From positions 512,001-576,000 of the forward strand of contig CAWAHW010000002.1 of assembly GCA_963781885.1 (NCBI GenBank): 64,000 nt of DNA, written 5' to 3'. The number at the start of each line of letters is the position of its first letter. The stretch's first letter is position 1. A model generated the notes under the pieces. It saw only the letters and a list, made by a program, of their open reading frames with translations, was not told the origin of the DNA and made no database searches. Below, in pieces: positions 1-64,000 of this stretch. The stretch is from an uncultured Spirochaetota bacterium (GTDB taxonomy: Bacteria; Spirochaetota; Spirochaetia; SZUA-6; Fen-1364). Both the position numbers and the translations under genes were made by a program.

Positions 1-548
1 CAGTCCATCAGCCCGATCGGTCGCCCGGTCGCGGCGAACGCAAATGACATCGGCACGCAGGCGACAAAGACGATGACGGTGGGCATCAGGTGGAATCCCA
101 GGAAGCTCAGGGGCCAGTAGCCCGCACCCAGCCGCCGGTAATCGGCGTAGCGCCAGTCCTCGTCGGCAAGACCGCGCCAGCGCCGCAGCCAGTTTGCCGT
201 CAGGCGCGTCGCCCAAAGCAGGACGAGCAGGAGCAGCGCGGCCTGGCGGAAGGAGAGACCTCCGCCGCCGAGGCGAAGCAGCCATACCGGGGCAAGGACG
301 GCCGGCGCGACGCTCCAATACGGATCGTAGACGCTGGAGTTGTCCAGGGCGACGCTGAATGCAAAGACAAAGACCGTTGCCGCAAGATCCGCCACGCCCG
401 CCGACCAGACGGGGTTGATGCCGCGCAGGAGACGTGCCACGGCGACGGCTGCCACGCCTGCCACGGCGTATGCGAGCAGGCAGAGGAGAAGGGACTGCGG
501 CCGGCGGAGCCGGGCCCTGTTTATTCCCGCGTCTTTCCGTTTTCCCAT
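1..548 (-). CDS. DUF1295-family (steroid 5-alpha-reductase-like) membrane protein, 3' end runs off the window
   Basis: Translated by hand from ATG at 548: hydrophobic segments with motifs NSSVYDPYWSVAP and EDWRY. Absent from the ORF track because there is no stop in the window. Confidence 0.8.
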   Translation of the reverse strand, partial: MGKRKDAGINRARLRRPQSLLLCLLAYAVAGVAAVAVARLLRGINPVWSAGVADLAATVFVFAFSVALDNSSVYDPYWSVAPAVLAPVWLLRLGGGGLSFRQAALLLLVLLWATRLTANWLRRWRGLADEDWRYADYRRLGAGYWPLSFLGFHLMPTVIVFVACVPMSFAFAATGRPIGLMD

Positions 549-1426
549 GGTATCTCCCGGTTGCGCCGCGCCGAGGCCCGCGGCGGTGTTGCCCCTGTCC
601 CGGCCGCCCACGGCGCGGGCTGGCAGCGGGGGCAGAAGAAGGAATCGTATCCGCGCACGCCCGCCCGCCGTATCTTCGTGCCGCACACGGGACAGGGCTC
701 GTCCTTTCTGTTGCGCACCTTCACGTGGTCGCGCACCTTCACCTCGATGGGCTGGCCCGCCGCCCGGACCATGTCGATGCCCCACGTCATGACGGATCGT
801 ATGTTGTCGTAGAGCTTCCCGCGCTGCTCATCCGTGAGGCTGATGCACGAGGCCTTCGGGTGGATGCCCGCCGCAAAGAGTATCTCATCGGCGTATGCGT
901 TTCCGATCGCGCTCAGCGCCGTCTGGTCCATGAGGAAAACGCGCACCTGGTGGCGCCGCCCTTTGATGATCGCGTCGAAGCGCGCGCGGGTGAAAGCGGG
1001 GGAAAGTATCTCGATGCCCTGGTCGAGATACCCGGGGATCGCCGCACAACCGTCGACCGCGGTGAGGTAGAGCTTGCCCATGCGCTTGTCGTCGCCGTAG
1101 CGAAGCCATTCCCCGTTGTCCAGGTGCAGGGCCATGCACAGGTGCGCGACAGCCTTGTCCCCGGCCGCGGCGATCTGCAGCCGCCCGGCGAGCATGCAGT
1201 GCACGATCAGCTCCGCGTCGGGCGCGAGTGAGAAATCCAGGAAAGGGCCGTGACGTCGGAGATCGGTGATGGTGCGTCCGGCGAGCGCGTGCGCGAATCC
1301 ACCGGCATCCGGCAGAAGCATGCGCGTGACGATGGGTTCCTTCAGCGTCACCTCGTCGATGCGCCGTCCCCGGATCCGGGGTCGGAGGACGGAGACGATG
1401 TATTCGAGGTCGGGCAGCTCCGGCAC
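521..1426 (-). CDS. Fpg/Nei-family DNA glycosylase/AP lyase
   Basis: GTG at 1426 gives the N-terminal (M)PELPD catalytic motif; H2TH motif IGNAYADEILF; C-terminal zinc finger CPVC...CPRCQ. Confidence 0.9.
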   Translation of the reverse strand: MPELPDLEYIVSVLRPRIRGRRIDEVTLKEPIVTRMLLPDAGGFAHALAGRTITDLRRHGPFLDFSLAPDAELIVHCMLAGRLQIAAAGDKAVAHLCMALHLDNGEWLRYGDDKRMGKLYLTAVDGCAAIPGYLDQGIEILSPAFTRARFDAIIKGRRHQVRVFLMDQTALSAIGNAYADEILFAAGIHPKASCISLTDEQRGKLYDNIRSVMTWGIDMVRAAGQPIEVKVRDHVKVRNRKDEPCPVCGTKIRRAGVRGYDSFFCPRCQPAPWAAGTGATPPRASARRNREIPWENGKTRE

Positions 1427-1442
1427 GGCGACCAATGGAACC

Positions 1443-2744
1443 CTAGAGCTGTCTCTTGTCAACCACGCGCCGCGCCTTGCCTTCGGCCGGGGGGGCGATG
1501 TCCCGCGGCTCCACCAGGCTCACCTGCGCCGTGATGCCCATGGAGCCCTCCAGCTCGCGGAGGAGTCGGGCCCGCAGCTTCTCGGGGCTTTTTGATTCAT
1601 CCGCTGCCGCGCCGGCCGCGCGCTCCACCCGCAGCTCCATCGTGTCGATGCCCATGGCCCGGTCCAGCACGATCTCGTAGTGCGGCCCCAGGCCGTCGAT
1701 GTCGAGGATGATCTGCTCGATGCGGGAGGGGAAGACCTTCACGGCGCCGAGATTGATGAGGTCATCGATCCCGCCCTGCACGCGCGACATGCGCGCGAGC
1801 GTCCGCCCGCACGCGCAGGGCTCGTCCGTCACGGAGCCGATGTCGCCGGTGCGGTAGCGCAGGAGGGGAAAGCCCTCCTTGGTGATGGTCGTGAGGACGA
1901 GCTCCCCCTCGGCGCCCCGGGGAAGAGGCCGGAGCGTGGAGGGATCGATCACCTCCACGATGAAGCAATCCTCGTTCACGTGCAGACCCGCGCGGCATTC
2001 GCACTCGTACGACACGCCCGGTCCGAGCACCTCCGTGAGGCCGTAGTTGTCCAGCGCCGTGATGCCCAAAGACTCTTCCAGCCGCCGGCGCAGCTCCTCG
2101 GTCCACGGCTCGGCGCCGAAGTACCCCACCCGGAGGAAAAGCTCGTCGTGCCGCACGCCCATCTCCGCAACGGTCGCGGCGATGGCCGTCGCGTAGCTTG
2201 GAGTGCAGGCGAGCGCGGTCGTTTTGAAGTCGCGCATGATGCGGACCTGTTTTTCCAGGCCGCCGGTGGAGGCGGGTATCACGCACGCCCCGATGCGCTC
2301 CGCGCCGGCGTGCAGGCCGAAGCCCCCGCTGAAAAGCCCGTAGGTGAAGGCGACCTGCATGACGTCGTGCTCCGTCATGCCGCCCGCGGCCAGCAGGCGC
2401 GCGACGCACTCCGACCACGTCTTCAGGTCATTGCGCGTGTAGCCGACGACGACGGGTGTGCCCGTGGTGCCGGAGGTGGACTGGATGCGCACGACGTCGC
2501 GCAGGGGCACGGCGAACATGTCGTAGGGGTAGCTGCGGCGGAGATCGTCCTTCGTCGTGAAGGGCAGGCGCGTCAGGTCGTCGAGACCGCGCACGTCCTC
2601 GCCGCCCACGCCGGCCGCGGAAAGGGAGGCGCGGTAGAAGGCGACATTGCGCGTCACACGGTTCACCGTCGCCTGCAGCCGCTCCAGCTGCACCTGGGTG
2701 AGTGAGTCCCGTGCCATGGATTCGTATTTCGGGCTCCAGATCAC
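1443..2744 (-). CDS. paaK: Phenylacetate-CoA ligase family protein (copy 1)
   Basis: LPFTTKDDLRRSYPY, STSGTTG P-loop, YGLTE, RYRTGD, EGKARRVVDKR. Confidence 0.88.
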   Translation of the reverse strand: MIWSPKYESMARDSLTQVQLERLQATVNRVTRNVAFYRASLSAAGVGGEDVRGLDDLTRLPFTTKDDLRRSYPYDMFAVPLRDVVRIQSTSGTTGTPVVVGYTRNDLKTWSECVARLLAAGGMTEHDVMQVAFTYGLFSGGFGLHAGAERIGACVIPASTGGLEKQVRIMRDFKTTALACTPSYATAIAATVAEMGVRHDELFLRVGYFGAEPWTEELRRRLEESLGITALDNYGLTEVLGPGVSYECECRAGLHVNEDCFIVEVIDPSTLRPLPRGAEGELVLTTITKEGFPLLRYRTGDIGSVTDEPCACGRTLARMSRVQGGIDDLINLGAVKVFPSRIEQIILDIDGLGPHYEIVLDRAMGIDTMELRVERAAGAAADESKSPEKLRARLLRELEGSMGITAQVSLVEPRDIAPPAEGKARRVVDKRQL

Positions 2745-2756
2745 GCTTTCCCCCTC

Positions 2757-3491
2757 TCAGTCGTTGATGCGCCGGTATTCCTTGCCCAGGTAGGCGCGGC
2801 GCACGTCGCGATTGTCCGAGAGCTCCGCCGCGCTTCCCTCCGTCATGATGCGTCCCGTCTCCATGACGTAGCCCCTGTCGGCGATGGAGAGGGCCGCGCG
2901 CGCGTTCTGCTCAACGAGCAGGATCGTCGCGCCGCGGCCGCGCAAGGACGCGATCACGTCGAAGATCTCCCGCACGACGAGCGGCGCAAGCCCAATGGAC
3001 GGCTCGTCGAGCATCAGGATGCGCGGCTTCGCCATGAGCGCGCGGCCCAGAGCGAGCATCTGCTGCTCCCCGCCGGAAAGCGTGCCCGCCTCCTGCGTCC
3101 CTCTTTTTGCGAGTATGGGAAAAAGCGCGCAGATTTCCTCCGCGTCTTTTTCCACCGATGCCCTGCCATGACGCCGCCAGCGCAGGTAGCCGCCGAGCTG
3201 GAGATTCTCCCGCACGCTCATGTCGGGGAATATCTGGCGTCCCTCCGGCACGAGCACGCATCCGCGGGCCGCCACGGATTCGGCCGGTCGGCCCGTGATC
3301 TCCTCCGCGCGGAACTCCACCGTTCCCGCCGACGGCCGCACGACGCCCGCGATTGCATTCAGGAGCGTGCTCTTGCCCGCGCCGTTTGCCCCGACGATGG
3401 TCACGATCTCCCCCACGTCGACGTGCAGGGAAACGCCGTGGAGGACCTCCACGTTCCCGTAACCGGCGTGCAGGCTCCTCAGCCTAAGCAT
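2757..3491 (-). CDS. livF: Branched-chain amino acid-type ABC transporter ATP-binding protein (LivF-like)
   Basis: GANGAGKST, LSGGEQQML, LDEPSIGLAP, VEQNA. Confidence 0.9.
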   Translation of the reverse strand: MLRLRSLHAGYGNVEVLHGVSLHVDVGEIVTIVGANGAGKSTLLNAIAGVVRPSAGTVEFRAEEITGRPAESVAARGCVLVPEGRQIFPDMSVRENLQLGGYLRWRRHGRASVEKDAEEICALFPILAKRGTQEAGTLSGGEQQMLALGRALMAKPRILMLDEPSIGLAPLVVREIFDVIASLRGRGATILLVEQNARAALSIADRGYVMETGRIMTEGSAAELSDNRDVRRAYLGKEYRRIND

Positions 3492-4254
3492 CGTCGGCCC
3501 CGAGATAGACCTGGATCACGTCGGGATTCGCCTGTATCTCCCGGGGGCTTCCCTCCGCGATTGCCTGGCCGAAGCTCAGGACGAGCACCTCGTCGGAGAT
3601 GCCCATGACGAGCGACATGTCGTGCTCCACGACGAGCACCGTGATGCCCTGTCCGCGCAGCCCGCCGATCAGCGCGGCCATCTCCTCCGTCTCCCGGGGG
3701 TTCAGACCGCAGGCGGGCTCGTCCAGGAGCAGGAGCCGCGGACCGGCCGCGAGGGCGCGCGCAAGCTCGACGACCCTCTGTCGGCCGAAGGGCAGGTCCT
3801 GCGCGTCCCGATGGGCGAGCTCTGCGATCCCCAGACTGGAAAGCACGTCCATGCAGAGCGCGCGAACGCGCGCCTCTTCGCGCCGGGTGACGGCGGGGCC
3901 TGCCATGCCTGCTAGAAATCCGTGACGGCTGCGGCCGTGCATGCCGACCATGACGTTTTCGAGCACCGTCATGCGCGGGAAAAGACGCGTCGCCTGGAAT
4001 GTGCGCGAGATGCCGCGCGCCGCGACGCGGTGGGGCGGCAGGCCCGTTGTCGGGCTGCCATCGAAAATGATGCTGCCGCCCACGGGGGAAAGCGCGCCGG
4101 CCACGAGGTTGAAAAGCGTGGTCTTTCCCGCGCCATTGGGCCCGATGATCGCCTTCACCGTCAGCGGCGCGCATGAAAAGCTCACGCCGTCTATCACGTG
4201 CAGCCCGCCGAACCAGTGATGGAGCCCGCGGACCTCCAGGAGCGGTGCGCTCAA
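3484..4254 (-). CDS. livG: Branched-chain amino acid-type ABC transporter ATP-binding protein (LivG-like)
   Basis: GPNGAGKTT, RTFQ, LLLDEP, VEHDM, VYLG. Confidence 0.9.
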   Translation of the reverse strand: MSAPLLEVRGLHHWFGGLHVIDGVSFSCAPLTVKAIIGPNGAGKTTLFNLVAGALSPVGGSIIFDGSPTTGLPPHRVAARGISRTFQATRLFPRMTVLENVMVGMHGRSRHGFLAGMAGPAVTRREEARVRALCMDVLSSLGIAELAHRDAQDLPFGRQRVVELARALAAGPRLLLLDEPACGLNPRETEEMAALIGGLRGQGITVLVVEHDMSLVMGISDEVLVLSFGQAIAEGSPREIQANPDVIQVYLGADDA

Positions 4255-5249
4255 CGCTGCCCTCCCGCGCGACCCGTGAGTCGTCCGGCACCCCGGCGCA
4301 GGCCCGGCAGGAGACCGAAGAGACCGTTCGGAGCAAAGAGCATGATCGCGACGAGCAGGGCGCCGAAGACGGCGTCATCGAAGAGCCCGAATGCCCCGCG
4401 CAGCGAGAGGAAGGTGAGGAGCGCGGCGACGGCCACGGTCCCCCATGGGCTTCCCATGCCGCCCGCGGCGACCAGCGCGACGTAGCGCACCGATTTCATG
4501 ACCCCTGCCTCGCCCGGGCCGATGCCGCCATTGTAGTGGGCGAGGAATGCGCCGCCCACCGACGCGTAGACGGCGCTCGTCACGAACACGGCGAGCTTGT
4601 AGCGGCTGACGTTCACGCCCATGGCTGCCGCGGCCTCCTCGTTGCCGTTGATGGCGCGCAGGGCGCGGCCGACGCGGGAGCCCACGAGGTTGACCGCGAC
4701 AAAAAGCCCGAGCGTGACGAGGGTCCATGCGATGTAGTAGTTCTGCACGCGCAGCGTGCGTCTGCCGGAAATCACGAGGCCCGCGAAGAGACGGATCGCC
4801 GGAATGTCAGAAATGCCGTCCGCCTGGCCGAAGAGGCTCGTGCCGAGGATGACGCGTGAGACGATGAAACCGAAGGCGAGTGTCGCCATGGCGAGGTAGT
4901 GGCCCCGGAGACGCAGCACGGGCATGCCGATCACGACCGCCACGAGTGCCGTCAGCACGACCGCGGCGGGAAGGGAAAGCCACGGAGCAAAGCGCAGGAG
5001 CCCCGCGCCGGCCGTCGACAGCACCGCCGTGGTATAGGCGCCGATGGCGAAGAATCCGGCGTGGCCCAGCGACACCTGGCCCGCGTATCCCATGAGCAGG
5101 CAGAGGCCCAGTGTCACCAGGGTGTAGTACGCAGACATCGTAAGCTGGGTGAGGAGATATTCCAGCTTCAAGACGGAAAGCAGGACCTGCACGAGCACGA
5201 CAATCGCGGCGAGAAGAAGAACGGGAAGGTAGCGGCGCAGAAGGCTCAT
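4251..5249 (-). CDS. livM: Branched-chain amino acid-type ABC permease (LivM-like)
   Basis: GYAGQVSLGHAGFFAIGAY, LRLRGHYLAMATLAF, GRALRAI. Confidence 0.88.
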   Translation of the reverse strand: MSLLRRYLPVLLLAAIVVLVQVLLSVLKLEYLLTQLTMSAYYTLVTLGLCLLMGYAGQVSLGHAGFFAIGAYTTAVLSTAGAGLLRFAPWLSLPAAVVLTALVAVVIGMPVLRLRGHYLAMATLAFGFIVSRVILGTSLFGQADGISDIPAIRLFAGLVISGRRTLRVQNYYIAWTLVTLGLFVAVNLVGSRVGRALRAINGNEEAAAAMGVNVSRYKLAVFVTSAVYASVGGAFLAHYNGGIGPGEAGVMKSVRYVALVAAGGMGSPWGTVAVAALLTFLSLRGAFGLFDDAVFGALLVAIMLFAPNGLFGLLPGLRRGAGRLTGRAGGQR

Positions 5250-5255
5250 CGTCGC

Positions 5256-6149
5256 CTATGCCCGGCGCGTGCCCAGGAGCGACGCGGGCCTGCCGCCGAA
5301 CAGCCCCTCGGGCCTGAAGAAGAGGATGGCGAGCATGATGGCAAGGGACACGACGTCCTTGTACGCCAGCGGCAAAATGCTGATGCTCGCCGACTCCAGC
5401 ACTCCGATCAGGAGCCCCGCGGCCACGGCGGCGGTGACATTCCCCAGGCCGCCCAGGACCGCGCAGGTGAAACCCTTGATGGCGAGCGACGTTCCCATGT
5501 CGTACTGCGTCTGGGTGAGCGGCGAGATGACGCACCCCGCGAGAGCCCCCATCGCCGCGGCGATGAAAAAAGAAAGCGTGACGAGCACGGAGGTGCGGAT
5601 GCCGCACAACCGCGCGGCGTTAGCGTTGGAGGCGCAGGCGCGCATCGCCCGGCCGGTGAGGGTGGAACGGAAGAAGATGCTGAGCGCGGCGACCATGAGG
5701 CCGCAGACCCCGAGCACCCAGAGCACCTGGGGCGAGATGCGCGCCCCCAGCACGGCCAGAGAGGAGGTCTCGTCGCCGGTCCAGAAGGGGAGCGCCCGCA
5801 CCTTTTCATTCCAGACGTGGAGCGCGGCCTCCCGGATGAGGATGGAGAGGCCGATGGTGATGATGATCATGCGGAGGACCCCGGGAGACCGCAGCCAGGA
5901 GATGAACACGAGCTGGAGGAGGACACCGATGAGACCCGTGATCACCACCGCCGCGGCAACGGCGGCGGCAAGGGGAAGTGAGTGGCTGAGCGACACCGAG
6001 ATCATTCCCCCGAGCATGAGGAACTCCCCCTGGGCGAAATTGATGATGCCCGTGGAGTTGTAGATGATGGTGAAGCCGATGCCGACGATGGCATAGATGC
6101 TTCCCGTGGTCACGCCCGAGAGAAGGTACTGGAGGAGCTGCGCCCCCAT
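5256..6149 (-). CDS. livH: Branched-chain amino acid-type ABC permease (LivH-like)
   Basis: INFAQGEFLMLG, GRAMRAC, KGFTCAVLGGLG. Confidence 0.88.
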   Translation of the reverse strand: MGAQLLQYLLSGVTTGSIYAIVGIGFTIIYNSTGIINFAQGEFLMLGGMISVSLSHSLPLAAAVAAAVVITGLIGVLLQLVFISWLRSPGVLRMIIITIGLSILIREAALHVWNEKVRALPFWTGDETSSLAVLGARISPQVLWVLGVCGLMVAALSIFFRSTLTGRAMRACASNANAARLCGIRTSVLVTLSFFIAAAMGALAGCVISPLTQTQYDMGTSLAIKGFTCAVLGGLGNVTAAVAAGLLIGVLESASISILPLAYKDVVSLAIMLAILFFRPEGLFGGRPASLLGTRRA

Positions 6150-6158
6150 GCAGGGGCC

Positions 6159-7301
6159 TTATTTCCCGAGCGGCGCGAACCGGCCGTTCTTCACCGTGAG
6201 CATCTCCAACGCGTCCGGCGTGAGCCCGTTGTGGTCCGTTGGTGAGAAGGTGAAAACGCCCGAGATGCCGACAAAACCCTTCATGCCCTCGATGTAGTCG
6301 CGCACCTTCGCGCGATCGATTCCCACCTTAGCGACCGCCTCGGCAATGAGGGAAAAGCTGTCCGCGGCATGACCGCCGAACGTGCTTGGCTCCTCGCCGA
6401 ACTTCGCCATGTAGGCCGTGCGGTACCCGACGAGCGCCTTCTTCTGGGGGTTGTCCGCGGGCAGTGCATCCGCGATGAGGATGCGGCCGCAGGGGAATAT
6501 CGTGCCTTCCGCCGCCTTGCCCGCGGCCTCGACGTATGCGATGTTGCCGAACCCGTGGCTCTGGAAGATGGGCACGTCGAAACCGAGCTGCTTCATGTTC
6601 TTCAGCACGATCGATTGTGCGGGCTCGGTGGACCAGTTCACCATCGCCTGGACATTCTGGGCCTTGATCTTCGTGAGGACGCTCGTGAGATCGGTGGAGT
6701 CCTTGTCGTAGTCCTCCGCGATGACGATCTGGATGCCGGCGTCGGGGGCGTACTTCGCAAGCTGCGCCTTGCCGCCCTGGCCGAAGCCCGAGTTGCTGCA
6801 CATCACCCCGATGCGCGTGATTCCCCTCTGCTTCATGGTGGCGAAGATCATCTGGGCGACGAAGCTGTCCATCGGCGCGACCTTGAAGACCCATTTCGCG
6901 ACGGGATTGACGATTGTCTCGGCGGCCGCGCAGGAGAGGAGGATCGTCTCCGCGTCGTCGCAAAGGCCCTTCAACTTCATGCTTTCCCCGCTGGTGGACG
7001 GGCCGATGATCGCAAGCACCTGCTCTTCGTCGATCATCTGCTTCGCGAATGAGACGGCCTTTTCTGCGTCGCCCTGCGAGTCCTTCATGATGAGCTTCAC
7101 GGGTCTTCCGCCGATGCCTCCGGCCGCGTTCGCCGCGTCCACGAACATCTGCAGGGTCCGCGCTTCGGGAAGCCCCAGGTTCGCGTTGCCGCCGGTGATC
7201 GAGAATATCGCGCCAATCTTCACCGCCTCGGCGCCGAAGCCGGGGATGCCGGCCAGAATGAGAGCGGTTGCGCAAGCGAACAGGAACTTTCTCCCTGCCA
7301 T
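6159..7301 (-). CDS. ABC substrate-binding protein, LivK/Peripla_BP_6 type (paralogue 1)
   Basis: Signal peptide, KIGAIFSITG, IIGPSTSGES, FSPTDHNGL; adjacent to the Liv permeases. Confidence 0.88.
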   Translation of the reverse strand: MAGRKFLFACATALILAGIPGFGAEAVKIGAIFSITGGNANLGLPEARTLQMFVDAANAAGGIGGRPVKLIMKDSQGDAEKAVSFAKQMIDEEQVLAIIGPSTSGESMKLKGLCDDAETILLSCAAAETIVNPVAKWVFKVAPMDSFVAQMIFATMKQRGITRIGVMCSNSGFGQGGKAQLAKYAPDAGIQIVIAEDYDKDSTDLTSVLTKIKAQNVQAMVNWSTEPAQSIVLKNMKQLGFDVPIFQSHGFGNIAYVEAAGKAAEGTIFPCGRILIADALPADNPQKKALVGYRTAYMAKFGEEPSTFGGHAADSFSLIAEAVAKVGIDRAKVRDYIEGMKGFVGISGVFTFSPTDHNGLTPDALEMLTVKNGRFAPLGK

Positions 7302-7407
7302 GGTGTCCTCCCGGAGCTTTCGATTGGATATTTATACATGAGAAGCGCAAACGCCCCCGTCTGTCAAGCCGGCGCTTTTCAAGTCAGCGCGTCTGCGCTC
7401 CTTTTCC

Positions 7408-8553
7408 CTATTTGCCGTAGAGCGCGAATGCGCCGTCCTTGACCGTGAGCATCTCGAAGGCATCCATCGTGAGCCCATTGTGGTCCGTCGGGGAGAAGTT
7501 GAAGATGCCCCCAGTCCCCACCAGGCCCTTGAGCCCTTCGATCGCATCGCGCACCTTGTACTTGTCCGTGCTTCCTGCCTTCTTGATCGCCTGCGTGAGG
7601 ACCAGGAGGGCATCGTAGGCATGTCCACCGAAGGTGCTCACGTCTTCGTTGTATTTCGCCTCGTACTCCTTCGCGTACGCCGTGAGGAGTTGCTTCTGTG
7701 GATGGCTCGCCGGAAGCACGTCCGCCACGAGCAGTCGCCCGGCCGGGAAGATCACCCCCTCGGCGGCTTTGCCTGCGGCCGTGACAAAGGCGATGTTGCC
7801 GAAGCCGTGGCTCTGGAAGACAGGCACGTCGAACCCGAGCTGCTTCATGTTCTTCAGCACGATGGACTGGGCGGGCTCGATGGACCAGTTGACGATCGCC
7901 TGAACCCCCGCGGCTTTCACCTTCGACAGCACGGCCGTGAGGTCCGTTGCCGCCGTGTCGTAAACCTCCGATGACGCGATGGTGATGCCGTTCGCCGGCG
8001 CGAGCTTTTCCAGCTGCGCCTTTCCCCCAAGCCCGAAGCCCGAGTTGCTCACCACCACGCCGATGCGGGAGATCCCGAGCTTCTTCATGGTCGTGAAGAT
8101 CATCTGCGCAGCGAAGCTGTCCATCTGCGGGGTCTTGAAGACCCATTTCGCAACCGGGTTGACGATCGTCTCGGCGGCGGCGCAGGAGATGAGGATCTGT
8201 TCGTTCTGATCGGCATACGCCTTGACCGCCATGCTTTCACCGCTCGTGGTGGGACCGATGATCGCGAGGACCTGGTTCTCCTCGACGAGCTGCTTGGCAA
8301 AGGATACCGCGTTCTCCGTGCTGCCCTTCGTGTCCTTGACGATCAGCTGGATCTTCTCTCCGAGAACACCGCCGGATGCGTTGGTGTCGTCCACGAGCAT
8401 CTGCAGGGTCCGCGCTTCGGGAAGCCCGAGGTTGGATGCCGGCCCGGTCACCGCGAAGAGCGCACCGATCCGCATCGCATCCGCGCAGAATGCGGGAACG
8501 GCAGACAGCAGCGCGCAAAGAAGCGCCAAGGCAAAAACACTTTTCCTGGACAT
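7408..8553 (-). CDS. ABC substrate-binding protein, LivK/Peripla_BP_6 type (paralogue 2)
   Basis: Closely similar to 6159..7301 (NLGLPEARTLQM, PVFQSHGFGNIA, FSPTDHNGLT); GGAG RBS upstream. Confidence 0.88.
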   Translation of the reverse strand: MSRKSVFALALLCALLSAVPAFCADAMRIGALFAVTGPASNLGLPEARTLQMLVDDTNASGGVLGEKIQLIVKDTKGSTENAVSFAKQLVEENQVLAIIGPTTSGESMAVKAYADQNEQILISCAAAETIVNPVAKWVFKTPQMDSFAAQMIFTTMKKLGISRIGVVVSNSGFGLGGKAQLEKLAPANGITIASSEVYDTAATDLTAVLSKVKAAGVQAIVNWSIEPAQSIVLKNMKQLGFDVPVFQSHGFGNIAFVTAAGKAAEGVIFPAGRLLVADVLPASHPQKQLLTAYAKEYEAKYNEDVSTFGGHAYDALLVLTQAIKKAGSTDKYKVRDAIEGLKGLVGTGGIFNFSPTDHNGLTMDAFEMLTVKDGAFALYGK

Positions 8554-8697
8554 TGTAGACTCCTTTTTATCGATGATTGCTTTGAATAATTATCCAAGAA
8601 AAGTATAGATTACTAAAAATGTCAAGGATGTCGCCGGCCACCGAATCCGGCGGCATGGGGTCCGGTCAGCGTTCGACGAGCGGCGCGCAACGGGCAG

Positions 8698-8714
8698 GGA
8701 CATTTCTAAAGAGT
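8698..8714 (+). promoter_or_regulatory. 17-bp island motif, copy A: GGACATTTCTAAAGAGT
   Basis: One of six near-identical intergenic copies; 29 bp upstream of an extended -10 (TGC-TACACT, hexamer at 8744-8749) before the uxaE-like gene. Confidence 0.8.
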
Positions 8715-8759
8715 ATCCCCTCCCCACGGCCCGGCCTCCCTGCTACACTTCCCGGGGCC

Positions 8760-10460
8760 ATGCTCTTCGGAAAGTTTGACATCAATCCATCCACATCTCC
8801 CGGTGTGCTCGATACCGCCACGTGGGACCGCGCGGCTGCCGCGGCGGAGATACACCGGCACCGGGAGCGCTGGGCGTCCCTGTCGGATGCCGTCGGGGAT
8901 GCCGCCACCTCGCGTCGACCGGGAACACCCGAGGCGACCGTCATCAAGGTGTCCGGGTCCTCGCGCGAGGTGATCGCGCTTGCCGCCCTTTCCGACGGGC
9001 AGCGGGTCTTCCTCCAGATCGGTGGACTTTCGAAGGGCAGCGATCTCGGGCGCCCCTTCTTCCAGCTCCAGCTCCGCGAAAAACTCCTCCTGGCCGCCTA
9101 CCCCGCGGACGCGGCGGTGATCGATCGTTTCTGCACGACGCTTGCGCTTTCCAACGGGCCGCGCGCACTCGGTGGAACGCCGAGGCTGGGAATCGGCACG
9201 CGCATGACGACGCGGCTCTGGCCGGGCATATTCGCCGCCATGCAGCGGCACGGCTTTGCAGCGAATGCCATCCAGAACTCCGTGCGGGAGCTGAACCTTC
9301 TTTCGGATTTGACGAGCGGAGCCGCCCCCGAGCGCAACTACGCGAGCGGTTTCGGCACGATCGAAAGCGGGTACACGGGAAGCACATTCGAGGGCCTCTG
9401 GGTGGCGGGAGTCCTGGCGGCCCTGGAGTACGCGCATCCCCTGACCTATGGGGCGGACGCGGATCACATCCAGGTCAAGCGCGCCGACACCGGTCTTGCC
9501 CGCGCGCGGCGCGTGGTCGATGCCGCCCGGTACTACACGTTCTTCACGCTCGACGTGGCCGACGTGCTGGCCTACGACGCCATCGGTCGAACCGGTGCGG
9601 GCGACGAGCTTCTGCGTCAGAGCATCCCGGCGGACAAAGAGCGGCGCGACGTGCTTTCTTTCCATCGCCAGGCCTCCGGAGACGATCCGGACCTCATCGG
9701 CAGATGCGTGGGGAAGTTCTGGAGGGCGCTCGATGCCGCCGCTCGGCTTGCGGACCACATCGCAGCGTTGCGGGGCGCGGCGGGCTTCGACCTGGAGTTC
9801 GCGTTCGACGAGCACCCGCCCGAAATCGCGGGTCCGGCGTGCATCAGCAGCGACCAGGAGGTGGCATTCGTCGCCCGCGAAATCCGCAGGCGCGGCCTGC
9901 CGGTGACGCATATCGCGCCGAATTTCGGGGTCGAAAAGGGCTTCGACTATCGCCTTGCCGACGGCTATGCGGGACTCTCGACGCGCGTGGCGTCGCATTT
10001 CCGCATCGCCGAGGAGACAGGCTTTCTCCTGGACGTGCATTCGGCCGACGACCTCTCGGGCGAGGCGCGGCGCGCGATCCGTGGCGCCACGGGGGGCAGG
10101 ATGCACTTCAAGATCTCCCCCATGCTCCATTTCATCTTTGCCGAGACCGTGCGCGACAGGCATCCCGATCTCTTCCGCCGCTGGTGGGAGGACTGCCGGG
10201 CCTATGCCATGGAGGAAGCCCAGCGCGGATCCGCATTCGCGGCGGAATGTCTTGCACAGCTCCCCGCGCAGGCGGCGCCGTCACCCACGCAGGACGTCTT
10301 CCGCCATTTCTTTTTTGCCTATCCCGGTCGGCGCGACAGCGCGGGGCGTTTCATCAACCGCGAGGCATTCTACACGCTGCCGGCCGACACCTATGCCGAT
10401 TACCAGGAGAGGATCGCGGCCCACCTGGGCATGCTCGCGGAGGACCTCTTCAATTCCTAG
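8760..10460 (+). CDS. Tagaturonate/fructuronate epimerase (UxaE) family protein
   Basis: PRLGIGTR, QNSVREL, GADADH, FTLD, HSADD and HFKIS motifs; start placed at ATG 8760. Confidence 0.7.
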   Translation: MLFGKFDINPSTSPGVLDTATWDRAAAAAEIHRHRERWASLSDAVGDAATSRRPGTPEATVIKVSGSSREVIALAALSDGQRVFLQIGGLSKGSDLGRPFFQLQLREKLLLAAYPADAAVIDRFCTTLALSNGPRALGGTPRLGIGTRMTTRLWPGIFAAMQRHGFAANAIQNSVRELNLLSDLTSGAAPERNYASGFGTIESGYTGSTFEGLWVAGVLAALEYAHPLTYGADADHIQVKRADTGLARARRVVDAARYYTFFTLDVADVLAYDAIGRTGAGDELLRQSIPADKERRDVLSFHRQASGDDPDLIGRCVGKFWRALDAAARLADHIAALRGAAGFDLEFAFDEHPPEIAGPACISSDQEVAFVAREIRRRGLPVTHIAPNFGVEKGFDYRLADGYAGLSTRVASHFRIAEETGFLLDVHSADDLSGEARRAIRGATGGRMHFKISPMLHFIFAETVRDRHPDLFRRWWEDCRAYAMEEAQRGSAFAAECLAQLPAQAAPSPTQDVFRHFFFAYPGRRDSAGRFINREAFYTLPADTYADYQERIAAHLGMLAEDLFNS

Positions 10461-10470
10461 GAGGCAGGCC

Positions 10471-11148
10471 ATGCAGGTATTTCTGGACAGCGCAGACCCT
10501 CGGGAGATCGTGCAGGCGCGCACATGGGGCGCCATTGACGGAGTGACGACCAACCCGTCCCTGATTTCCCGCGCCGGCCCCGACATGCAGAAGACGCTGC
10601 GGGCCGTGCTGGATGCATCGCCGGGACCCGTGCTCTGCCAGGCCATCGGGTGGGACGATCCTGATTCACTTTCGGGTCAGGCGCGTTGGCTGCACGCCTT
10701 TTCCGACCGCATCATTGTGAAGCTCCCGATGAGCCCGGCCGGCATCATGGCGGTCCAGAAGCTGAAGCGGGAATCACCGGGCATGAAGATCGCCGTCACG
10801 CTCGTCTCATCCATCGCCCAGGCGTACCTCGTGGCAAAGGCGGGCGCGGATATCGTGGCGATATTCAATGGGCCGCTGGAGCAGGCGCTGGACCAGGACG
10901 TGGACCTTGTCGCGCCCGTGCGCACGATGTACGCGAACTACGGCTTCGCAACGAAGATACTTTCGTGCGGACGCTACCCCCGATCCTTCGGGGACTTCGC
11001 GGTGGCCGGGACGGACATCTGCACCATGCGCTTCGAGTTCCTCACGCTTCTCTACGAGCATCCTTTCACGGAGAAGCGCATGCGCGGCTTCATGGACGAC
11101 TGGCGGAAGGTTTTCGCCGATCGGACGTGGCCGGTCGCGGGCGCCTGA
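10471..11148 (+). CDS. Transaldolase / fructose-6-phosphate aldolase family protein
   Basis: MQVFLDSA, GVTTNPSLI, Schiff-base IVKLP, HPFT; RBS GGAGG. Confidence 0.85.
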   Translation: MQVFLDSADPREIVQARTWGAIDGVTTNPSLISRAGPDMQKTLRAVLDASPGPVLCQAIGWDDPDSLSGQARWLHAFSDRIIVKLPMSPAGIMAVQKLKRESPGMKIAVTLVSSIAQAYLVAKAGADIVAIFNGPLEQALDQDVDLVAPVRTMYANYGFATKILSCGRYPRSFGDFAVAGTDICTMRFEFLTLLYEHPFTEKRMRGFMDDWRKVFADRTWPVAGA

Positions 11149-11149
11149 G

Positions 11150-11932
11150 ATGGGCGTGCTCGAGCAGTTCCGGCTGGACGACCGGGTGGCCGTCGTGACG
11201 GGCGGGGCGCGCGGCCTGGGCAGACAGCACGCGCGCGCACTCGCGGAGGCCGGGGCGCGCGTCGCCATTTGCGACCTGCTGGATGAGGCAGGCGAGCGGA
11301 CCCGCGCGGAGCTTGCCGCGATGGGGCGGGACGCATTCTACGGGCGCGCGGACGTGACCGCGGGCGGGGAGCTGGATGCCTTCGTCGAGGAGGTGATGCG
11401 CAGGTTCGGGCGCATCGACATCCTCGTGAACAACGCCGCCATGCCGTCGGAGGGCGTCTCGTTGTCGGACGTCTCCGATGAGCTGTGGCGGAAGATCGTG
11501 GATACAAATCTCTCCAGCATGTTCTACGTCGGCAAGCGCGTCGCCGCGCGCATGCGCGCCGCCGGCCGCGGCAGCATCATCAATATCGGCTCCATCAATT
11601 CCTTCATCATCAGCAACATCGCGCCGCGCCACAACGTCACCTACTGCGTGGCAAAGGCCGGCGTCGCGCAGCTCACGCGCGGCATGGCCGCCGAATGGGC
11701 GACGCAGGGCATCCGCGTGAACGCGCTCGCCCCGGGGTACATCCTCACCGACCAGACGGCCGCGAGCGCGAAGATACCCGAGGTCTACGCGCGCAACGTG
11801 GCGAACACCCCCATGGGCCGGTACGGGCGGCTGGACGAGCTTTCCGGCGCGCTGGTCTTCCTTGCGTCGGATGCCTCGTCATTCATGACGGGGAGCATCC
11901 TCACCCTGGACGGCGGCTACACGATCTGGTAG
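11150..11932 (+). CDS. SDR-family oxidoreductase (gluconate 5-dehydrogenase/KduD-like)
   Basis: TGGARGLG, NNAA, YCVAK, DGGYT. Confidence 0.88.
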   Translation: MGVLEQFRLDDRVAVVTGGARGLGRQHARALAEAGARVAICDLLDEAGERTRAELAAMGRDAFYGRADVTAGGELDAFVEEVMRRFGRIDILVNNAAMPSEGVSLSDVSDELWRKIVDTNLSSMFYVGKRVAARMRAAGRGSIINIGSINSFIISNIAPRHNVTYCVAKAGVAQLTRGMAAEWATQGIRVNALAPGYILTDQTAASAKIPEVYARNVANTPMGRYGRLDELSGALVFLASDASSFMTGSILTLDGGYTIW

Positions 11933-11938
11933 GCGGCG

Positions 11939-12793
11939 TCATCCCTTGAGGCCGGTCGTCGCCATTCCCTGGATGATCCGTCTCTGGAATATGTAGTAGA
12001 AAATGACCTGGGGGATCAGGACGATGATGACCGCGCGCATGACGGCCGCCACGTCCATCCCGTACTGCTGCTTGAAGAAGGCCGCCGCGAGCGGGATCGT
12101 GAAATTCCTGATATTGCTCAGGATGACCGATGCCAGCGTCCACTCGTTCCAGGCCCAGATGAAATTGAAGATGATGAGCGTCGTTATCACCGGCGCGATC
12201 AGGGGGGCGACGATCCCGAAGATCAGCTTGGGGAGGCGGCATCCATCCATGATCGCGGCCTCTTCCAGCTCCAGGGGAACCGACTTGAGACCGCCGACGA
12301 AGACAAGCGTGTTGAAGGGCAGCGATCCCGCGATATAGGGAAGAGGGAGGCCGAAGATGCTGTCGATGCCAAGGCCGATTGGCTTCAGCTTGAGCGCGAG
12401 CAGGTAGATCGGGAAAAGGACAATGAAAAGGGGAACCGCATTGCCCATCAGGAAGAGGAAATAGAAGAAGTTGCCGAATGCGGCGTGCCGGTGGTGCAGA
12501 CGGGCGATGGCGAACGAGCTCAGGAAGTTGATCAGGATGCAGCCGATCGTCGTGAGGGAGGCCACGATCACGCTGTTCTTGAACAGCGTGGGCATATGGG
12601 ACTTCGAGAAGGTGTCGGCGTAGAGGGAGAGGTCCCATTTGTTCGGCAGGCTGAGCGGCGCGTTGTAGATTTCGGTGTTTCCCTTGAAGGAGAGGATGAA
12701 GCCCCAGACGAAGGGAAAGATCATGAAGGCGCAGATGATGAGGGAAACGAGGATCAGCAGCAGGCGCGTCGGGATTGTGGTGCCACTCGACAT
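11939..12793 (-). CDS. Carbohydrate ABC transporter permease
   Basis: EAA motif ELEEAAIMDGC, WAWNEW, FQRRIIQG. Confidence 0.9.
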   Translation of the reverse strand: MSSGTTIPTRLLLILVSLIICAFMIFPFVWGFILSFKGNTEIYNAPLSLPNKWDLSLYADTFSKSHMPTLFKNSVIVASLTTIGCILINFLSSFAIARLHHRHAAFGNFFYFLFLMGNAVPLFIVLFPIYLLALKLKPIGLGIDSIFGLPLPYIAGSLPFNTLVFVGGLKSVPLELEEAAIMDGCRLPKLIFGIVAPLIAPVITTLIIFNFIWAWNEWTLASVILSNIRNFTIPLAAAFFKQQYGMDVAAVMRAVIIVLIPQVIFYYIFQRRIIQGMATTGLKG

Positions 12794-12802
12794 GTTCTGC
12801 TC

Positions 12803-13756
12803 CTACGCCTCGACCCGCTTCGCGGTGATCCGCAGGAATCCAATGGAAAACACCATCATGACCAGGAACATGAGCAGCGCGACGGCCGATGCGTAGCCCG
12901 CCCTGCGCTCGGCGAGAAATATGTCGTACAGGAGGGTGCCGATATTGTGCGACTTGAAGTTCGGCTGGCCGTTGGTCAGGATATAGACGGTCTGCATGCT
13001 CTGGATGGCGTTGATGAAGACGTACACCGCGACGATCTTCAATGTCTCCTTGAGCATCGGCAGCGTGATGTAGCGGGTCTTCTGGGCCGAAGAGGCGCCG
13101 TCCATCTTCGCCGCCTCATAGAGCTCGGTCGGTATCAGCTTGAGACCGGCAAGAAAGAGCACCGAATAGAAGCCCAACGCTTTCCAGCTCTCGATGACGG
13201 CCACCGTGTAGGGTGTCAATGTCGGCCCGCCGATCCACTTGAAGGCAAGAAAGCCCATGTGATTGGCCTTGAGGAAGATGTTGAGCAGGCCGATCCCCGG
13301 ATCGACGACGAAGAACCATACGAGCGTGGTGATGATGGGCGATAGGATATAAGGCGTGAAAACCAGGAGCTTCACGACGCCGTTTCCCCGGAAATCCCTG
13401 TTGATGAAGAGCCCCAGCAGGAATGAAACGGGGAGGATGAGGGCAAGCTCGAGCACGGTGATGATGAGCGTATTCTTCAGCGCGATGGAGAGGTGGCCGT
13501 CGCTTGCCATCGATACGAAGTTGGCCACCCCGACAAACTTGCCGGGATAGAAGCTCGACTTGTCCGTGAATGCGATGGCCAGCGAGTAGACGATGGGATA
13601 CAGCACGTAGACGCAGAAAAATGCCAGGGAGGGAAGGAGCAGGAGGAGCTTTATCCACCGCTTGCAGTACATGAACACCGATGTCCTCCTCTGTTCTCCC
13701 GCGGCGGCCATTCGCGAGAGAGCCGAATCCTTGCGGATTCGGCTCTCGTTCATCAA
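12803..13756 (-). CDS. Carbohydrate ABC transporter permease
   Basis: ELYEAAKMDGAS, ITLPML, FVGVANF, GYASAVA. Confidence 0.9.
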   Translation of the reverse strand: MMNESRIRKDSALSRMAAAGEQRRTSVFMYCKRWIKLLLLLPSLAFFCVYVLYPIVYSLAIAFTDKSSFYPGKFVGVANFVSMASDGHLSIALKNTLIITVLELALILPVSFLLGLFINRDFRGNGVVKLLVFTPYILSPIITTLVWFFVVDPGIGLLNIFLKANHMGFLAFKWIGGPTLTPYTVAVIESWKALGFYSVLFLAGLKLIPTELYEAAKMDGASSAQKTRYITLPMLKETLKIVAVYVFINAIQSMQTVYILTNGQPNFKSHNIGTLLYDIFLAERRAGYASAVALLMFLVMMVFSIGFLRITAKRVEA

Positions 13757-13775
13757 ATCGAACCCCGATGCCGGA

Positions 13776-15119
13776 CTATTTCGGCAGCTTGGGGATTACC
13801 TCGTCGATGGCGGCATCCATCTTGGCGAGCTCGCCCGGGATGTCGGCCGCGGTCATGGAGCCGTTCATGAGGCTGTTCTCCAGGTTGCCGCGGATCGTTC
13901 CCCAGCCCTGGGTCCACAGGTCACCGTTGGAACTCCACTGCCAGTAGGGCGCGTAGTCGGAGTTCATAAGACCTGTATAGGACTTATCCTGGATCATCGC
14001 AACCTGCTGCTTCATGATCGGTCCGAGGCCCGACATGTCGATCTTCACGTTCACGGGCATGATCGTGCCGACCTTCAGTGCGAGCTGTGCTCCTTCCGAG
14101 CTGTAGCGCCACTTGTTGAAGGCGACGATGGCCTTGAGCTTGTCCGGATCACTGGCGGCAGTCGCGCCGATCCCGAATGCGTTCCCGACCGACCGGACGA
14201 TCCGCTTCTGGTTGTACTTCTTCGCCACCGGGTCGGTGAAGGCGAAGCCGAAGTTGAACACGTAGTTCTTCTCCAGCGGCTGGCCGATGATCTTGCCCAG
14301 CTGATCGGAGGGAAGGGTGATCATCGCCGCGTTGCCGGCGTTGAACATGGCGCACATCTGGTCGAAGCTCATGGTGGCGTTGTCCTCGGGGAAGGCCCCC
14401 AGGGCGCGCAGCTCCGCCTCGCGGTAGTATGCCTGGCCGAAATCGGCGTCGACGGCCTTCAATGTGTGGTCCTTGAACACCGCCTTGGCCTGTTCCCAGA
14501 TCCCGTACTGCATGAGCCACGCCTGGTAGCCCCAGACCGCCCATCCTTCCTTGGATCCGTACGCGATCGTCACGACGCCGTTCTTCTTGAACGTCGCGAC
14601 GCAGTTCTTGAGCTGATCGAATGTGGTCGGTATCTTCAGTCCGTACTTGTCAAAGAGGGCCTTGTTGTAGACCCATCCCTGGACCTGCATCTCGGTGGGG
14701 AATCCGGCGATCTTGCCGCCCGCGCTGGTGAGGTTGGTCAAGGCGCCTTCCACGAAGGTTGCCTTGAAGGCCGGGTCATAGAAGGGAGTGCAATCGACGA
14801 CCGACGTGGTCCTGTTGAGGAAGTCGACTAGGTGGGTTCCGTTGTCCCAGAACATGTCGGGCATGGAGTTGGACTGGGCCATGATCTCAAGCTTCTGCTG
14901 CAGGGTGTCGTGGTCCACGATCTGGTAATCGACGGAGATGTTGGGGTACTTCTTCATGTAGGTATCGAGTGTCACCCCGACCATGTCCGTTTCCCGGCCG
15001 ATGAAAGTCATGTAGCTGAAGTTTACCTTCTTTGTGGTTCCCTGTGCCTGCGCCCCGACTGTGGCGGAAAGCGTCACAAGGCACAGCAGGACCAAGAGAG
15101 CGGTGACGAGTTTTTTCAC
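13776..15119 (-). CDS. Carbohydrate ABC transporter substrate-binding protein
   Basis: Signal peptide, YNKALFDKYGLKIPTTFDQL; strong RBS AGGAGG before GTG. Confidence 0.88.
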   Translation of the reverse strand: MKKLVTALLVLLCLVTLSATVGAQAQGTTKKVNFSYMTFIGRETDMVGVTLDTYMKKYPNISVDYQIVDHDTLQQKLEIMAQSNSMPDMFWDNGTHLVDFLNRTTSVVDCTPFYDPAFKATFVEGALTNLTSAGGKIAGFPTEMQVQGWVYNKALFDKYGLKIPTTFDQLKNCVATFKKNGVVTIAYGSKEGWAVWGYQAWLMQYGIWEQAKAVFKDHTLKAVDADFGQAYYREAELRALGAFPEDNATMSFDQMCAMFNAGNAAMITLPSDQLGKIIGQPLEKNYVFNFGFAFTDPVAKKYNQKRIVRSVGNAFGIGATAASDPDKLKAIVAFNKWRYSSEGAQLALKVGTIMPVNVKIDMSGLGPIMKQQVAMIQDKSYTGLMNSDYAPYWQWSSNGDLWTQGWGTIRGNLENSLMNGSMTAADIPGELAKMDAAIDEVIPKLPK

Positions 15120-15300
15120 GGCAGACTACCTCCTTCTGATATTACGGTCGTCCAGGACGACCATTCGTGCAAAACACGGTGCTTCATTGCGCACATCATT
15201 CTTCCGTGCCGGCTCCCTCCTTTCCCCGGCACCTCCCCGCGGCCGGCCTGATCGTCGAACAGGCCGCCACAAGCCTCGTCGAGACGAGATGCCAGTGCAA

Positions 15301-15328
15301 ATCCTAAATCATCGCCCCCCATTGTCAA
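15301..15328 (-). promoter_or_regulatory. Predicted sigma70 promoter of the sugar ABC operon
   Basis: TTGACA (15328-15323), 16 bp spacer, TAGGAT (15306-15301). Confidence 0.6.
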
Positions 15329-15345
15329 CTGAGATTTCGCCAGAC

Positions 15346-15362
15346 ACTCGATAGAAATGTCC
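15346..15362 (-). promoter_or_regulatory. 17-bp island motif, copy B: GGACATTTCTATCGAGT
   Basis: 17 bp upstream of the TTGACA of the sugar ABC promoter. Confidence 0.8.
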
Positions 15363-15391
15363 CCTCGCGCTCCGCGCGCGCCGCGCGGGAA

Positions 15392-15408
15392 GGACATTTC
15401 AATCGAGT
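15392..15408 (+). promoter_or_regulatory. 17-bp island motif, copy C: GGACATTTCAATCGAGT
   Basis: Back-to-back with copy B; 38 bp upstream of a candidate -10 TAAGGT (15447-15452) before eda1. Confidence 0.8.
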
Positions 15409-15493
15409 CCGCGCGCCGATTCTTGATGACGGCGAGCCTCCGGCATTAAGGTGAGCCGAGCTTCCGCGTCACGACGCGATCGGGGGGAACATC

Positions 15494-16147
15494 ATGGGAA
15501 TGAAAAGGGACGTCCTGGACGCCCTGCACGAAAGCGGCGTCGTCGCCGTCATCCGCACGGAGAATCCACGCGACCTCGCGGCGGTGGCGCGTGCGCTGCA
15601 CGCCGGCGGGGTGCGCTGCGTCGAAATCACGATGACCGTGCCCGGCGCGCTGGACATCATCCGCGACGCCTGCGCCACGCTCTCCGGCATCGACGTGTTC
15701 ATCGGGGCGGGCACGGTGCTCGACGCGGTGAGCGCGCGGGCGGCCATCATCGCGGGGGCCCGGTTCGTCGTGGGTCCCGGCTTCGACCCGGAGATCGTGA
15801 AGACGTGCGCCCTGTACGGCGTCATGAATATGCCGGGCGCCTTCACACCGCAGGAGATCCTCTCCGCCTGGAAGGGCGGTGCGGACGTCGTGAAGGTGTT
15901 TCCGGCCGATCTTGGCGGTCCGGATTACATCAAGACGGTGCGCGAGCCGCTTCCCCAGATATCGCTCCTGCCGACAAAGGGCATCGACTTTTCCACCGCG
16001 GGGGCCTATATCAAGGCAGGTGCCTTTGCCGTCGGGGCGGGCGGCGCGCTGGTGAGCAAGGCGCTTATTGCCGCGGGGGACTACGATCGGATCACCGCCA
16101 ATGCGCGCGAGCTCGCCCGGATCGTGCGCGAGGCGAGGAAAGGGTAG
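15494..16147 (+). CDS. eda: KDPG/KHG aldolase (copy 1)
   Basis: VVAVIR, EITMTVPGA, IGAGTVLD, VKVFPA. Confidence 0.88.
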   Translation: MGMKRDVLDALHESGVVAVIRTENPRDLAAVARALHAGGVRCVEITMTVPGALDIIRDACATLSGIDVFIGAGTVLDAVSARAAIIAGARFVVGPGFDPEIVKTCALYGVMNMPGAFTPQEILSAWKGGADVVKVFPADLGGPDYIKTVREPLPQISLLPTKGIDFSTAGAYIKAGAFAVGAGGALVSKALIAAGDYDRITANARELARIVREARKG

Positions 16148-16151
16148 GCCG

Positions 16152-17195
16152 ATGAAGCAGGTTGCAACGGACCGCACGGTCGTGCTTTTCGGCGAGCTCA
16201 TGATGCGCCTGTCCACGAAGGGGCACGAGCGGCTCGTGCAGGCGCGCGAGTTCGACGTGATCTACAGCGGCGCGGAGGCGAATCTCGGCGTTGCCCTCAC
16301 CGGCTTCGGCGTGGAAAGCTTCATGGTGTCGAGCGTTCCCGACAACCCCGTCGGGCAGGCCTGCCTGAACTACATGCGACAGTTCGGTCTCAACCTGGAG
16401 CACGTCCGCCGCAATGGCCACCGCCTCGGCATCTACTTCGTGGAGACGGGGGCTGCGCAGAGGCCTTCCACCTTCCTTTACAACAGGGCCGGCAGCTCCA
16501 TCACGGAGTTGCGAAAAGGCGATATCGACTGGGCCCGCATCTTCCAGGGCAAGAGCTGGTTCCATTTCACGGGCATCACTCCCGCGCTTGCAAACAGCGT
16601 CGCCGACATCACCCGCGAGGCCTGCGCGGCGGCGGCAGCGGCGGGCGTGACGGTGAGCTGCGACCTGAACTTCCGCCGCAAGCTCTGGTCCCCGGAGAAG
16701 GCGCGCGCCGTGATAGAAGGGCTCATGGAATACGTTGACGTGCTCTTCACGAACGAGGAGGAGGCGGAGACGGTATTCGGCATTGCGGCACGGGGCAGCA
16801 ACGTGAAAGCGGGCACCATCTCGGCGCATGGATACGAGGACGTCGCGGTACAGCTCAAGGAGCGTTTTCATCTGGGCTATGTCTCCATCACGCTGCGGGA
16901 AAGCATCTCTGCGACGGCGAACAACTGGTCGGGCATGCTCTACGACGGCGCGCGGTTCTACACCAGCCGCACGTACCACATGGACCACATCGTGGATCGC
17001 ATCGGCGGCGGAGACGCCTACTCATCGGGCATCATCTACGGGCTCCTGACGGGTCAGGACCTCCAGGAGAGCGTGGAGTTCGCCGCGGCTGCATCGTGCC
17101 TGAAGCATACAATTCCCGGCGATTTCAACCTCGTCACCTTTGACGAAGTGCTCGCGCTCATGAAGGGCGATGCATCGGGCCGAATACAGCGCTGA
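16152..17195 (+). CDS. kdgK: 2-dehydro-3-deoxygluconokinase-like PfkB kinase (copy 1)
   Basis: FGELMMRLS, GAEAN, SCDLNFRRKLW, DRIGGGDA, LKHTIPGDFN, GDASGRIQR. Confidence 0.85.
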   Translation: MKQVATDRTVVLFGELMMRLSTKGHERLVQAREFDVIYSGAEANLGVALTGFGVESFMVSSVPDNPVGQACLNYMRQFGLNLEHVRRNGHRLGIYFVETGAAQRPSTFLYNRAGSSITELRKGDIDWARIFQGKSWFHFTGITPALANSVADITREACAAAAAAGVTVSCDLNFRRKLWSPEKARAVIEGLMEYVDVLFTNEEEAETVFGIAARGSNVKAGTISAHGYEDVAVQLKERFHLGYVSITLRESISATANNWSGMLYDGARFYTSRTYHMDHIVDRIGGGDAYSSGIIYGLLTGQDLQESVEFAAAASCLKHTIPGDFNLVTFDEVLALMKGDASGRIQR

Positions 17196-17284
17196 AATAA
17201 GTTTTCTGGCGCCAAAAGGCGACGTTTTGCCTATAATTAAAAGATATTTCGTGAAAAAACAGTGAGAATCTCTCGAAAATAATC

Positions 17285-17323
17285 TTGTTAACAATTGACA
17301 GATGACAGTTAATGATTTATCCT
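17285..17323 (+). promoter_or_regulatory. Predicted sigma70 promoter of the transposase-derived gene, with an abutting palindrome
   Basis: TTGTTAACAA palindrome (17285-17294), TTGACA (17295-17300), 17 bp spacer, TATCCT (17318-17323), within an AT-rich intergenic stretch. Confidence 0.65.
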
Positions 17324-17381
17324 GCTTCCTCGATTGAACAAGTTCCCTTTTTACACGGATGTCCGTGGGGAGGCAGTTGCC

Positions 17382-18542
17382 GTGAGTGAGAACGAGAACA
17401 TGCGTGCAATGATTCTCAACGGTGTGGTGAGCGGCGCCATGTCGCTCGACCAGGCAACGCAGATCCTCAATCTCTCCTATAGGCAGATGAAGAGGGTCTG
17501 GAAGCGTTTCCGCGAAGAAGGCGAGACGGGTCTGGCTCATCGTAACAAAGGTAGGCCTTCAAACAGGGCATTCGTCGATCAGCTCAAGCGCGACATTCTG
17601 CAGAAGTACGCCCGCGTGGGACAAGGCCTGGGGCCGACGCAATTCTCGGATCGCCTTGCGGCTGAAGGCATCTTTGTCGACCATGAGACGCTTCGGCGCT
17701 GGCTGCTGCAGAACGGCGCCTGGAAGCTTTCGCGGAACAGGGCGGTGCGGCCGGTGGAAGTGCGCACGAGCGGCTTCGGAGAGCTCCTCAATCTCGTGTC
17801 CTTCCACGGGTGCTGGCTCGGGGAGACCGTCGCACCCTGCTTCCTGGTCTGTCTGCGCGATGAGGCGACCGGCTACACACTCTGCTCCGCGAGCAGGGAC
17901 GAAACGAGTGAGACCGCCATGCGCCTCCTTCGGGCATGGATCGAGCGCCACGGCATTCCCGCGGGAATCCGCTGCCAGAGGCGTTTCCTCTTCGCGGAGA
18001 ACCGCCACCCGACGCTCGAGCAGCAGCTCTGCGGCGGCGGCGCCCTCACGGCGCTGAGCCGGTCCTTCGATCGGCTGGGCATCGAATCGGGAACGCTGTC
18101 CCCGTCACAGACGAAAGCCATCCTGAACGACATGCTGCCCTTCCTCGACGCCATGAAGGCGATGGTGGCGCGCAGCGGCGCGATCGGCATCGAGCAGACC
18201 ACGGCGTTCCTGCTGGGAGCGGCAGCGGACGAATTGAATGGGAGGTTCGCGGCAGGCCATGCGGAGGCGGACGACTACCACGTGCCGATTGTCGATGGCA
18301 CCGACCTGCGCAGGTTCCTCTGCGTCGACCAGGAGTGCCGCGTCAGCGCGCAGGGCATCGTCGAGCTCGGGCACCGGCGATTCCGCATCATGAACGGGGG
18401 GGCCATGGGCGTAAGGCATCTTCAGCGGGTCGTCGTTTCGGAGTGGCTCGACGGATCGGTGCACATCCTCTGCCAGGGGCGGGAGATCACCTTCCTCGAG
18501 ACCAGGCCGGCGCAACCTTGCATCGATCGTCTGGCAATGTAG
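17382..18542 (+). CDS. ISNCY/IS1202-type transposase homologue with intact HTH region and degenerate DDE triad; candidate domesticated DNA-binding regulator
   Basis: N-terminus LNLSYRQMKRVWKRFREEGETGLAHRNKGRPSNR and ETLRRWL; integrase-core landmarks GELLNL..DEATG, HGIPAG, PTLEQQL, LGIE...SPSQTK and EWLDGS. The expected catalytic D/D/E positions are substituted. GTG start with GGGAGG RBS; no terminal repeats seen. Confidence 0.8.
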   Translation: MSENENMRAMILNGVVSGAMSLDQATQILNLSYRQMKRVWKRFREEGETGLAHRNKGRPSNRAFVDQLKRDILQKYARVGQGLGPTQFSDRLAAEGIFVDHETLRRWLLQNGAWKLSRNRAVRPVEVRTSGFGELLNLVSFHGCWLGETVAPCFLVCLRDEATGYTLCSASRDETSETAMRLLRAWIERHGIPAGIRCQRRFLFAENRHPTLEQQLCGGGALTALSRSFDRLGIESGTLSPSQTKAILNDMLPFLDAMKAMVARSGAIGIEQTTAFLLGAAADELNGRFAAGHAEADDYHVPIVDGTDLRRFLCVDQECRVSAQGIVELGHRRFRIMNGGAMGVRHLQRVVVSEWLDGSVHILCQGREITFLETRPAQPCIDRLAM

Positions 18543-18566
18543 AAATACCAGTCCAAGGAGTCGAAA

Positions 18567-19223
18567 ATGGCGATTCGCTCACAGGAAGTCCTCGCGGCAC
18601 TCGAGGAAACAGGTGTCGTGGCGGTGATCCGGGTCGAAGACCCCGAGGGCCTCGCCGATGTCTCGCGCGCCCTGTGCGCGGGCGGCGTGCGCCTGGTGGA
18701 GATCACGATGACGGTCCCCGGTGCTCTCGCGCTGATCGCCTCGGTGAGCGCATCGCTCGGGAATGCCGTGTTTATCGGCGCCGGCACCGTCCTGGACGCG
18801 GCTGCCGCGCGCATGGCGATACTCGCCGGCGCGCGTTTCGTCGTCGGGCCCAGCTTTGACCCTGACGTCGTGGCCATGTGCAAGCTCTACGACACGCCCG
18901 TCATGCCGGGCTGCCTCACGCCGACGGAGATCGCCGCGGCGTGGAAGGCGGGCGCCGACGTCGTGAAGATCTTCCCCGGCCGGGTGGGCACCCCCGAGTA
19001 TTTCCAGGACCTCAAGGGCCCCTTCCCCCAGGTGAGGATGATGCCCACGGGCAATGTCGACGTCGTGACGACGCCCGCGTACATCAAGGCGGGCGCGGTT
19101 GCCGTCGGCGTCGGAAAAGCGCTCGTCGACCCGCGCGCCATGGCGGCGCGCCAGTACAAGGTCATCACCGACAATGCCATCGCGTTCCGACGGCTCGTGC
19201 AGGACGCGCGGAGCCGCACCTGA
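18567..19223 (+). CDS. eda: KDPG/KHG aldolase (copy 2)
   Basis: VVAVIR, EITMTVPGA, IGAGTVLD, VKIFPG, MPTGNV. Confidence 0.88.
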   Translation: MAIRSQEVLAALEETGVVAVIRVEDPEGLADVSRALCAGGVRLVEITMTVPGALALIASVSASLGNAVFIGAGTVLDAAAARMAILAGARFVVGPSFDPDVVAMCKLYDTPVMPGCLTPTEIAAAWKAGADVVKIFPGRVGTPEYFQDLKGPFPQVRMMPTGNVDVVTTPAYIKAGAVAVGVGKALVDPRAMAARQYKVITDNAIAFRRLVQDARSRT

Positions 19224-20251
19224 TGGCAAAAAAGGTCGTCCTCTTCGGGGAGCTCCTCATGCGGCTGGCGCCGAAAGGCGTCGACAGGTTCGTGCAGGCG
19301 GAGGAGTTCGACGTCCGCTACACCGGCGCCGAGGCGAACGCCGGTGTGTCGCTCGTCAATTTCGGCATGGAAGCCTATGCCGTATCAAAGGTGCCGGACA
19401 CCGAGATCGGCCAGGCCTGCATCAACTACCTGAGCCGGTTCCGGGTCAACACGGACCACGTGGCGCGCGGCGGGGAGCGGCTGGGCATCTTCTTCCTGGA
19501 GACCGGCGCGGCCCAGCGCGCCTCGAAGATCATCTACGACCGCGGGCACAGCGCCATCCGCGATTCAACACCGTCCGACTACGATTGGGAGCGCATCTGC
19601 GAAGGCAAGGACTGGTTTCATTTCTCCGGCACCGCGCCGGCGCTCGGCGAGGGGGTGCAGAGGGTGCTGGAGGACGGCCTGGTCGTCGCCCGGCGGCGGG
19701 GGCTCACGGTCAGCTGCGATCTGAACTACCGGGCAAAGCTATGGTCGCCGGCCGAGGCCCAGCGCGTGATGACCGGGTTCATGCGCCACGTCGACGTGCT
19801 CATCGGCAACGAGGAGGACGCGGAGAAGGTATTCGGCATCGCGGCGCCCGGCAGCGACGTGGGCAAGGGAAAGATCGTCGGCGACTCCTATCGCCACGTC
19901 GCCGTGGAGCTCGTGCGGCGTTTCGGGTTCCAGAAGGTGGCCACGACCCTGCGGGAGAGCGTTTCCGCGTCCGTGAACGGGTGGGCGGCCATGCTGTCCG
20001 ACGGCACGACGCATGTCACGAGCCGCCGCTACGAGATCGCCCCAATCGTGGATCGGGTGGGCGCCGGCGACTCCTTCACCGGCGGTCTCATCTTTGCGCT
20101 CCTGTCGGGCTACGACCTGCAACGCAGCGTCGATTTCGCCGCGGCAGCATCCTGCCTGAAACATTCGATCGCCGGGGACTTCAATCTCGCTTCCGTCCGG
20201 GAGGTGGAGGCGCTGATCGCCGGTGAAGCGTCGGGAAGGGTGCAGAGATGA
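19223..20251 (+). CDS. kdgK: 2-dehydro-3-deoxygluconokinase-like PfkB kinase (copy 2)
   Basis: ATG overlaps the eda2 stop (TGATG); FGELLMRL, DRVGAGDSF, LKHSIAGDFN. Confidence 0.85.
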   Translation: MAKKVVLFGELLMRLAPKGVDRFVQAEEFDVRYTGAEANAGVSLVNFGMEAYAVSKVPDTEIGQACINYLSRFRVNTDHVARGGERLGIFFLETGAAQRASKIIYDRGHSAIRDSTPSDYDWERICEGKDWFHFSGTAPALGEGVQRVLEDGLVVARRRGLTVSCDLNYRAKLWSPAEAQRVMTGFMRHVDVLIGNEEDAEKVFGIAAPGSDVGKGKIVGDSYRHVAVELVRRFGFQKVATTLRESVSASVNGWAAMLSDGTTHVTSRRYEIAPIVDRVGAGDSFTGGLIFALLSGYDLQRSVDFAAAASCLKHSIAGDFNLASVREVEALIAGEASGRVQR

Positions 20252-20327
20252 AAGGGGTCACCGCGCAGGCTCGAAGCCTGCCATGGGCTAAAGGCACCGG
20301 CCGCTGACGGCAGGGGAGGAGAAACCA

Positions 20328-21155
20328 ATGGGCTCGATGGAAGGCATGCGTGTCCTCGTGACAGGGGCGGGCACGGGGATCGGGAAGGGAATCGCGGAAG
20401 AGTTTGCGCACGAAGGGGCAACCGTGGTGCTCCATTATTCGCACAGCTCGGCCGGGGCAATCGCCGCGGCGCACGCCATCGTTGCCGCCGGCGGAAAGGC
20501 GGAGGCGATGCCCGCGGACTTTTCCCGACGCGACGAGGTGCGGGGGCTTGCCGCGCGCGCGCTTTCATTCCTGGGGGGAATCGACGTCCTGGTCAACAAC
20601 GCCGGGGTGTCCCTCACATTGCCCTTCGAGCAGGTCACCGGCGAGCAGTTCGACCTGCTCTATGCCGTGAATGTCAGCGCGCCCTTTTTCCTCACGCAGG
20701 CGCTCCTTCCGCGTCTCTGCGAGTCGAAGAACGCGTCGGTCATCAACCTGAGCTCCATCCACGCCTACGAGGGCGCCCCCGAGTACGCCGTCTACGCGGG
20801 CACGCGCGGTGCCATCCTGGCTTTCACGCGGGAGCTCGCCATCGAGCTCGCACCGCTCGGCATACGGGTGAACGGCATCGCCCCGGGATCGACCAACGTG
20901 GAAAGCCATCGGAAGGTCGCGTCGAGCGCCGAGCTCGAAGCGGAGGGCCGGGGGATACCCGTCGGCAGGCTTGGAACGCCGCAGGACATGGGCAAGGTCG
21001 CCGTATTCCTCGCGTCGGAGGGAGCGCGCTTCATCGTCGGACAGACCATCGTGGTCGACGGCGGCACCATCTCGTGGATGCCGTTCGGGGAGCAGTTCCG
21101 ACGCCGTGCGCCGAAAGAGTACCGCCTGGGCCAGGGCTACGTGCCGGGGATGTAG
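20328..21155 (+). CDS. SDR-family oxidoreductase
   Basis: TGAGTGIG, NNAG, YAGTR (YxxxK lysine replaced by Arg), VDGG. Confidence 0.85.
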   Translation: MGSMEGMRVLVTGAGTGIGKGIAEEFAHEGATVVLHYSHSSAGAIAAAHAIVAAGGKAEAMPADFSRRDEVRGLAARALSFLGGIDVLVNNAGVSLTLPFEQVTGEQFDLLYAVNVSAPFFLTQALLPRLCESKNASVINLSSIHAYEGAPEYAVYAGTRGAILAFTRELAIELAPLGIRVNGIAPGSTNVESHRKVASSAELEAEGRGIPVGRLGTPQDMGKVAVFLASEGARFIVGQTIVVDGGTISWMPFGEQFRRRAPKEYRLGQGYVPGM

Positions 21156-21161
21156 GGTGGC

Positions 21162-21186
21162 GGCGGCAGGCGTCAGGCCTGCCGCC
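21162..21186. terminator. GC hairpin between convergent genes, possible terminator
   Basis: GGCGGCAGGC-GTCAG-GCCTGCCGCC; no U-tract. Confidence 0.35.
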
Positions 21187-21198
21187 ACTGTCGGATCT

Positions 21199-22101
21199 CT
21201 ACAACAGCTCGTTCGCCGTGAGCGCCCGCTTGATCTCGGTCGCCTGCTCGGGGCCCATGGGCTCCAGCGGCGCGAGCGCCTTGCCCGCGCCGATGCCCAT
21301 GAGCGAGGCGGCGTGCTTGAAGCCCGTTACCCAGCTCGCCGGCCCGCCGACAAGCGGCGCGCGCACGGGCTGCAACTTGGCGAATAGCCGCGTCACGGCC
21401 TCCCAATCCGCCCGTGTGGCCGCATCGAAAAGCCGCACGAACAGCGCAGGGGCGATGTTGGCCGTCCCCGGCACGATGCCCGCGGCGCCTGCCTTCAGCT
21501 CTTCCACCAGCGTGACCTCGTCACCGGCAAGCACGGAAAGTCCCACATCCTTGCCGCGTTTCACGAGATCGCGGAAATAGGCGACGTCGCCCGAGCTTTC
21601 CTTGCAGTACCGTATCCATCCGCGCCGCGCCATGTCGCAGACCATTCCCACGTCCAGCGCGACACCCGTGCTCTGGGGGATGTTGTAGGCGATCATCTCC
21701 ATGTCGCCGGCCGCCTCGCGCGCCGCGGCGTAAAGACGAAGCTGCTCGGAGGCGCTCCTGGCTGCAATGTAGAAGCTTGGTGTCAGGACGAAGCCGCGGC
21801 ACCCGACCTGGCGCAGCACGCGCACCTTCTCGATGACGCGGGAGGCCGACGTCTCCATGACGCCCGTCACGAGGCTCGTTTTCGATCCGCACTCGTCGTA
21901 TGCGATCTCCGCCAAGCGCTGCCATTCCGCGAACGTGAGGAGGGGTCCTTCACCCGCGGTGCCCCCGGCGAAAATCCCGCGCACACCCGCGGCGATGAGC
22001 CGGCGTATCAGGGACCGCAGCCCCTGCTCGTCCACCCGCTCCTGCGCATTGGTGGGTGTGATGATGGGAACGACGACGCCATGCAGAGACTGTTTGTCCA
22101 C
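21199..22101 (-). CDS. Dihydrodipicolinate synthase-family aldolase/dehydratase
   Basis: GTAGEG, YNIPQSTG, KESSGD. Confidence 0.85.
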   Translation of the reverse strand: MDKQSLHGVVVPIITPTNAQERVDEQGLRSLIRRLIAAGVRGIFAGGTAGEGPLLTFAEWQRLAEIAYDECGSKTSLVTGVMETSASRVIEKVRVLRQVGCRGFVLTPSFYIAARSASEQLRLYAAAREAAGDMEMIAYNIPQSTGVALDVGMVCDMARRGWIRYCKESSGDVAYFRDLVKRGKDVGLSVLAGDEVTLVEELKAGAAGIVPGTANIAPALFVRLFDAATRADWEAVTRLFAKLQPVRAPLVGGPASWVTGFKHAASLMGIGAGKALAPLEPMGPEQATEIKRALTANELL

Positions 22102-22146
22102 GATAACCTCCCTGGAGCGCCGGGCTTCAGACCGGGCGCGCCGGCA

Positions 22147-23292
22147 TCATGACGAAAGCGGGTATCGCCCCGCGTTCCTCACCTCGTCGCACATGGCAAC
22201 GATATTCTGAGGCGGCACATCGGGCTGGATGCAGTGCACGGCCGCGGCGACATAGCCGCCCCCCGGGGCAAGATCGCCGATGCGGCGCCGGACCTCGGCG
22301 CGCACGTCAGCTTCGCTGCCGTGGGGAAGGACGGTCTGGGTATCGATGGCGCCGCAGAAGGAGAGCCGGCCGCCGAACTCCCGTTTCAGACGGGCGGTGT
22401 CGGCGAGGTCCTTTGCCGAGACCTGCACGGGGTTCAGCAGGTCGACACCGACATCGGCCAGGTCCCCGATGAGCGGATAGATGTTGCCGCAGGAATGGAA
22501 GAAGACCTTCGCGCGGGTACCCTCGTGAATCGCCGCGAGCGTCTCCGCCTGGTGGGGCTTGACGAGCCGTCGGTATAGCGCGGGCGCCATGAATGTCGAG
22601 TCCTGCGTGCCCAGGTCATCGCCCGTGAGTGCGATGTCGACAAAGTCTCCCACCTGACGGAAGAGCTCGCGGAGATACGGGATCATGCGGATCTTGAACT
22701 CGTGCATGAGCGCAAGGAAGAAGTCCTCGTCCGCCGCCAGATCCATCAGGCACTCGGAAAGGCCCCGCATGAGGTATGCCTGCTCGAAGAGAGTGACGCC
22801 CGTCATGAGGATGCAGGCTTTGCCGGACTGCTGGATCGCCCGGCAGCGCGCGGCCAGGCCTTCGAAACGGGACGGCGCCGACAGATCGGGCCAGGGGTAA
22901 CGGGGCAGATCCTCAATGCGCGCGTTGCGCAGCGGAGGCTCGATCACCTCGAAGTAGCCGGTGCCCGGGTTGCGCGTCCAGGTGCAGCCCCAGTCGTCGA
23001 CCAGCTCGTCCGGCGAGACGTCGCGGCGAAGCGTGGATGCCGCGGGACCGGGCACGCAGGGGCGGCCGTCCGAGCCCAGGCGCTCCATCACCGCCTCGTC
23101 CATCCACGTGTACTGGAATTGCCGCGATATCCAGCGCAGGGGACCCGGCTCGATGCCAAGGTGCCTCGCAAGACGCGGGTAGCCGGGCCCCAGGACCGTG
23201 GTGGCACCCGACGTTCCGATGAAGAGAGGGACCCGGTCCGGCTCCTCGTGATTCAGCGCCATCGCCACGCGTTCGCGCGACGTCATGCCCAT
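22147..23292 (-). CDS. Uroporphyrinogen decarboxylase-fold (MtaA/CmuA-like) protein
   Basis: MTSRERV..HEEPDRVP, DDWGC, GDDLGTQ, FFHSCGN, LNPVQVSA, PGGGY, HCIQPDVP; start at ATG 23292 with RBS. Confidence 0.85.
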   Translation of the reverse strand: MGMTSRERVAMALNHEEPDRVPLFIGTSGATTVLGPGYPRLARHLGIEPGPLRWISRQFQYTWMDEAVMERLGSDGRPCVPGPAASTLRRDVSPDELVDDWGCTWTRNPGTGYFEVIEPPLRNARIEDLPRYPWPDLSAPSRFEGLAARCRAIQQSGKACILMTGVTLFEQAYLMRGLSECLMDLAADEDFFLALMHEFKIRMIPYLRELFRQVGDFVDIALTGDDLGTQDSTFMAPALYRRLVKPHQAETLAAIHEGTRAKVFFHSCGNIYPLIGDLADVGVDLLNPVQVSAKDLADTARLKREFGGRLSFCGAIDTQTVLPHGSEADVRAEVRRRIGDLAPGGGYVAAAVHCIQPDVPPQNIVAMCDEVRNAGRYPLSS

Positions 23293-23317
23293 TTGTGTCT
23301 CCTCTCCCCGCGCCGGC

Positions 23318-24445
23318 CTAGTAGGTCCCCATGGCAAGGCCCTTGTCCACGAAGTGCCGGTAGGTGGGGTAATCGACAAGGCTCGACACGCTGTGGTCCA
23401 CCTGCAGGATGTACCCGCTGCCGGCCATTGCTCCGGGAAGCTTGCGTGAAAGCTCCGCATCGACCACGGAAAGGTCATTCGTCTCCAGGGTCCGCGCATC
23501 CATGCCGCCGATCAGCGCGATCCTGTCCCCCACGTCCTTCTTGATCTTCAGCAGATCCATGCCGGCCTTCGTCTCGATCGGCTGGAGGCAGTCGATGCCC
23601 GCCTCCAGGAGGGACGGCAGCAGCGCTTCAACGAAGCCGTCGCAGTGGAGGATCACGGGAAGCCCCCGGCTGTGCGCGAAGTCGAAGAGTCTCTTGTGCG
23701 CGGGAAAAACGATCTGGCGATACATCGCGGGAGACATGAAGGGCTTGTTCTTGAACCCCAGGTCATCCCACACCCAGAGGCCATCGGGCAGGCCTTCTTT
23801 CGCGAAGAGTTGCTCAAGCAACCGGATCGTGACCGTGGCAAAGAGGTCGGCCATCTCGGTTACCCATGGCTCGTCGAGCGCCATCCCCATGAGCAGGTAC
23901 TCGTGCCCGCACATGGGTGACATGAGGTCGAAGGCGCCGACGACCCCGCAGGAGAGAAAGAGCTCCTGCCGGGCGCATTTCTCCCTCATCTGCCGGTAGC
24001 GGTCGGAGCGGATGCGGCGGGAATCCAGGCTGAGATTCGTGAGGTGCGGCTTGATGTGCTCCTCCCACCCCGCCCGGTCGCGCACCGTGAAGTCAACGTG
24101 CTCGGGAGCGCCCGACCCGTTCTTCAGCCAGCGCAGGAAGGCGCCGTTTCCGTCGCGGATCAGCTTTGCCGTGTCCGTTTCCTCCACGACGGCTTGCCCG
24201 GCGTCAAGGTCGGCCACCAGCTCCAGCACATTGCCCGGCATGGGAGTGATTTCCCCGCTTGTGCGACGGACGTCCAGGCCGAAATGATCGCTCACGTCCT
24301 CAGGCGCCTTGTACCAGCCCTGAGCGCACCACGTGTCGGCCGTCTCCCGCCAGAAGACTTCGAAGAGACCCACCCTGTCCACGGGCTGATGCTTCAGGAT
24401 CCTCGAGATGCGCTCCCTGCTCGTGAGGGGGGAAGCCTTTTTCAT
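23318..24445 (-). CDS. Uroporphyrinogen decarboxylase-fold protein
   Basis: TSRERI, WDDLGFK, LHCDG, LQPIETKAGMD, GYILQVDHSV. Confidence 0.85.
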   Translation of the reverse strand: MKKASPLTSRERISRILKHQPVDRVGLFEVFWRETADTWCAQGWYKAPEDVSDHFGLDVRRTSGEITPMPGNVLELVADLDAGQAVVEETDTAKLIRDGNGAFLRWLKNGSGAPEHVDFTVRDRAGWEEHIKPHLTNLSLDSRRIRSDRYRQMREKCARQELFLSCGVVGAFDLMSPMCGHEYLLMGMALDEPWVTEMADLFATVTIRLLEQLFAKEGLPDGLWVWDDLGFKNKPFMSPAMYRQIVFPAHKRLFDFAHSRGLPVILHCDGFVEALLPSLLEAGIDCLQPIETKAGMDLLKIKKDVGDRIALIGGMDARTLETNDLSVVDAELSRKLPGAMAGSGYILQVDHSVSSLVDYPTYRHFVDKGLAMGTY

Positions 24446-25533
24446 GGTGTTCGATCTCCTCTTTTTCGTGTCAGGGACGGCGATGCCCCCATCATGCGCG
24501 CGGCGAGGTGCTCGATGGGTGTTCGCGGTCCCCGGAAAAATCGCACGGTGCTCACGTCGTCGTACCGGTTTCTGCCGGTGTCCCCGCCGATGGCGGGCGC
24601 GTGATACTCCAGCTCGCTGAAGCTGCCCAGGGCCGCATTGTTCACGGCGCATGCCTGCACGGCGCAGGCGGGCGGACCGGATCGCGGCGTGTCGATGTAG
24701 AGGAGACCCGGGTCCACCGCGAAATCCCGCACGATGAGATCGGCGCGCCCGCCGTTCCCGTGCAGGTAGCCCACGCGACCCGTGACCGATTCAGGGGGCA
24801 GCCCGATCTTCTTGTCTCCCTGTCCCCGCATCGCCCACTGGACGAGCGCCTGCTGCCGCCCCACGTCCTCCGCGGGGATGAGACCGAAAAAAAGGACCGG
24901 TTCGGGGCGATCTTTCACGCCGAAGAGCATCACCCCGCCGTGGGGAAGCTGCAGGAGGTTCCAGAGCCCCACGGGGGTGCGCGGCGCGAGCTGCGTGACC
25001 TCGAGGGTGCAGCGCAGGGTGTAGCCGCAGGACAGGATCCCCTGCACCGGCAGATCGTTGCGCACGGCATCCGGGTCCATCGCTTCGACGCTTTTTGAAA
25101 GCGACAGCCCGACATCCTCGGCTGTGCGAAACGAGTGGAGGGAGAAGGAGGTGGACATGACCAGGCGTGTCGCCTCCCGGCGGCAGGTGAAGCTGCCGGG
25201 ATCGAATACGCGGGGCTGGAAGTAGCCTTCCTCCCTTGGGTAGCGCGGGAGGAAGAAATCCGCTTCGGGTGCAATCCAAGTGCGGTCACCGCCGGTATTG
25301 CACCATGCGCCTGATTCGAAGAGACGGCGCGCGCTGTCCGTCCGGTCCAGCGCGGAATTGTTCCAGAGGAAGCCCTCCTCCTCGGTTCCGGGAAAGACGC
25401 CCAGCACGCGCGCCCCATGGGGGAGCACGACGACGCGTGCGCCGTCCGGTGCACGGAGGATCTCGGCGGGCTTGCCTGCCTCGGCCAGCCGCGCGGCCAG
25501 GGCGGCGGTAGCCCCGTCAGACTTTGACGCCAT
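24442..25533 (-). CDS. Conserved hypothetical protein (DUF6786-like)
   Basis: Coupled to both neighbours; NTGGDRTWIAPE and FSELEYHAP motifs; family call is tentative. Confidence 0.55.
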   Translation of the reverse strand: MASKSDGATAALAARLAEAGKPAEILRAPDGARVVVLPHGARVLGVFPGTEEEGFLWNNSALDRTDSARRLFESGAWCNTGGDRTWIAPEADFFLPRYPREEGYFQPRVFDPGSFTCRREATRLVMSTSFSLHSFRTAEDVGLSLSKSVEAMDPDAVRNDLPVQGILSCGYTLRCTLEVTQLAPRTPVGLWNLLQLPHGGVMLFGVKDRPEPVLFFGLIPAEDVGRQQALVQWAMRGQGDKKIGLPPESVTGRVGYLHGNGGRADLIVRDFAVDPGLLYIDTPRSGPPACAVQACAVNNAALGSFSELEYHAPAIGGDTGRNRYDDVSTVRFFRGPRTPIEHLAARMMGASPSLTRKRGDRTP

Positions 25534-26485
25534 TCACGACGTTCGGCGGCTTGCCCCCGCGCAGCATGACGGCCACGGTCTCCGCGACGTCCGTGCGGAG
25601 CTTCAGACCCGAGGTCGGGCTGCCGGAGGCGCAGTGCGGGTTGATGAGCACGTTGTCGAGCTTCGCGAGCGGATGACCCGTCGGGATGGGCTCGGGATCC
25701 GTGACGTCCAGGGCGGCCCCCGCAAGGTGACCGCTCTGCAGCGCGGCGACAAGGTCGTCCGTCTTCACGAGTGTCCCGCGGGAGACATTGACCAGGAGCG
25801 AGCCGCGCTTCATCTTCGCGATGGACTGCGCGTTTATCATCTGCCGCGTCTCCGGCGTGCTCGGGCAATGGAGCGACACGAGGTCGCTCTGCGCGAAGAG
25901 CTCCTCCCGCGTCACGGGGATGAAGCCGTCCTTCTTGATGCGCCGCGCCTCCACGTGGGGGTCGGCCACGATGACGCGGCACTTGAACGGCGCCAGGCGG
26001 AGAGCCACCTCGCGGCCGATGCGGCCGTAGGCAACGATGCCGACGGTCATGTCCTTCAACGCGCGCATGTCCTTGATGTCCACCGCGAGACTCCAGCTTC
26101 CCGCGCGGATGCGCATCGCGTTCTGGCTGATGCGCCGCGTCATCTCCAGGATCATCGCCAGGGCGTGATCGGCAACCTCGTTCGTGCAATAGTCCGGCAC
26201 GTTGCAGACGGGTATCTTCTTCGCCGCGGCCGCGGCGAGATCGACATTGTCCACCCCGATGCCGTAGCGCACGATGACGCGGCACTTCTGCATCGCAGCG
26301 ATCACCTCCGCGGTGACGGGAGCGAACTGCGTGATCACGTAGTCGGCGTCTTTCACCAGCGCAACGAGGCCCGGCTTTTCCTTGCCGGTCTTCAGCGAGG
26401 TGAACTGGCAGCCCAGCGGCTCCAGTATTCCCTTTTCGATGTCCAGGACGTCAAAACCATAATCCGTCACGGCGACGATCGGCAT
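25517..26485 (-). CDS. D-isomer-specific 2-hydroxyacid dehydrogenase (CtBP-like)
   Basis: RYGIGVDNVD, NVPDYC, YGRIG, NVSRG, LDVTDPEP, NPH. Confidence 0.9.
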   Translation of the reverse strand: MPIVAVTDYGFDVLDIEKGILEPLGCQFTSLKTGKEKPGLVALVKDADYVITQFAPVTAEVIAAMQKCRVIVRYGIGVDNVDLAAAAAKKIPVCNVPDYCTNEVADHALAMILEMTRRISQNAMRIRAGSWSLAVDIKDMRALKDMTVGIVAYGRIGREVALRLAPFKCRVIVADPHVEARRIKKDGFIPVTREELFAQSDLVSLHCPSTPETRQMINAQSIAKMKRGSLLVNVSRGTLVKTDDLVAALQSGHLAGAALDVTDPEPIPTGHPLAKLDNVLINPHCASGSPTSGLKLRTDVAETVAVMLRGGKPPNVVNGVKV

Positions 26486-26495
26486 GTTTCTTCTC

Positions 26496-27281
26496 TCACT
26501 TTCCCACGACAGGGTTGCGCAGCACGCCGATGCCCTCGATCTCCACCTCGAAGACGTCCCCCGGCCGCAACCACGTGGGCGGCGTCTGGGCGAATGCGCA
26601 TCCGGCCGGGGTGCCCGTGGAAAGGACGGAGCCCGGCAGGAGCGTCATTCCCTGGGACAGGTAGCTCACCAGGAAGGCGACGTCGAAGATGAGGTCCGCG
26701 GTGGAGGCGTCCTGCATCGTCTTTCCGTTGAGTCTCCCCTGGATGTGGAGATGCGTTGGATCGAGCTCCGTCTCGATCCAGGGACCAAGGGGACAGAAGG
26801 TATCGAACGATTTTGCCCGCGACCATTGGCCGTCCTTGTTCTGCACGTCGCGGGCGCTCACGTCGTTCGCGCAGGTGTAGCCGAAGACGTACTTCAGCGC
26901 ATCCTTGCGGTCCACGTTCCGCGCCGGCTTTCCGATCACGACGGCGAGCTCGGACTCGTAGTCGATCTGGCCGGGTGCGACGTGGGGAAGGACGATGGGC
27001 GACCCGGGATCGGTGACGCAGGAGGAGGACTTCATGAAGAGCAGCGGTTCCGTCGGGGGCGCCTCTCCGCCTTCGGCCGCGTGCGCCTTGTAGTTCCTGC
27101 CGAAGCAAAGAAGATTGACGGGGATGAGGGGCGCCAGGAGCTTCACGTCCGCCATCGGCAAGGGGCGGCCGTCCTTTTTCCAGTTGCCGAAAATGTCCCC
27201 GGCGATGGGCTGGGCCTTGTCGCCCTCCAGGATCGCGTGGACTACCGCGCCCTTGGCCGTTCGAATGCGTGAGATTTTCAT
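26496..27281 (-). CDS. Fumarylacetoacetate hydrolase family protein
   Basis: GRNYKAH, DYESELAVVIG, NDVSARD, KSFDTFCPLGP, TGTPAG. Confidence 0.9.
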   Translation of the reverse strand: MKISRIRTAKGAVVHAILEGDKAQPIAGDIFGNWKKDGRPLPMADVKLLAPLIPVNLLCFGRNYKAHAAEGGEAPPTEPLLFMKSSSCVTDPGSPIVLPHVAPGQIDYESELAVVIGKPARNVDRKDALKYVFGYTCANDVSARDVQNKDGQWSRAKSFDTFCPLGPWIETELDPTHLHIQGRLNGKTMQDASTADLIFDVAFLVSYLSQGMTLLPGSVLSTGTPAGCAFAQTPPTWLRPGDVFEVEIEGIGVLRNPVVGK

Positions 27282-27323
27282 GCTGCCTCCGTCGTCATGA
27301 CACCGGCTGAGATATTCCCCGGT

Positions 27324-27351
27324 ACACTATTCCAACAGCCCCGAATGTCAA
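27324..27351 (-). promoter_or_regulatory. Predicted sigma70 promoter of the FAH-to-DHDPS operon
   Basis: TTGACA (27351-27346), 16 bp spacer, TAGTGT (27329-27324). Confidence 0.55.
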
Positions 27352-27367
27352 CGGACGGCCCGCCCGC

Positions 27368-27384
27368 ACTCTATAGAAATGTCC
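27368..27384 (-). promoter_or_regulatory. 17-bp island motif, copy D: GGACATTTCTATAGAGT
   Basis: 16 bp upstream of TTGACA; same geometry as copy B. Confidence 0.8.
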
Positions 27385-27562
27385 CTCTGGTTCAGGCAGC
27401 TCACCGCATTCCACGGTGTTGACAGCTGCTCCGCATTCGTCGACATTCGAAAGGCTCCAAACGGCCCTCGCGCGGGCCCCATGGACAAGATACGTAATCC
27501 GGTCCCGGCCGCCACGCGGCGCGGCATGCCGGGATGCGTGAGGGCAGGGAAAGGAGACCGGC

Positions 27563-28012
27563 ATGATCGCCGACACGCTTGCGAACGCGGGATTGTACAA
27601 GGGCCTCGGCGGGCGCATCGCCCGCGCCCTGGATGTCCTGGGCAGCAAAGATTTCCGTTCCATGGAGCCGGGCAGGATCGAGGTGGATGGTTCGTCACTG
27701 TTCTACATGGTCCAGATGTACACGACGAAACCGCGGGAAAAAGGGGAGTGGGAATCGCATCCGAAATATGTCGACGTGCAGTACGTGGTGGACGGCGTCG
27801 AGCGCATCGGCTGGGCTCCCCCGTCGCGGCTGTCGGTCGTCACACCCTACGACGGGGAATCGGATGCAACACTTTATGCCGGTGACGGCGATTTCGTGCT
27901 TCTGCCGCCGGGGTCATTCATGATCCTGTGGCCGGGAGACGCGCACATGCCGGGAACGTCGGTGGACCGGCCCCTGCCGGTGCGCAAAGTCGTTGTGAAA
28001 GTGCTGCTGTAG
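27563..28012 (+). CDS. YhcH/YjgK/YiaL family protein
   Basis: ESHPKYVDVQY, GVERIG, PGDAHMPG, VRKVVVKV. Confidence 0.9.
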   Translation: MIADTLANAGLYKGLGGRIARALDVLGSKDFRSMEPGRIEVDGSSLFYMVQMYTTKPREKGEWESHPKYVDVQYVVDGVERIGWAPPSRLSVVTPYDGESDATLYAGDGDFVLLPPGSFMILWPGDAHMPGTSVDRPLPVRKVVVKVLL

Positions 28013-28025
28013 CGGCGGCTCCGGT

Positions 28026-29270
28026 TCAGGTGCCGGCCAGCCAGGAATACGGCTTCTCGATGGAGTCTTTCACACTCCGCAGGAAGCGCGCCGCCGGCGC
28101 CCCGTCGACAAGGCGGTGGTCGAATGTCAGGCTCAGCACGACCATGCGTCGTATGGCGACCGTTCCCGCATCCGCATCGGTGACGACCTGCCGGGCGACG
28201 ATGCGCCCCACGCCGAGCACGGCGCATTCCGGCAGGTTGATGATCGGTGTGAATGCATCGATGTCGTAGGCGCCGAGATTCGTGATTGTGAATGTCCCGC
28301 CGCGCAGGTCCTCTGCCGCCACGCGGCCCTCTCGGGTCGCCTCCACAAGGTGCGCGGAGACTTCAGCGATCTGTCGCAGACTCTTTCCCTGCACCGACCT
28401 GATCACGGGGACCAGGAGGCCTCGCTCCGTGTCGACCGCGAGCCCCACGTTCACCTCGGGCGGCCGCACGATCTCGTTACCCTCGAGGCGCGCATTGCAC
28501 GCGGGGTGCTCCCGCAGCGCGCGGGCCGCGATGAGGATGAGCATGTCATTGTAGGTCGGCACGACGGGCGCGCCTTCCTTCTTGAACATCGCGCGCAGCC
28601 GTACCATCTCCGTGGCATCCGCCTCCGTGGTGAGCGTCACCGCCGCGGTGGTCTGCGCGCTTGCGGCCATCCTCTGCGCGATCACCCGGCGCGGGCCGCT
28701 GATCGGCGCTGCGGCTGCGGGCACGGGGCCTGCGGCAGCCCCAACGTCCGCGCCGGCCCGCGCGGCCTGCCGCACGTCGCGTTCCACGATGCGGCCCGTC
28801 CGGCCCGAACCGCCGAGTGTCTCCCAGGCCACGCCCAACTCCCCGGCGACGCGCTTTGCGCGCGGGCTGATGGCGGGACGCCCGGTCTGTGTCGGGGCGG
28901 CGCGCGGTATTGCCGCCGCGGCGGTTGGGGCGGCCGCAGGCGCGGCAGCGGCGGGCGCGGGGACAGCGATTTCCGCCGGGGCTTCGGTGGCGGCAGGCGC
29001 GCCCGCCGGCTTCGGTTTGGCTTCACCCGGCGCGAGCAGATAGGCCAGAAGCGTGCCGACCGGCACCGCCTTTCCCTTGGGAGGGCATTCCGGGGGGATA
29101 TAGAGGATGCCGCTTTCCAGAGCCTCACACTCCTGGATCGCCTTGTCGCTCTCCACCTCGAAGAGGATCTCTCCCGCCGTGACGGTGTCGCCCTCGTTTT
29201 TGCGCCAGCCGGCGAGCGCCCCCTCCTCCATGTTCCACCCCAGGCGGGGCATCACGATTTCGAATGCCAT
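28026..29270 (-). CDS. Dihydrolipoamide acyltransferase (E2)
   Basis: Lipoyl domain VESDKA, Ala/Pro linker, E3-binding ISPRAKR..GSGRTGRI, catalytic DHRLVDG. Confidence 0.9.
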   Translation of the reverse strand: MAFEIVMPRLGWNMEEGALAGWRKNEGDTVTAGEILFEVESDKAIQECEALESGILYIPPECPPKGKAVPVGTLLAYLLAPGEAKPKPAGAPAATEAPAEIAVPAPAAAAPAAAPTAAAAIPRAAPTQTGRPAISPRAKRVAGELGVAWETLGGSGRTGRIVERDVRQAARAGADVGAAAGPVPAAAAPISGPRRVIAQRMAASAQTTAAVTLTTEADATEMVRLRAMFKKEGAPVVPTYNDMLILIAARALREHPACNARLEGNEIVRPPEVNVGLAVDTERGLLVPVIRSVQGKSLRQIAEVSAHLVEATREGRVAAEDLRGGTFTITNLGAYDIDAFTPIINLPECAVLGVGRIVARQVVTDADAGTVAIRRMVVLSLTFDHRLVDGAPAARFLRSVKDSIEKPYSWLAGT

Positions 29271-29283
29271 CCCATGCCCCCGA

Positions 29284-30266
29284 TCACTCGGCCAGCAGGT
29301 CGCGCACCGCCTTCACCACGGTGCGTGTCTCCGGAACCACGTCCTGGAAAAGGGAGGGGCTGTACGGAGCGGGGCAGGAGAGCCCCGTGAGCCTCGCCAC
29401 CGGCGCGTCAAGGTCGTCGAAACCCTTCTCCATCACCTGCGTGGCGATCTCCGCCGCCGCGCCGCACGGAGCGAAGTCCTCGTCCACCACGAGCAGCCGG
29501 CCCGTCTTTTCACGGACGTGAGGACGGTGTCGATGTCAAGCGGCGCGAGGCTGCGCGGATCGATCACTTCGATGCTGATTCCTTCCTTGGAAAGCTCCTC
29601 AGCCGCCTCGAGTGCCTTCTTCACCATGAAGGCGATCCCGACCACGGTTGCATGCGTGCCTTCCCGCGCAACCGCCGCCTTTCCGAACGGCACGAGGTGC
29701 TCGCCGTCCGGCACGGGCCCCTTCAGGTTGAGCAAATTCTTGTGCTCCAGGAAGAGGACCGGGTCGTCGCATCGGATGGACGTCTTGAGGAGCCCTTTTG
29801 CGTCGGCGGGCGTGGTCGGCATGACGACGCGAAAGCCGGGCACATGCATGAAGAAGGGGTAGTAGTTGCCCGAGTGATGCGCCGCGTTGAAGGGCGCGAC
29901 GCCGACGCATCCGCGCACGACAATCGGCATCTTCAGGCGCCCGCCGCTCATCCACTGGAGCTTCGCCATCTGGTTGAACATGTCGCCGAAGGCGTCGGTG
30001 AGAAAGTCGATGAACATGAAATCCACGATCGGCCGCGCGCCGCTTGCCGCCGCGCCGGTGCACAGGGCGGTGAAGCCGCGCTCCGAGATGGGGGTATCGC
30101 GCAGGCGCTCTTCTCCATAGAGGGCGTGGAGGCCGACGGTCGTATTGAAGTTGCCGCCCCGCGCCCCGATGCCTTCGCCCACCACGAAGATCCGGGAGTC
30201 CCGGGCCATTTCCTCTGCAAGACCCTCGCGGGCCGCGTCGACAAAGCTCATTTCGCGCATCTGCAT
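29284..30266 (-). CDS. TPP-dependent 2-oxoacid/acetoin dehydrogenase E1 beta subunit (apparent frameshift near 29507)
   Basis: DTPISE, DDPVLFLEHK, EVIDPRSLAPLD. The C-terminus (DEDF..DLDAPVARL) lies in another frame; adding one base to the T4 run restores VKKTGRL. Confidence 0.82.
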
Positions 30267-30267
30267 C

Positions 30268-31255
30268 TCATCCTTCGGCGTACACGTGACTCATGACCGA
30301 TCCGGGCTCGGGCAGGGGGCTCGCCAGCGCAAAGGCAGCCGCCTCCTCCGCCATTTGCTTCACCTCGGCATCGATGGCGTCCAGCTCTTTCTTCGTGGCC
30401 ACCGCGCCGGCGACGATCTTCGCCCCCAGCAGCCCGATCGGGTCACGGCTCTTCCATTCCGCGACCTCCTCCTGCGTGCGGTAGCCGGCGTCGCGCATGC
30501 CTTCAGAGTGCGCGCGCGTGCGGTAGGTCTTGCATTCGATGAGGGTCGGACCCTCTCCGGCGCGTGCGCGCCGGACCGCCTCCCCGGCCGCCTGCCAGAC
30601 CGCGAGCACGTCGTTGCCGTCCACCTCGACGCCGGGAAGCCCATAGGCCGCGGCGCGCGACGCGACGCTGGTGTTCTTCGTCGCCTTTTTGTACGGCACC
30701 TCGGTGGCGTACATGTTGTTCTCGCAGACGAAGATCGGCGGGGATGTCCCACGCCGCGGCGAGATTGATGCCCTCGTGGAAGGAGCCATTGTTTGTCGCC
30801 CCGTCGCCAAAGAAGGCCACTCCGACGCGGTCGATTTTCAGGATCTTCGCCGCATAGCCGGTGCCCGCGGCAAGGGTGATGCTGGGTCCGACGATGCCGC
30901 TGGAGCCCATGAACCCTATTTCCGGCTTGAAGATGTGCATGCTCCCGCCGCGGCCGCCCGAGCAGCCGGTCGCCCTGCCGAGCACCTCGGCAAAAAGCTC
31001 GCGCGGCGGCACGCCCTTGGCCAGCGCGTGCCCGTGGCCCCGGTGCGTGCTGAATACGCAGTCATCGCTTCGCAGGTGCGCGCAGACCCCGGTGGCGACC
31101 GCCTCCTCGCCGATGTAGGTGTGCACGCCGCCGTACAGCTTGCCCGCCGCATACATCTTCACGAGCTGCTCTTCACAGCGACGAAGGACGAGCATCGTGC
31201 GGTACAGGGCGAGCATCTGTTCCTTGGTGAGAGCGGGTATCTTTTTCTTGGCCAT
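30268..31255 (-). CDS. TPP-dependent dehydrogenase E1 alpha subunit (apparent frameshift near 30740)
   Basis: HTYIGEEA, STHRGHGH, GRGGSMH, GDGATNNGSFHE in one frame; IFVCENN, VDGNDV, KTYR and RDPI in the next. Confidence 0.82.
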
Positions 31256-31290
31256 TCCGGCGTTCCTCCCGGGCTTCGTGCCCGCAGATT

Positions 31291-32109
31291 TCAGTTGATC
31301 TTCGTGACGCCGGCCTGGCCGCCGGCGTTCATGGCGGTGTTGCCGCCGTCGAAGGGGAAGAGGACGCCCGTGATCCAGGCGGATGCGTCCGACGCGAGCA
31401 GCAGCGCGATGCCCTTCACGTCCTCCGGCTGCCCGAATCTGCCTATGGGGATGCCCTCCTGCATACGCTTTTCGATCTCCGGATTCGCCGCCCATAAGCC
31501 CTGGAGGCCGGCGTTGGTGACCTGCGCGGGAAGGATCGCGTTCACGCGGACGCCGCGCCCGGCCCATTCGGTGCTCAGCTCCCGGGTCATCTCCGCGACG
31601 GCGCCCATGCCGACGCTGTAGGCGAAGTTGCCGCGGCCCAGCGCGGTGAGGCTCGCGATGGAGCCCATCATGATGATGCTGCCCTTGCCCTGTCTCAGCA
31701 TCCGGTGACCCGCCTCCTGCGCGCAGCAGAAGCGTGCAACGGTGAGACCCATGACGACCTGCTGGTAGTGCTCAAGGTCGATCTCCTCCGCCGAGCAGCG
31801 GTAGCCCGGGCCGACGAGCGCGGCGCAGATGTCGATGCGGCCGTATTCCTTGTCCAGTGCCGCGTAGACCGCCTTGATGTCCTCCACCTTTGTCATGTCG
31901 CCGGGCACGACGAGCACCTTGCGCCCGAGTTTTTTCGCATAGTCGGCAGTCGCCGCAATGCCCGCCACGTTGCTGTGCCGGGGAAGGAGCAGGTCCGCCC
32001 CCGCCTCTGCAAACGCCATCGCCATTGCCTGGCCCATGCCCGATGCGGCCCCGGTGACGAGGGCGACGCGGCCGTGTAAGTCAAACATGTCCAGTACCGT
32101 GCGCGCCAT
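31291..32109 (-). CDS. SDR-family oxidoreductase
   Basis: TGAASGMG, YSVGM (atypical YxxxK), VRVNAI, FDGG; ATG 32109 with GGAGG RBS. Confidence 0.82.
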   Translation of the reverse strand: MARTVLDMFDLHGRVALVTGAASGMGQAMAMAFAEAGADLLLPRHSNVAGIAATADYAKKLGRKVLVVPGDMTKVEDIKAVYAALDKEYGRIDICAALVGPGYRCSAEEIDLEHYQQVVMGLTVARFCCAQEAGHRMLRQGKGSIIMMGSIASLTALGRGNFAYSVGMGAVAEMTRELSTEWAGRGVRVNAILPAQVTNAGLQGLWAANPEIEKRMQEGIPIGRFGQPEDVKGIALLLASDASAWITGVLFPFDGGNTAMNAGGQAGVTKIN

Positions 32110-32182
32110 GGTGTACCTCCGCGTATTGTATGCTCGGTGACGGAACAATGCTAAGGTAGCCAAAGCGATTTGCCCACGCAAG

Positions 32183-32199
32183 GGACAATTCTAAAGAGT
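32183..32199 (+). promoter_or_regulatory. 17-bp island motif, copy E: GGACAATTCTAAAGAGT
   Basis: In the divergent intergenic region between the SDR/E1/E2 operon and a UroD-fold gene. Confidence 0.75.
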
Positions 32200-32227
32200 C
32201 GGCCAGGAAATCCCGGAGGAGGCCTCC

Positions 32228-33301
32228 ATGACTTCGCGCGAAAGGGTCCTTTCCGCGCTCCATCACGTCCAGCCGGACGTCACACCCTGCGACTATTTCT
32301 CCACGCCGGAGATACAGCGCGGTCTCCTGGATCGCCTGCGTGTCTCGTCGGAGGAGGCGCTGCTGGACCGGCTGGGGGTGGACATCCGCTACGTCGCGCC
32401 GCCCTACACGGGACCGCGGCTTCCCTCCTACGATGACGGCTCGGAGACGGACATATGGGGGATCCGCAAGAAGCCGATGCCGAACGACTACGGCGATTAT
32501 GCGGAGCCCGTGGGACTTCCCTATGCGGGCTGGACCACGGTGGAGGAGGCCGCGGTTTTTCCCTGGCCGAGCCCGGACTGGTACGACTATTCTGCAATGC
32601 CCGCCCTCTGCGCGCGCTATCCCCATCGTGCCGTGGCGGTCGGCGGCTTCGGGATACAGGATTTCATCAACGGCACCGCATTTGGGCGCGGCGTGGAGCA
32701 GGTGCTTCTCGATATCGCCCTCGATGACCCGGTGTACCTCTTCATCGTGGAGAAAAGGCACCGTTTCGCCCTCCAGCACATCGACAGGATACTCACGGCG
32801 GCAAAGGGAAGGATCGACCTCGTCCTCTGCGGCGATGATTTCGGCAGTCAGCGCGGCACGCTCATCTCCCCGACGTCCTTCGACACCCTGTTCGCGCCGC
32901 GCAAGAAGGAGTTCTTCGACATGGTCCATTCCCACGGCGCGAAGGTCACGCATCACTGCTGCGGATCCAGCCGCGCGTTCTTCCCCCGGTTCATTGCGCT
33001 GGGCATGGACAGCATCCAGACGATACAGCCGCGCGCCGAAGGCATGAACCCCTACACGCTCAAGGCGGAGTTCGGCGGCCGCATCTGCCTGCACGGGGCG
33101 GTGGATGTCCAGGGATGGCTGCAGCACACGAAGCCCGACATGATCCGAAGCGAGGTGCACCGGCTCATGGACGAGGTGGGCAGCGGCGGCGGGTACATCC
33201 TCGCTCCCAGCCACAACCTGCAGCCGGACACGCCCATCGAAAACGTGCTGGCCGTCTATTCCGCCGTGGCCGAGCGCCGGGGCGACCCGAAGCTCGCGTA
33301 G
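32228..33301 (+). CDS. Uroporphyrinogen decarboxylase-fold protein
   Basis: MTSRERV, DIWG, GDDFGSQ, HHCCG, GGYILAPSHNLQPDTP. Confidence 0.85.
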   Translation: MTSRERVLSALHHVQPDVTPCDYFSTPEIQRGLLDRLRVSSEEALLDRLGVDIRYVAPPYTGPRLPSYDDGSETDIWGIRKKPMPNDYGDYAEPVGLPYAGWTTVEEAAVFPWPSPDWYDYSAMPALCARYPHRAVAVGGFGIQDFINGTAFGRGVEQVLLDIALDDPVYLFIVEKRHRFALQHIDRILTAAKGRIDLVLCGDDFGSQRGTLISPTSFDTLFAPRKKEFFDMVHSHGAKVTHHCCGSSRAFFPRFIALGMDSIQTIQPRAEGMNPYTLKAEFGGRICLHGAVDVQGWLQHTKPDMIRSEVHRLMDEVGSGGGYILAPSHNLQPDTPIENVLAVYSAVAERRGDPKLA

Positions 33302-33331
33302 GAAAGCGGGCGCGCGCGAAGGTCGCCGAGA

Positions 33332-33348
33332 GGACATTTCAAAAGAGT
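33332..33348 (+). promoter_or_regulatory. 17-bp island motif, copy F: GGACATTTCAAAAGAGT
   Basis: 20 bp upstream of TTGACA (33369-33374) before the LDH2 gene. Confidence 0.8.
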
Positions 33349-33415
33349 TGCGCGGGCACCGTCAATGATTGACAACCGGCACGGGAGACTCGACAGTTGG
33401 CCCAGGAGAACCACG

Positions 33416-34495
33416 ATGAGTGCTGGCCCGCGGAGGATTCGCGTCCGGGATCTCGAAACGATCTGCCGGGACGCCATGAGGAAAGCCGGTCTGTCGGATC
33501 AGGATGCCGCGATCACGACCGATGTGCTGGTGACCACCGACACGTGGGGTGTTCACACCCACGGCACGAAACAGCTGCGGGCGCTCCTGAAGAACTTCCG
33601 CGACGGCAAGATGGACCTTGCCGCATCGGCGGAGCTGGTTGGCCAGGGCACGTCGTGGGCCCTGTATGACGGGCACCGGTCCATGCCGATGGTGACCTCG
33701 AAGCGCGCCATGGGCACGGCCATCGAGAAGGCCCGCGCCACGGGTATTGCATGGGTCGGCGTGCGCAACAGCGGGCATTTCGGCGCGGCCGGATACTATG
33801 CGAACATGGCAGCGCAGGAGGGCATGCTCGGGCTCAGCATGTGCAATGTCGACCCGGGTGTTGCCGTGCCGGGTTCCCGCGGACCCGTCCTGGGGACGAA
33901 CCCGCTGGCGTATGCGGTTCCGGCAGGAAAAGAGAAGCCGGTCTTTCTCGACATTGCCACCAGCGTCGTTGCGGCAGGGAAGGTGTATGCCGCGCAGGCT
34001 GCCGGGAAACCCATCCCCGAGGGCTGGCTCATCGACAAGGACGGGCTTCCGACCACCGACCCGGCGGGCTACCCCCTCGTCGGCGCGCTCATGCCCATGG
34101 CAGGCCACAAGGGATACGGCATCGCGCTCATGATCGAGGTCCTGACGGGAGTGCTGTGCGGGGGGGCTGTCCGGGACAACATCGTGAGCTGGGTGAATGG
34201 CCCCGCGCCGGTGAACCAGTCCCTCGCGTTCCTTGCCATCGACGTTTCGATGGGCATGCCGCGGGAGGATTTCGGCGGCCGCATGGATGCGTTGATTCGC
34301 GGCATCCGCGGCGCGCCGCGGGCGGTCAACGCGGACCGCATCTACCTGCCCGGTGAAAAGGAATGGGACAACCGGGAGAGGGCGCTCCGTGACGGCATCC
34401 TCCTGCCGGCCGATGTCGTGGCAAGCCTCGACGGCCTGGCGCAGGATTTTTCCCTCTCCACCAGCCGTTTTTTCAGCGTCGTTGACACCGCGTGA
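33416..34495 (+). CDS. LDH2-family (malate/L-lactate/ureidoglycolate/diketogulonate) oxidoreductase
   Basis: GVHTHG, RNSGHFG, GTNPLA, LDIATS, GHKGYG, YLPGE; ATG 33416 after AGGAGA. Confidence 0.88.
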   Translation: MSAGPRRIRVRDLETICRDAMRKAGLSDQDAAITTDVLVTTDTWGVHTHGTKQLRALLKNFRDGKMDLAASAELVGQGTSWALYDGHRSMPMVTSKRAMGTAIEKARATGIAWVGVRNSGHFGAAGYYANMAAQEGMLGLSMCNVDPGVAVPGSRGPVLGTNPLAYAVPAGKEKPVFLDIATSVVAAGKVYAAQAAGKPIPEGWLIDKDGLPTTDPAGYPLVGALMPMAGHKGYGIALMIEVLTGVLCGGAVRDNIVSWVNGPAPVNQSLAFLAIDVSMGMPREDFGGRMDALIRGIRGAPRAVNADRIYLPGEKEWDNRERALRDGILLPADVVASLDGLAQDFSLSTSRFFSVVDTA

Positions 34496-34541
34496 GCCGG
34501 GGGATAGATTGAATGGCGGGAGGGCGGCCATCAGTACGTCC

Positions 34542-35253
34542 GTGAAACCTCATTACCGCACCGCGACACTCACGCCTGTCCCTCGCAGCTCCCTCGCGCT
34601 GGAAGTGGCAAAGAAATTGCGGCGCGAGATCCTCACCGGTCACATCAAGCCCGGCGAGCGCATCCTCGAGCAGGAAATATCCGAGGTGATGCAGACCAGC
34701 CGCGGCCCGGTGCGCGATGCGCTGATACGGCTGGAGCACGAGGGGCTGGTGGTGCGGGAGCCGAATCGGAGCGCCGTCGTCGCGAGCATGACCGTGGACG
34801 ACGTGGAGGAGGTCTGCAGCCTGCGTCAGTCCCTGGAGGTGCTCGCGCTGCGCTACTCCATCGACCGTGCCCAGGAGGACGATCTCCAGCGGCTCCACGC
34901 GGTCATCGGCCTTTTTGATGAGTGCCTCAAGGACAGCTTCACCCTTGAGCGCGCGGTGGACTCTGGACCTGCGCTTCCACGAGGAGTTCGTGCGCTCCGC
35001 GCGGCATGACCGCGTCCTTTCCATGTGGCAGAGCATCAAGCCCCAGATCTGGTTCCTGATCTTTTCGCGCAACGCATTCGCCCTGGAAAACTTCCGCGAA
35101 GCATCGCCTTCCCATGCGGAGCTCGTGGATTCGATCGAGCGCCAGGACTACGAGACGGCGAAGAACAATCTCTCCCGGCACCTGCAGATCGACTACGCGG
35201 CTCTCATCAACATCTACCAGAAGATACACGAGCCCGACGGGACGCCGCGGTGA
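34542..35253 (+). CDS. GntR-family (FCD-type) transcriptional regulator (apparent frameshift near 34962)
   Basis: wHTH KPGERILE..TSRGPVRDALIRLEHEGLV; the C-terminal DLRFHEEF..HAEL..HL is in the next frame; own TTGACA..TAGATT promoter at about 34482-34510. Confidence 0.82.
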
Positions 35254-36023
35254 TCCCCGACACTGCCTCTTCCGTCCGTGACGCCCGCGTGGCGCCGGGC
35301 AGCCTCGCCGTCTTCTGGCTCGGGCAGGCAGGCTTTCTCTTCAAGACCCCCGCGGGCAGTATCGTCTGCGTCGACCCCTATCTCAGTGACAGCGTGGAGA
35401 GGCTTGCCGGTTTTCGCCGGATCATGGCGAGCGTCATGGCGCCGGAGGACCTCGCGGTGGACGTGATGCTCATCACGCACCACCACGAGGATCACCTGGA
35501 CATCGACGCGCTGCCCGTCGTCGCGCGGCGCACCGAGGCGCGTTTCGTGGCCCCGGGGGAAAGCGTGAAGAGGCTGCGGGAGATCGGCCTGCCGCCGGAT
35601 CGCATCACGGAGGTCCGTCCCGGAAGCGTCACGGATCTGGGCTGCGTGACGGTGCGGACGGTTTTTGCGGACCATGGGACGCTGGCGCCCGATGCAGTGG
35701 GATTCGTGCTGGATTTCGGCTTCGTGCGAGTCTACATCACCGGCGATACCGCCTACCGGCCGGCCTCCATGGCAGAGGTCATGCGTCTCCGCCCGCAGGT
35801 CATCATCCCGGTGATCAACGGCGCCTACGGCAACATGGGGTCGGCTGATGCCGCCGCCCTGACCCGCGACACGGGCGCGCGCGTTGCCATCCCCTGCCAC
35901 TTCTGGACCTTCGTCGAGCACGGCGGGGATCCGGCTGCTTTCCTGGCGGCCTGCCGGGAGGAGGCGCTTTCCGCGCGTGTGGAGCTGATCACCCAGGGCA
36001 GAAGTTTCTCCTGGGTGTCGTGA
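35250..36023 (+). CDS. MBL-fold metallo-hydrolase, UlaG (L-ascorbate-6-phosphate lactonase)-like
   Basis: WLGQAGF, DPYLSD, THHHEDHLD, GDT, INGAYGN, IPCH. Confidence 0.82.
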   Translation: MIPDTASSVRDARVAPGSLAVFWLGQAGFLFKTPAGSIVCVDPYLSDSVERLAGFRRIMASVMAPEDLAVDVMLITHHHEDHLDIDALPVVARRTEARFVAPGESVKRLREIGLPPDRITEVRPGSVTDLGCVTVRTVFADHGTLAPDAVGFVLDFGFVRVYITGDTAYRPASMAEVMRLRPQVIIPVINGAYGNMGSADAAALTRDTGARVAIPCHFWTFVEHGGDPAAFLAACREEALSARVELITQGRSFSWVS

Positions 36024-36044
36024 GCGGCCCGCGCTGAACGCTTC

Positions 36045-36476
36045 CTACAGCGCCTTCAGCGCCTCTGCGTTCAGGGTCGCGATGCCGTTCTTCTCCAGTA
36101 TCTGCAGGGCGCGCTCGCGGTCGTCGATGCGGCAGATGACGATGGCATTCTCCCGCGTCTTCTCGACGTACGCGTACATGTATTCCACGTTCACGTTGTC
36201 CTGGTCGAGCACCTCCAGGATGCGGGCAAGCCCGCCGGGCTTGTCTTCCACTTCCACCGCGATCACCTCCGTGACCTGCGCGACGAATGCGCGGGTCTTC
36301 AGCACGGCGAGGCAGCGGTCGGGGTTGTCGACGATGATGCGCAGGACGCCGAAATCCGCCGTGTCGGCCAGGGACAGGGCGCGGATGTTTATCTTTTCAT
36401 GGGACAGCGTGCGGGTGACCTCGGCGAGCCTCCCCTTGCTGTTCTCCAGGAAGACGGAAATCTGCTTCACGGGCAT
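36045..36476 (-). CDS. ACT-domain protein
   Basis: MPVKQISVFLENSKGRL, ADTADFGVLR, DKPGGL, NVEYMYA. Confidence 0.9.
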   Translation of the reverse strand: MPVKQISVFLENSKGRLAEVTRTLSHEKINIRALSLADTADFGVLRIIVDNPDRCLAVLKTRAFVAQVTEVIAVEVEDKPGGLARILEVLDQDNVNVEYMYAYVEKTRENAIVICRIDDRERALQILEKNGIATLNAEALKAL

Positions 36477-36529
36477 ACGTGACCTCCCTGCGGTGTGAGG
36501 ATCGGGGCGGGCGCCCCGGGGGACTGTCT

Positions 36530-37820
36530 TCAGATCTTGCGCTTGTCGATGATGCGCCGGGCCTTTCCCTCGCTGCGGGCGATGCTCTTGGGCTCCACGA
36601 GCTTCACCCGGGTATGGATGTTGAGCGACGCGTACAGGTCGCCTTCCAGCTTCTTTTCCATTCCCTCGAGATTCCTGATCTCGTCCGAGAACAGCGCCTC
36701 GTTCATCTCCACCTGCACCTCCAGCTCGTCGAGCTGGTCGCGCCGCTCCACAATGAGCTGGTAATGCGGCTCCACGCCCTCTCCCTTGAGTATAATCTCC
36801 TCGATCTGCGAGGGGAACACGTTCACCCCGCGGATGATGAGCATGTCGTCCGTGCGGCCGAGCACGCGGTGCATGCGCACCGTGGTCCTCCCGCATGCGC
36901 AGGGGCTCCTGTCCAGGTAGGTGATGTCGCGCGTGCGGTAGCGGAGCACGGGCGTGCCTTCCTTCGTGAGGGTCGTGATGACCAGCTCCCCCTTCTCCCC
37001 GTCGGGGAGCACGCGGCCGGTGGCAGGGTCGATGATCTCGGGGTAGAAGAGGTCCTCGTTCACGTGGAGGCCCTTCTGATGCTCGCATTCCATGGCGACG
37101 CCCGGGCCGATGATCTCCGTGAGGCCGTAGATGTCGATGGCGACGACGTGCAGCTTCGCCTCGATCTCCGTGCGCATGCTTTCGCTCCACGGCTCGGCGC
37201 CGAAGAAACCCGCCTTCAGCCCGATCGACCCCAGGTCCAGGCCCTCCTCCCGTGCCGCCTCCGCGAGAAAAAGCGAGTAGGAGGGCGTGCAGGCAAGGAC
37301 GGTGGACTTGAAATCCCGCAGGATCGCAAGCTGCCTCTTCGTGTTGCCGCCCGAGATGGGGATCACCGTGGCGCCGATCTTCCGCGCCCCGTAGTGCACC
37401 CCCAGGCCGCCCGTGAAAAGCCCGTAGCCGTAGGCGTTCTGCACGATGTCGTGCCGCGTGGTTCCCCCCGCGGCAAGCGTGCGCGCCATGGCCTCTGCCC
37501 AGACCTCGATGTCGCCTGCCGTGTAGGCATCGACGACCGGCGTGCCCGTGGTCCCGGAAGAGGTGTGGATCTCCACGATCTCCCTTAGTGCCACCGCGAG
37601 GAGGCCGTAGGGATAGACCTCGCGCATCTCGTCCTTTGTCGTGAAGGGCAGCTTGCGGATGTCGGCGATGCCCTGGATATCCTGCGGCTTCACGCCGGCA
37701 TCGCTCATCTTCTTGCGATAGAAGGGCACGCGCCGGTACAACACGTCCACCAGGCGCCCGAGCTTCTCCCCGTGGTGCGACGCGAGAGCCACGGCGACAA
37801 CGATTCGGAATCAAGATCAT
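36530..37820 (-). CDS. paaK: Phenylacetate-CoA ligase family protein (copy 2; N-terminus out of frame)
   Basis: [38 protein letters not shown]. The ATG at 37820 has an AGGAGG RBS but is out of frame with the body. Confidence 0.85.
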
Positions 37821-37887
37821 CGCTTTATTTTCCTCCTAAGGATAGAGGTGCCGTGGAGTCCAGCCGTTCCAGATCATCGCACTCCTC

Positions 37888-38316
37888 CTACAGGCGGTAG
37901 ATTTCCGCGTCCGAGATCAGGTGTATCCCCGAGCCTTCCAGTGCGCGCTCCGCTTCGGGGAACTTCTCCACCTCGAAGACGATGGCCGCCCTGCTGCCCT
38001 CCTCGATCACGAATCCGTAGCAGTCCTCCACGTTCACGCGCGCCGCGGAGAGATTCACGAGCAGCCGGTGCATCGCCCCGGGGGCATCGTCGATCATCGC
38101 GACGAGGATGCGCCGCTTCGTCACCGTGAAGCGCGCTTCTCTCAGCGCGGCAAGCCCCTTGTCCGGGTCGTTCACGAGGACGCGCACGACGCCGAACTCG
38201 CCCGTGCTCGCCATCGACACGGCCCTGATGTTGAGACCCGCGTCTGAAAGCACGCGGGTGATCTTCTCCAGCTTTCCCTGCTCGTTGACGACGAAAATCG
38301 ACAGGTGGAATGCCAT
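37888..38316 (-). CDS. ACT-domain protein
   Basis: LSIFVVNEQGKL, NIRAVS, EFGVVRVLVNDP. Confidence 0.85.
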   Translation of the reverse strand: MAFHLSIFVVNEQGKLEKITRVLSDAGLNIRAVSMASTGEFGVVRVLVNDPDKGLAALREARFTVTKRRILVAMIDDAPGAMHRLLVNLSAARVNVEDCYGFVIEEGSRAAIVFEVEKFPEAERALEGSGIHLISDAEIYRL

Positions 38317-38317
38317 C

Positions 38318-39625
38318 TCAGCACCCCTTCCCGGACTGGGTCCGGCGGTCGATCACGCGCACCGCCTTGCCTTCCGTCGCGGGCAGGTTGCCCGCCTCCA
38401 GCAGCCGCACGACGGGCGTCACCCCGATCTCATCCCGCAGCGCGGCGACCGCCCTGCCCTGGAGCGCCTCGAGGTGAGAGAGGGTCCCCTGGAACTGGTC
38501 GCTCTCAAGCTCGACGCTGATGTGGAGCTTGTCCATGTAGTTTTCCTCGTGGATCTCGATGAGGTAATTCGCGCCGATGCCGGGGATGCGGAGCAGGGTC
38601 TGCTCGATCTGGAGGGGGAAGATGTTCACGCCGTTGATGATCATCATGTCATCGGACCGGCCTTGGATCCGGTCGATGCGGCGATGGGTGCGTCCGCACG
38701 GACAGACGCCCGGGATGAACCGCGTGAGGTCGCGCGTGCGGTAGCGCAGGAGCGGCGTGCCCGTCCTGTTGAGGGAAGTGAGGACGAGCTCGCCGCATTC
38801 CCCTTCCTCCACCGGCAGCCCCGTTGCCGGGTCCACGATCTCTGCGAGGAAATTGTCCTCCCAGAGGTGCATGCCGGACTGCGCGGGACACTCGAAGGCC
38901 ACGCCGGGCCCGCACATCTCCGAAAGGCCGTAGGAGTTGTACGCCTTGATGTTCCAGGTCTGCTCGATCCTTCGGCGCGTCTCCTCGGTGTGCGGCTCGG
39001 CGCCGACGAACGCCATGCGCACCGAAAGGTCGCGCGCCGGGTCGAGCCCCATCTCGCTCACGTGCGCGGCAAGACGCAGGGCATAGCTGGGAAGGATGTG
39101 GATCGCGGTGGTCTTGAACTCCTTCATGAACCAGATCTGCCTCTTGCTGTTGCCCGGGCCGACCGGGATGGTCATGGCGCCCAGCTTTTCCGCGCCATAG
39201 TGGAAGCCGAGGCCTCCCGTGAAGAGCCCGTACCCCATGATGTTCTGGAAGACGTCGGTGGAACGCATGCCCGCCATGTACATGCAGCGCGCCACGAGGT
39301 CCTGCCACGCGGCGATGTCCTCCCGCGTGTGGTAGATCACCGTCGGGTTTCCCGTGGTCCCGGAGGAGGAGTGCAGCCGCACGACCTTCTCCAGCGGCAC
39401 GGCGAGGAATCCGTACGGGAAGCTGCTGCGCAGGTCCTCCTTCGTCGTGAAAGGGAGGCGGCGGACGTCATCAAGCTGCTTCACTTCCGGCAGCGGCTTT
39501 CCGTCGAAAAGCGCCCGATAGAAGGGCGCATTCGCCGCGCCCCGCAGCGCGGTCGAAAGACGGTCAAGCTGCAGCCGCTCCAGCTCCGGTCGGTTCAGGG
39601 TTTCCAGGGTCGAATCCCAGTACAT
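38318..39625 (-). CDS. paaK: Phenylacetate-CoA ligase family protein (copy 3)
   Basis: MYWD start at 39625; HSSSGTTG, YGLSE, RYRTRD, EGKAVRVIDRR. Confidence 0.88.
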   Translation of the reverse strand: MYWDSTLETLNRPELERLQLDRLSTALRGAANAPFYRALFDGKPLPEVKQLDDVRRLPFTTKEDLRSSFPYGFLAVPLEKVVRLHSSSGTTGNPTVIYHTREDIAAWQDLVARCMYMAGMRSTDVFQNIMGYGLFTGGLGFHYGAEKLGAMTIPVGPGNSKRQIWFMKEFKTTAIHILPSYALRLAAHVSEMGLDPARDLSVRMAFVGAEPHTEETRRRIEQTWNIKAYNSYGLSEMCGPGVAFECPAQSGMHLWEDNFLAEIVDPATGLPVEEGECGELVLTSLNRTGTPLLRYRTRDLTRFIPGVCPCGRTHRRIDRIQGRSDDMMIINGVNIFPLQIEQTLLRIPGIGANYLIEIHEENYMDKLHISVELESDQFQGTLSHLEALQGRAVAALRDEIGVTPVVRLLEAGNLPATEGKAVRVIDRRTQSGKGC

Positions 39626-39764
39626 GCATGACCGCACCTGCGTGCGGATTCCTCCTCGGCATACAGTCTGCATCCACAAATGAACTGAATGACGGTGTAT
39701 ACTGGGAAAGCATGTTTATGCAAGTGAGCGGCACATTCAGGAAGAACCGCGGAATGGATGGACG

Positions 39765-40385
39765 ATGAGCGACAACGAAGCGCGCCGTGCATGCATCGTG
39801 CTGTCACCGGCAGGGGCGGTCTGGGAGCAGCGGTCCCTGCTCCTCCTCCACGGCCGCGGCGACACGGCGCGCGGCTTTATCGCTCATTGGAGGCCGCTGG
39901 TGGACGAGGGATGGACGCTCGTCGCGCCGGTTTCGTCGCAGGCGTGTGCGTCCGGCGGCTTCTGCTGGGACGACACGGAGCTGGCCCGGCGCGAGATACG
40001 CGCGCACCTGGACGACTGCCGGCGGCTGCGCGGCATCGACGTCGGCGGCATGGTGATGGCAGGGACATCGCAGGGAGCGCATCTTGCCCTGGAGCTCGCC
40101 ACGGAGGCGGGCGTGCCGGCGCTCTGCGCGTTTCCTTCTTTTCCCGCCGGATACGACGTGTCGCGTCTCACGTCCCTGCCGGGTCGTATTCCTGCAGGGT
40201 TCATCCTGGCCGCGCAAGCCGACGGCCGGGACCAAGTGCGGCAGGTGATTGCATCGCTTGAGTCGTCGGGCGTTCCGCTGGTGATTCACGAGATGCCCGG
40301 CGTCGGGCGCGACCTGCCGGAAGGATTCGCCTCGATTGCGGGTGGCGTGCTGATGCGGCTCATCGATGCCGCCGCATCCATCTGA
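39765..40385 (+). CDS. Putative alpha/beta hydrolase (esterase-like)
   Basis: LLHGRG oxyanion segment and GTSQG nucleophile elbow; no clear C-terminal catalytic His. Confidence 0.55.
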   Translation: MSDNEARRACIVLSPAGAVWEQRSLLLLHGRGDTARGFIAHWRPLVDEGWTLVAPVSSQACASGGFCWDDTELARREIRAHLDDCRRLRGIDVGGMVMAGTSQGAHLALELATEAGVPALCAFPSFPAGYDVSRLTSLPGRIPAGFILAAQADGRDQVRQVIASLESSGVPLVIHEMPGVGRDLPEGFASIAGGVLMRLIDAAASI

Positions 40386-40423
40386 TCACGTGGGGAAGTG
40401 CAACATCTCCTCGAAGGCGATCT

Positions 40424-41722
40424 TCACGGATAGATCCTCGAGATGGTGCGCGGGAAGGGGATGCATTCCCGCAGGTGCTGGCTGCCGCAAATCCAGGCAA
40501 GGGTGCGCTCCAGCCCGATGCCGTAGCCGGAATGAGGCACGGAGCCGTACTTGCGGAGGTCCAGGTACCAGCCGTACGAGGATTCAGGGAGCTTCTCCTC
40601 GTGGATGCGCGCAAGGAGCTTTTCCAGGATGTCCTCGCGCTGGGAGCCGCCAATGATCTCGCCGTAGCCTTCCGGGGCCAGGAGATCGGAGCAGAGCACG
40701 GTCTGCGGATTGGCGGGATTCTCCTTCATATAGAAGGCCTTTGCCTTGCGGGGATAGTTCATGACGAAGATCGGCTTGTCGTGCATCTTCGTGATGATCG
40801 TCTCGTCCTCCCCCCCCAGGTCGTCGCCCCACTGGATGGCGCTGCCCTTGGACTGGAGGGTCTTCACGGCGTCGCCGTAGTCCATGCGGATGAAGGGCGG
40901 CGTCACCTTCTTCAGGGGCTCGATGTCACGCTCGATTGCCTTGAGCTCTTCCCCGCAAGAAGCGAGCACGTCGGAGACCACCCTGCTCACCATGTCTTCT
41001 TGCAACACCATGTTGTCGTCGTTGTCCGCGTAGGCCACCTCTGCTTCGAGCATCCAGAACTCGGTGAGATGCCGCCGCGTCTTCGACTTCTCGGCGCGGA
41101 ATGTCGGCCCGAAATTGAAGACCTTGCCATACGCCATGCAGGCCGCTTCGAGGTAGAGCTGGCCCGTCTGCGCGAGGTAGGCATCGCCCAGGTCGAAGTA
41201 GGGCACGGTGAAGAGCGTCCCCGCGCTCTCCCCGATGGAACCGGTGAGGATCGGCGTGTCGATGAGCAGGAACCCGCGCTCGTGGAAGAAGGAGCGGAAG
41301 GACATGATCGCCTGGTCGCGGATGCGCATGATGGCGGTCGGCCGGGTGGAGCGCAGCCACAGGTGCCGATTCTCCAGGAGGAAATCGATGCCGTGCTCCT
41401 TCTTGGAGATGGGGTAGTCGTCGGCGGGGTTCTGCACGATCTCGACGCCGCTCACGGTGAGCTCGAAGCCGGAAGGCGCGCGCTCGTCCCGTCGCGCCGT
41501 GCCCCGCACAATCACGGACGCCTCCATTTTCAGGCCCGTGATGCGCGCGAATGTCTCCGGCCCGCAGCCGGACTCCTCCGCCACGCCCTGGATGCGGCCG
41601 GTGCCGTCGCGAAGCTGGAGGAAGGCGATCTTGCCCTTGGACCGCATGTTGTAGAGCCATCCGCGTATCTCGACCTCGCGGTCGACATGCATTCCGATGT
41701 CGGCGATCGATACCACTTCCAT
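40424..41722 (-). CDS. asnS: Asparagine--tRNA ligase
   Basis: FLQLRDG, RHLWLR, YLAQTGQLY, FRAEKSKTRRHLTEFWM, EIIGGSQRE, WYLDLRKYG, PFPR. Confidence 0.95.
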   Translation of the reverse strand: MEVVSIADIGMHVDREVEIRGWLYNMRSKGKIAFLQLRDGTGRIQGVAEESGCGPETFARITGLKMEASVIVRGTARRDERAPSGFELTVSGVEIVQNPADDYPISKKEHGIDFLLENRHLWLRSTRPTAIMRIRDQAIMSFRSFFHERGFLLIDTPILTGSIGESAGTLFTVPYFDLGDAYLAQTGQLYLEAACMAYGKVFNFGPTFRAEKSKTRRHLTEFWMLEAEVAYADNDDNMVLQEDMVSRVVSDVLASCGEELKAIERDIEPLKKVTPPFIRMDYGDAVKTLQSKGSAIQWGDDLGGEDETIITKMHDKPIFVMNYPRKAKAFYMKENPANPQTVLCSDLLAPEGYGEIIGGSQREDILEKLLARIHEEKLPESSYGWYLDLRKYGSVPHSGYGIGLERTLAWICGSQHLRECIPFPRTISRIYP

Positions 41723-41758
41723 TCGGTTCTCCTCGGGGGCGCCCGGCGGGCGCGGGTG

Positions 41759-42832
41759 TCACACGAACTCTTCGCGTTCGCGAAGGACGACGATCTCGCC
41801 CTTCTGCTCCAGAAGCTGGATGTACTCCAGGAAATCCTGCTGCGCGCGGTCGAGGTCCGATTTCCTGATCGCGCCAATCGCCTCTTCCTCCAGCCGTATC
41901 AGCTCGCGGCGTCGATCCGAGACCGCGGACAGGAGCCGCTGGCGCGTCTTCTCCTCCGCGCCCTTGATCACGAGCGCGAGCTCTCGGTCGGCATAGTCGC
42001 GCATGACCTTCTGCAGATCCTTGTCGGGGAGCTGGAAGACAACGTCTATTGTGTAGAGCATCTTGCGGATCTGGTTCGCCGTGTTCGGCTCCAGCTCGGA
42101 GAGGATCGCCTGCTCCCGCGCGGGGTCCATGTAGCGCAGGATCTCCGTGAGGGCGGAGGCGCCGTTCAGCTCCTCGGTCACCGCCGCGGCGACCTTCCGC
42201 ACCTTGCCGCGCAGCGCCTCTTCGGTGGCGCGGATGACGTCCGCGTCCACCGTCAGGGTCTTCGCGATGCGGGGAACGATCTCGCGCTGCGCTTCCGGGC
42301 TCATGGCCTGCAGGATGCGCGCCGCGAGCTTGGGCTCCAGGTGCGCGAGGATGAGCGAGGCAACCGGCACCGACTCCTCCCGCAGAAGCGCGATGGCCTG
42401 GTGGATGTCGATGTCTTGCAGAAAGGAGAAGGGCGGGGGCGCCATGTCCTTGCGGACCCTGTCCAGGATTTCCTTCGCCTTCTCCGCGCCGACGGACGCT
42501 TCCAGCATCTCCTGCGCCTTCTCGATGCCGCCGCTCGCGATGAGATCCTTCGTCTCGCGGATGTAGCCGAACTCCTCCATGATCTTGGAGGCGTCCTTCT
42601 GGTCGATGCGCTGGGTGCGGGCGATCTCCCGGGTGATGCCCTCCACCTCTTCGGTGGACATGTGCTTCAGGACGCGTGCCGCCTCGTCCTTGCCGAGGAG
42701 CATGAGGAACTGGGCCGCCTTGCGGTAACCCGCGTCCCGGCTTGTCTCCTTGATGAAACCGCGCAGACTCGGGTCGAGCTTGCCCTTCGCGGCCTTCTGC
42801 TCCTTGCGGTATTCGTCGGCTCCCCGTGGCAT
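41759..42832 (-). CDS. fliG: Flagellar motor switch protein FliG paralogue (orphan)
   Basis: KAAQFLMLLG, SGGIEKA, PFSFL, ELALVIKG, VSDRRRELI, AQQ. Confidence 0.78.
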   Translation of the reverse strand: MPRGADEYRKEQKAAKGKLDPSLRGFIKETSRDAGYRKAAQFLMLLGKDEAARVLKHMSTEEVEGITREIARTQRIDQKDASKIMEEFGYIRETKDLIASGGIEKAQEMLEASVGAEKAKEILDRVRKDMAPPPFSFLQDIDIHQAIALLREESVPVASLILAHLEPKLAARILQAMSPEAQREIVPRIAKTLTVDADVIRATEEALRGKVRKVAAAVTEELNGASALTEILRYMDPAREQAILSELEPNTANQIRKMLYTIDVVFQLPDKDLQKVMRDYADRELALVIKGAEEKTRQRLLSAVSDRRRELIRLEEEAIGAIRKSDLDRAQQDFLEYIQLLEQKGEIVVLREREEFV

Positions 42833-42878
42833 GGCCGCAATACTACCCGCAGGCCGGGGGGAGGTCAATGCGGACCAC

Positions 42879-42904
42879 GGCGGCCACCGTCATCGGTGGC
42901 CGCC
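42879..42904. terminator. GC hairpin just downstream of the AKR gene
   Basis: GGCGGCCACCG-TCAT-CGGTGGCCGCC. Confidence 0.4.
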
Positions 42905-42907
42905 TTA

Positions 42908-43744
42908 TTACGCCGTCATGGTATCCGGGTGCGGCCCGATGCGGGTGCCCGTGTCCAGGGCAGTGATGCGCTGCATGTCCGAATTATCGAGTGAAAAATC
43001 GAAGACCTTGCTGTTTTCCAGGATCCTCTCGCGGTGCACCGACTTCGGAATGATGACGACGCCGAGCTGGAGGTGCCAGCGGAGCACGACCTGCGCGGGT
43101 GTCCGGTCGTGCTTGCGCGCGATTTCCGCGAACACCGCGTTGTCCAGACTGCGTCCCCGGGTGAGCGGAGACCATGCCTCGTGCCGGATCCCCGTTCTCT
43201 GGTCGTAGTCCAGCAGGTCCTTCTGCACGAGGAAGGGATGGAACTCCACCTGGTTCACGGCCGGCGTGATGGACGAACCTGATTTCAGGTCTTCCAGGTG
43301 ATGCGTGAGGAAATTGCTTACTCCAATGGCGCGCGTCTTGCCGTCGGCCAGCAGCTTCTCCAGGGCCTTCCAGGTGTCCTTGTACTTTCCCTTGATGGGC
43401 CAGTGGATGAGATACAGGTCGACGACGTCGACGCCCAGCAAGCGGCGGCTCGCGTCGAATGCCGCGAGCGTCTCCTTGTAGCCCTGGTCCGTGTTCCACA
43501 CCTTTGTCGTGATGAAGACCTTGTCCCGCGGCACGCCGCTGTCCCTGAGGGCGCGGCCCACGTCCGCCTCATTGGCGTACAGGGCGGCCGTGTCGATGTG
43601 CCGGTAGCCGATCTCCAGCGCCCAGCGCACCGCATGCTCGGTTTCCTTTCCCGGCGGCGACTTGAAAACGCCCAGCCCGACCCAGGGGATTTGCACCCCA
43701 TTGTTCAGACGCACGGTCGACGTGAGATTCATATTTGTTTCCAT
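42908..43744 (-). CDS. Aldo/keto reductase (YvgN/DkgA-like)
   Basis: GYRHIDTA, FITTKVWN, DLYLIHWP, IGVSNF, IPKS. Confidence 0.92.
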   Translation of the reverse strand: METNMNLTSTVRLNNGVQIPWVGLGVFKSPPGKETEHAVRWALEIGYRHIDTAALYANEADVGRALRDSGVPRDKVFITTKVWNTDQGYKETLAAFDASRRLLGVDVVDLYLIHWPIKGKYKDTWKALEKLLADGKTRAIGVSNFLTHHLEDLKSGSSITPAVNQVEFHPFLVQKDLLDYDQRTGIRHEAWSPLTRGRSLDNAVFAEIARKHDRTPAQVVLRWHLQLGVVIIPKSVHRERILENSKVFDFSLDNSDMQRITALDTGTRIGPHPDTMTA

Positions 43745-43902
43745 ACGCTATAAGGAAACAACTTTCGCGGGCATCGTCCAGCGCCGCTCCCGCGCCATAG
43801 GTCGGGCCGCGAACGCCGTCGCCGGCGCCACTTCCACAACGCCGTCGGTCGCTTGCCGAATGCCGCCGGCGCATTGATACTTACCGTACGGAGGAGTGCC
43901 GA

Positions 43903-44607
43903 ATGGCGCAAATCGTGGCGATTTCCGGTGCGGCAGGAGGGCTGGGTCCGACCGTCGCGCGCGCGTTCCTCGATGCGGATGCGACACTGGCGGTTGCCGG
44001 TCGGAATGCGTCGCGGCTCGCGCAGATGCTCGAGGATATCGGGGCGCCACCCGCGCGGAGGCTCGCGACAGCCGCCGATCTCGCCGATCCGGAGGCCGCG
44101 CGCGCGTGGGCGGCGGCCGTGGCGGAAAGATTCGGCAGGGTCGACGTCGTTCTTCACCTGGTGGGCGGTTATGCCGGCGGCGGCGCGCTTTCTGACCTGC
44201 AAATGGCCGACTGGCAGAAGCTCGAATCGATGCTCGTGCTCACGACATTCAGCGTCGTGCGGGCGTTCGCCGGGCCATTGAAGGCGGGCGGCGCGGGAAG
44301 GTTCGTTGCCGTCAGCTCCCTGAAGGCGCAGGCGCCGACGGCGAAAAGCGCGCTTTACGCAGCGGCAAAGGCCGCGTCGGATGCCCTGGTGCTCGCGCTC
44401 GCAGATGAGCTGCGGGGATCGGGGGCAACGGCGAATCTCGTGGTCGTCGATTCGATCGAGCCGCCGGAGAGCGCCGGTGCGGCAGCGCGCAAGCCGTATG
44501 GAAAGGCCACCCCCGCCGCCGAGATTGCAAAGGCAATGATGTATCTCTGCTCGCCGGAAGCGGCGACGATCAACGGCATCCGTCTGCCGCTGACCGGCAG
44601 AGGATGA
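43903..44607 (+). CDS. SDR-family oxidoreductase
   Basis: SGAAGGLG, HLVGGY, YAAAK. Confidence 0.82.
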   Translation: MAQIVAISGAAGGLGPTVARAFLDADATLAVAGRNASRLAQMLEDIGAPPARRLATAADLADPEAARAWAAAVAERFGRVDVVLHLVGGYAGGGALSDLQMADWQKLESMLVLTTFSVVRAFAGPLKAGGAGRFVAVSSLKAQAPTAKSALYAAAKAASDALVLALADELRGSGATANLVVVDSIEPPESAGAAARKPYGKATPAAEIAKAMMYLCSPEAATINGIRLPLTGRG

Positions 44608-44619
44608 AGGGAGCGTTGC

Positions 44620-45471
44620 ATGGAGCATCGGAGTTATGGCAGGACCGGTGAGAGCCTGTCGGTCGTGGGATTCGGCGGGATCTGCGTCATGGACGAAAAG
44701 CCGGCAACGGCCGCGCGCATGGTGGGCGAAGCCATCGATCGGGACGTGAATTATTTCGACGTTGCCCCGAGCTACGGGGACTCTGAGGAGAAGCTGGGCC
44801 CGGCGCTTGCGCCGTACCGTGCGAAGGTCTTCCTTGCGTGCAAGACCGGCAAGCGCGACGCGGCCGGCGCGCGGCAGGAGTTGGAGGCGTCGCTCGGGAG
44901 GTTGAAGACCGACCGCTTCGACCTCTACCAGCTTCACGCCGTCACGACGCGGGAAGAGGTGCAGACCATACTCGGTCCGGGCGGCGCCCTGGAGGCTTTC
45001 CAGAAGGCGCGCACGCAGGGCCTCGTGCGCCATCTCGGTTTTTCCGCGCATTCGGAGGAGGCCGCCCTCCTGCTCATGGACGCGTTCGATTTCGACAGCA
45101 TCCTCTTCCCGTTCAACTGGGCATGCTGGCTGAAGGGAGGCTTCGGGCGGCCGGTCCTCCAGCGCGCCAGGGAAAAGGGGCTCGCGCGGCTGGCGCTGAA
45201 GACGCTGGCAAAGCGGAAATGGCGCGACGGTGAGGAGAAGGACTGGCCCAAATGCTGGTACAAGCCGGTGGAGTCCTATGAAGAAGCCGAGGTGGCCACC
45301 CGGTTCACGCTTTCCATGCCGGTGACCGCCGGCGTAAGTCCCGGCCATATCGAGCTCTTCCGCTGGATGTGCGACGCGGCGGAAAAGCTCGGACCCTTGG
45401 CGGAAGCGGACGAACAGGCGCTGGAAACCGCGGCTGCCGGGCTTGAGGTGATCTTCCCCGAGGCGAGCTGA
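44620..45471 (+). CDS. Aldo/keto reductase
   Basis: [30 protein letters not shown]. Confidence 0.88.
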
Positions 45472-45542
45472 ACGCGCCGATTGAACGCCGACTCGAAGCG
45501 GCGCGTTGCCCGCGCGCGCCGCCGGCATTACCTTTCATCACC

Positions 45543-47549
45543 GTGAACCGACTTGCCGGGGAGCTGAGCCCCTACCTGCTCCAGCACGCCGACAACCCCG
45601 TGAACTGGCACCCCTGGGGGGAGGAGGCATTCGCGGCGGCGCGTCGGGACGACAAGCCGGTCTTCCTTTCAATCGGATACTCAACCTGCCACTGGTGCCA
45701 CGTGATGGAGCACGAATCATTTTCAGACCCTGAAGTCGCGGCTCTCATGAACGACGCCTTCGTCTCCATCAAGATCGATCGGGAGGAGAGACCCGACCTG
45801 GACGCGCATTTCATGCGCGTCTGCCAGATGCTCACCGGCGCCGGCGGATGGCCTCTCACCGTCATCGTGACCCCGGACCGCAAGCCGTTTTTCGCCGGCA
45901 CGTACATTCCCCGCGACAATTCGTCCGGGCGCATGGGCATGATGGAGCTCGTCCCGCGCATCCGCGAGCTCTGGACGACGCAGAGAAAAAGCATCGATGA
46001 GTCGGTGGAATCCATCATGGCCGCGCTGGCGCGTCCGGATGCGGAGGAGCCAGGCGACTTTTCGCCCGGCCCTTCCGTCATTGTGGAAGCGGCCCGGTCC
46101 CTCTCGGCGCGCTTCGACGGCAGGAATGCCGGTTTCGGCGGCGCACCCAAGTTTCCCATGCCGACGCTCATCGGCCTCCTGCTGCGCGCCTGGCGACGCG
46201 GCGGGAACGCGGAAACGCTCGCCATGGCGGAGCGGACGCTTGCGGCCATGCGGCGCGGCGGCATCTACGACCAGGTCGGCTTCGGCTTCCATCGCTACTC
46301 CACCGACGAGCGCTGGCACGTTCCCCATTTCGAGAAGATGCTCTACGACCAGGCGCTGCTCTGCCTGGCGTACACCGAGGCATGGCAGGCCGTTGGAAAG
46401 GATCTCTACCGGCGGACCGCCTTGGAAATCTGCTCCTACGTGCTGCGCGATCTTCGCCTCCCGGGAGGGGCGTTCGCCACCGCGGAGGATGCCGACAGCG
46501 AAGGGGTCGAGGGCAGGTTCTACGCGTGGACCGAGAAGGAGCTGCGATCGGTGCTAGGTGACGGCGATTTCGAGCTCCTGTCGCGGCGCTACATCCTGCG
46601 GGAGCCTGCCGACGCGCAGATCATCCTCCACCGGTTCCCGTCGGACGACGCGCCCCCTGATGCGCGCGAGGCGGCCCTGCGGGAGGCCCGCGCGCGCCGC
46701 GTGCGGCCCCTCCGCGACAACAAGGTCCTTGCCGACATGAACGGCCTCATGATTGCCGCCCTCGCGCGCGCGGGCCGGCTCTTCGACGAGCCGTCCCTGG
46801 TGGAGGCGGCAGCGGCCGCCGCTCGCTTCGTGCGCGGAGGCATGACGGGCGAAGACGGCACGCTCCTGCACCGGTACCGGGACGGCGTGGCGGGCATCCC
46901 GGCATTCGCCGACGATCACGCATTCATGGCCTGGGGAATGCTCGAGCTTTTCGAAGCAGGCTTCGATGCCGCGTGGCTGGAGGAAGCCGTGCATCTGACG
47001 GACGCGCTGATCGCCGGATTCTGGGACGATGAGACGGGCGCCTTCTTCCAGACCTCCGGTTCCGTCGAAAAGGGAATCGCGCGCATGAAGTCGTTCACCG
47101 ACGGCGTGATCCCCTCCGCCAACGCGGTCGCCCTCATGTTGTTCGTGAAGCTCAACCGGATCACGGGAAGGTCGGACTACCAGGAGAAGGCTGACGCGCT
47201 CATGCGCTGCGTGCCGGGCGATGCCGTGGACTCATCGATCTCCTACTCCCACCTGCTCAGTGCAGCCGATTACGCGGCCGGCCCCACGGCGGAAGTGGTG
47301 ATCGTCGGAGACCCCGCTGCGACGGACACGCGTGCCATGCGCGAAGCCTTCCGACGCGTCTATGCCCCGAATGCCGTCATCATGGTGAAGCGTGCCACCG
47401 GTGATGCACTGCTGGATCGGCTGGCTCCGTTCACCTCTTCCCTGCGGCAGGTTGCCGGCAGGGCGACCGCATACGTCTGCCGCGACTTCACCTGCTCGCT
47501 CCCCGCCACCGACCCATCTCTAGCGGTACGTGGGCTCGCTGTCGACTGA
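45543..47549 (+). CDS. YyaL/SSP411 thioredoxin-domain protein
   Basis: [57 protein letters not shown]. Confidence 0.92.
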
Positions 47550-48593
47550 GGGCTCCGGCGGCTCGGCGGCGATCTCCTTCTCCACCTGCCGGTAGATGTC
47601 TTCCAGTATTTCCGCAAGCGGCAGGGGCCGGCTGTACAGGGGAGCGCACGCCTCCCGCCCGGTGTCGAGGCTCGCGTTTCCCACCGCGTCGGGCACGCAG
47701 TCCAGCGCCTTCTGACCGGCAAGAACGGCGGAGAGCGTTCCGAGCATGACGATGCACTCCTGGAGCGCCTGCTCGTAGAGGTCGAGGAAGCTCGCCGTTG
47801 ACCGATCCGCTTCACTGCAGGGGTGGCACCACCCGGCGTGCCCGAGATTGAGGAAGTCGAAACCCTCGGGAACGGTGCGGGGATGGATAAGCCCCAGCCG
47901 CCGCATCTTGAACCCGTCCTTGCGGTCCTGCTTGTATGCCAGGGGAACGAGATCGGGATTCAGGTGATTCGTCATCTTGTAGAAGTAAATCGCATCGTGG
48001 TAGGCGTTCTGGATGCGCAGCCTGTCGCGGCTCTTGTAGTTGTAGGTCGGGTAGGTGGCGTTCAGCGCCTTCACGAGCGTCTTGATGACGGGGTAGGGAA
48101 GATTCACGCCGCAGCGGACGAGCGAGAGATAGTCGAAGTCCGCCGGCGCCTTGCCGAATCGTTCCTGGAGCACCAGGACGTCGAGTATCCTCTCCAGGAA
48201 TGGGTGGGCGTGGTAGAGCCTCCTGCTCGCCTCTTCCCGCGCGCTGGCCGCCCCGGCAAAGTAGCCGATGAAGGGGTGTGCCTTGCGGTCCAGCGGCGCA
48301 TGCGTGGCGAAACCGAGTATGTAAGCGGCAAGCTCCGAGCCGGGACCGGCGGACAGCCGCAGCGCCTCCCGCGCCAGCTCCCGCACGAATGTGCCGTAGC
48401 CATGCCGATGGAGCGCCACCCCGTAGCGCAGCCCCGTCGGCATGGTGCGCTGGTTGTGGTAGAAGAAGTCCGGCCCCTGCGCGCCGAATCTGAAGAGGTT
48501 GCCGTGTGCCGCGAGCATCTCCTCCCCCCGATCGCCGAGCGCGCCGCGAAGAGCTTCCTCCGCAAAGAGGAGGTGGGCGAAATGGGAGGGCAT
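47520..48593 (-). CDS. Zinc-dependent phospholipase C-family protein
   Basis: [17 protein letters not shown]...[19 protein letters not shown]. Confidence 0.75.
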
Positions 48594-48640
48594 ACAGTCA
48601 ACATTACCACGGCCGCCGGTGCCTTTCACGCACGCGGCAC

Positions 48641-48668
48641 TTGACTTTTTGTCTCCCGCCGATAGTAT
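48641..48668 (+). promoter_or_regulatory. Predicted sigma70 promoter of tRNA-Phe
   Basis: TTGACT, 16 bp spacer, TAGTAT. Confidence 0.6.
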
Positions 48669-48679
48669 GTGCCGATATC

Positions 48680-48752
<73 letters not shown>

Positions 48753-48773
48753 GAATTCCCTGACCGGCAGAAA

Positions 48774-50264
48774 TCACACCCGTTTTCCGAACATCCTCGC
48801 GGCGCTCACGGCGGCATTCCATCCCTCGATCAACGCCGCGCGGGTGGTCCCGTCCATCGCGGGGGTGAAGACAGCGTCCGGCTGCCAGATCGTCGACAGC
48901 TCCTCCCGCGACGTCCACAGGCCGCTTGAAAGACCGGCCGCGAATGCCGCGCCCAGCGCCGTCGTCTCGAAGCTGCGGGGACGAACGAGCGGCATGTCGA
49001 GGATGTCGGCCTGGAACTGCATGAGGAACGGGTTCATCGACGCGCCGCCGTCCACCCGCACCGACTGTATGCTCTGACCGGCGTCCGCCTCCATCGCTTC
49101 CACGAGGTCCCGGGTCTGGTAGGCGATGCTCTCAAGGGCGGCGCGCACCACCTGCTCCTGCCGGGTGCCGCGCGTGATGCCGAAAAGCGCCCCGCGCGCA
49201 TCGGGGTCCCAGTGCGGCGCGCCCAGGCCGACGAATGCCGGCACGAAATACACCCCGCCGGTATCGGCCACGGCACGCGCCATGAGGTCCGACTCCGCGG
49301 CGCTGGAGAGGATGCGCAGCTCGTCGCGCAGCCACTGCACCACCGCGCCGCCGATGAACACGGAGCCCTCCAGCGCGTACTCCCTGCCGCTGCCGAGGTC
49401 CCAGGCGATCGTCGTCAGGAGCCGGTTGCGCGACTCCACGGGTGCGCCGCCCGTGAAGAGAAGACAGAAGCAGCCGGTGCCGTAGGTCACCTTCACGGCA
49501 CCCGGCTGCAGGCAGGCCTGGCCCAGCAGCGCGGCCTGCTGATCGCCGAGCACGCCGCGGACGGGTATCTCGGTGCCGAAGAGCTGCGCCGGGGCAACGC
49601 CGAAGTCGCCGGCGGACGTGGTCACCTCGGGGAGGATCGCGGCGGGCACCTCCAGGGAGGAGAGAATCTCGGAGTCCCAGCAGCCCTTGTGGATGTCGAA
49701 GAGGAGCGTCCGCGACGCGTTGGACGGATCCGTGAGGTGCCGCCCCGTGAGCATGCGGACGAGCCACGAATCCACCGTGCCGAAGCAGACATCGCCGGCC
49801 ACCGCCTTCTCGCGAAGCCGGGGAATGTTCTGCAAGGCCCACATGATCTTCGTGCCGGAGAAATACGGGTCGAGGAGGAGGCCCGTGCGGCGGGTGATGG
49901 TCCGCTCCAGGTCGCGCGCGTGCAGGGCCTGGCAAATCTCGGTCGTGCGCCTGTCCTGCCAGACCAGCGCCGGGCAGAGGGGCGCGCCGGTCGCCCTGTC
50001 CCAGAAGACGGCCGTTTCGCGCTGGTTGGCGATGCCGATGGCCGCGATCCGGCCGGGCTCCACGCGCGCCTGTGCCACCGCCTCGCGCGCGGCGGCAAGC
50101 TCCGTCTCCCAGATCTCCATCGGGTCGTGCTCGACCCATCCCGGCTTGGGATAGTGCTGGGTGAGCGGTTTCTGGGAGATGCCCAGGGGGCGCCCCTCCC
50201 GGTCGAAGACGATCGCGCGCGAGCTGGTGGTGCCCTGGTCGAGAGCGAGGATGCAGTTGCGCAT
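48774..50264 (-). CDS. glpK: Glycerol kinase
   Basis: LDQGTTSSR, NQRET, WQDRRT, DPYFSGTK, GDQQAAL, TYGTGCF, YALEGS, VDGG. Confidence 0.95.
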   Translation of the reverse strand: MRNCILALDQGTTSSRAIVFDREGRPLGISQKPLTQHYPKPGWVEHDPMEIWETELAAAREAVAQARVEPGRIAAIGIANQRETAVFWDRATGAPLCPALVWQDRRTTEICQALHARDLERTITRRTGLLLDPYFSGTKIMWALQNIPRLREKAVAGDVCFGTVDSWLVRMLTGRHLTDPSNASRTLLFDIHKGCWDSEILSSLEVPAAILPEVTTSAGDFGVAPAQLFGTEIPVRGVLGDQQAALLGQACLQPGAVKVTYGTGCFCLLFTGGAPVESRNRLLTTIAWDLGSGREYALEGSVFIGGAVVQWLRDELRILSSAAESDLMARAVADTGGVYFVPAFVGLGAPHWDPDARGALFGITRGTRQEQVVRAALESIAYQTRDLVEAMEADAGQSIQSVRVDGGASMNPFLMQFQADILDMPLVRPRSFETTALGAAFAAGLSSGLWTSREELSTIWQPDAVFTPAMDGTTRAALIEGWNAAVSAARMFGKRV

Positions 50265-50299
50265 GCCCTCAGTATATCAGTGCCTTGCCGCTTGCGCGA

Positions 50300-51004
50300 T
50301 CAGCGGGCGACGGGCGCGGACGGGTAGGGGCCGGAAAGGACGCCGTAGCCTGCATCGGCGTTCCATACAAAAACGCGGAACTGGAAGCCGCCGGCGAACG
50401 CCGGGGAGCTTGCCGCGATCGACGAGACGGCAAGCGGCGCATTGGAGGCCCCGAGGGGATAGGCGGCCATGAACTTCCCATCGTTCCCGTAGACCCATAT
50501 CTCCGCGTTCTTGCCTGCCCCCGTCACGTTGATGAGCCCGTTCTCCACGCGCGCGGTGGGATACTTTGCATTCGCGGCGAACGTCGTGCGGGCCGGCACG
50601 GTGAGCGTATCCTCCACGGTGTCGCCGCCGCTGTTCTGGAGAACCACCCGGTAGTCCCCGCTGGGGAAGGGGGTCGTGCCGGGCATGGCGATGGACGTGC
50701 TGCCGATCCAGTTTTCGCCCTCCGCCACCGCGCTTACCCAGGCGGTGCTGTCCACCTTCCAGAAAAGCTCGGCGTCGTCGTTGATCACGTAGAATGCGCT
50801 GAGGTTTTCCATGCCGTCGGGATCGCTGGCCACGAGAAAGACGCCGAGCGTTTCGGCATTCACGCCCGTGGCCGGGTCGTGCGTGTAGATCACCCGGCCG
50901 TAGACGCGCGAAAGCTCGGGAGGCTTGCCCGAGCATCCCGCCAGGACGGCAAGACACGTCAGAAGCGCGCCTGCAATGACGCCGAGCAGGACTGGTCGCT
51001 TCAC
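50300..51004 (-). CDS. Hypothetical lipoprotein
   Basis: Signal peptide ending in lipobox LAGC; coupled to the tdk stop. Confidence 0.7.
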   Translation of the reverse strand: MKRPVLLGVIAGALLTCLAVLAGCSGKPPELSRVYGRVIYTHDPATGVNAETLGVFLVASDPDGMENLSAFYVINDDAELFWKVDSTAWVSAVAEGENWIGSTSIAMPGTTPFPSGDYRVVLQNSGGDTVEDTLTVPARTTFAANAKYPTARVENGLINVTGAGKNAEIWVYGNDGKFMAAYPLGASNAPLAVSSIAASSPAFAGGFQFRVFVWNADAGYGVLSGPYPSAPVAR

Positions 51005-52119
51005 AGGCCTTCCAGGACCGCCGTTCGCCGGCAGTCGGAGAGCCGGCGCCGCAGGTAGTCGTGGTCGAGCTCGAGGTCCTTCACGAGCTGGAGGAAAAGC
51101 TCATTGGGCACCAGATTCTGCTCCGTAAAGAGGAAGAGAAGCGCCTTTTCCGCGATACAGGAGACGCGGAGGGAGTTCATGCCGATCTCGTCGTAGGAGC
51201 TTGCAAACTGCGCGTACAACCGGGACCGGGGGAGATTGCACTTCACCAGGCCCAGCTCTTCACGCAACTGGTGCGGCTCGCCCCGCGACGCCTGCTCGCC
51301 CAGGGGCTTCAGGATCAGGTAGGTGTATTCCTTGCCGGGCAGGTGGTGATGGTCGTCGCATCGCGTGCAGTAGTTCGGCTCGCGCGGATCGTCGCTCGCC
51401 CGGTCGCCGCCGATCACGAGCAGGGGATCGAAATAGAGCGCCGGGCACTCGTAGCCGTCCACCGTATAAAAGCGGTAGGTATAGAAGGAATCCTGGAGGC
51501 ACTCGGGATGCTCGCAGTAGGCGGTGAGGGGGAAAACGTCGGTGGCGGTATCCAGGAGCAGGCGCGCCGTCGTGTTGAATATCTCCCGGCGGAAGTTCAG
51601 GACGAGCGACGGAAAGATGAAGGAGAGGCCGCGCGCGCGGGAGGCGTTCTGCACGACGTAGGCAAGACGCTCCTCGTAAAAGGAAGCCTCGTCGATCACC
51701 CAGGTCCCTGCCTCGGGGTGTTCCGCCATGACGCGCTCCAGGTCGAAGGAGTTGGCGATCTCGGCGATGTTCGTGCCGCAGCGGACGTAGCCGCCGCGGT
51801 AGGGCAGGGCGTCGGGAGGGTAGTCGGGGAAACGCTTGGCGTCCAGCGCGGAGCGGATGAAGAAGACGATGCGCCTGTCCGCCCCGTCCGTGCGCGTCTG
51901 CTCGGCGGCGGCGCCGGTCTTGCGCCGGGCCACCTCGGAATCCCGCCAGATGCGCGCCGAGAACTCCGTCTTGCCCGATCCCATGGAGCCGATCACGAGG
52001 ATCCGGCGGGACGGCCGGGAGAAATCGAAATGGTTGAAGGAATGGTGCACCTTCACCTCGGGGAAACCGAGGCTTTTCAGGAAGGTCTGCGTATCACGGC
52101 TGTCGGTTCCCGCGTCCAT
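51001..52119 (-). CDS. tdk: Thymidine kinase, long spirochaete-type
   Basis: GSMGSGKT P-loop, IDEASF, LNFRREIFN, Zn ligands CEHPEC and CTRC, IGG. Confidence 0.8.
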   Translation of the reverse strand: MDAGTDSRDTQTFLKSLGFPEVKVHHSFNHFDFSRPSRRILVIGSMGSGKTEFSARIWRDSEVARRKTGAAAEQTRTDGADRRIVFFIRSALDAKRFPDYPPDALPYRGGYVRCGTNIAEIANSFDLERVMAEHPEAGTWVIDEASFYEERLAYVVQNASRARGLSFIFPSLVLNFRREIFNTTARLLLDTATDVFPLTAYCEHPECLQDSFYTYRFYTVDGYECPALYFDPLLVIGGDRASDDPREPNYCTRCDDHHHLPGKEYTYLILKPLGEQASRGEPHQLREELGLVKCNLPRSRLYAQFASSYDEIGMNSLRVSCIAEKALLFLFTEQNLVPNELFLQLVKDLELDHDYLRRRLSDCRRTAVLEGL

Positions 52120-52295
52120 GCGGTTGGAGAATAGACCCCGCGGCCGGCGTGGTCAATGGCAAGCAGTTCTCATTTTGGACCTTCCTATGGATACGAAACT
52201 GCATGGGCGCTCTGAAATTGCCCGCATATCGTGGGACAAAATGAGAACTGCATCCCTCGGTCACCATTGCGAGAGTTGCTGGTCAATGGCGCGCT

Positions 52296-55200
52296 TCAAA
52301 AGAGGGGGAGCTGTCGGCTTTTGCGTCGCCGATTCGGCAGCGTGCTGCGGAGAGAGAGGGGGATGTCGCCGATGAAACGCGACGGAAGGCATTCACGGAG
52401 CTGGCCGTACACGCGGCGCCTCGCGCAATGGCTGATGAAGAGCCGGTCGCCCGCGCGCGTCATGGCCACGTAGAAGAGCCGCCGTTCCTCTGCCAGGTCG
52501 TCCGGCAGAGGGGTGATGCCTTCCTCGGCTCCCGCGATGAAAACGACCGGGAACTCCAGGCCTTTCGCCGCGTGGAACGTGAGGAGCGTCACCTTCTGCG
52601 CGGGGCGCGGCCCCTCGCTCTCCCGTGCGCACAGAGACACGTGTGAGAGAAAACCGGGCAGGTCGGTCCCGAAGCGCGCGGCGCTGGACCTGATGGTCTC
52701 TTCGCCGAGGGTGATATCCGGCACCGTCCGATCCAGCGGTATGGCCGTCTGCATCACCAGGTCCAGCGCCGCGCAGATTCCGGCGTCCGCCGCGGTGCGG
52801 GCCATCAGCGCGCCATTCGCCAGGATCGCGTCCAGGGCTCCCGTCGTGCCGGTGCGCTTCTCGTGCCGGCGGAGGATGTGGAGCGCCACCGCGTCCGCCG
52901 GGTCGGCGGCGAGATTGAGCGCGGCGATCAGGGCATCGAAGGGTTCATCGTCGGCGAGCGGCGCATTGGAGGCGACTGCAAGAGGAAGCCCGGCCTCCTG
53001 CAGGGACGGCAGCAAGGCATCCCGGACGGCGCGGGTGCGAAAAAGCACGGCGATGTCGGAAAAGGCATACCCGGTCGCTTCCCGCCCGCGTGCGGCGTCG
53101 ACGGAGACGGAGTCCACTCCTCCGACGAGGCCCCGAATTTCACCCGCGATGAAGCGTCCTTCCTCTTCCGGGTCGCTCACCGCGGCGACGCGTATCGCCT
53201 GCCCCGGGCCACGGACCGCCGACAGCAAAGGGCCGTCCTGCCCGCGATCCCTCGCGATGACGGCCGCGGATGCCTCCACGATGCAAGCGCTCGACCGGTA
53301 ATTGCGTCCAAGGGAATAAGACTCCGACCGTGAGAGAAGGGCAAAACGCTGGAAGAGCTCCCGGTCCGATCCGCGGAATCCGTAGATGGCCTGGTCGGGA
53401 TCGCCGATGCAGAACACGGCCCCCACGTGCGCCGCGAGAAGCTCCAGCAGCGCGAACTGCGGCGTATTGATGTCCTGCAGCTCGTCCACGGCAACGGCGC
53501 AGAAGCGCCGGCCGATCGATGCACAGAGGGACGAATCTGCCCGGAGAATACCGACGAGCTTTCCCACGAGGCCCGCGATGTCGACGCAGCCTGCCCCGGC
53601 GATTTCCGTCTCGTAGGCGGCAATCGCCGCCGCCAGGTCGGGGTCCGGCAGGGCTTTACCCTCCCACGCGCTTTCCATGGCGGTGGAAAGCCCGCGGATG
53701 CGGGTGGCTGGCTCGGCCGGAAAAAGCATTTCCAGATGCGCACGCCGCCGCGCGGGCGTGACCACGCTGGGTGAGGAGAGGATCGAGCTCGCGGAGGAGC
53801 GACCAGCTGAATGAATGGAACGTTGCCACGGTCGCGTCGGCCGCACGGGCCGGCGCCAGCCGGGCGAGTCTTTCGGAAAGCTCTCCGGCCGCTCGGGTCG
53901 TGAAGGTGAGGGCAAGGCCCCTGCCGCTGCCGCCATCGCCGCGCCCGCTCGCCTGCGCGAGCCAGTGGGTGAGGAGCCGGGTCTTTCCCGACCCGGGCCC
54001 CGCGCTCACGACGATGCGCGGCGCCGCACTTTCCACGATGGCGCGCTGCGCCGCGTCGAGTGCATCGACAGGCACCGAAGTTGCAGGTCCGCGTCCCGCG
54101 GCGCGGTCTGCGTCGCCGCGCGGCGACACGGCAGCCTGCACCCGGCGCGCGGACCGCCGGACTGCGGGGAAAAGCTCGTCCTGGCCGCGCAGCCGTTCCC
54201 GCTCATCGTCGCCGAACACCCGTATGACGCCGAACTCGCCGTCGTAGCCGGGCCGCGCATCGATCCTGCCTTCCCGCATGCGGGTCACCGCTTCTGCCAG
54301 CAGGGCGCCGTGTCGGCGTCGGATGTCCTCGACCGGTGCGTCCAGCAGGAGGCCGTACTCGCTGCCGAACGCGCCCACGATGCGCGCGTAGGCGGAGACG
54401 ACCGCGCGCGAGCCGACCCCCGCGCCGGCAAGCTCCGCGAGAAGCTCGGCAAGCGGGATGAGGGAATGAAAACCTTCGCCGGGTCGCGGCGGCGCGGGTG
54501 CCGCACGGTCGGCAAGGGCCATCACGCGGCTCAGCACGCCGATCGTGAGGGGCGTGCCGCACACCGGGCACATCCCCCCCGCCTCCCGCGAGCGCGCGGG
54601 CTCCCAGCAGATGCCGCACGTGCGGTGGCCGTCGAGGTGGTACTTGCCTTCCTCGGGATAGAACTCGCAGGTGCCCAGGAATCCGTGCCCGGTGCGAAGC
54701 GCATCCGTTACCCCGCGCCAGCTGGGCTCGGTGTCCAGGAGATTGGCCTCCCGGCCGAGATTCGGCGGCGAGTGCGCGTCGGAGTTGGAGACCAGCCGGT
54801 AACGGTCCAGCGCGCTCCATCTCCAGTTCATGGCGGGGTCGGAGGAGAGGCCTGTCTCCAGCGCGAAGATGTACGGCGTGAGCTCCTCGAAACAGTCCTC
54901 GATGCGGTCGAAGCCGGACTTCGACCCGAAGAGGGAGAACCAGGGCGTCCAGATGTGCGCCGGTATCAGGAAGGAGTCCGGGTTTGTTTCCAGGAGCAGC
55001 GACAGCAGGTCTTTTGGATCGAGCCCGAGTATCGGCCTGCCGTCGGAGGCGATGTTGCCAATGCGCGCGAGCTTCGCGGCAAGATGCCGTGCATCCTCCA
55101 GCGTCGGCACGCCGATGAGGCTGTGCACCTTGTGCACGACGCCGTGCTTCCTGTAGATGGAGCTGATCTCGGTCGTGGGGAGAAAGCGCACGTCCCGGTC

Positions 55201-55440
55201 CGCCGGTGCGGCGCCTTCCAGCGGTGAATCCCGCGGGGGATCCTTCAGGACGTAGAGACCGTCACGCTCCACGAGGGATTCGCTGAGCTCCGCGAACCAC
55301 TGGGGATGCGTGAAGTCCCCCGTGCCGACGATGTCGATTCCCTTGACCCGGGCCCAACGATGGAACCCATTCAGGTCCGCCTCCCTGCTCGTGGCCCGGG
55401 AATACCGGGAATGCACGTGCAGGTCGGCGACGAGCCTCAT
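52296..55440 (-). CDS. PHP-domain (EndoQ-like) nuclease fused to a UvrD/Rep helicase (apparent frameshift near 53765)
   Basis: N-terminal part: DLHVHSRYSRATS, GTGDFTHP, PAHIWTPWFS, SNSDAHS, GKYHLDGHRTC, CPVC, PGYDGEFG, then AGPGSGKT and TFHS. Next frame: DELQD, GDPDQAIYGFRG, NYRS, TFHAAKGLEF, EERRLFYVAMTRA. Confidence 0.85.
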
Positions 55441-56030
55441 ACGCTCTTTGCGAAGATCGTCCTGATTTCTTCCTTTGCGCCGTCCAGCACCTCGCCGTAT
55501 TTCACGTCGAGCTGGGACAGGTATTGGCGCACCATGCTCTGGAACTCGGGGTCCTGGGCGGGGTTGATCTTCACCTGTCTTCCCATCTGCCGGGAAAGAT
55601 CCTCTTCCTTCTTGCGGAGCTTCGGCCCGTATTGCTTCTCAATGGCTTCCACCAGCCGCTTGCGCTCGCCGAGGTATTCCTTGAAGAAGCCGTCGAGCTG
55701 GCTGAAGATCATGCCCACCTTCTTCGCGTCGGTCACGGCGGAGGCAATGGCATCGCCCAGGCGCTTCGTGTCCTTTGCGCCGAAGTCGTCCACCGGGAGC
55801 ACGAGGTTGGCGAGGAGTGACTGCATGAGGCCCTCGCGGACGAGCTTGCCCGTGGCCGGCTCATATGCCTTCAGCGCCGGCTTCAGGTCGAAGGCCGGGT
55901 CGTCGAGCACCTTGAAGGCGAGCTTCTTGCCCTCGTCGCGGAGACGATTCGCCTCCAGGAGCTCCTTGTTGGCTTCGATATCCTTCGAGTTTTCCATGGC
56001 GATTTCAAGCGCCGATTTTATCGTTCCCAT
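55437..56030 (-). CDS. Conserved hypothetical protein (DUF6657-like)
   Basis: MGTIKSALEIAME N-terminus, helical, DPEF motif; family call from recall. Confidence 0.6.
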   Translation of the reverse strand: MGTIKSALEIAMENSKDIEANKELLEANRLRDEGKKLAFKVLDDPAFDLKPALKAYEPATGKLVREGLMQSLLANLVLPVDDFGAKDTKRLGDAIASAVTDAKKVGMIFSQLDGFFKEYLGERKRLVEAIEKQYGPKLRKKEEDLSRQMGRQVKINPAQDPEFQSMVRQYLSQLDVKYGEVLDGAKEEIRTIFAKSV

Positions 56031-56079
56031 GTTTTCACTCCCTGTCAGGAAAGAAATGTACCCGGGGCATCGCAAGGAA

Positions 56080-56677
56080 TCAAGCCCGGCCCCGCGCGCG
56101 TGGTGTCATGATCGTCTCAGTGTCGGTGACGATGCCGTCCACGCGCTGATCGCTCGGCCCATGCGGCACCGCCTCCACGAGCTGAAAGGAGAAACAGACG
56201 GCAATGACGGCAATCGCAGGGGAAACCCGGCGCGCATCGAGCAGGAATCGGTCGTAGTAGCCCTTGCCGCGCCCCAGCCTGTTGCCGTCGCGGTCGAAGG
56301 CGAGCCCCGGGGCTGCCACCAGCGGACGCGCCGCGCGCGATGGATCCATCGCCGGCCACGACGGGTCGGGCACGGGGATGCCCCAACGGTCGCGGGGAAG
56401 CTCGACGGCGCGAGGCGGGAGTATCAGGAACACGGATATCGTCACCGACGATGCGCGGCACGGCCACAGCCTTGCCCTGGCCGCGCGCGGCGGCAATGAG
56501 GGGCGCCGTGTCCAGCTCGCGCGGCATGGACAGGAAGGCGAGAACGAGGTCTGCCGCCGCCCATTCGCCAGTCGCCGCAAGGCGCGCGGCGACGCGGGCG
56601 CTCCGTTCGGCACGCGCGGCGGGAGAAAGCGCGGCGAGCGCCGCCGTCATGGCGGTGCGCATTTCGGGCTTGTTCAT
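56080..56677 (-). CDS. 5-formyltetrahydrofolate cyclo-ligase (apparent frameshift near 56430)
   Basis: MNKPEMR..FLSMPRELDT..VAVPR in one frame; WGIPVP, PGLAFDRDGNRLGRGKGYYDRFL and VPH..DQRVDGIVT in another. Confidence 0.85.
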
Positions 56678-56707
56678 GCTACAGTCATACGGGTGAGGAG
56701 GCAGGCG

Positions 56708-58461
56708 ATGCAAGAGCGCACGCAACGGACCGCGGCACGCGCGGCGGCAGCAATTCGCCAAGCCCGGATCTCTGGGACAGGGTCCGTGAAAGCGTCATCG
56801 GCCGCAACGCATCGCTTCTGACACCGTTCGGAAGAAGACGCCTCACGTATGCCGACCACACGGCGTCGGGACGCGCGGTCACGTTCATCGAGGACTACAT
56901 ACGGGACGTCCTGGCCGAGTACGGAAACACGCACACGGAGGACGACGCCACCGGGACCATCACCTCCGAGAGGCTGCGCGAGGCGGAGGCGTCTATCAAG
57001 CGTCTCGTGCACGCGGGGCCCGCGCACAAGATCATCTGCGTGGGCGCGGGGACGACTGCCGCCGTCCATCAGCTCCAGCAGATACTGGGAATCTACCTGC
57101 CGCCGGCGGGCAGGGACATGTTCGACAAGCTCCTGAAGGCGGGCCTTCCCGCCGCGGACGGCGCGCTGCTGCGCGAGCGTCTGGAGGCGGCCCGGCCCGT
57201 GGTCTTCGTGGGCCCGTACGAGCACCATTCGAACGAGGTCTCCTGGCGGGAGTGCTTCGCTGAGGTGGTCGAGATCGAGCTCACGGCTGGCGGGCTCGTG
57301 GACCTCGACGATCTGCGCGCCAAGGTGGCGCGGCCGGTCTACGCGCAGCGGCGGAAGATCGGCGCGTTTTCCGCGGCATCGAACGTCTCAGGGGTGAGGA
57401 CGCCGGTCCGCGAGGTCGCGCGCATCCTGCACGAAGCAGGAGCGCTTGCATTCTTCGATTTCGCCGCCAGCGCGCCGTATGACGTGGTCGATATGAGCGA
57501 TGCGAGCGGCCCTTTGGACGCCGTCTATTTCTCGCCGCACAAGTTTCTCGGGGGGCCGGGGAGCTGCGGGGTGCTGATCATCCACGAAAGCATCTACCGC
57601 GCCGACCTTCCGCCCACCGTCGGGGCCGGCGGCACGGTGGACTTCGTGAACTTTGACGGCCAGGCCTACAGCCCCGACATCGAGGTCCGGGAAAAACCCG
57701 GCACGCCGGGCATCCTCCAGACGCTCCGAGCCGCGCTCGCCATGGAGCTGAAGGAAGCGCTCGACCCCGCGCGGATCGCCCGGCGGGAGGAGGAGTTGTG
57801 CCGGCGCGCCCACGCGCGGCTTTCGGCGCATCCGGCCATCGACCTGATCGGCAATGTGGCACCCGAGCATCGGCTGCCCATATTCTCCTTCAATATCCGG
57901 GTGGGCACCTCGTGGCTGCACCCGCGTTTCGTGGCGACGCTCCTGAACGACCTCTTCGGCATCCAGAGCAGGGCAGGATGCTCCTGCGCCGCCCCGTACG
58001 GGCATCGCATCCTCCACATCGACACGCGCACCTCCCAGGAGCTTCGCCGCTCCATCATGCGCGGCAATGTCGGCCTGAAGCCGGGCTGGGCGCGCGTCAA
58101 TTTCCATTTCCTCCACGACGACGCGGAGGTGGACTTCATCTGCGATGCGATACTTTTCATCGCCGACCACGGGAAGCGCTTCCTGCCCTTCTACAAGTTC
58201 GATGTCCACACCGGCACCTGGCGGCATGTGGGCAGTGTGCCGGCCCCCAGGGCCTTCGGTATCCAGGCTGCCCTTGACGGCGCGCGGGCCGAAGATGCGC
58301 ATGACGCGCCGGAGCCCGACCTCGTCCGGCTGTTCGAAGGCTATCTCGAAGAAGCTGCCGCGCTCGTCGAAGCGGGTAGCACCTCCTGGCGGGACGATGA
58401 GCTGAAAAAGACCGAAGAAGACCTGATACCATTCGTCTACATGGGAGACGATGCACGGTGA
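56708..58461 (+). CDS. Aminotransferase class V / cysteine desulfurase-like PLP enzyme (apparent N-terminal frameshift)
   Basis: The frame of ORF 57007 extends upstream through YADHTASGR and YGNTHTE; it also has EHHSNE, SNVSG, SPHKFLGGPG, RAGCSCA and KPGW. The ATG at 56708 with GAGGAGG RBS is out of frame. Confidence 0.82.
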
Positions 58462-58530
58462 GCCCGCTTCCAACACCCTCCACAGGCTCGGAGCAACAGC
58501 TCCCAATGGATCGATTGACGAAAGGAGAAC

Positions 58531-59875
58531 GTGATCATGGCAGGATCGATGCTTTCATTCCCCCCTGGCTTTCTCTGGGGCACGGCCTCCGCCGGCTATC
58601 AGGTCGAGGGCGGCAACACCACGTCGGACTGGACGGACTGGGAGAATGAGCCGGGGAGGATCGCTGCGGGCCAGAAGTCGGGGCGCGCCTGCGATTGGTG
58701 GTCGGGCGAGCGCTGGAAAGAGGACTTTGACAGAGCCGCTGCCGACGGGCAGCGCACGCACCGGCTGTCGGTGGAATGGAGCCGCATCGAGCCCGAACCG
58801 GGCAAATGGGACATGGACGCCCTGGATCGCTACCGGCGCATGATCGTCGGGCTGCGCGACCGGGGCATGGAGCCCATGGTGACGCTCCATCACTTCGTGA
58901 ACCCGCGCTGGGTCATGGAGCGTCAGGCGTGGGAGTCTCCCGCGATCGTGCCGCTCTTCGAGGCCTACACGCGCAAGGTCGTCGCGGCGCTGAAAGACGT
59001 TGTGAAGCTCTGGTGTACGATCAATGAGCCGAACGTGCTGATGCTCTCTGGTTGGGTGGAGGGAAGCCACCCTCCCGGCAAGAAGAAGCTCGGGCTTGCG
59101 ATGGAGGTCGCGCGCAACATCCTGCGCGCCCACGCCGCCTGCTACCGGGCCATCCATGAGCTGCAGCCGGATGCGCAGGTCGGGCTTCCCATCCATTTCC
59201 GTCCCCTCACGGCCGCGCGATCTTTCTTCCTGGACCGATGGGTGGCACGCAAGCAATTTGACCTTTTCAGCTCGGTTTTTCCCGATGCCATCCGCACGGG
59301 ACGCGTCCGCGGCATCCTCGGCTCAACGGCGGTGCCCGAAGCGAAAGGGACGATGGATTGGTTCGGTCTCAACTATTACACGGCGGATGTCATCACCTTC
59401 GACCTGCGCAAGCCGGGCCAGCTTTTCGGAAGCCGCGCATTTCCCCCGGGAGCAGAGTTGGACGAGGCAGGAGAGTTCGCGTACTACCCTGCCGGGCTTG
59501 CGTGGTCGCTGGATTGGGTGCGGCGAACGCTGGGCCTTCCGATCTACATTACGGAGAATGGCTTTGGCGACAGACAGGATACGATGAGGCCGCGCTACAT
59601 CCTCGGCCATTTGCGGGAGGTCTGGCGTCATATCCAGGCGGGGGGAGACGTGCGGGGCTACTATCATTGGTCGCTCATCGACAACTTCGAATGGGAACGG
59701 GCCTGGACGCACAGGTTCGGGCTGTACGCGATGGACCCGGAAACCCTCGTGCGGACCCCGAGAAAATCCGCCCGCCTCTATGCCGAGAATCTGCAAGGCG
59801 GACGGCATCTCCCCTGAGATGGTGTCACGCTATGCCCCCGAGCTGGCGGAGGGCTTTTTCGAAGACGTGAAATGA
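58531..59875 (+). CDS. Glycoside hydrolase family 1 beta-glycosidase (apparent C-terminal frameshift near 59788)
   Basis: FPPGFLWG, YQVEG, TINEP (acid/base), ITENG (nucleophile), DNFEW. Removing one A gives YAEICKADGIS..EDVK* ending in an ATGA overlap with the next gene. Confidence 0.88.
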
Positions 59876-60684
59876 AAAGCAGGGCCACGTCGAGGGATTG
59901 GCTCCCTCTTGCACGGGGACGCAGGGGCGCGCAGGAGGTCCCGACGGGCGAGGCATTCCGCCCGGAGTGGATCGATTTCGAGCGGGGCATCCGCGTGGGC
60001 AATCTCCAGCCGCATGAGCGCATCACGCAGATCCTCAAGCACCGGTTGGAGGACGACCATGGCACGGGCTTCGTGACGGACCGGTGGGGCCGCGGGGTTT
60101 ACTGGCAGTGGATCTGCTGGCTGCCGCGCGCTGACCGCGAGGCAAAGCCTGTATCGAATACGATCAACTTCGGCTGCGCGAAGCTCTACATTTCGGTCGA
60201 TCGTTCGCTGCGCATCTTCCAATGCGGTCTTGCCGTCGAACGGGGATTCGCCGGCGGCACACCCTCGTTCCCGGGCATCCTCCTGCAGCCGGACTGGGAC
60301 TGGCACCGGCTCATGAAGCAATGCGCTGACGGCACGGCCGTGGACGTCGAGCTGCGCCGTCTGGTCAACCGCGAAGGATTCACGGCGGCCATTGTCGGCG
60401 CCGGCGGCAGGACCTGGACGGGCAAAGAGCTCACCTCGGCGCGCCAGATCCGGGAGGCGGCGCGCAAGGCTCCCCGCGACGCCTGGAGCGGCTTCGACGT
60501 GTACTATCCGATGCCGGAATCCGAGGTGCGCGCCGCCAGCGGCTTCGATCTCGTGCAGGGCATCCTCGGCGCGTTCGCCGAGGTGGTGCCGGTCATGAAC
60601 GCCTGCATGCAGGTGACCCTCGCGTCCCGGGCTATTTCTTCTGGGCCCGGATCGGCGACTCCTTCAGGAAAGACGCGAGGATAA
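59872..60684 (+). CDS. Hypothetical protein
   Basis: 270-aa ORF with protein-like composition (Trp-rich WGRGVYWQWICW), coupled to GH1. Confidence 0.6.
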   Translation: MKSRATSRDWLPLARGRRGAQEVPTGEAFRPEWIDFERGIRVGNLQPHERITQILKHRLEDDHGTGFVTDRWGRGVYWQWICWLPRADREAKPVSNTINFGCAKLYISVDRSLRIFQCGLAVERGFAGGTPSFPGILLQPDWDWHRLMKQCADGTAVDVELRRLVNREGFTAAIVGAGGRTWTGKELTSARQIREAARKAPRDAWSGFDVYYPMPESEVRAASGFDLVQGILGAFAEVVPVMNACMQVTLASRAISSGPGSATPSGKTRG

Positions 60685-61852
60685 CGGCAACAACGGTCAG
60701 GCCCGCCAGTGTCAGGAGCGATCCGCTCATCGAGCCCGACGGCGCCTTGAAGGCGTCCATGCCGAAGATGAACACGATGCCCGAGATCTGGCCCATGACG
60801 ACCATGAGGGTGTTCGACGTTCCCTCGGGGGCCGGCAGCGTCATCTCCGCGCCGTACTGGAAACCGATGGGTCCCGCGCTCAGGAGGAACAGCCCGAAGA
60901 CGAACGCCGAGGCGAGCAGCAGCCACCACGTCGTGGCGAATGTGAGGCCGATGAGCCCCGGCAACAGCCCCGCGAGTGCAAGGATGATGAATGGCTTGCG
61001 GCGGCGGATCGAATCGGAGACCAGGGGAATGACAATGGCCCCGATGATGCCGCCGATCAGCATGATGCCGCCGGCAAGACCCGCCTGCGCCGTGGTGAAA
61101 CCCCGGGGACCGACGATCTCTTCGATCCAGGTCGTCACGCCGTTGAACATGCCCAGCCCGATGAAGAAGATCACGAGCAGGAGGATGAAGTCCCTCTGCT
61201 TCATCATGTGCCGCAGCCCGTCGAAGACGAGCGCGCGCGCTTCCTCTTCCTTGGGGCCGGGAGGGGTCGGCGGGTGCTCGCGCGCGACGATGATGAAGAA
61301 CACGGCGGCTGCCACCGCGACGAAACCGTTGATCAGGAGCATCTCCTGCATGCCATAGGCGTTCATGAGCATGGGCGTCACGATGAGCGCGGCCAGTATC
61401 CCCAGGTAGATCGACAGCGTGCCCAGCCCGACGGCGGTGCCCCGTTCGCCCGCGGCGAACCATCGACCGCAGAGCTTCGTGATCGCCCCGACGATCAGCG
61501 GCTGTCCCACCGCGATGCCGATCTGCGAAATGAAGACAAGCGTGAAGTTGTTCGCGAACACGCCGCGGGTGACGGCGAAGATCGCCGTGAGCGCCGCGCC
61601 GAGGGAAACCGAGCGGCGAAATCCCCACGAATCGATGAGGAGCGCGCTGGGCAGGAATATGAGGATGTAGACGGCCATGAAGATCAGGGAGAGAAGGCCG
61701 ATGGCGATGTCGGAGGTCCCATAGAACTTCATCGCGTCGCTCGTGATGGGAGCGAACGTGATCCAGAGGCCTTGGTTCATGGCCATGACGAACATGAAAG
61801 CAACCAGGATCAGCCACCGATAACCGTACGTCCGAACGGCCCCGACTTCCAT
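60632..61852 (-). CDS. MFS transporter
   Basis: About 12 hydrophobic segments; DSWGFRR, WFAAGERGTAVG, SDSIRRRK. Confidence 0.88.
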   Translation of the reverse strand: MEVGAVRTYGYRWLILVAFMFVMAMNQGLWITFAPITSDAMKFYGTSDIAIGLLSLIFMAVYILIFLPSALLIDSWGFRRSVSLGAALTAIFAVTRGVFANNFTLVFISQIGIAVGQPLIVGAITKLCGRWFAAGERGTAVGLGTLSIYLGILAALIVTPMLMNAYGMQEMLLINGFVAVAAAVFFIIVAREHPPTPPGPKEEEARALVFDGLRHMMKQRDFILLLVIFFIGLGMFNGVTTWIEEIVGPRGFTTAQAGLAGGIMLIGGIIGAIVIPLVSDSIRRRKPFIILALAGLLPGLIGLTFATTWWLLLASAFVFGLFLLSAGPIGFQYGAEMTLPAPEGTSNTLMVVMGQISGIVFIFGMDAFKAPSGSMSGSLLTLAGLTVVAVILASFLKESPIRAQKK

Positions 61853-61985
61853 GACACCCCGCTTTCTCCGGCTCAGATGCCGGCTATTTATTGCCCCCGC
61901 CCGCGGGCGAAGACGCCCAAGTATGAGCTTTTCGGTCAGATTTGTCCAGATTTTCGATCCTTGAGGGACAAAAGGGCGGCGCGGA

Positions 61986-63172
61986 TCAGCTTCCTGCGTC
62001 GCCCGCAGGCCTCCGGTTGCGGACGAGGCGGACGGTGACGACCGTCAGGACAACAAGGAAGCAGTTGAGGCCGAGGTAGAACCAGAAGCCGCCGTGAATG
62101 CCGACAGTCTGCGCAAGGAGCGACATCAGGAAGGGGAAGACAATGGATCCTGCCGCGCCACCGGTTGCGACGGAGCCGACGGCGACGCCGGTCTTGTAGT
62201 AGCGCCCCACGACCGTCATCAACAGGGGATAGAAACCCGAGAAGCCCAGGCCCGTGAAGAAAAACGCGATGATGACCGCCACCGCGGAATGGACCAGCAG
62301 GACGATGAGGAGCATGGCCGCGGAGAACGAAGTCAGGCCGAGCATCAGCATTTCCTGCCGCCTGCCCTTGTACCAGAAAGAGACCGCGAGCCTGCCGACG
62401 AGCAGGCCCACCCAGACCACGGCGACGGCGTATGCCCCCTGCGAGGCGGCGGATCCCAGCACCTGCACGAAGAACACGGAAGACCAGGAAAAGACGCCGA
62501 TCTCCGTGCCGACGTACACGAAGAGCGCGAGGATGAGGATGATGAGGAGGGGCTCACGCACGAGACGCAGTCCCGGCTCCTTTCGCTTTCCGCTCACCGG
62601 CCGGGGTGCGGGAAATGCGCGATCCCGAAAAGGACCGCGATGATGATGAGGAGGATGCCCGCGGCGAGAAAAACGGCGAGCATCGATACACCCGCGCCCG
62701 AGACGTAGCCGACGGCCGCGGGCCCGATGATCGCCCCGACGCAGAACGCCGCGTGGAGCAGGTTCATGAGCCTGCTTTGGCCGTTTCGCTCGATATGGAT
62801 GATCTCCAGATTCGCCGTCACCTCCATGGAGCCCTGGCAGAGACCGATCGCGAATGCGAAGGCGAGGTTGGGCCAGGGGGAGGGGACGCGGCCGAACAGC
62901 GAGACACCGATGGCCCCGGCGACAAGGCCGACCACGATCACGACCTTCGCCGGGACGCGCTGGATGATGACGCCGCTCAGGAATGCCGAAAGCAGGTACC
63001 CCACGGCGCTTCCCGCCAGCACGATGCCGGTGACCGTGTATGACCAGTGATAGTCGCGGATGAGCTGGGGGAGTGAGGCGCCGGCGATGGTGAAGATCAT
63101 GCCGAAGCCCATGAAGCCCGCGAGGAAGAGGACGTAGAGGCGGCGGCTTGCCGCATCGAGTTTTCCGATCAT
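61986..63172 (-). CDS. MFS transporter, FucP/TsgA-like (apparent frameshift near 62590)
   Basis: N-half (GASLP, LMNLLHAAFCVGAIIGP) and C-half (FVYVGTEIGVFSW, GFYP) are in different frames. Confidence 0.78.
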
Positions 63173-63282
63173 GTGTGTTTCTTCCTTCATAAGCGAACGG
63201 AGCGGCAAGGTCAAGCGCCATGGGTCGCCGATGAAAGACCACGGTCGTGACCGAATGAGCCGCGGTTGAGTTATGTCCGGAT

Positions 63283-63298
63283 TTGTGATATATCAGAA
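63283..63298. promoter_or_regulatory. Near-perfect 16-bp palindrome TTGTGATATATCAGAA, candidate operator
   Basis: 7 of 8 pairs match; lies in the divergent intergenic region between the MFS and cytochrome genes. Confidence 0.45.
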
Positions 63299-63338
63299 CT
63301 TGACCTTCCGAAATCCTCGAGGAGTCAGGATCCACCAG

Positions 63339-64000
63339 ATGTTGCGCGCGAGGCGTGTTCTGCTCTGCGGCATCACCATGACGCTCATTGTCCTGGGGTT
63401 GCCGTCGTATGCCCAGAGCGATGCCACGTCCGCGGCCTCGTCGCAGGCCTCCACCAGGTCGGCGCCGGCGCCGACCGCCCCTTCTTCGAAGACTCCCGCG
63501 TGGACAAGGGTGCACAGGGTCGATGATTTCGTGACGGCGGGGGACATTCGCTCGGGCACCGTCCTCTCCGACGCGGACGCGCCGGTTGTCGTCTTCTCCC
63601 ATGGAAGCCACACCGCCGCGGGCGTGAGCTGCGAGCAGTGCCACCACACCGGCGTGCAGGGCTTCCAGGCGCCCGCCTGTGCCTCGTGCCACAAGGGAGC
63701 CGCGGCGGTGGACGTCATGCACGCGGCATGCATCACCTGCCACCAGCGCACAGGCTCAGGCCCGGTGAGCTGCAACGACTGCCATACGGCGCGCCAGACG
63801 AGCCTTGCCGGCGTCTACCGCTTCGAGCTTTCCGACGTCGTCCGGGGGCCGCTGTTCATCGCCGCGTGGGCGCTCTTCGTTCTGGGTTTCGCGTGGCGCA
63901 TCCTTCAGTTCAGCCGTCTCACGCGCGCAACCCGTTCGCGCCTCACCGCGCCGTTGCCGTCGGTTTCCGCGGAGTGGAGCGGCGCCGCCAACGATCGCGG
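63339..64000 (+). CDS. Tetraheme cytochrome c3-like domain followed by a membrane segment (TmcC/HmcE/NarI-like start); runs off the window
   Basis: Translated by hand from ATG 63339: signal peptide, VVFSHGSH, CEQCHH, CASCH, MHAACITCH, CNDCH, then VRGPLFIAAWALFVLGFAWRI. Confidence 0.8.
   Translation, partial: MLRARRVLLCGITMTLIVLGLPSYAQSDATSAASSQASTRSAPAPTAPSSKTPAWTRVHRVDDFVTAGDIRSGTVLSDADAPVVVFSHGSHTAAGVSCEQCHHTGVQGFQAPACASCHKGAAAVDVMHAACITCHQRTGSGPVSCNDCHTARQTSLAGVYRFELSDVVRGPLFIAAWALFVLGFAWRILQFSRLTRATRSRLTAPLPSVSAEWSGAANDR

What the first reader, a model, noticed from the sequence alone, without database searches (positions are those of the whole stretch)
8698..33348. Candidate new system: a domesticated IS1202/ISNCY transposase regulating a sugar-acid catabolic island through IS-end-like sites
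Seen: a catalytically degenerate transposase homologue with an intact N-terminal HTH region sits inside the island (17382-18542). Six copies of GGACAWTTCWAWMGAGT occupy the island's intergenic regions, and I found none by eye outside 8.6-33.4 kb. Recalled, needs checking: ends of IS1202/ISNCY elements carry tandem non-palindromic transposase-binding repeats of the form GGACATTTCTA(N)n close to a terminal TTGACA. Inference: the transposase lost catalysis, kept its end-recognition specificity and was exapted as a transcription factor, with former end repeats serving as operators. I know of no described bacterial metabolic regulon run by a dead DDE transposase of this family.
Basis: partly seen in the sequence, partly recalled or inferred. 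Interest (0 to 1): 0.93.

Follow-up and report, generated by a model that had tools for sequence, protein, structure and literature searches.

The report
Dead transposase turned sugar-acid gene regulator
A spirochaete keeps a single catalytically dead copy of an insertion-sequence transposase, and the 17-base sites in front of its sugar-acid genes match the sequence that live relatives of that transposase carry at their element ends, so it looks like a bacterial jumping-gene enzyme reused as a gene regulator.

Summary
GGACAWTTCWAWMGAGT occurs 6 times in the window against 0.02 expected and 7 times in the 4.64-Mb genome.

The gene at 17382-18542 is a full-length homologue of IS1202-family (ISTde1-type) transposases. 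It has an HTH region, an RNase H-like core and a beta-barrel, but all three DDE residues are replaced. It belongs to a single DDE-less clade. It is single-copy, syntenic in five related genomes and under purifying selection, with dN/dS 0.11.

A weight matrix built only from the spirochaete sites finds tandem, outward-pointing copies at the ends of 46 of 49 (left) and 44 of 49 (right) distinct active relatives, with 2 hits elsewhere in 546 kb. All 32 right ends examined read motif-N8/9-motif-N1-TTGACA.

In the host the sites are single. They are conserved while their flanks diverge. They usually sit 16-17 nt upstream of a -35 hexamer. A Treponemataceae genome whose copy is only 40% identical repeats the whole arrangement.

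Best reading: a domesticated transposase acts as the transcription factor of a sugar-acid island. Binding and regulation are inferred, not shown. Six literature searches found no bacterial precedent.

The parts
17382..18542 (+). dTnp: DDE-less IS1202-family (ISTde1-type) transposase homologue, 386 aa, the proposed transcription factor
   Evidence: HTH domains only; NF033594 at 156.7 bits against a cut-off of 250. (the D, D, E positions read V, Q, N). (AF2 pLDDT 82.4; fold matches IstA, TnsB, MuA and retroviral integrases). (single copy). (dN/dS 0.107).
17285..17323 (+). dTnp's own promoter: palindrome TTGTTAACAA (17285-17294) abutting the -35 TTGACA (17295-17300), then a 17-nt spacer and the -10 TATCCT (17318-17323). 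No 17-mer site here.
   Evidence: 10 of 12 promoter match. (TGTTAACAATTGACA invariant in 4 genomes). (the palindrome is unique in the window and in the genome).
8698..8714 (+). Site 1, upstream of the UxaE-like gene (ATG 8760), followed by the TAL/FSA-type aldolase and an SDR gene
   Evidence: The site is invariant in 3 genomes (17 of 17 columns) while 31% of other columns are invariant.
8760..11932 (+). Target unit: UxaE-like epimerase (8760-10460), transaldolase/FSA-family gene (about 10477-11148), SDR (about 11170-11932)
15346..15362 (-). Site 2, 17 nt upstream of the -35 TTGACA (15328-15323), with -10 TAGGAT. It heads the ABC sugar transporter operon.
   Evidence: Conserved in 5 genomes.
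11939..15119 (-). Target unit: solute-binding protein (13776-15119) and two permeases (12803-13756, 11939-12793)
15392..15408 (+). Site 3, divergent partner of site 2, 14 nt upstream of TTGATG (15423-15428). It heads eda1-pfkB1.
15494..17195 (+). Target unit: KDPG/KHG aldolase (15494-16147) and PfkB kinase (about 16158-17195)
18567..21155 (+). Second aldolase (18567-19223), second PfkB kinase (about 19220-20251) and an SDR (20328-21155), directly downstream of dTnp. The order pfkB1-dTnp-eda2-pfkB2 is conserved in G053 and G062; G068 has pfkB1-dTnp-pfkB2 without eda2.
27368..27384 (-). Site 4, 16 nt upstream of the -35 TTGACA (27351-27346), with -10 TAGTGT. It heads the FAH operon.
21199..27281 (-). 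Target unit: FAA-hydrolase-family gene, 2-hydroxyacid dehydrogenase, DUF6786-like gene, two URO-D-like genes, DHDPS-family gene
32183..32199 (+). Site 5, in the 117-nt gap between SDR3 (ATG 32109, minus strand) and URO-D-like gene 3 (ATG 32228). Its GGACA end lies 1 nt from a leftward -35-like TTGCGT (32181-32176). This is a different geometry: reversed, with the centre near -45 for the SDR3-E1-E2 operon.
   Evidence: The same layout occurs in G068, which lacks the URO-D gene. The site is absent in G053.
28026..32109 (-). Target unit: SDR3, 2-oxoacid dehydrogenase E1 alpha (read in two frames in this assembly), E1 beta, E2
33332..33348 (+). Site 6, 20 nt upstream of the -35 TTGACA (33369-33374). 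It heads the Ldh_2-family dehydrogenase (ATG 33416) and the GntR-type gene.
33416..35253 (+). Target unit: Ldh_2-family dehydrogenase and a GntR/FCD-type regulator (two frames in this assembly). The regulator is the rival candidate binder.

Best explanation
The gene at 17382-18542 descends from an ISTde1-type (IS1202 family) insertion-sequence transposase. It lost its catalytic DDE triad but kept its two-part N-terminal helix-turn-helix region. It was retained by the host as a sequence-specific DNA-binding protein.

It recognises the same asymmetric 17-bp sequence (GGACATTTCTAWMGAGT) that active relatives carry as tandem subterminal repeats at both element ends. In the host this sequence occurs as single copies in the promoters of about seven transcription units. 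Together these units form a sugar-acid/uronate-type catabolic island: UxaE-like epimerase, KDPG aldolases, KDG-type kinases, an ABC transporter, dehydrogenases and a 2-oxoacid dehydrogenase complex.

Shown here:
- homology to the transposase family;
- loss of catalytic residues across one clade;
- single copy, conserved synteny and purifying selection;
- identity of the sites with IS-end repeats;
- conservation and fixed placement of the sites in promoters.

Inferred: the protein binds the sites and controls transcription.

Most sites point towards the gene, and the motif ends 16-17 nt before the -35 hexamer, which puts its centre near -61. That spacing is kept even when the distance between the two divergent sites changes (22, 46 or 49 bp). 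From this I infer that the protein acts from a fixed position relative to RNA polymerase. Activation in the manner of a class I activator is the most likely mode, at about 55% given that binding occurs. Repression is the alternative. The protein has its own promoter, which carries a different conserved palindrome, so its level may be set by another regulator.
For: (a) Transposase ancestry with dead chemistry.
- The alignment to NF033594 is full-length.
- The AF2 model has HTHs at 3-110, an RNase H-like core at 136-290 and a beta-barrel at 314-375.
- Its best PDB fold matches are IstA (E 1e-12), TnsB, MuA and retroviral integrases.
- Of 118 homologues of 330 aa or more, 75 have D-D-E and 43 lack it. 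The 43 include all of P0002-P0043 that were scored.
- The 43 form one side of a single branch, SH-aLRT 100. With 221 rows, the clade has 47 members and all are DDE-less.

(b) Host gene, not element.
- There is one copy in the genome and no active copy.
- No IS-end repeats flank it, and it lies 24 nt from the next gene.
- The order pfkB1-dTnp-eda2-pfkB2 is kept in G053 (86% identity) and G062 (51%). G068 (54%) has pfkB1-dTnp-pfkB2 without eda2.
- NG86 dN/dS for G000-G053 is 0.107 overall: N-terminus 0.053, core 0.135, C-terminus 0.142. The flanking kinases give 0.053 and 0.067.

(c) Sites equal IS ends.
- Six identical Hydrogenedentes copies define the element ends: two tandem repeats at each end, a terminal TTGACA, and 16-bp target duplications.
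- A matrix trained on 23 spirochaete sites hits the left end of 46 of 49 distinct active loci and the right end of 44 of 49. Six of the eight missing ends are at loci that lack enough flanking DNA. There are 2 hits elsewhere in 545,910 nt.
- All 32 right ends examined read motif-N8/9-motif-N1-TTGACA.
- The N-terminal DNA-binding part is the part best conserved towards active transposases: 45% identity, against 33% for the core and 27% for the C-terminus.

(d) Sites behave as operators.
- There are 7 in 4.64 Mb, with nothing between 14 and 29 bits.
- In orthologous promoter alignments, 76-100% of motif columns are invariant against 10-31% of other columns. This covers five promoter sets of 3-5 genomes each.
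- Of 40 sites in six genomes, 19 have a sigma-70-like promoter (score 8 of 12 or better) whose -35 starts 15-20 nt after the motif, at 16-17 nt in 14 of the 19.
- 15 of the 40 have an exact TTGACA 9-20 nt downstream, against a background of 1.1e-4 per position.

(e) Co-occurrence.
- In 25 genomes of the family, the five with an orthologue have 7, 8, 9, 5 and 3 sites. Three others have 1 each and 17 have none. The reversed-pattern control gave 1 hit in all.

(f) Independent replicate.
- A Treponemataceae genome whose copy is 40% identical has 9 sites (control 1). Eight of them lie in the 28 kb next to the gene.
- They sit in front of the same kinds of genes: eda, SDR, E1 alpha, 2-hydroxyacid dehydrogenase, UxaE and the solute-binding protein.
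Against: - No binding or expression data exist. No RNA run was listed.
- Motif, dTnp and the island's enzymes always occur together. The pfkB1 orthologue (above 82% identity) is found only in the same five genomes. Co-occurrence therefore cannot tell which island protein binds the motif.
- A GntR-type regulator is conserved in the island in G000, G068, G062, G063 and G492.
- The protein evolves faster than its neighbours: 50-55% identity between G000 and G068/G062, against 84% and 73-77% for the two kinases.
- Distribution is patchy: 5 of 20 other genomes of the genus have a match, two of them only fragments. None of 400 further sampled Spirochaetota genomes has a close match.
- One genome (G066) has a 41%-identical fragment and no site.
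- Site 5 has a different geometry and is missing in G053.
- Several sites lack a convincing downstream promoter. Two of the 32 one-mismatch sites look like chance hits, near an SNF2 helicase and an FtsX permease.
- Many target promoters already have a perfect -35, which is unusual for activator-dependent promoters.
- Promoters are predicted from consensus only.
Confidence: 0.8

Rival explanations
1. Relic element: the ORF is a decaying insertion-sequence copy and the 17-mers are leftovers of old IS or MITE ends with no present function.
For: The 17-mer is the end repeat of active relatives. The island is accessory and patchily distributed. The protein diverges faster than its neighbours.
Against: - The frame is open in all four full-length orthologues and in the 40% relative.
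- dN/dS is 0.107.
- One clade of 43-47 proteins shares the loss.
- The gene has no end repeats around it, and no tandem or terminal arrangement occurs anywhere in the genome.
- The single sites are far better conserved than their flanks and keep a fixed distance to -35 hexamers.
Confidence: 0.03
2. Another regulator, most plausibly the GntR/FCD-type protein encoded next to the Ldh_2 gene, binds the 17-mer. The DDE-less protein would then have some other role or none.
For: A GntR-type gene is conserved in the island in five of the six genomes. Co-occurrence cannot separate it from dTnp.
Against: - The site is asymmetric. By my recollection, not tested here, GntR-family operators are typically short inverted repeats.
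- The site is the same sequence as the end repeats of the active homologues of dTnp across many phyla. By the established logic of transposition, the transposase binds its own ends.
- dTnp keeps that DNA-binding region best.
- In this assembly the GntR gene reads in two frames. That may be an assembly error.
Confidence: 0.05
3. The protein binds the sites, but its main role is not control of the adjacent promoters. Possible roles are pairing or looping sites as a dead synaptic complex, acting as a decoy or inhibitor against incoming ISTde1-type elements, or guiding a partner nuclease or recombinase.
For: The fold keeps the core and the C-terminal barrel that in relatives build multimeric transpososomes, and both are under purifying selection. 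Divergent site pairs resemble paired ends.
Against: - The sites sit at a fixed distance from -35 hexamers and point to the genes.
- The spacing between paired sites is free (22, 46 or 49 bp) while each site keeps its distance to its own promoter.
- The genome holds no active element to defend against.
- No recombinase gene was seen in the island.
Confidence: 0.1

Closest known systems
ISTde1 subgroup of the IS1202 family (formerly ISNCY) of insertion sequences
   Same: Full-length homology of the protein, the same fold classes, and the same 17-bp recognition sequence as the subterminal repeats. The active relatives found here make 16-bp target duplications and have ends beginning TGT. This fits the subgroup as described in bioRxiv 10.1101/2022.12.17.520857 (passages read).
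   Different: No DDE triad, no inverted repeats around the gene, single copy, fixed synteny. The recognition sequence occurs singly in promoters, not in tandem at termini.
Element-encoded DNA-binding regulators that share the transposase's end-binding domain (IS1 InsA, IS911 OrfA, the Tn5 inhibitor, the phage Mu repressor). Recalled, not from a call.
   Same: A transposase-type DNA-binding domain is used to control transcription by binding element-end or operator sequences.
   Different: Those proteins regulate the element itself and travel with it. Here the targets are host catabolic operons, and no element is left.
TldR, TnpB-derived nuclease-dead RNA-guided repressors (abstracts seen in the listing: PMC10705468, PMC13622181)
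   Same: A bacterial transposon-encoded protein that lost catalysis and was recruited to regulate host genes.
   Different: TldR descends from an RNA-guided RuvC nuclease and finds its targets through a guide RNA. This protein descends from a DDE transposase and would read DNA directly through HTH domains, at sites that equal the old element ends.
REP-associated tyrosine transposases (RAYT) with REP/BIME sequences (abstract of PMC3333891 seen)
   Same: A single-copy domesticated bacterial transposase paired with genome-dispersed copies of its former end sequence.
   Different: RAYTs are HUH/Y1 enzymes that keep catalysis and act on hundreds of REP hairpins. No regulon of promoters is involved.
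Eukaryotic transposase-derived transcription factors (ZBED, abstract of PMC3606216; SETMAR with Hsmar1 inverted repeats and FHY3/FAR1, recalled)
   Same: The same evolutionary logic: the DNA-binding domain is kept, transposition is lost, and former end sequences or related motifs serve as cis-regulatory sites.
   Different: Here the host is a bacterium, the promoters are sigma-70 type, the target is a metabolic island, and the whole dead catalytic core is retained.

Membership tests
IS1202 family / ISTde1-type transposase (as an active element) | Full-length homology with N-terminal HTH, RNase H-like core and C-terminal domain | tested here: met
   Residues 27-387 of the 402-aa ORF align to positions 2-364 of the 368-position NF033594 model. 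AF2 model and Foldseek matches to IstA, TnsB and MuA.
IS1202 family / ISTde1-type transposase (as an active element) | Score above the curated NCBIfam cut-off for 'ISNCY family transposase' | tested here: not met
   156.7 bits against a cut-off of 250
IS1202 family / ISTde1-type transposase (as an active element) | Catalytic D-D-E triad | tested here: not met
   V, Q, N at the three columns. 75 of 118 homologues have DDE; the 43 in this protein's clade do not.
IS1202 family / ISTde1-type transposase (as an active element) | Gene flanked by terminal inverted repeats (tandem 17-mers, TGT...TTGACA termini) and 15-17 bp target duplications | tested here: not met
   No matrix hit near the gene; the nearest site is about 2 kb away. 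The stop codon lies 24 nt from the next gene. Active relatives do have this structure.
IS1202 family / ISTde1-type transposase (as an active element) | Multiple copies or variable location | tested here: not met
   One copy in the genome. Same position between the two kinase genes in G053, G068 and G062; in G063 the partial copy lies next to pfkB1 at a contig end.
Domesticated (exapted) transposase | Loss of catalytic residues shared by a monophyletic group | tested here: met
   Single branch with SH-aLRT 100 and one change. Clade of 47, all DDE-less, in the 221-row tree. The root is assumed to lie on the DDE side.
Domesticated (exapted) transposase | Single-copy orthologues in conserved synteny under purifying selection | tested here: met
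   dN/dS is 0.107 for the only unsaturated pair; other pairs have dS above 1.
Domesticated (exapted) transposase | A demonstrated host function | not testable with these tools
   Needs genetics or biochemistry. No RNA run was listed.
Bacterial transcription factor with an operator regulon | Over-represented sites confined to promoters of functionally linked genes and conserved across genomes | tested here: met
Bacterial transcription factor with an operator regulon | This protein binds these sites | not testable with these tools
   Inferred from the identity of the sites with the end repeats of its active homologues and from the conserved HTH region
Bacterial transcription factor with an operator regulon | Binding changes transcription; an effector modulates it | not testable with these tools
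   Only promoter geometry is available
GntR-family operator (rival binder) | Short inverted-repeat operator (recalled property of the family) | tested here: not met
   The 17-mer is asymmetric and has a fixed orientation towards the genes. The only conserved palindrome seen, TTGTTAACAA, lies at the dTnp promoter.

The most novel reading that the evidence does not exclude
The regulon was wired by the element itself. ISTde1-type ends carry the binding repeat and finish in an outward-facing TTGACA. Inserted ends, or end fragments, could therefore have supplied portable promoters that respond to the transposase. The host later froze these promoters and the transposase into a regulator-operator system. 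The retained dead core and barrel may still contact the TTGACA, or pair sites as in a transpososome, so that regulation would work through a remnant of synaptic-complex assembly rather than through a classical activator contact.
Probability: 0.2. Interest if true: 0.95.

Novelty: new variant of a known kind. Interest (0 to 1): 0.88.

Why it matters
Reuse of transposases as transcription factors, with former element ends as their binding sites, is a textbook theme in eukaryotes. In bacteria the known cases are of other kinds: RNA-guided TnpB derivatives, still-catalytic RAYTs, and regulators that serve the element itself. Six full-text searches found no bacterial DDE transposase turned host regulator.

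This case offers four things:
- a clean, testable example with a defined 17-bp site, a small regulon and living active relatives for comparison;
- a new family of bacterial DNA-binding regulators that annotation pipelines label 'transposase' or leave unnamed;
- a way to ask how a regulon is assembled from mobile DNA;
- a warning that 'transposase' genes inside catabolic islands need not mark mobility.

Tried and rejected
- Sigma-54 or ECF promoter reading of the motif. I considered this by eye and rejected it: there is no GG-N10-GC pattern, and the sites lie upstream of sigma-70-like hexamers.
- Direct descent of the motif-plus-TTGACA module from intact IS ends. The spacing differs. In the host the motif ends 16-17 nt before TTGACA. 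In the element the distance is 1 nt for the outer repeat and about 27 nt for the inner one. I saw no remnant of a second repeat between motif and -35. This idea is kept only as the novel case.
- Separating the motif from the island by looking at genomes without dTnp. This failed, because genomes without dTnp also lack the island's pfkB1 orthologue.
- More DDE-less loci from metagenomes. 
- RNA evidence: no RNA holder was listed for window:15100-18600.
- Slip: I gave the UxaE gene as 8822-10460, which is the wrong frame (no Pfam hit). It was corrected to 8619/8760-10460.
- Gene calls in other genomes come from my own GC3-based ORF picker and are approximate, so distances to start codons are rough.
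- Figures and supplementary files of the IS1202 paper (logos of the ends, table of elements) were not available. They may already show the tandem repeats. The passages I read mention a conserved region 'around position 20', and the words 'subterminal' and 'internal repeat' do not occur.
- Complex prediction was not used, because no protein-protein claim is made.

Full report
**Observation.** The pattern GGACAWTTCWAWMGAGT occurs six times in the window, at exactly the places named (8698+, 15346-, 15392+, 27368-, 32183+, 33332+). Up to two mismatches were allowed, yet all six are exact. The expectation was 0.02, and none of 100 shuffles gave six. The window is 65% G+C, so this A+T-rich word is not a compositional effect.

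The window lies in a 4.64-Mb assembly of 7 contigs. The pattern has 7 exact copies there, the seventh at C4:97296. I trained a weight matrix only on 23 sites from four other genomes. It gives exactly these seven hits above 14 bits in the whole genome, and all score 29 bits or more. All six window sites are intergenic, and five point towards the adjacent gene.

**The genes.** Pfam assigns the island as follows:
- a UxaE-like epimerase;
- a transaldolase/FSA-family gene;
- three SDRs;
- an ABC sugar transporter;
- two KDPG/KHG aldolase plus PfkB-kinase pairs;
- a DHDPS-family gene;
- three URO-D-like genes;
- a 2-hydroxyacid dehydrogenase;
- a FAH-family hydrolase;
- a DUF386 protein;
- 2-oxoacid dehydrogenase E1 alpha, E1 beta and E2;
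- an Ldh_2-family dehydrogenase;
- a GntR-type regulator.

**The protein.** The ORF 17334-18542 most likely starts at the GTG at 17382. This is where homologues begin, and GGGGAGG lies upstream. That gives 386 aa.
- Pfam finds only HTH_32, HTH_28 and HTH_29, and no rve domain even at E<=10.
- NCBIfam's 'ISNCY family transposase' model aligns end to end, but at 156.7 bits against a cut-off of 250.
- An AlphaFold2 model built on 37 relatives has pLDDT 82.4 and pTM 0.62. It shows two helical HTH modules (3-110), an RNase H-like alpha/beta core (136-290) and a C-terminal beta-barrel (314-375).
- Its best PDB matches are the IS21 transposase IstA (E 1e-12), TnsB, MuA and retroviral integrases.

The whole transposase architecture is therefore present.

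**Dead chemistry in one clade.** In an alignment with active relatives, the positions of the two Asp and the Glu read V, Q and N. Of the 120 best database hits, 118 are 330 aa or longer. Of these, 75 have D-D-E and 43 do not, and the 43 are the closest relatives plus one more distant protein.

In a maximum-likelihood tree the 43 form one side of a single branch (SH-aLRT 100, one change). After rooting on an active protein, the stem is long (0.86) and the tips lie 1.94 from the parent node, against 0.56 for the sister group.

An exhaustive search of 1.84 billion cluster representatives found 85 proteins at E<=1e-30. Adding the representatives of 330 aa or more gave a 221-row tree. There the clade has 47 members, all DDE-less. 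Eight further DDE-less representatives lie elsewhere, which points to at least two more losses (FastTree, with columns assigned by an add-to-alignment step, so this is tentative).

**A host gene.**
- The genome has one copy. The next-best matches to the family model score 27 bits or less.
- Orthologues occur in four other genomes of the same genus: 86%, 55%, 51%, and 59% over a fragment cut by a contig end. A 41%-identical fragment occurs in a fifth.
- The order pfkB1-dTnp-eda2-pfkB2 is kept in G053 and G062, and G068 has pfkB1-dTnp-pfkB2 without eda2.
- For the one pair that is not saturated (G000-G053, dS 0.68), dN/dS is 0.107. By region it is 0.053 in the HTH part, 0.135 in the core and 0.142 in the C-terminus. 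The flanking kinases give 0.053 and 0.067.
- In more distant pairs the protein is 50-55% identical while the kinases are 73-84%. It therefore evolves faster than the enzymes, and dS is saturated there.

**The sites are IS-end repeats.** A scan of one genome per species with the DDE-less alignment returned four spirochaete orthologue loci and 76 loci of active-type relatives from many phyla.

Six identical copies in one Hydrogenedentes genome define the element. It begins TGTCGA and ends TTTGACA. It is flanked by 16-bp target duplications. Each end carries two tandem copies of the 17-mer pointing outward.

The matrix trained on the spirochaete promoter sites gave these results:
- It finds the left end in 46 of 49 distinct active loci.
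- It finds the right end in 44 of 49.
- Six of the eight missing ends are at loci that lack enough flanking DNA.
- It finds only 2 hits elsewhere in 545,910 nt of flanks.

In 32 of 32 right ends the layout is motif, 8-9 nt, motif, 1 nt, TTGACA, end. The 16-bp duplications and the TGT termini fit the ISTde1 subgroup of the IS1202 family as described in bioRxiv 10.1101/2022.12.17.520857. I read passages of that paper only, and its figures and supplements were not available.

The N-terminal region of the dead protein is the part most similar to the 75 active proteins: 45% identity, against 33% for the core and 27% for the C-terminus. It holds 27 of the 52 columns that are conserved at 90% or more across all 118 sequences.

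**The sites behave as operators.** In the host they are single, never tandem and never next to a terminus. I aligned orthologous promoters and compared invariant columns inside and outside the motif:

| Promoter | Genomes | Motif columns invariant | Other columns invariant |
|---|---|---|---|
| SBP | 5 | 82% | 10% |
| Ldh_2 | 4 | 76% | 14% |
| FAH | 4 | 82% | 16% |
| UxaE | 3 | 100% | 31% |
| eda1 | 3 | 88% | 27% |

Of 40 sites in six genomes, 19 are followed by a sigma-70-like promoter scoring at least 8 of 12. In these the -35 starts 15-20 nt after the motif, and at 16-17 nt in 14 of the 19. Fifteen of the 40 have an exact TTGACA 9-20 nt downstream, where the genome-wide frequency is 1.1e-4 per position.

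The two divergent sites between the transporter and eda1 are 46, 49 and 22 bp apart in three genomes, yet each keeps its distance to its own -35.

Site 5 is different. Its GGACA end lies 1 nt from a leftward -35-like hexamer of the SDR3-E1-E2 operon. The same layout occurs in G068, and the site is missing in G053.

The seventh site of the genome heads a KARI-like gene plus a xylose-isomerase-like TIM-barrel gene, next to an arabinofuranosidase gene.

**Co-occurrence and its limit.** Among 25 genomes of the family, the five with an orthologue have 7, 8, 9, 5 and 3 sites at one mismatch or fewer. Three others have one site each and 17 have none. The reversed control pattern gave one hit in all. 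However, the island's pfkB1 orthologue is also confined to those five genomes. Motif, protein and enzymes therefore travel together, and the GntR-type gene does too. Co-occurrence supports a unit but does not identify the binder. A sample of 400 further Spirochaetota genomes held only 28-33% identical, mostly multi-copy, active-type relatives.

**An independent replicate.** A Treponemataceae genome carries a 40%-identical DDE-less copy. It has 9 sites at two mismatches or fewer (control 1), and 8 of them lie within the 28 kb next to the gene. That stretch holds the same kinds of genes: pfkB1 at 74%, eda1 at 64%, Ldh_2 at 64%, UxaE at 54%, plus TAL, URO-D-like genes, E1/E2, 2-hydroxyacid dehydrogenase, FAH, DUF386 and GntR. 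Sites lie in front of eda, SDR, E1 alpha, the 2-hydroxyacid dehydrogenase, UxaE and the solute-binding protein, with TTGACC or TTGACT 15-18 nt downstream.

**Mechanism.**
- Shown: ancestry, loss of catalysis, host-gene behaviour, identity of the sites with IS-end repeats, and conserved, promoter-locked placement.
- Inferred: the protein binds the sites through its two-part HTH region, one protein per asymmetric site, as its active relatives must do at their ends. From a centre near -61 it controls RNA polymerase.

Strict spacing to the -35, together with free spacing between the paired sites, fits a factor that touches the polymerase. I put activation at about 55% given that binding occurs. 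Repression remains open, because many targets already have a perfect -35, and because site 5 and the short UxaE and URO-D leaders fit less well.

The gene has its own promoter (TTGACA-17-TATCCT) without the 17-mer. That promoter overlaps a palindrome, TTGTTAACAA, which is unique in the genome and invariant in four genomes. A longer palindrome occupies the same place in the Treponemataceae locus. This suggests that another dimeric regulator, possibly the GntR-type protein, sets the level of the dead transposase. That is speculation.

**Rivals.**
- A decaying element is contradicted by selection, synteny, the shared loss across a clade, and the conservation of the sites.
- Binding by another regulator cannot be excluded by co-occurrence. 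It would, however, require that a different protein happens to recognise the exact end repeat of this protein's active relatives.
- A non-transcriptional role for binding (pairing, decoy or immunity) is possible, but it fits the promoter geometry less well.

**Comparison and novelty.** The protein is a derived homologue of ISTde1-type transposases but fails every test for being an active element. In function it resembles element-encoded end-binding regulators and, more closely, eukaryotic transposase-derived transcription factors. Among bacteria, the cases my searches brought up are TnpB-derived TldR repressors and RAYT/REP. No search found a DDE transposase turned host regulator. I rate it a new variant of a known kind, of high interest, and directly testable.

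Noticed in passing
window 17285-17300: The palindrome TTGTTAACAA abuts the -35 of the dTnp promoter. It is unique in the 4.64-Mb genome. TGTTAACAATTGACA is invariant in four genomes, and the Treponemataceae locus has a longer inverted repeat at the same place (L012 about 9870-9900). It could be the operator of a different, dimeric regulator that controls dTnp.
   Followed up: partly
window 34353-35253: The GntR/FCD-type regulator downstream of the Ldh_2 gene reads in two frames in this assembly: the wHTH part in 34353-35009 and the FCD-like part in 34867-35253. Homologues are conserved in the island in G068, G062, G063 and G492. This is either a true frameshift or an assembly indel.
   Followed up: partly
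window 30268-31567 (minus strand); also L137 744-1395: The E1 alpha gene of the 2-oxoacid dehydrogenase is split between two frames (Pfam E1_dh positions 2-154 and 153-299 fall on overlapping ORFs). In G062 the two matched parts are contiguous. eda1 of G068 is likewise split. Indel errors in long-read assemblies are a plausible cause.
   Followed up: partly
L013-L088 (for example L013 9905-9955 and 11441-11490): Active ISTde1-type elements from many phyla share a strict end architecture: two 17-bp direct repeats 8-9 nt apart, the outer one 1 nt from a terminal TTGACA. That is an outward-facing perfect -35 hexamer at both ends. The passages I read of the IS1202-family paper do not mention tandem subterminal repeats.
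   Followed up: partly
proteins P0132, P0135, P0144, P0162, P0170, P0188, P0205, P0230: Eight further cluster representatives of the family lack one or both of the first two Asp residues and fall outside the clade studied here (3 changes on a 221-row FastTree). These may be independent domestications or decayed copies. Their genomic contexts could not be fetched.
   Followed up: partly
G000 C4:97296-97312 (L154 7296-7312): The only site outside the island heads a ketol-acid-reductoisomerase-like gene and a xylose-isomerase-like TIM-barrel gene, next to an alpha-L-arabinofuranosidase gene. TTGCCG-16-TATACT begins 17 nt downstream of the motif.
   Followed up: partly
window 22147-25533 and 32228-33301: Three URO-D-like (uroporphyrinogen-decarboxylase-fold) paralogues and a weak DUF6786-like gene sit inside a sugar-acid island, and they are conserved in all related islands. 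Their role in this pathway is unclear.
   Followed up: no
window 15494-17195 and 18567-20251: The dead transposase gene lies exactly between two old paralogous aldolase-kinase pairs (56-58% identical to each other).
   Followed up: no
G000 C4:798470, C4:802491, C5:311588, C5:320505, C6:30149, C6:34724: A multi-copy element with ORFs of 407-409 aa matches the ISNCY model only weakly (about 23 bits). It is probably an unrelated active IS family in the same genome.
   Followed up: no

Follow-up and report, generated by a model that had tools for sequence, protein, structure and literature searches.

The 64-kb stretch of DNA analysed here (the window) carried a sugar-acid catabolic island spanning roughly 27 kb, whose genes, motif copies and promoter-like elements are collected in Table 1. 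The closest relatives of the island proteins occurred in other phyla (e.g., Spirochaetia, Kiritimatiellae, and Planctomycetes), thus indicating that the island has moved horizontally.

Table 1. Genes, motif copies and promoter-like elements of the island, with positions in the window
Feature	Position	Strand	Remarks
Liv-type binding-protein gene	7408-8553	-	
Motif copy 1 (GGACATTTCTAAAGAGT)	8698-8714	+	between divergent Liv-type binding-protein gene and UxaE-like gene
-35-like TTGACA, copy 1	8776-8781		61 nt downstream of motif
UxaE-like gene	about 8822-10460	+	
Sugar ABC transporter operon	binding protein 13776-15119; permeases 11939-13756	all -	
-35-like TTGACA, copy 2	15323-15328	-	17 nt downstream; sigma70-like match TTGACA-16-TAGGAT
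Motif copy 2	15346-15362	-	points to sugar ABC transporter operon
Motif copy 3	15392-15408	+	points to KDPG aldolase operon
-35-like TTGATG, copy 3	15423-15428		14 nt downstream
Operon: KDPG aldolase, PfkB kinase, putative regulator, aldolase, kinase, SDR	15494-21155	+	
Sigma70-like promoter of putative regulator gene, TTGACA-17 nt-TATCCT	17295-17323	+	read from sequence
DDE-less homologue of IS1202/ISNCY_2 transposase, 386 aa	17382-18542	+	putative motif binder
Operon: FAA hydrolase, 2-hydroxyacid dehydrogenase, DUF6786, two URO-D-like, DHDPS-like	27281-21199	-	
-35-like TTGACA, copy 4	27346-27351	-	16 nt downstream; then 16 nt, TAGTGT (read from sequence)
Motif copy 4	27368-27384	-	points to FAA hydrolase operon
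Promoter-like TTAGCA-18-TACAAT near copy 5	32154-32125	-	
Motif copy 5 (GGACAATTCTAAAGAGT)	32183-32199	+	URO-D-like gene side; also upstream of divergent SDR/E1/E2 operon promoter
URO-D-like gene	32228-33301	+	
Motif copy 6	33332-33348	+	points to Ldh_2 dehydrogenase, GntR, MBL-fold operon
-35-like TTGACA, copy 6	33369-33374		20 nt downstream
Operon: Ldh_2 dehydrogenase, GntR, MBL-fold	about 33411-36023	+	
GntR/FadR-type regulator gene	34542-35253		second regulator gene of island; operon preceded by copy 6

A pattern search of the 64-kb window with GGACAWTTCWAWMGAGT returned exactly six matches, at the places where an earlier, sequence-only reading had put six copies of a 17-bp motif; 13 of the 17 positions were indeed invariant, positions 6, 10, 12, and 13 being variable. 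None of 100 dinucleotide-preserving shuffles contained a match, the same six sites and no others were recovered in the window when up to three mismatches to copy 1 were allowed (0.02 expected), and a weight matrix built from the six copies scored them at 29.6-32.3 bits, the next-best window site reaching 11.6 bits; a chance origin is thus unlikely, as had been proposed. Both bases preceding each copy were purines, again in agreement with the previous description. Under the gene calls made here all copies were intergenic, as claimed, with caveats for copy 1, which fell within ORF 8619-10460 if that frame is read at full length, though ahead of its likely start, and for copy 5, located between the SDR gene (most likely start ATG 32109, - strand) and the URO-D-like gene (32228, + strand). 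These were the only six sites in 64 kb; the motif was confined to the island and placed at most of its transcription units, as the sequence-only reading had held. Its remark that every copy is directed at a neighbouring gene was correct but carries hardly any information, since in divergent intergenic regions, where five of the six copies lie, either orientation meets a gene. Copies 2 and 3 were in inverted orientation, 29 nt apart. The motif was non-palindromic, also as described: 8 of its 15 central positions were self-complementary (counted by eye), and it did not display the dyad symmetry expected of an operator of the GntR, LacI or IclR type.

More informative was the arrangement relative to the nearby hexamer, for which the six copies kept one orientation. 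TTGACA, which occurred only 14 times on both strands of the whole window, was found downstream of copies 4, 2, and 6 in motif orientation (at 16, 17, and 20 nt, respectively). Only 28 nt separated copy 5 from the ATG of the downstream URO-D-like gene, whose core promoter this copy must therefore overlap or abut. The promoter of the putative regulator gene was situated in a 186-bp AT-rich spacer (GC 0.39), in which no motif copy was found by the weight-matrix scan.

Public genomes were scanned with the exact pattern GGACATTTCWAWMGAGT, in which 14 of 17 positions are fixed, so that the picture obtained covers exact-pattern sites. Matches appeared in at least 124 stretches from many phyla, and at least 122 loci were kept for analysis. 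Among the matches listed for 122 loci there were 144 distinct instances: 57 were inner copies with a second copy behind them, 51 were terminal copies with TTGACA within the next 2 nt, 2 were variants, and 34 were classified as "other"; the 17-mer pattern was thus an inner or terminal end repeat in 110 of these 144. A contig end was less than 200 nt away from the match in 58 of the 122 loci listed; 56 of these 58 matches pointed into the contig, which is the signature of a multicopy element breaking assemblies. The element carrying the motif was an insertion sequence (IS) of 1.4-1.6 kb with TGT...ACA termini and two subterminal copies of the motif per end; complete elements encoded a transposase of roughly 400-450 aa between the inverted ends, and target duplications of 16-17 bp were observed (17 bp in L002, 16 bp in L069, and 16 bp in L074). 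The transposase of L002 scored 401.2 bits against NF033594 (transpos_ISNCY_2). In the accessible part of a preprint on the IS1202 family (bioRxiv 10.1101/2022.12.17.520857), the ISTde1 subgroup is described as having 16-17 bp repeats and TGT termini, with Acidobacteria, Gemmatimonadetes, Chloroflexi, and others as hosts, and by its sequence features the motif-bearing element fits this subgroup. Among the matches listed, TTGAC was found exactly 16-17 nt beyond the element terminus in 16 of 56 distinct flanks.

The specificity of the motif for the island consequently held in the window only, the same motif being present in many phyla as an IS-end repeat. The sequence-only reading had regarded many hits in unrelated loci as evidence against a meaningful motif; such hits were plentiful, yet they did not render the motif meaningless. 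They revealed its origin as a motif repeated at the ends of an insertion sequence of IS1202/ISNCY type, and pointed to a likely binder that had been overlooked, the product of the DDE-less gene. Taken jointly with the domesticated-regulator explanation developed below, the 17-mer is probably the repeat to which the transposase of an IS1202-family (ISTde1-like, "ISNCY_2") element binds at the element ends; in the window it is no longer part of a mobile element.

GntR or FadR regulators often control sugar-acid loci, and a GntR-family gene is indeed part of the operon behind copy 6, at the island's end. We considered accordingly that this GntR/FadR-type protein, or a transcription factor encoded elsewhere, might bind the motif, whose likeness to IS ends would then reflect shared DNA ancestry only. 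This seems very unlikely to us. FadR-type operators typically carry a GT...AC dyad, whereas the motif is asymmetric and lacks it; the GntR reading frame is broken near 34960; and in IS elements the motif co-occurs with a transposase, not with GntR genes. Moreover, the perfect palindrome GTCAATGATTGAC at 33361-33373, which overlaps the -35 of GntR's own operon and was the only palindrome of its form in a regular-expression search, is a better candidate GntR operator than the 17-mer.

The product of the DDE-less gene presented 35% identity over 377 residues with the L002 transposase (E 4e-65), and 156.7 bits against NF033594, below the curated cut-off of 250. The catalytic residues D, D, and E, kept in all 12 aligned IS-borne transposases, were replaced by V, Q, and N in the island protein, whereas its N-terminal helix-turn-helix region was retained. 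An AlphaFold2 model (mean pLDDT 85.3) gave IS21 IstA (E 1.8e-12), TnsB, MuA, and retroviral integrases as the best PDB matches, and judging by this model the whole transposase fold is retained. IS21 IstA, MuA, and Tn7/CAST TnsB are bacterial transposases which bind several repeated sites in the ends of their own elements through N-terminal helix-turn-helix domains, and the two-copy ends of the IS imply the same multi-site binding. The gene had a host-like GC content (0.64) and was located in a catabolic operon, between two paralogous aldolase/kinase pairs. No terminal inverted repeats of TGT type were found around it, the best inverted pair nearby (16 nt, 88%) being partly inside the next gene and not of TGT type; no motif copy was detected within 1.9 kb of the gene by the weight-matrix scan, and no target duplication of 16-17 bp was noticed beside the gene or the six copies when flanks were read by eye.

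Among the 120 homologues listed, the 45 closest (38-100% identity) all lacked the triad and the other 75 all possessed it. In a FastTree phylogeny of 129 rows, the 44 full-length DDE-less rows formed one split (support 100), with a single change of state. Full-length DDE-less relatives shared 38 to 86% identity with the island protein and displayed conserved motifs specific to them (LLTLVS and ALRCQRRF, among others). The window protein resembled DDE-intact homologues most over residues 1-125 (43% identity), less over the core (32%) and least over the C-terminal part (25%), and residues 1-125 also accounted for 32 of the 51 positions conserved in both groups. Among the homologues listed, those without the triad were on considerably longer contigs (median 6,953 bp, 20 of 45 over 10 kb) than the DDE-intact ones (median 1,797 bp, none of 75 over 10 kb; Mann-Whitney P = 3e-8). 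From such sequence comparisons the clade appears to be no recent dead copy but old, vertically maintained and single-copy, as under purifying selection. In four cases DDE-less and DUF6786 homologues were found on contigs of the same size (325,510, 14,977, 60,423, and 10,597 bp), the identity of the putative regulator ranging from about 86% down to 38%; this linkage between both genes rests solely on equal contig sizes.

These data also bear on whether the six copies might be functionless relics, that is, remnants of insertions of the IS or of miniature derivatives, with the DDE-less gene as a decayed transposase. The motif is an IS-end sequence, copies 2 and 3, inverted and closely spaced, resemble a collapsed element, and because elements tend to insert beside a -35-like TTGAC, relics would accumulate upstream of promoters. 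Nevertheless, it is the 17-bp core alone that survived at six places, nearly perfect, in the absence of a second copy 9 nt away, of the terminal hexamer 1 nt away and of target duplications, and neutral decay would not have spared this core six times. The protein, for its part, is encoded by a full-length open frame, belongs to a 44-member clade extending to 38% identity with its own conserved motifs, and DDE-less genes occur on long single-copy contigs, unlike dead transposase genes. We therefore consider the relic explanation unlikely.

The explanation that we favour, with moderate confidence and on the basis of sequence comparisons, is that a domesticated transposase acts as the transcription factor of the island and that the six solo 17-mers are its operators. 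The transposase homologue would have lost catalysis and kept its DNA-binding region and fold; it would bind the six 17-mers, and this binding would control the transcription of the island operons. Three features of domestication are found here: catalytic loss with the DNA-binding domain and fold kept, a clade that appears old, vertically maintained and single-copy, and end-derived candidate sites at host promoters, four of them 14-20 nt upstream of a -35-like hexamer. A wider form of this reading, in which an IS1202-family DDE transposase became a domesticated transcription factor in the distant past, the operators are surviving end repeats, and factor and sugar-acid island travel together across phyla, appears to us evenly poised between true and false. 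In this wider reading, insertion of the ancestral element just upstream of a -35-like TTGAC would readily explain how the regulon was seeded. Active copies of the element could exist outside the 64-kb window, and their transposase would recognise the sites too.

Binding by the protein could also serve purposes other than transcription, the sites being recombination, synapsis or architectural sites through which active relatives could rearrange or mobilise the island, or the dead transposase being an inhibitor or immunity factor against incoming elements of its family. Mu, IS21, and Tn7 transposases pair element ends, and the structural matches place the island protein among transposases of such fold; the sites are distributed in both orientations across 25 kb, and the closest relatives of the island in other phyla speak of horizontal movement. 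Against this, all six sites are in promoter regions, four of them with a fixed orientation and a short distance to the -35 which neither recombination nor immunity predicts, neither duplications nor a pair of ends bounding the island were found, and the gene is embedded in a catabolic operon. We assign a small probability to such a role.

As regards the direction of control by the domesticated transposase, both the binding and its transcriptional effect being deduced, we lean slightly toward activation over repression or looping, since the centre of the motif is about 25-31 bp upstream of the centre of the -35-like hexamer, with fixed orientation, at four promoters. Some observations count against the proposal. 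The distance from motif to -35 is not constant (14, 16, 17, and 20 nt, and 61 nt at copy 1), and the spread among the four close sites exceeds half a helical turn, which fits poorly to a strict class-I activator geometry; in addition, the -35 hexamer matches TTGACA perfectly in three cases, and promoters that depend on an activator do not usually look like this.

A closely related known system is the IS1202/ISTde1 subgroup (formerly ISNCY; NF033594), whose end repeat is the 17-mer and whose transposase is homologous over its full length, with the same helix-turn-helix and fold. Unlike in these elements, TGT...ACA repeats, motif copies paired at 26 bp and the DDE triad were all absent from the window, and a duplication of 16-17 bp was not noticed; its gene is single-copy in a catabolic operon, and its motif copies stand solo at six promoters. 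IstA, MuA, and TnsB, the best structural matches, are active enzymes with partner ATPases, whereas the island protein has neither catalytic residues nor an adjacent partner gene. The role proposed, one factor coordinating several sugar-acid operons, is like that of GntR/FadR, IclR-type KdgR and LacI regulators, but these bind as dimers to dyad-symmetric operators, in contrast with an asymmetric motif and a candidate binder of transposase architecture.

That transposases have been domesticated as transcription factors is textbook knowledge for eukaryotes, where FHY3/FAR1 and other factors derive from DDE-type transposases, have kept the DNA-binding domain and regulate host genes; FHY3/FAR1 are, however, of Mutator-like origin, and the operators proposed for the island match the end repeat of a living element base for base. 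In bacteria, to our knowledge, domestication has so far been documented mainly for the TnpB-derived TldR. In the part of the source accessible, TldRs are nuclease-dead RNA-guided repressors of bacteria and, as proposed for the island protein, transposon proteins that lost catalysis and were recruited by the host as transcription factors (PMC10705468). As far as that part goes, they differ in having an RNA-guided nuclease origin and a guide RNA, whereas the island case would involve a DDE transposase and end repeats putatively recognised by the protein. No report of a bacterial counterpart, a DDE-transposase regulator matched to the end repeat of its living relatives, was found in the literature searched. 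If the proposal is true, the island would represent in prokaryotes what transposon-derived regulatory networks are in eukaryotes, the ends of mobile elements could wire bacterial regulons, and the transition from transposase to regulator could be followed in a simple system of one protein, a 17-bp site and six promoters. In that case, members of the clade annotated as "transposase" or "helix-turn-helix domain-containing protein" would be likely regulators of carbohydrate catabolism; clustering at 90% identity gives at least 44 clusters for this clade, and both aspartates are missing from about 19 representatives at 50% identity.

The motif of the island is real and sharply defined. Six copies of this asymmetric 17-mer had been reported in the sequence-only reading, and a search of the 64-kb window with the degenerate six-copy pattern recovered exactly these six, at the same coordinates and on the same strands, with 0 matches in 100 shuffles; no further copies were found in the window when up to 3 mismatches were allowed. 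With a weight matrix the six copies scored 29.6-32.3 bits and the next-best position in the window 11.6 bits, the span of the motif being limited to 8.7-33.3 kb. Each copy sits in the promoter region of a transcription unit, six units in all (promoters were assigned by consensus matching; see the table), and TTGACA occurs only 14 times in the window, both strands included. Compared by eye with consensus sequences, the motif did not fit a sigma-54 promoter (GG-N10-GC), an ECF-type promoter (GGAAC-N16-CGT), an IHF site or a LysR T-N11-A box, and these ideas were given up when its identity as part of an insertion sequence (IS) emerged.

Positions of motif copies, genes and sites in the window (for motif copies, lower coordinate; distances are in the motif's own orientation)
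Feature	Position (strand)	Detail
Motif copy 1	8698 (+)	nearest downstream TTGACA only at 61 nt
Motif copy 2	15346 (-)	TTGACA 17 nt downstream
Motif copy 3	15392 (+)	TTGATG 14 nt downstream
Motif copy 4	27368 (-)	TTGACA 16 nt downstream
Motif copy 5	32183 (+)	28 nt from start codon
Motif copy 6	33332 (+)	TTGACA 20 nt downstream
UxaE-like ORF	8619-10460 (+)	weak Pfam match, 42 bits
Aldolase/kinase pairs	15494-17195 and 18567-20251 (+)	flank regulator gene; 58 and 56% amino acid identity, DNA identity ~70%
AT-rich spacer upstream of regulator gene	17196-17381	186 bp, 39% GC (genome 65% GC)
Regulator ORF	17334-18542 (+)	start most likely GTG 17382, giving 386 aa, same as database entry P0121
Three URO-D/MtaA-like proteins and DUF6786 protein	22147-24652 (-), 32228-33301 (+), 24442-25533 (-)	within the sugar-acid island
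E1 beta	29433-30266	C-terminal domain truncated (region 28026-32109 (-))
E1 alpha	30268-30810 and 30503-31567	split over two overlapping frames (region 28026-32109 (-))
Palindrome GTCAATGATTGAC	33361-33373	13 bp, perfect; overlaps -35-like TTGACA of Ldh_2/GntR operon
GntR/FadR-type gene	34542-35253 (+)	
UvrD-like helicase	52296-53936 and 53656-55440	split over two frames (region 52296-55440 (-))

Public genomes were scanned with the pattern GGACATTTCWAWMGAGT (position 6 fixed to T, 14 fixed bases), which does not cover the variant GGACAATTC of copy 5; at least 124 stretches matched and 122 loci were analysed. Hosts among the matches listed were Acidobacteriota, Verrucomicrobiota, Spirochaetes, Kiritimatiellae, Dehalococcoidales, Gemmatimonadota, Acidimicrobiia, Planctomycetota, Hydrogenedentota, and others. 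The match lay less than 200 nt from a contig end in 58 of the 122 listed loci, pointing into the contig in 56 of these 58. Such positions raised the possibility of a CRISPR repeat or a sequencing adapter; both were ruled out because the copies in the window lie inside a long contig, the 26-bp period comprises only two copies, and the inverted ends enclose a transposase gene. Among the 144 distinct instances in the listed loci, a second motif copy followed in 57 (partner copies started 26 nt away in 28 of 36), and TTGACA occurred within 2 nt after the motif in 51; beyond this terminal hexamer, contigs of one genome diverged. Two instances were variants, and the other 34, mostly in AT-rich DNA, are likely to be chance matches.

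When both ends were present on one contig, they enclosed a gene of ~400-450 aa, with a TGTTGAAACTC...GGACA-type repeat twice at the gene-start side and the repeat twice followed by cTTGACA at the opposite end. The element was bordered by direct duplications of 16-17 bp (loci L002, L069, and L074), and its protein scored 401 bits against the NCBIfam model transpos_ISNCY_2. Within the IS1202 family, the ISTde1 subgroup is characterized by 16-17 bp duplications, TGT termini and a corresponding host range (bioRxiv 10.1101/2022.12.17.520857). Since all three features match, the 17-mer is identified as the recognition motif repeated in the ends of an ISTde1-subgroup element. In the right-end flanks of these elements (L002, L069, L074/L075, L025, L042, and others), 16 of the 56 that were distinct had TTGAC exactly 16 or 17 nt past the terminal TTGACA, where it adjoins the end of the 16-17 bp target duplication, and two IS copies in tandem at L074/L075 had the 16-mer cccgccaaaacagtga in common. 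The IS thus has a target preference, apparently for positions immediately upstream of -35-like sequences or of ends resembling those it carries itself.

That the six island copies are inert relics of such elements is a reading that fails, as 13 of the 17 positions of the core are kept in all six, while nothing remains of the adjacent second copy, of the terminal hexamer or of the duplications. Binding by the GntR-type regulator, encoded at the end of the island, is a poorer candidate explanation: the motif is asymmetric, and the gene is open only with a one-base frame shift near 34960, its FCD-domain part continuing up to the stop at 35253 in a different frame; either the gene is a pseudogene or the assembly is wrong here. 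In addition, a search of the window for the form GTCAA...TTGAC gave a single match, the palindrome GTCAATGATTGAC, which is a plausible operator of the GntR protein.

The proposed binder is the product of the island's own transposase homologue, hereafter the regulator. It shared 35% identity over 377 residues with the transposase of L002 and scored 156.7 bits against the ISNCY_2 model (cut-off 250). The catalytic D, D, E triad was present in 12 of 12 IS-borne transposases aligned from the fetched loci (blocks LVQxDGS, LYxDxKN, and GRVER), the regulator displaying V, Q, and N in these columns. Its N-terminal 125 residues were the part best conserved between proteins lacking the triad (DDE-less) and those keeping it (DDE-intact): identity of the regulator to the DDE-intact group was 43% for residues 1-125 and lower for the core (32%) and the C-terminal part (25%), and of 51 residues that the two groups both conserve, 32 fell in residues 1-125. 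An AlphaFold2 model (mean pLDDT 85.3) predicted helix-turn-helix domains, an RNase-H-like core and a C-terminal beta domain, the best structural matches of the model being IS21 IstA, TnsB, MuA, and retroviral integrases. Neither IS-type inverted repeats nor, in the matrix scan, motif copies were found around the gene, whose GC content (0.64) is host-like and whose upstream spacer carries a near-consensus sigma70-like promoter (TTGACA, 17 nt, TATCCT). A recent insertion was rejected because inverted repeats were not found and because the flanking aldolase/kinase pairs are old paralogues and not an insertion-made duplication.

Of the best 120 homologues in the database, 45 lacked the triad and the other 75 had it; those 45, which include one fragment, were also the closest to the regulator (38-100% identity). 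The 44 full-length DDE-less proteins formed one side of a single branch (FastTree, 129 rows; SH-like support 100) with one state change, the direction of which was inferred from the majority state, midpoint rooting being used for drawing only. This clade displayed its own conserved blocks where the catalytic ones stood, and NCBI annotates one of its proteins as 'helix-turn-helix domain-containing protein [Spirochaetia bacterium]'. Contigs of DDE-less homologues had a median of 6,953 bp, exceeding 10 kb in 20 of 45 cases with maxima above 1 Mb, against element-sized contigs for DDE-intact homologues (median 1,797 bp; >10 kb in 0 of 75; p = 3e-8). A search of a 50%-identity library with the clade profile yielded 12,731 representatives at E ≤0.001. 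The best 150 of these were roughly aligned together with the window protein, the third (E) column being unreliable, so that only the two aspartate columns were used; DDE was kept in 112 of 151 rows and both aspartates were absent in ~19 representatives. No usable close DDE-less relatives were found by tblastn on 72,556 plasmids (4,988 records, all <60% identity), the best listed matches, at ~30% identity, being ordinary ISNCY transposases.

The simplest account of the motif together with the DDE-less gene would be the domestication of a transposase. A transposase of the IS1202-type family would have lost catalysis and retained its end-binding domain, and the resulting protein would recognize solo copies of the former end repeat at promoters of its own island. 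A non-transcriptional role, in synapsis or in immunity against relatives, is possible; it does not predict the promoter placement of the copies. If the downstream hexamers are true -35 boxes, the motif would be centred at about -58 to -64; this upstream location, together with an orientation that is constant at four promoters, argues for activation, whereas repression or looping is favoured by the perfect match of the TTGACA boxes, by the variation in spacing and by copy 5 lying at the core promoter. For the domesticated regulator we would predict activation, at little better than even chances. Domestication of a transposase into a transcription factor is already known; what appears to be new is a bacterial DDE case whose putative operators equal the end repeat of a living element. 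No bacterial DDE-less IS1202-type transcription factor was described in the literature searched in full text, from which subscription journals were largely absent; the searches gave descriptions of the IS1202 family, eukaryotic domestications and the bacterial, TnpB-derived TldR repressors.

Genes around the motif copies (calls from third-position GC, domains from Pfam/NCBIfam scans) constitute a sugar-acid catabolic island. Their order is a UxaE-like protein, an SDR and a sugar ABC transporter; two paralogous KDPG-aldolase/PfkB-kinase pairs; an SDR and a DHDPS-like aldolase; two URO-D/MtaA-like proteins and the DUF6786 protein; a 2-hydroxyacid dehydrogenase, an FAA-family hydrolase and a YhcH-family protein; an acetoin-type E1/E2 set with an SDR and the third URO-D-like protein; and finally an Ldh_2 dehydrogenase, the GntR/FadR-type regulator and an MBL-fold protein. 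The aldolase/kinase pairs possibly serve two different 2-keto-3-deoxy sugar acids. A homologue search with the UxaE-like region 8822-10460 gave zero matches, even the query being absent from the result, and the real start or frame of this gene may differ from the present call. The split genes (E1 alpha, E1 beta, and the UvrD-like helicase) reflect either assembly frameshift errors or gene decay. Around the island lie genes for a class III cytochrome c, for FliG and for aryl-CoA ligases together with ACT proteins, and GC content was 65%; by themselves, these features would suggest a Desulfovibrio-like host. The closest relatives of the DUF6786 protein belonged to Spirochaetia, Kiritimatiellae, Planctomycetes, Omnitrophica, and Hydrogenedentes.

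The island appears to have been acquired by horizontal transfer. In four cases a DDE-less homologue and a DUF6786 homologue were reported on contigs of identical size: 325,510 bp (P0123 and P0021, respectively), 14,977 bp (P0144 and P0003), 60,423 bp (P0160 and P0036), and 10,597 bp (P0385 and P0002). These equal contig sizes, the only basis of the comparison, suggest that regulator and island travel together, with regulator identities ranging from ~86% down to 38% across the four cases.

Follow-up and report, generated by a model that had tools for sequence, protein, structure and literature searches.

The gene at 17382..18542 (+ strand) of the window, that is the whole stretch of 64,000 nt analysed here, encodes a protein of 386 aa for which we coined the working label TnpL. 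TnpL is a homologue of IS1202-family (ISTde1-type) transposases that lacks the DDE triad, and from comparative sequence analysis we consider it probable, at roughly three chances in four, that it was domesticated from a transposase and now serves as a transcription factor whose operators resemble the ends of insertion sequences (IS).

A transposase homologue without the DDE triad

The TnpL reading frame extends from a GTG at 17382 to a TAG ending at 18542 and its 386 codons are free of stops and frameshifts, as an earlier sequence-only reading of this DNA had stated. A TTG at 17334 would give a product of 402 aa, but every homologue starts at the M/V-SENE position that corresponds to the GTG. 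The NCBIfam model NF033594 (ISNCY_2, IS1202 group) aligned with residues 11-371 over positions 2-364 of its 368 (E 7.8e-46). The score of 156.9 bits lies under the cut-off of 250, so TnpL counts as a homologue below the family threshold. Pfam assigned only HTH_28/29/32 domains to TnpL and detected no rve domain in it.

An AlphaFold2 model (pLDDT 85.2) predicts two HTH domains (residues 1-111), an RNase H-like core (136-265) of the order beta-beta-beta-alpha-beta-alpha-beta-alpha, a helical segment (266-310) and a C-terminal beta domain (314-374). The best PDB matches of this model in Foldseek were IstA (E 1.4e-12), TnsB, MuA and retroviral integrases (RSV integrase). The fold is thus still predicted to be that of a transposase, which is the outcome of the structure prediction that the sequence-only reading had proposed as a check. 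Identity to the active transposases amounts to 46% for residues 1-60 and 43% for residues 61-112 and falls to 33% in the core and 22% at the C-terminus. The HTH segment is therefore closest to the active enzymes, in agreement with the earlier statement that it stays near the consensus.

For the catalytic positions we used a MAFFT alignment of 119 relatives, each of at least 330 aa; the count left out P0002, identical to the query, and P0073, the only listed match shorter than 330 aa. In 77 of the 119 the motifs read ..LVQ[M/L/F]DGSHH, ALY.D.K and AKGR[V/I]ER, with D, D and E present. TnpL reads LLNL-V139-SFHG, GIRC-Q199-RRFL and TKAIL-N249-DML in these columns, and the replacement of both aspartates and the glutamate, by V, Q and N, is as the sequence-only reading had it. 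The remaining 42 relatives lack both aspartates as well. Their third column holds E in three rows and D in one; otherwise these rows are uncharged or basic at all three metal-binding positions. A Q seven residues past the E, described as typical of the IS1202 family in the accessible part of the family description (bioRxiv 10.1101/2022.12.17.520857), is a D in TnpL. The former metal-binding pocket is now rich in Q and R, with a conserved RCQRRF segment. D160, one of the family's additional conserved aspartates, is invariant, and the DDE-less clade has acquired invariant residues of its own: HVPIVDGTDLR at 300-310, W355, E368 and a C-terminal LA[IM].

In an IQ-TREE phylogeny of 41 DDE-less and 39 DDE rows (every second of the 77; P0038, with a scrambled segment, was dropped) one branch separates all DDE-less rows from the DDE rows with an SH-aLRT of 100. 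The 42 full-length DDE-less relatives reach down to 37% identity. Metagenome contigs, mostly short ones, yielded at least 80 loci, and all matches listed were 30-37% identical, which is the range of the DDE-intact proteins; they contributed no gene context for the DDE-less clade. Related loci in genome contigs were obtained with an alignment as query, while a single-protein query gave none. The databases name the 42 clade members 'transposase' or nothing. The loss of catalysis is ancient and common to the whole clade.

Locus, selection and promoter region

TnpL is encoded by one copy in a spirochaete genome of 4.64 Mb (92.55% complete, with 16,000 bases withheld), in which no active family member was found. 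Four DNA runs, with small shares of 0.05-0.12, and no RNA run were listed as containing the locus. The eda, kdgK and SDR genes flanking TnpL lie on the + strand, and gene calls follow a crude GC3 rule that leaves several start codons uncertain. Upstream are eda1, encoding a KDPG/KHG aldolase (15494-16147), and directly behind it kdgK1, encoding a PfkB kinase (16152-17195), which directly precedes TnpL; downstream follow eda2 (18567-19223), kdgK2 (19223-20251) and an SDR gene (20328-21155). A sugar ABC transporter operon (11939..15119, - strand) with an SBP_bac_1 gene (13776-15119) and two permease genes is divergent from eda1 and a putative member of the regulon. The gene context was read in five DDE-less members besides the window. 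The order kdgK1, TnpL, eda2/kdgK2, SDR is kept in G005 (TnpL identity 86%), G018 (54%) and G019 (51%), and in G017 kdgK1 and TnpL stand at a contig end. A kdgK2 of the type in the window (>70% identity) was found solely in genomes that carry TnpL.

Between TnpL and its G005 orthologue dN/dS was 0.107 (NG86) or 0.073 (ML) at a dS of 0.68-0.92, and the flanking genes ranged from 0.024 to 0.131. By domain the ratio was lowest for the HTH region (0.055), followed by the core (0.124) and the C-terminus (0.159). TnpL is under purifying selection in every domain. The sequence-only reading had named neutral evolution and several copies with inverted repeats as arguments against itself. With dN/dS values of 0.07-0.11 and one copy in the genome neither was seen, and its proposed phylogeny indeed places the DDE-less homologues in a single, single-copy and syntenic clade. 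Clade, synteny and selection agree in pointing to its main suggestion, a selective loss of catalysis with DNA binding probably retained, that is domestication and not decay.

A promoter-like site lies at 17285..17323 (+), consisting of the conserved block TTGTTAACA(A/G)TTGACA (17285-17300), a 17-nt spacer and a -10 element TATCCT (17318-17323), with the palindrome TGTTAACA adjoining the -35 element TTGACA (17295-17300). It scored 10/12 in a scan of 15100-18700 that returned three promoter-like sites versus 0.5 expected. The promoter of its own that had been claimed for TnpL was thus recovered, together with its ribosome binding site, a GGAGG 8 nt upstream of the GTG. The block is kept in all five syntenic loci while the remaining spacer has diverged. 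It occurs once in the window, and a variant also precedes a 40%-identical homologue in L033. The 17-nt motif of IS ends described below does not occur in this promoter, which bears TGTTAACA as another conserved element and thereby points to a second DNA specificity or to another regulator at this site. Since only 24 bp (18543-18566), including an AAGGAG, separate the TnpL stop codon from the ATG of eda2, TnpL is probably co-transcribed with eda2-kdgK2-SDR.

An inverted-repeat search found only short pairs of 74-92% complementarity and no terminal inverted repeat around TnpL. The best bracketing pair has 16 nt, is 88% complementary and has its right arm within eda2, and no copy of the IS-end motif is present between 15408 and 20516. 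TnpL as part of an IS with ends was therefore rejected for want of bracketing repeats, in line with the earlier remark that the short gap to eda2 leaves no room for one. The upstream block TTGTTAACAATTGACA was considered as an IS left end: its distance from the start codon, 97 nt, falls within the 87-115 nt found for the IS left ends of active relatives. Since it is unlike IS tips except for a TGTCAA on the opposite strand, we do not claim such a descent. Two further near-matches of TTGTTAACAATTGACA in the genome, one preceding an unrelated gene and one inside an ORF, were treated as chance.

IS-end-type motifs at sugar-acid operons

The active relatives are multicopy IS elements of 1430-1602 bp. 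Their left tips start with TGT (TGTC in five of six families, TGTA in one) and their right tips end in TTGACA, or in TTGACAG at the boundary as called in one family; 23 of 25 copies are flanked by target duplications of 16-17 bp. TGT ends and duplications of this length match the ISTde1 description, as far as its accessible text goes (bioRxiv 10.1101/2022.12.17.520857). Each IS end carries the 17-nt motif ACTC[GT][AT]T[AT]GAA[AT]TGTCC, with the core GAAATGTCC, twice, facing inward and 7 and 31-34 nt from the terminus. In six families with clean boundaries 17 matches fell into the 70-bp IS ends and none elsewhere in the loci. This motif is presumably the transposase binding site. Right beside it, at the tip, the ends carry an outward-facing TTGACA. 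G008, of the same genus as the host, has a decayed family copy with an intact DDE triad, a frameshift and a stop.

Beyond the scope of the sequence-only reading, motifs of the IS-end type were also found in promoter regions neighbouring TnpL, and they co-occur with it. The host genome has seven sites with at most one mismatch (reversed control: 0), six of them within C2:520698-545348, a 25-kb span around TnpL. All six window sites are intergenic and lie 5' of sugar-acid catabolic or transport operons. Their flanks are unrelated past the 17 nt, so an origin as MITE copies was rejected.

Two of them face each other as a convergent pair in the spacer that separates the SBP/ABC operon (-) from eda1 (+). 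The left half, ACTCGATAGAAATGTCC (15346..15362, +), is identical to one motif copy of an IS end and begins 18 nt upstream of the -35 element of a minus-strand promoter-like site (15328..15301); the right half, ACTCGATTGAAATGTCC (15392..15408, -), lies 86 nt upstream of the eda1 ATG. ACTCTTTAGAAATGTCC (8698..8714, -) stands between a LivK-type binding-protein gene (7408-8553, -) and a UxaE-like gene, whose ORF runs from 8619 with a likely start at about 8822; with the start at 8619 this site would be intra-ORF. ACTCTATAGAAATGTCC (27368..27384, +) lies 87 nt upstream of an FAA-hydrolase/2-hydroxyacid-dehydrogenase operon (25517-27281, -) and 179 nt upstream of a DUF386/YhcH gene (27563-28012, +). 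ACTCTTTAGAATTGTCC (32183..32199, -) separates an SDR gene (31291-32181, -) from a URO-D-like gene (32228-33301, +), and ACTCTTTTGAAATGTCC (33332..33348, -) precedes a gene for an Ldh_2-family dehydrogenase (33365-34495, +).

A promoter-like partner accompanies the motif in only two of the five site-bearing intergenic regions, and scans of 27200-27600 and 8500-8900 gave no promoter-like site beside it. At three of the six window sites a TGTCAA hexamer starts 22-26 nt ahead of the motif, with 17-20 nt in between. A TGTCAAC at 15323 was rejected as an IS tip, because its offset from the motif is 23 nt versus 7 or 32-33 nt in the IS; it coincides with the -35 element of the minus-strand promoter-like site.

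Among 21 genomes of the genus the five TnpL carriers have 7, 8, 9, 5 and 3 sites and the 16 non-carriers 0 or 1, counts that are not independent, as the comparison was made among related and incomplete MAGs (completeness 69-97%). One exact copy of the motif occurs in G015 and one copy with one mismatch in G001, neither of which has a family member. Across 92 genomes of the order just two more have at least three sites (G028 and G033), both with signs of IS copies, and the reversed pattern matched 0-1 times per genome. The positions recur at homologous genes. Sites precede eda1/SBP in the host genome (G000), G005 and G018 and an eda homologue in G492, and the FAH-2HADH operon in the host genome, G005, G017 and G018, while in G492 a site pair adjoins the start of a 2HADH homologue. 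SDR/Ldh_2 genes are preceded in the host genome, G005, G018 and G019, with the G005 site between the Ldh_2 and URO-D-like homologues, and the UxaE-like gene in the host genome, G005 and G019, the latter two also sharing its pairing with the LivK-type gene. Paired sites were convergent (+ then -) in eight of eight cases, like two IS ends. In a Treponemataceae genome with a 40% identical TnpL homologue and different neighbours, seven of 11 sites (at most two mismatches; control 0) fall within about 30 kb of the homologue and again adjoin homologues of eda, kdgK, SDR and 2HADH genes.

Proposed function, alternatives and known systems

We propose that TnpL descends from a transposase of the ISTde1 subgroup whose catalytic centre and IS ends have disappeared, and that the host would have retained it as a DNA-binding transcription factor. 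Since both ancestral N-terminal HTH domains are kept, TnpL should still recognise the 17-nt motif, and the single sites or convergent pairs before KDG/uronate-type transport and catabolic operons would be its operators. That TnpL itself binds these sites, and that its binding regulates transcription, we infer from the comparisons above. Given its own promoter and the gap of only 24 bp to eda2-kdgK2, TnpL and part of its regulon are probably expressed together. The ex-catalytic core and the C-terminal domain, both constrained and with clade-invariant residues, may serve in dimerisation or effector sensing, much as the sequence-only reading had speculated for the core. A more specific history, in which a DDE transposase of the ISTde1 group became the dedicated factor of a sugar-acid regulon whose operators descend from IS ends, is offered tentatively and at somewhat less than even odds. 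Due to the TTGACA tip beside the motif, a solo end before a gene would give a transposase-controlled promoter in one step. In the same history the Q/R-rich former metal pocket could have become a sensor of an anionic sugar-acid effector.

TnpL could also bind DNA without regulating host genes, either as a dead competitor at incoming ISTde1-type ends (an inhibitor or immunity function) or as an architectural or recombination accessory, with the nearby motif copies being relics of no regulatory role. A precedent is provided by other IS elements, in which transposition is known to be inhibited by truncated or inactive forms of the transposase; the window motif is that of the IS ends, and copies or remnants of the family exist in the genus and order, as in the decayed G008 copy and the signs in G028 and G033. 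We regard this as unlikely, as the host genome is without an active family member, the TnpL gene lies within a catabolic operon and is inherited along with it, and the sites are kept at orthologous operons at TnpL identities of 40-55% where the spacers have diverged; relics would not last in such a manner. Somewhat less likely still is that a different regulator uses the 17-nt sites as its operators, and that the sites resemble IS ends and accompany TnpL only through co-inheritance of one accessory island. TnpL, kdgK2 and the sites do share one patchy region, so that co-occurrence alone cannot tell them apart, and the motif is absent from TnpL's own promoter. No other transcription-factor domain was found by Pfam in 38 window genes, a scan that spanned 0.5-40 kb and took in part of the small ORFs. 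The recurrence of the association in another lineage, where the gene order differs, also opposes another regulator, and a chance match of 17 nt, exact in one case, to a sequence at fixed offsets in the IS ends of TnpL's own family is very unlikely.

Two further possibilities have hardly any probability. TnpL might be a pseudogene, an IS copy in decay or inactivated a short time ago in which stop codons have yet to accumulate, as the lost triad, the absent ends and the score under the NCBIfam cut-off could suggest. Such a copy would not be expected to have a dN/dS of 0.07-0.11 at a dS of 0.68-0.92, conserved synteny and 42 full-length DDE-less relatives in one clade down to 37% identity, and the truly decaying copy in G008 displays the opposite, an intact triad with a frameshift and a stop. 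Equally improbable is that TnpL is still active in recombination by way of other residues or a partner nuclease, a view that the predicted retention of the full transposase fold and the invariant D160 would favour. This does not fit a single copy without ends or target duplications, a chromosomal position fixed across species, or metal-binding columns that are uncharged or basic throughout the clade, apart from the third column in four of the 42 rows.

Compared with the ISTde1 subgroup (formerly ISNCY) of the IS1202 family, TnpL is homologous from end to end, with the same predicted HTH-HTH, RNase H and C-terminal beta-domain fold, and the motif found near it is the subterminal motif of these IS. 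It differs from the family by the missing D, D and E, the missing Q at E+7, the score under the cut-off and the missing rve match, and from the IS by its single copy at a fixed position without terminal repeats or a target duplication. Where an IS end overlaps the transposase promoter, transposases or N-terminal fragments of them, such as OrfA/InsA, act there as repressors. Autoregulation of this kind would be the pre-existing activity on which domestication could have built, but TnpL stands outside any IS and its sites lie before host catabolic genes.

In eukaryotes, DDE transposases domesticated as transcription factors are textbook knowledge. FHY3/FAR1, of Mutator-like origin, and the hAT-derived ZBED proteins are examples, according to the accessible parts of the sources (PMC13306707; PMC3606216). 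As proposed for TnpL, a DDE-type transposase was kept there for sequence-specific DNA binding and regulates host genes. As far as these accounts go, TnpL differs in being bacterial, in keeping the whole dead catalytic fold, in lying inside the operon cluster that it putatively controls and in having putative operators that match the ends of living relatives. TldR proteins are described, in the portions available, as nuclease-dead bacterial repressors derived from TnpB (PMC10705468; PMC13622181) and likewise exemplify a transposon-encoded bacterial nuclease that lost catalysis and turned into a transcription factor, which for TnpL is our proposal. They are RNA-guided and originate from a RuvC-type accessory nuclease, in contrast to TnpL, for which the DDE transposase itself is the ancestor and DNA would be read by HTH domains of the protein. 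TnpA-REP (RAYT) is, on a similarly partial account, a domesticated prokaryotic transposase tied to short repeats resembling transposon ends (PMC8266576). It shares with TnpL the single copy and the link to short end-like sites, but it is an HUH enzyme of the IS200/IS605 type, still active and accompanied by high-copy REP elements, whereas TnpL is of the DDE type, is catalytically dead and has only a few promoter-proximal sites. In the accessible parts of the literature TnpA-REP and the RNA-guided TldR were the only prokaryotic domestications that surfaced, and no bacterial regulator derived from a DDE transposase was found; Supplementary Table 1 of the IS1202 paper might include DDE-less entries, and the available part of a further preprint (bioRxiv 10.64898/2026.08.24.746577) held nothing on prokaryotic domestication.

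The locus unites living IS relatives whose ends are mapped, a dead but conserved descendant and a few end-like sites before a coherent set of catabolic genes, an arrangement that recurs in several genomes. With a small number of proteins and promoters it thus becomes testable how a selfish DNA-binding enzyme is turned to regulation by its host, whether regulons can arise from IS ends and what use is made of a dead RNase H fold. For annotation, 'transposase' labels on members of the clade would make mobile elements seem more numerous and conceal a regulator. If the more specific history is true, TnpL would show in a bacterium what is known from eukaryotes, the wiring of a regulatory network by a transposon, at a stage where the components can still be recognised.

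An intact single-copy gene between sugar-acid operons

Our analysis identified TnpL, the DDE-less homologue of IS1202-family (ISTde1-type) transposases, as an uninterrupted plus-strand ORF of 386 codons, free of stops and frameshifts (17382, GTG, to 18542, TAG). In support of the full-length transposase ORF proposed in the sequence-only reading, it aligns end to end with the NCBIfam model NF033594 (ISNCY_2, IS1202 group; E 7.8e-46); the score, 156.9 bits, is below the cut-off of 250 bits. Pfam detected N-terminal HTH_28/29/32 domains only and no rve domain. The expression signals described earlier are also present, namely a promoter-like TTGACA-17-TATCCT site (17295-17323), GGAGG 8 nt 5' of the GTG and a gap of only 24 bp, containing AAGGAG, before eda2. 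The element TGTTAACA, an 8-bp palindrome within the block 17285-17300, abuts the -35 of this site, is conserved in 5/5 syntenic loci and differs from the IS-end-type motif; a tandem variant lies at L033 7876-7907, upstream of a 40%-identical Treponemataceae homologue. Gene starts in the window are approximate.

On either side of TnpL lies one of two old paralogous pairs: eda1-kdgK1 upstream (15494-17195) and eda2-kdgK2 downstream (18567-20251), the latter followed by an SDR gene. The paralogues share ∼55-60% identity. Three URO-D-family paralogues (22147-24652, minus strand; 32228-33301, plus strand) and a DHDPS-family gene (21199-22101) also lie among the sugar-acid genes, and homologues travel with the locus in the related genomes G017 and G019. 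The 2-oxoacid dehydrogenase E1 genes at 29433-31567 (minus strand) appear broken, through a frameshift or else an assembly error: positions 2-154 and 153-299 of the E1_dh model are split over two overlapping minus-strand ORFs (30503-31567 and 30268-30810) whose frames differ, and in the E1-beta-like ORF (29433-30266, minus strand) the Transketolase_C model is matched only to position 61 of 124.

Catalytic loss and maintenance as a host gene

When 5.8 billion clustered proteins were searched, 167 of the 8000 candidates scored were matches; the best 120 of these 167 were considered, and the alignment took the 119 listed relatives of at least 330 aa. Of the 119, 77 keep the family D, D and E, which sit within ..VQ[MLF]DGSHH, ALY.D.K and AKGR[VI]ER. 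Both aspartates are absent in the other 42 (the query, P0003-P0042 and P0062), which are exactly the nearest proteins to TnpL among the matches listed (37-86% identity); in their third column E occurs in three and D in one, with the surrounding motif absent. TnpL itself carries V139, Q199 and N249 at the three columns, so the earlier claim that the whole triad is lost holds. A maximum-likelihood tree built from 41 DDE-less and 39 DDE proteins places all the DDE-less homologues together, set apart from the rest by a single long branch (SH-aLRT 100). On this topology, catalysis was lost a single time and the DDE-less lineage diversified afterwards. Such a history is not the behaviour of a pseudogene, which is a very unlikely explanation for TnpL.

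In the AlphaFold2 model of TnpL (84-sequence alignment; pLDDT 85.2, pTM 0.63), residues 1-111 form two HTH domains and residues 136-265 an RNase H-like core, which is followed by helices and, at 314-374, by a C-terminal beta domain. Its best PDB matches by Foldseek are the IS21 transposase IstA (E 1.4e-12), TnsB, MuA and retroviral integrases. TnpL is most like the active group in its HTH domains (46% and 43% identity) and least like it at the C-terminus (22%). The DDE-less clade has gained invariant residues that are absent from the active group (F88, G131, V301, I303, D305, T307, R310, W355, E368 and A385), while D160, an extra conserved aspartate of the family, is retained in TnpL.

TnpL is present once in the 4.64-Mb host genome, where no further member of its family was found, and gene context was compared in the window and five other clade members. 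Full-length DDE-less genes occur in G005 (86% identity), G018 (54-55%) and G019 (51%), and G017 has an N-terminal piece at a contig end; no others were found among 92 genomes of the order. In all four genomes the gene follows kdgK1 and precedes eda2/kdgK2/SDR, the single-copy, syntenic pattern that the sequence-only reading had proposed to look for. In G018 (locus L026, contig C3) eda2 is absent while TnpL and kdgK2 are present, and at ∼10344-10995 the match to the eda1 homologue is split into residues 1-77 and 95-217, a pattern suggestive of a frameshift or gap. The kdgK2 type (>70% identity) was seen solely in TnpL-carrying genomes. Since it was not found in five TnpL-less genus members (best match 45-48%), TnpL and its downstream operon have been inherited together. 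Neutral evolution does not describe the gene: dN/dS against the G005 orthologue is 0.107 (NG86) or 0.073 (ML) at a dS of 0.68-0.92, and the metabolic genes next to it range from 0.024 to 0.131. Within TnpL, the ratio is 0.055 for the HTH, 0.057 for the linker, 0.124 for the dead core, 0.144 for the helical part and 0.159 for the C-terminus. In contrast, a copy located at a contig end in G008 of the same genus (L029, G008:C19, 5100-5905) has D, D and E intact but is shifted out of frame near residue 90 and carries a premature stop, a case of genuine IS decay.

An IS-end motif at sugar-acid genes

A search of genome contigs found relatives ∼30-37% identical to TnpL in multiple copies in Hydrogenedentota, Thermoanaerobaculia and deltaproteobacterial MAGs. 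ISTde1-type IS are highly multicopy within single MAGs of these groups (L034-L038, L044-L050, L065-L074 and others). Six elements, with boundaries set by comparing copies, measure 1430-1602 bp, start with TGT (TGTC in 5/6, TGTA in 1/6) and terminate in ...TTGACA (in one family ...TTGACAG by the called boundary), and 23 of 25 copies have target duplications of 16-17 bp. The TTGACA terminus of all six families is an outward-facing -35-like hexamer. These elements match the published description of the ISTde1 subgroup within the IS1202 family: TGT ends, 15-17-bp duplications and a transposase that combines an HTH with DDE and has Q at E+7 (bioRxiv 10.1101/2022.12.17.520857). Within each IS end, a ∼17-nt motif, for example AACTCATTAGAAATGTCCCC, occurs up to twice, facing inward, 7 and 31-34 nt from the tip. 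With ≤3 mismatches the motif has 17 matches in the 70-bp ends of the six families (1-4 per IS) and none elsewhere in their loci; it also lies 46-79 nt outside the matched gene segment in 3/5 spirochaete IS (G154, G344 and G076).

The spacer before eda1 contains ACTCGATAGAAATGTCC together with an inverted copy; the former recurs unchanged as an IS-end copy of a Thermoanaerobaculia element. The pattern ACTCKWTWGAAWTGTCC (≤1 mismatch) occurs seven times in the whole host genome (reversed control, 0), six of these within a 24.7-kb span containing TnpL. They lie between a LivK-type binding protein and a UxaE-like gene (8698-8714, -), between the SBP-ABC operon and eda1 (15346-15362, +; 15392-15408, -), between the FAA-hydrolase/2-hydroxyacid-dehydrogenase operon and a YhcH-family gene (27368-27384, +), between an SDR and a URO-D-like gene (32183-32199, -) and upstream of an Ldh_2-family dehydrogenase (33332-33348, -); the seventh, an exact copy, is on another contig (G000:C4:97296-97312, -). 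All six window sites are intergenic by gene calls with approximate starts, and the flanking genes were assigned with Pfam. Because their flanks are unrelated beyond the 17 nt, the sites are not copies of one repeat element. At the promoter-like site of the SBP gene (15328..15301, -) the motif starts 18 nt upstream of the -35, and at 32154..32125 it lies 29 nt upstream, an activator-like placement at both predicted promoters; at two other site-bearing spacers the scan found no promoter-like partner.

The compared genomes are incomplete, related MAGs, and counts across them are therefore not independent: among 21 genus genomes searched, site numbers are 7, 8, 9, 5 and 3 in the five that carry the DDE-less gene; of the 16 without it, 14 have none and G001 and G015 have one each (control pattern, 1 match in total). 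Extending the count to the 92 genomes of the order added just two with at least three sites, G028 and G033. In G028, 6/7 matches are found 36-55 nt from the end of a contig, the pattern expected if a multicopy IS had failed to assemble, and in G033 one match is 43 nt away from an N-terminal family fragment of 96 residues that contains a stop. In TnpL-carrying genomes the sites are on TnpL's contig, ahead of the same genes as in the window: the eda1/SBP pair also in G005 and G018, the FAH-2HADH site or pair in G005, G017 and G018, the SDR/Ldh_2 sites in G005, G018 and G019, and the UxaE-like site in G005 and G019. Paired sites are convergent (+ then -) in 8/8, like IS ends facing each other, with spacers of 3-134 nt. 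In the Treponemataceae genome G492, a clade member 40% identical to TnpL adjoins a different ABC transporter, an enolase-superfamily gene, a kdgK2-like gene and an AOR-like gene; 7 of the 11 motif matches there (≤2 mismatches; control 0) lie within ∼30 kb of it and adjoin eda, kdgK, SDR and 2HADH homologues.

A proposed regulatory role

TnpL is homologous to IS1202/ISTde1 transposases, yet lacks the DDE triad and differs from them in copy number and family score. Tests for IS ends and target duplication were negative, in line with the earlier claim that no ends remain. A domesticated transposase is the simplest account of the catalytic loss, synteny, selection, sites and fold. No other transcription-factor domains were found among 38 window genes scanned, and the literature searched yielded no bacterial regulator derived from a DDE transposase. 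The proposed function resembles that of the eukaryotic transposase-derived factors FHY3/FAR1 and ZBED and of the bacterial TnpB-derived TldR repressors, the likeness to bacterial TnpA-REP being looser than that to TldR. We propose that the HTH domains of TnpL still recognise the IS-end motif, and that TnpL would now act at host promoters of the sugar-acid utilisation gene set.
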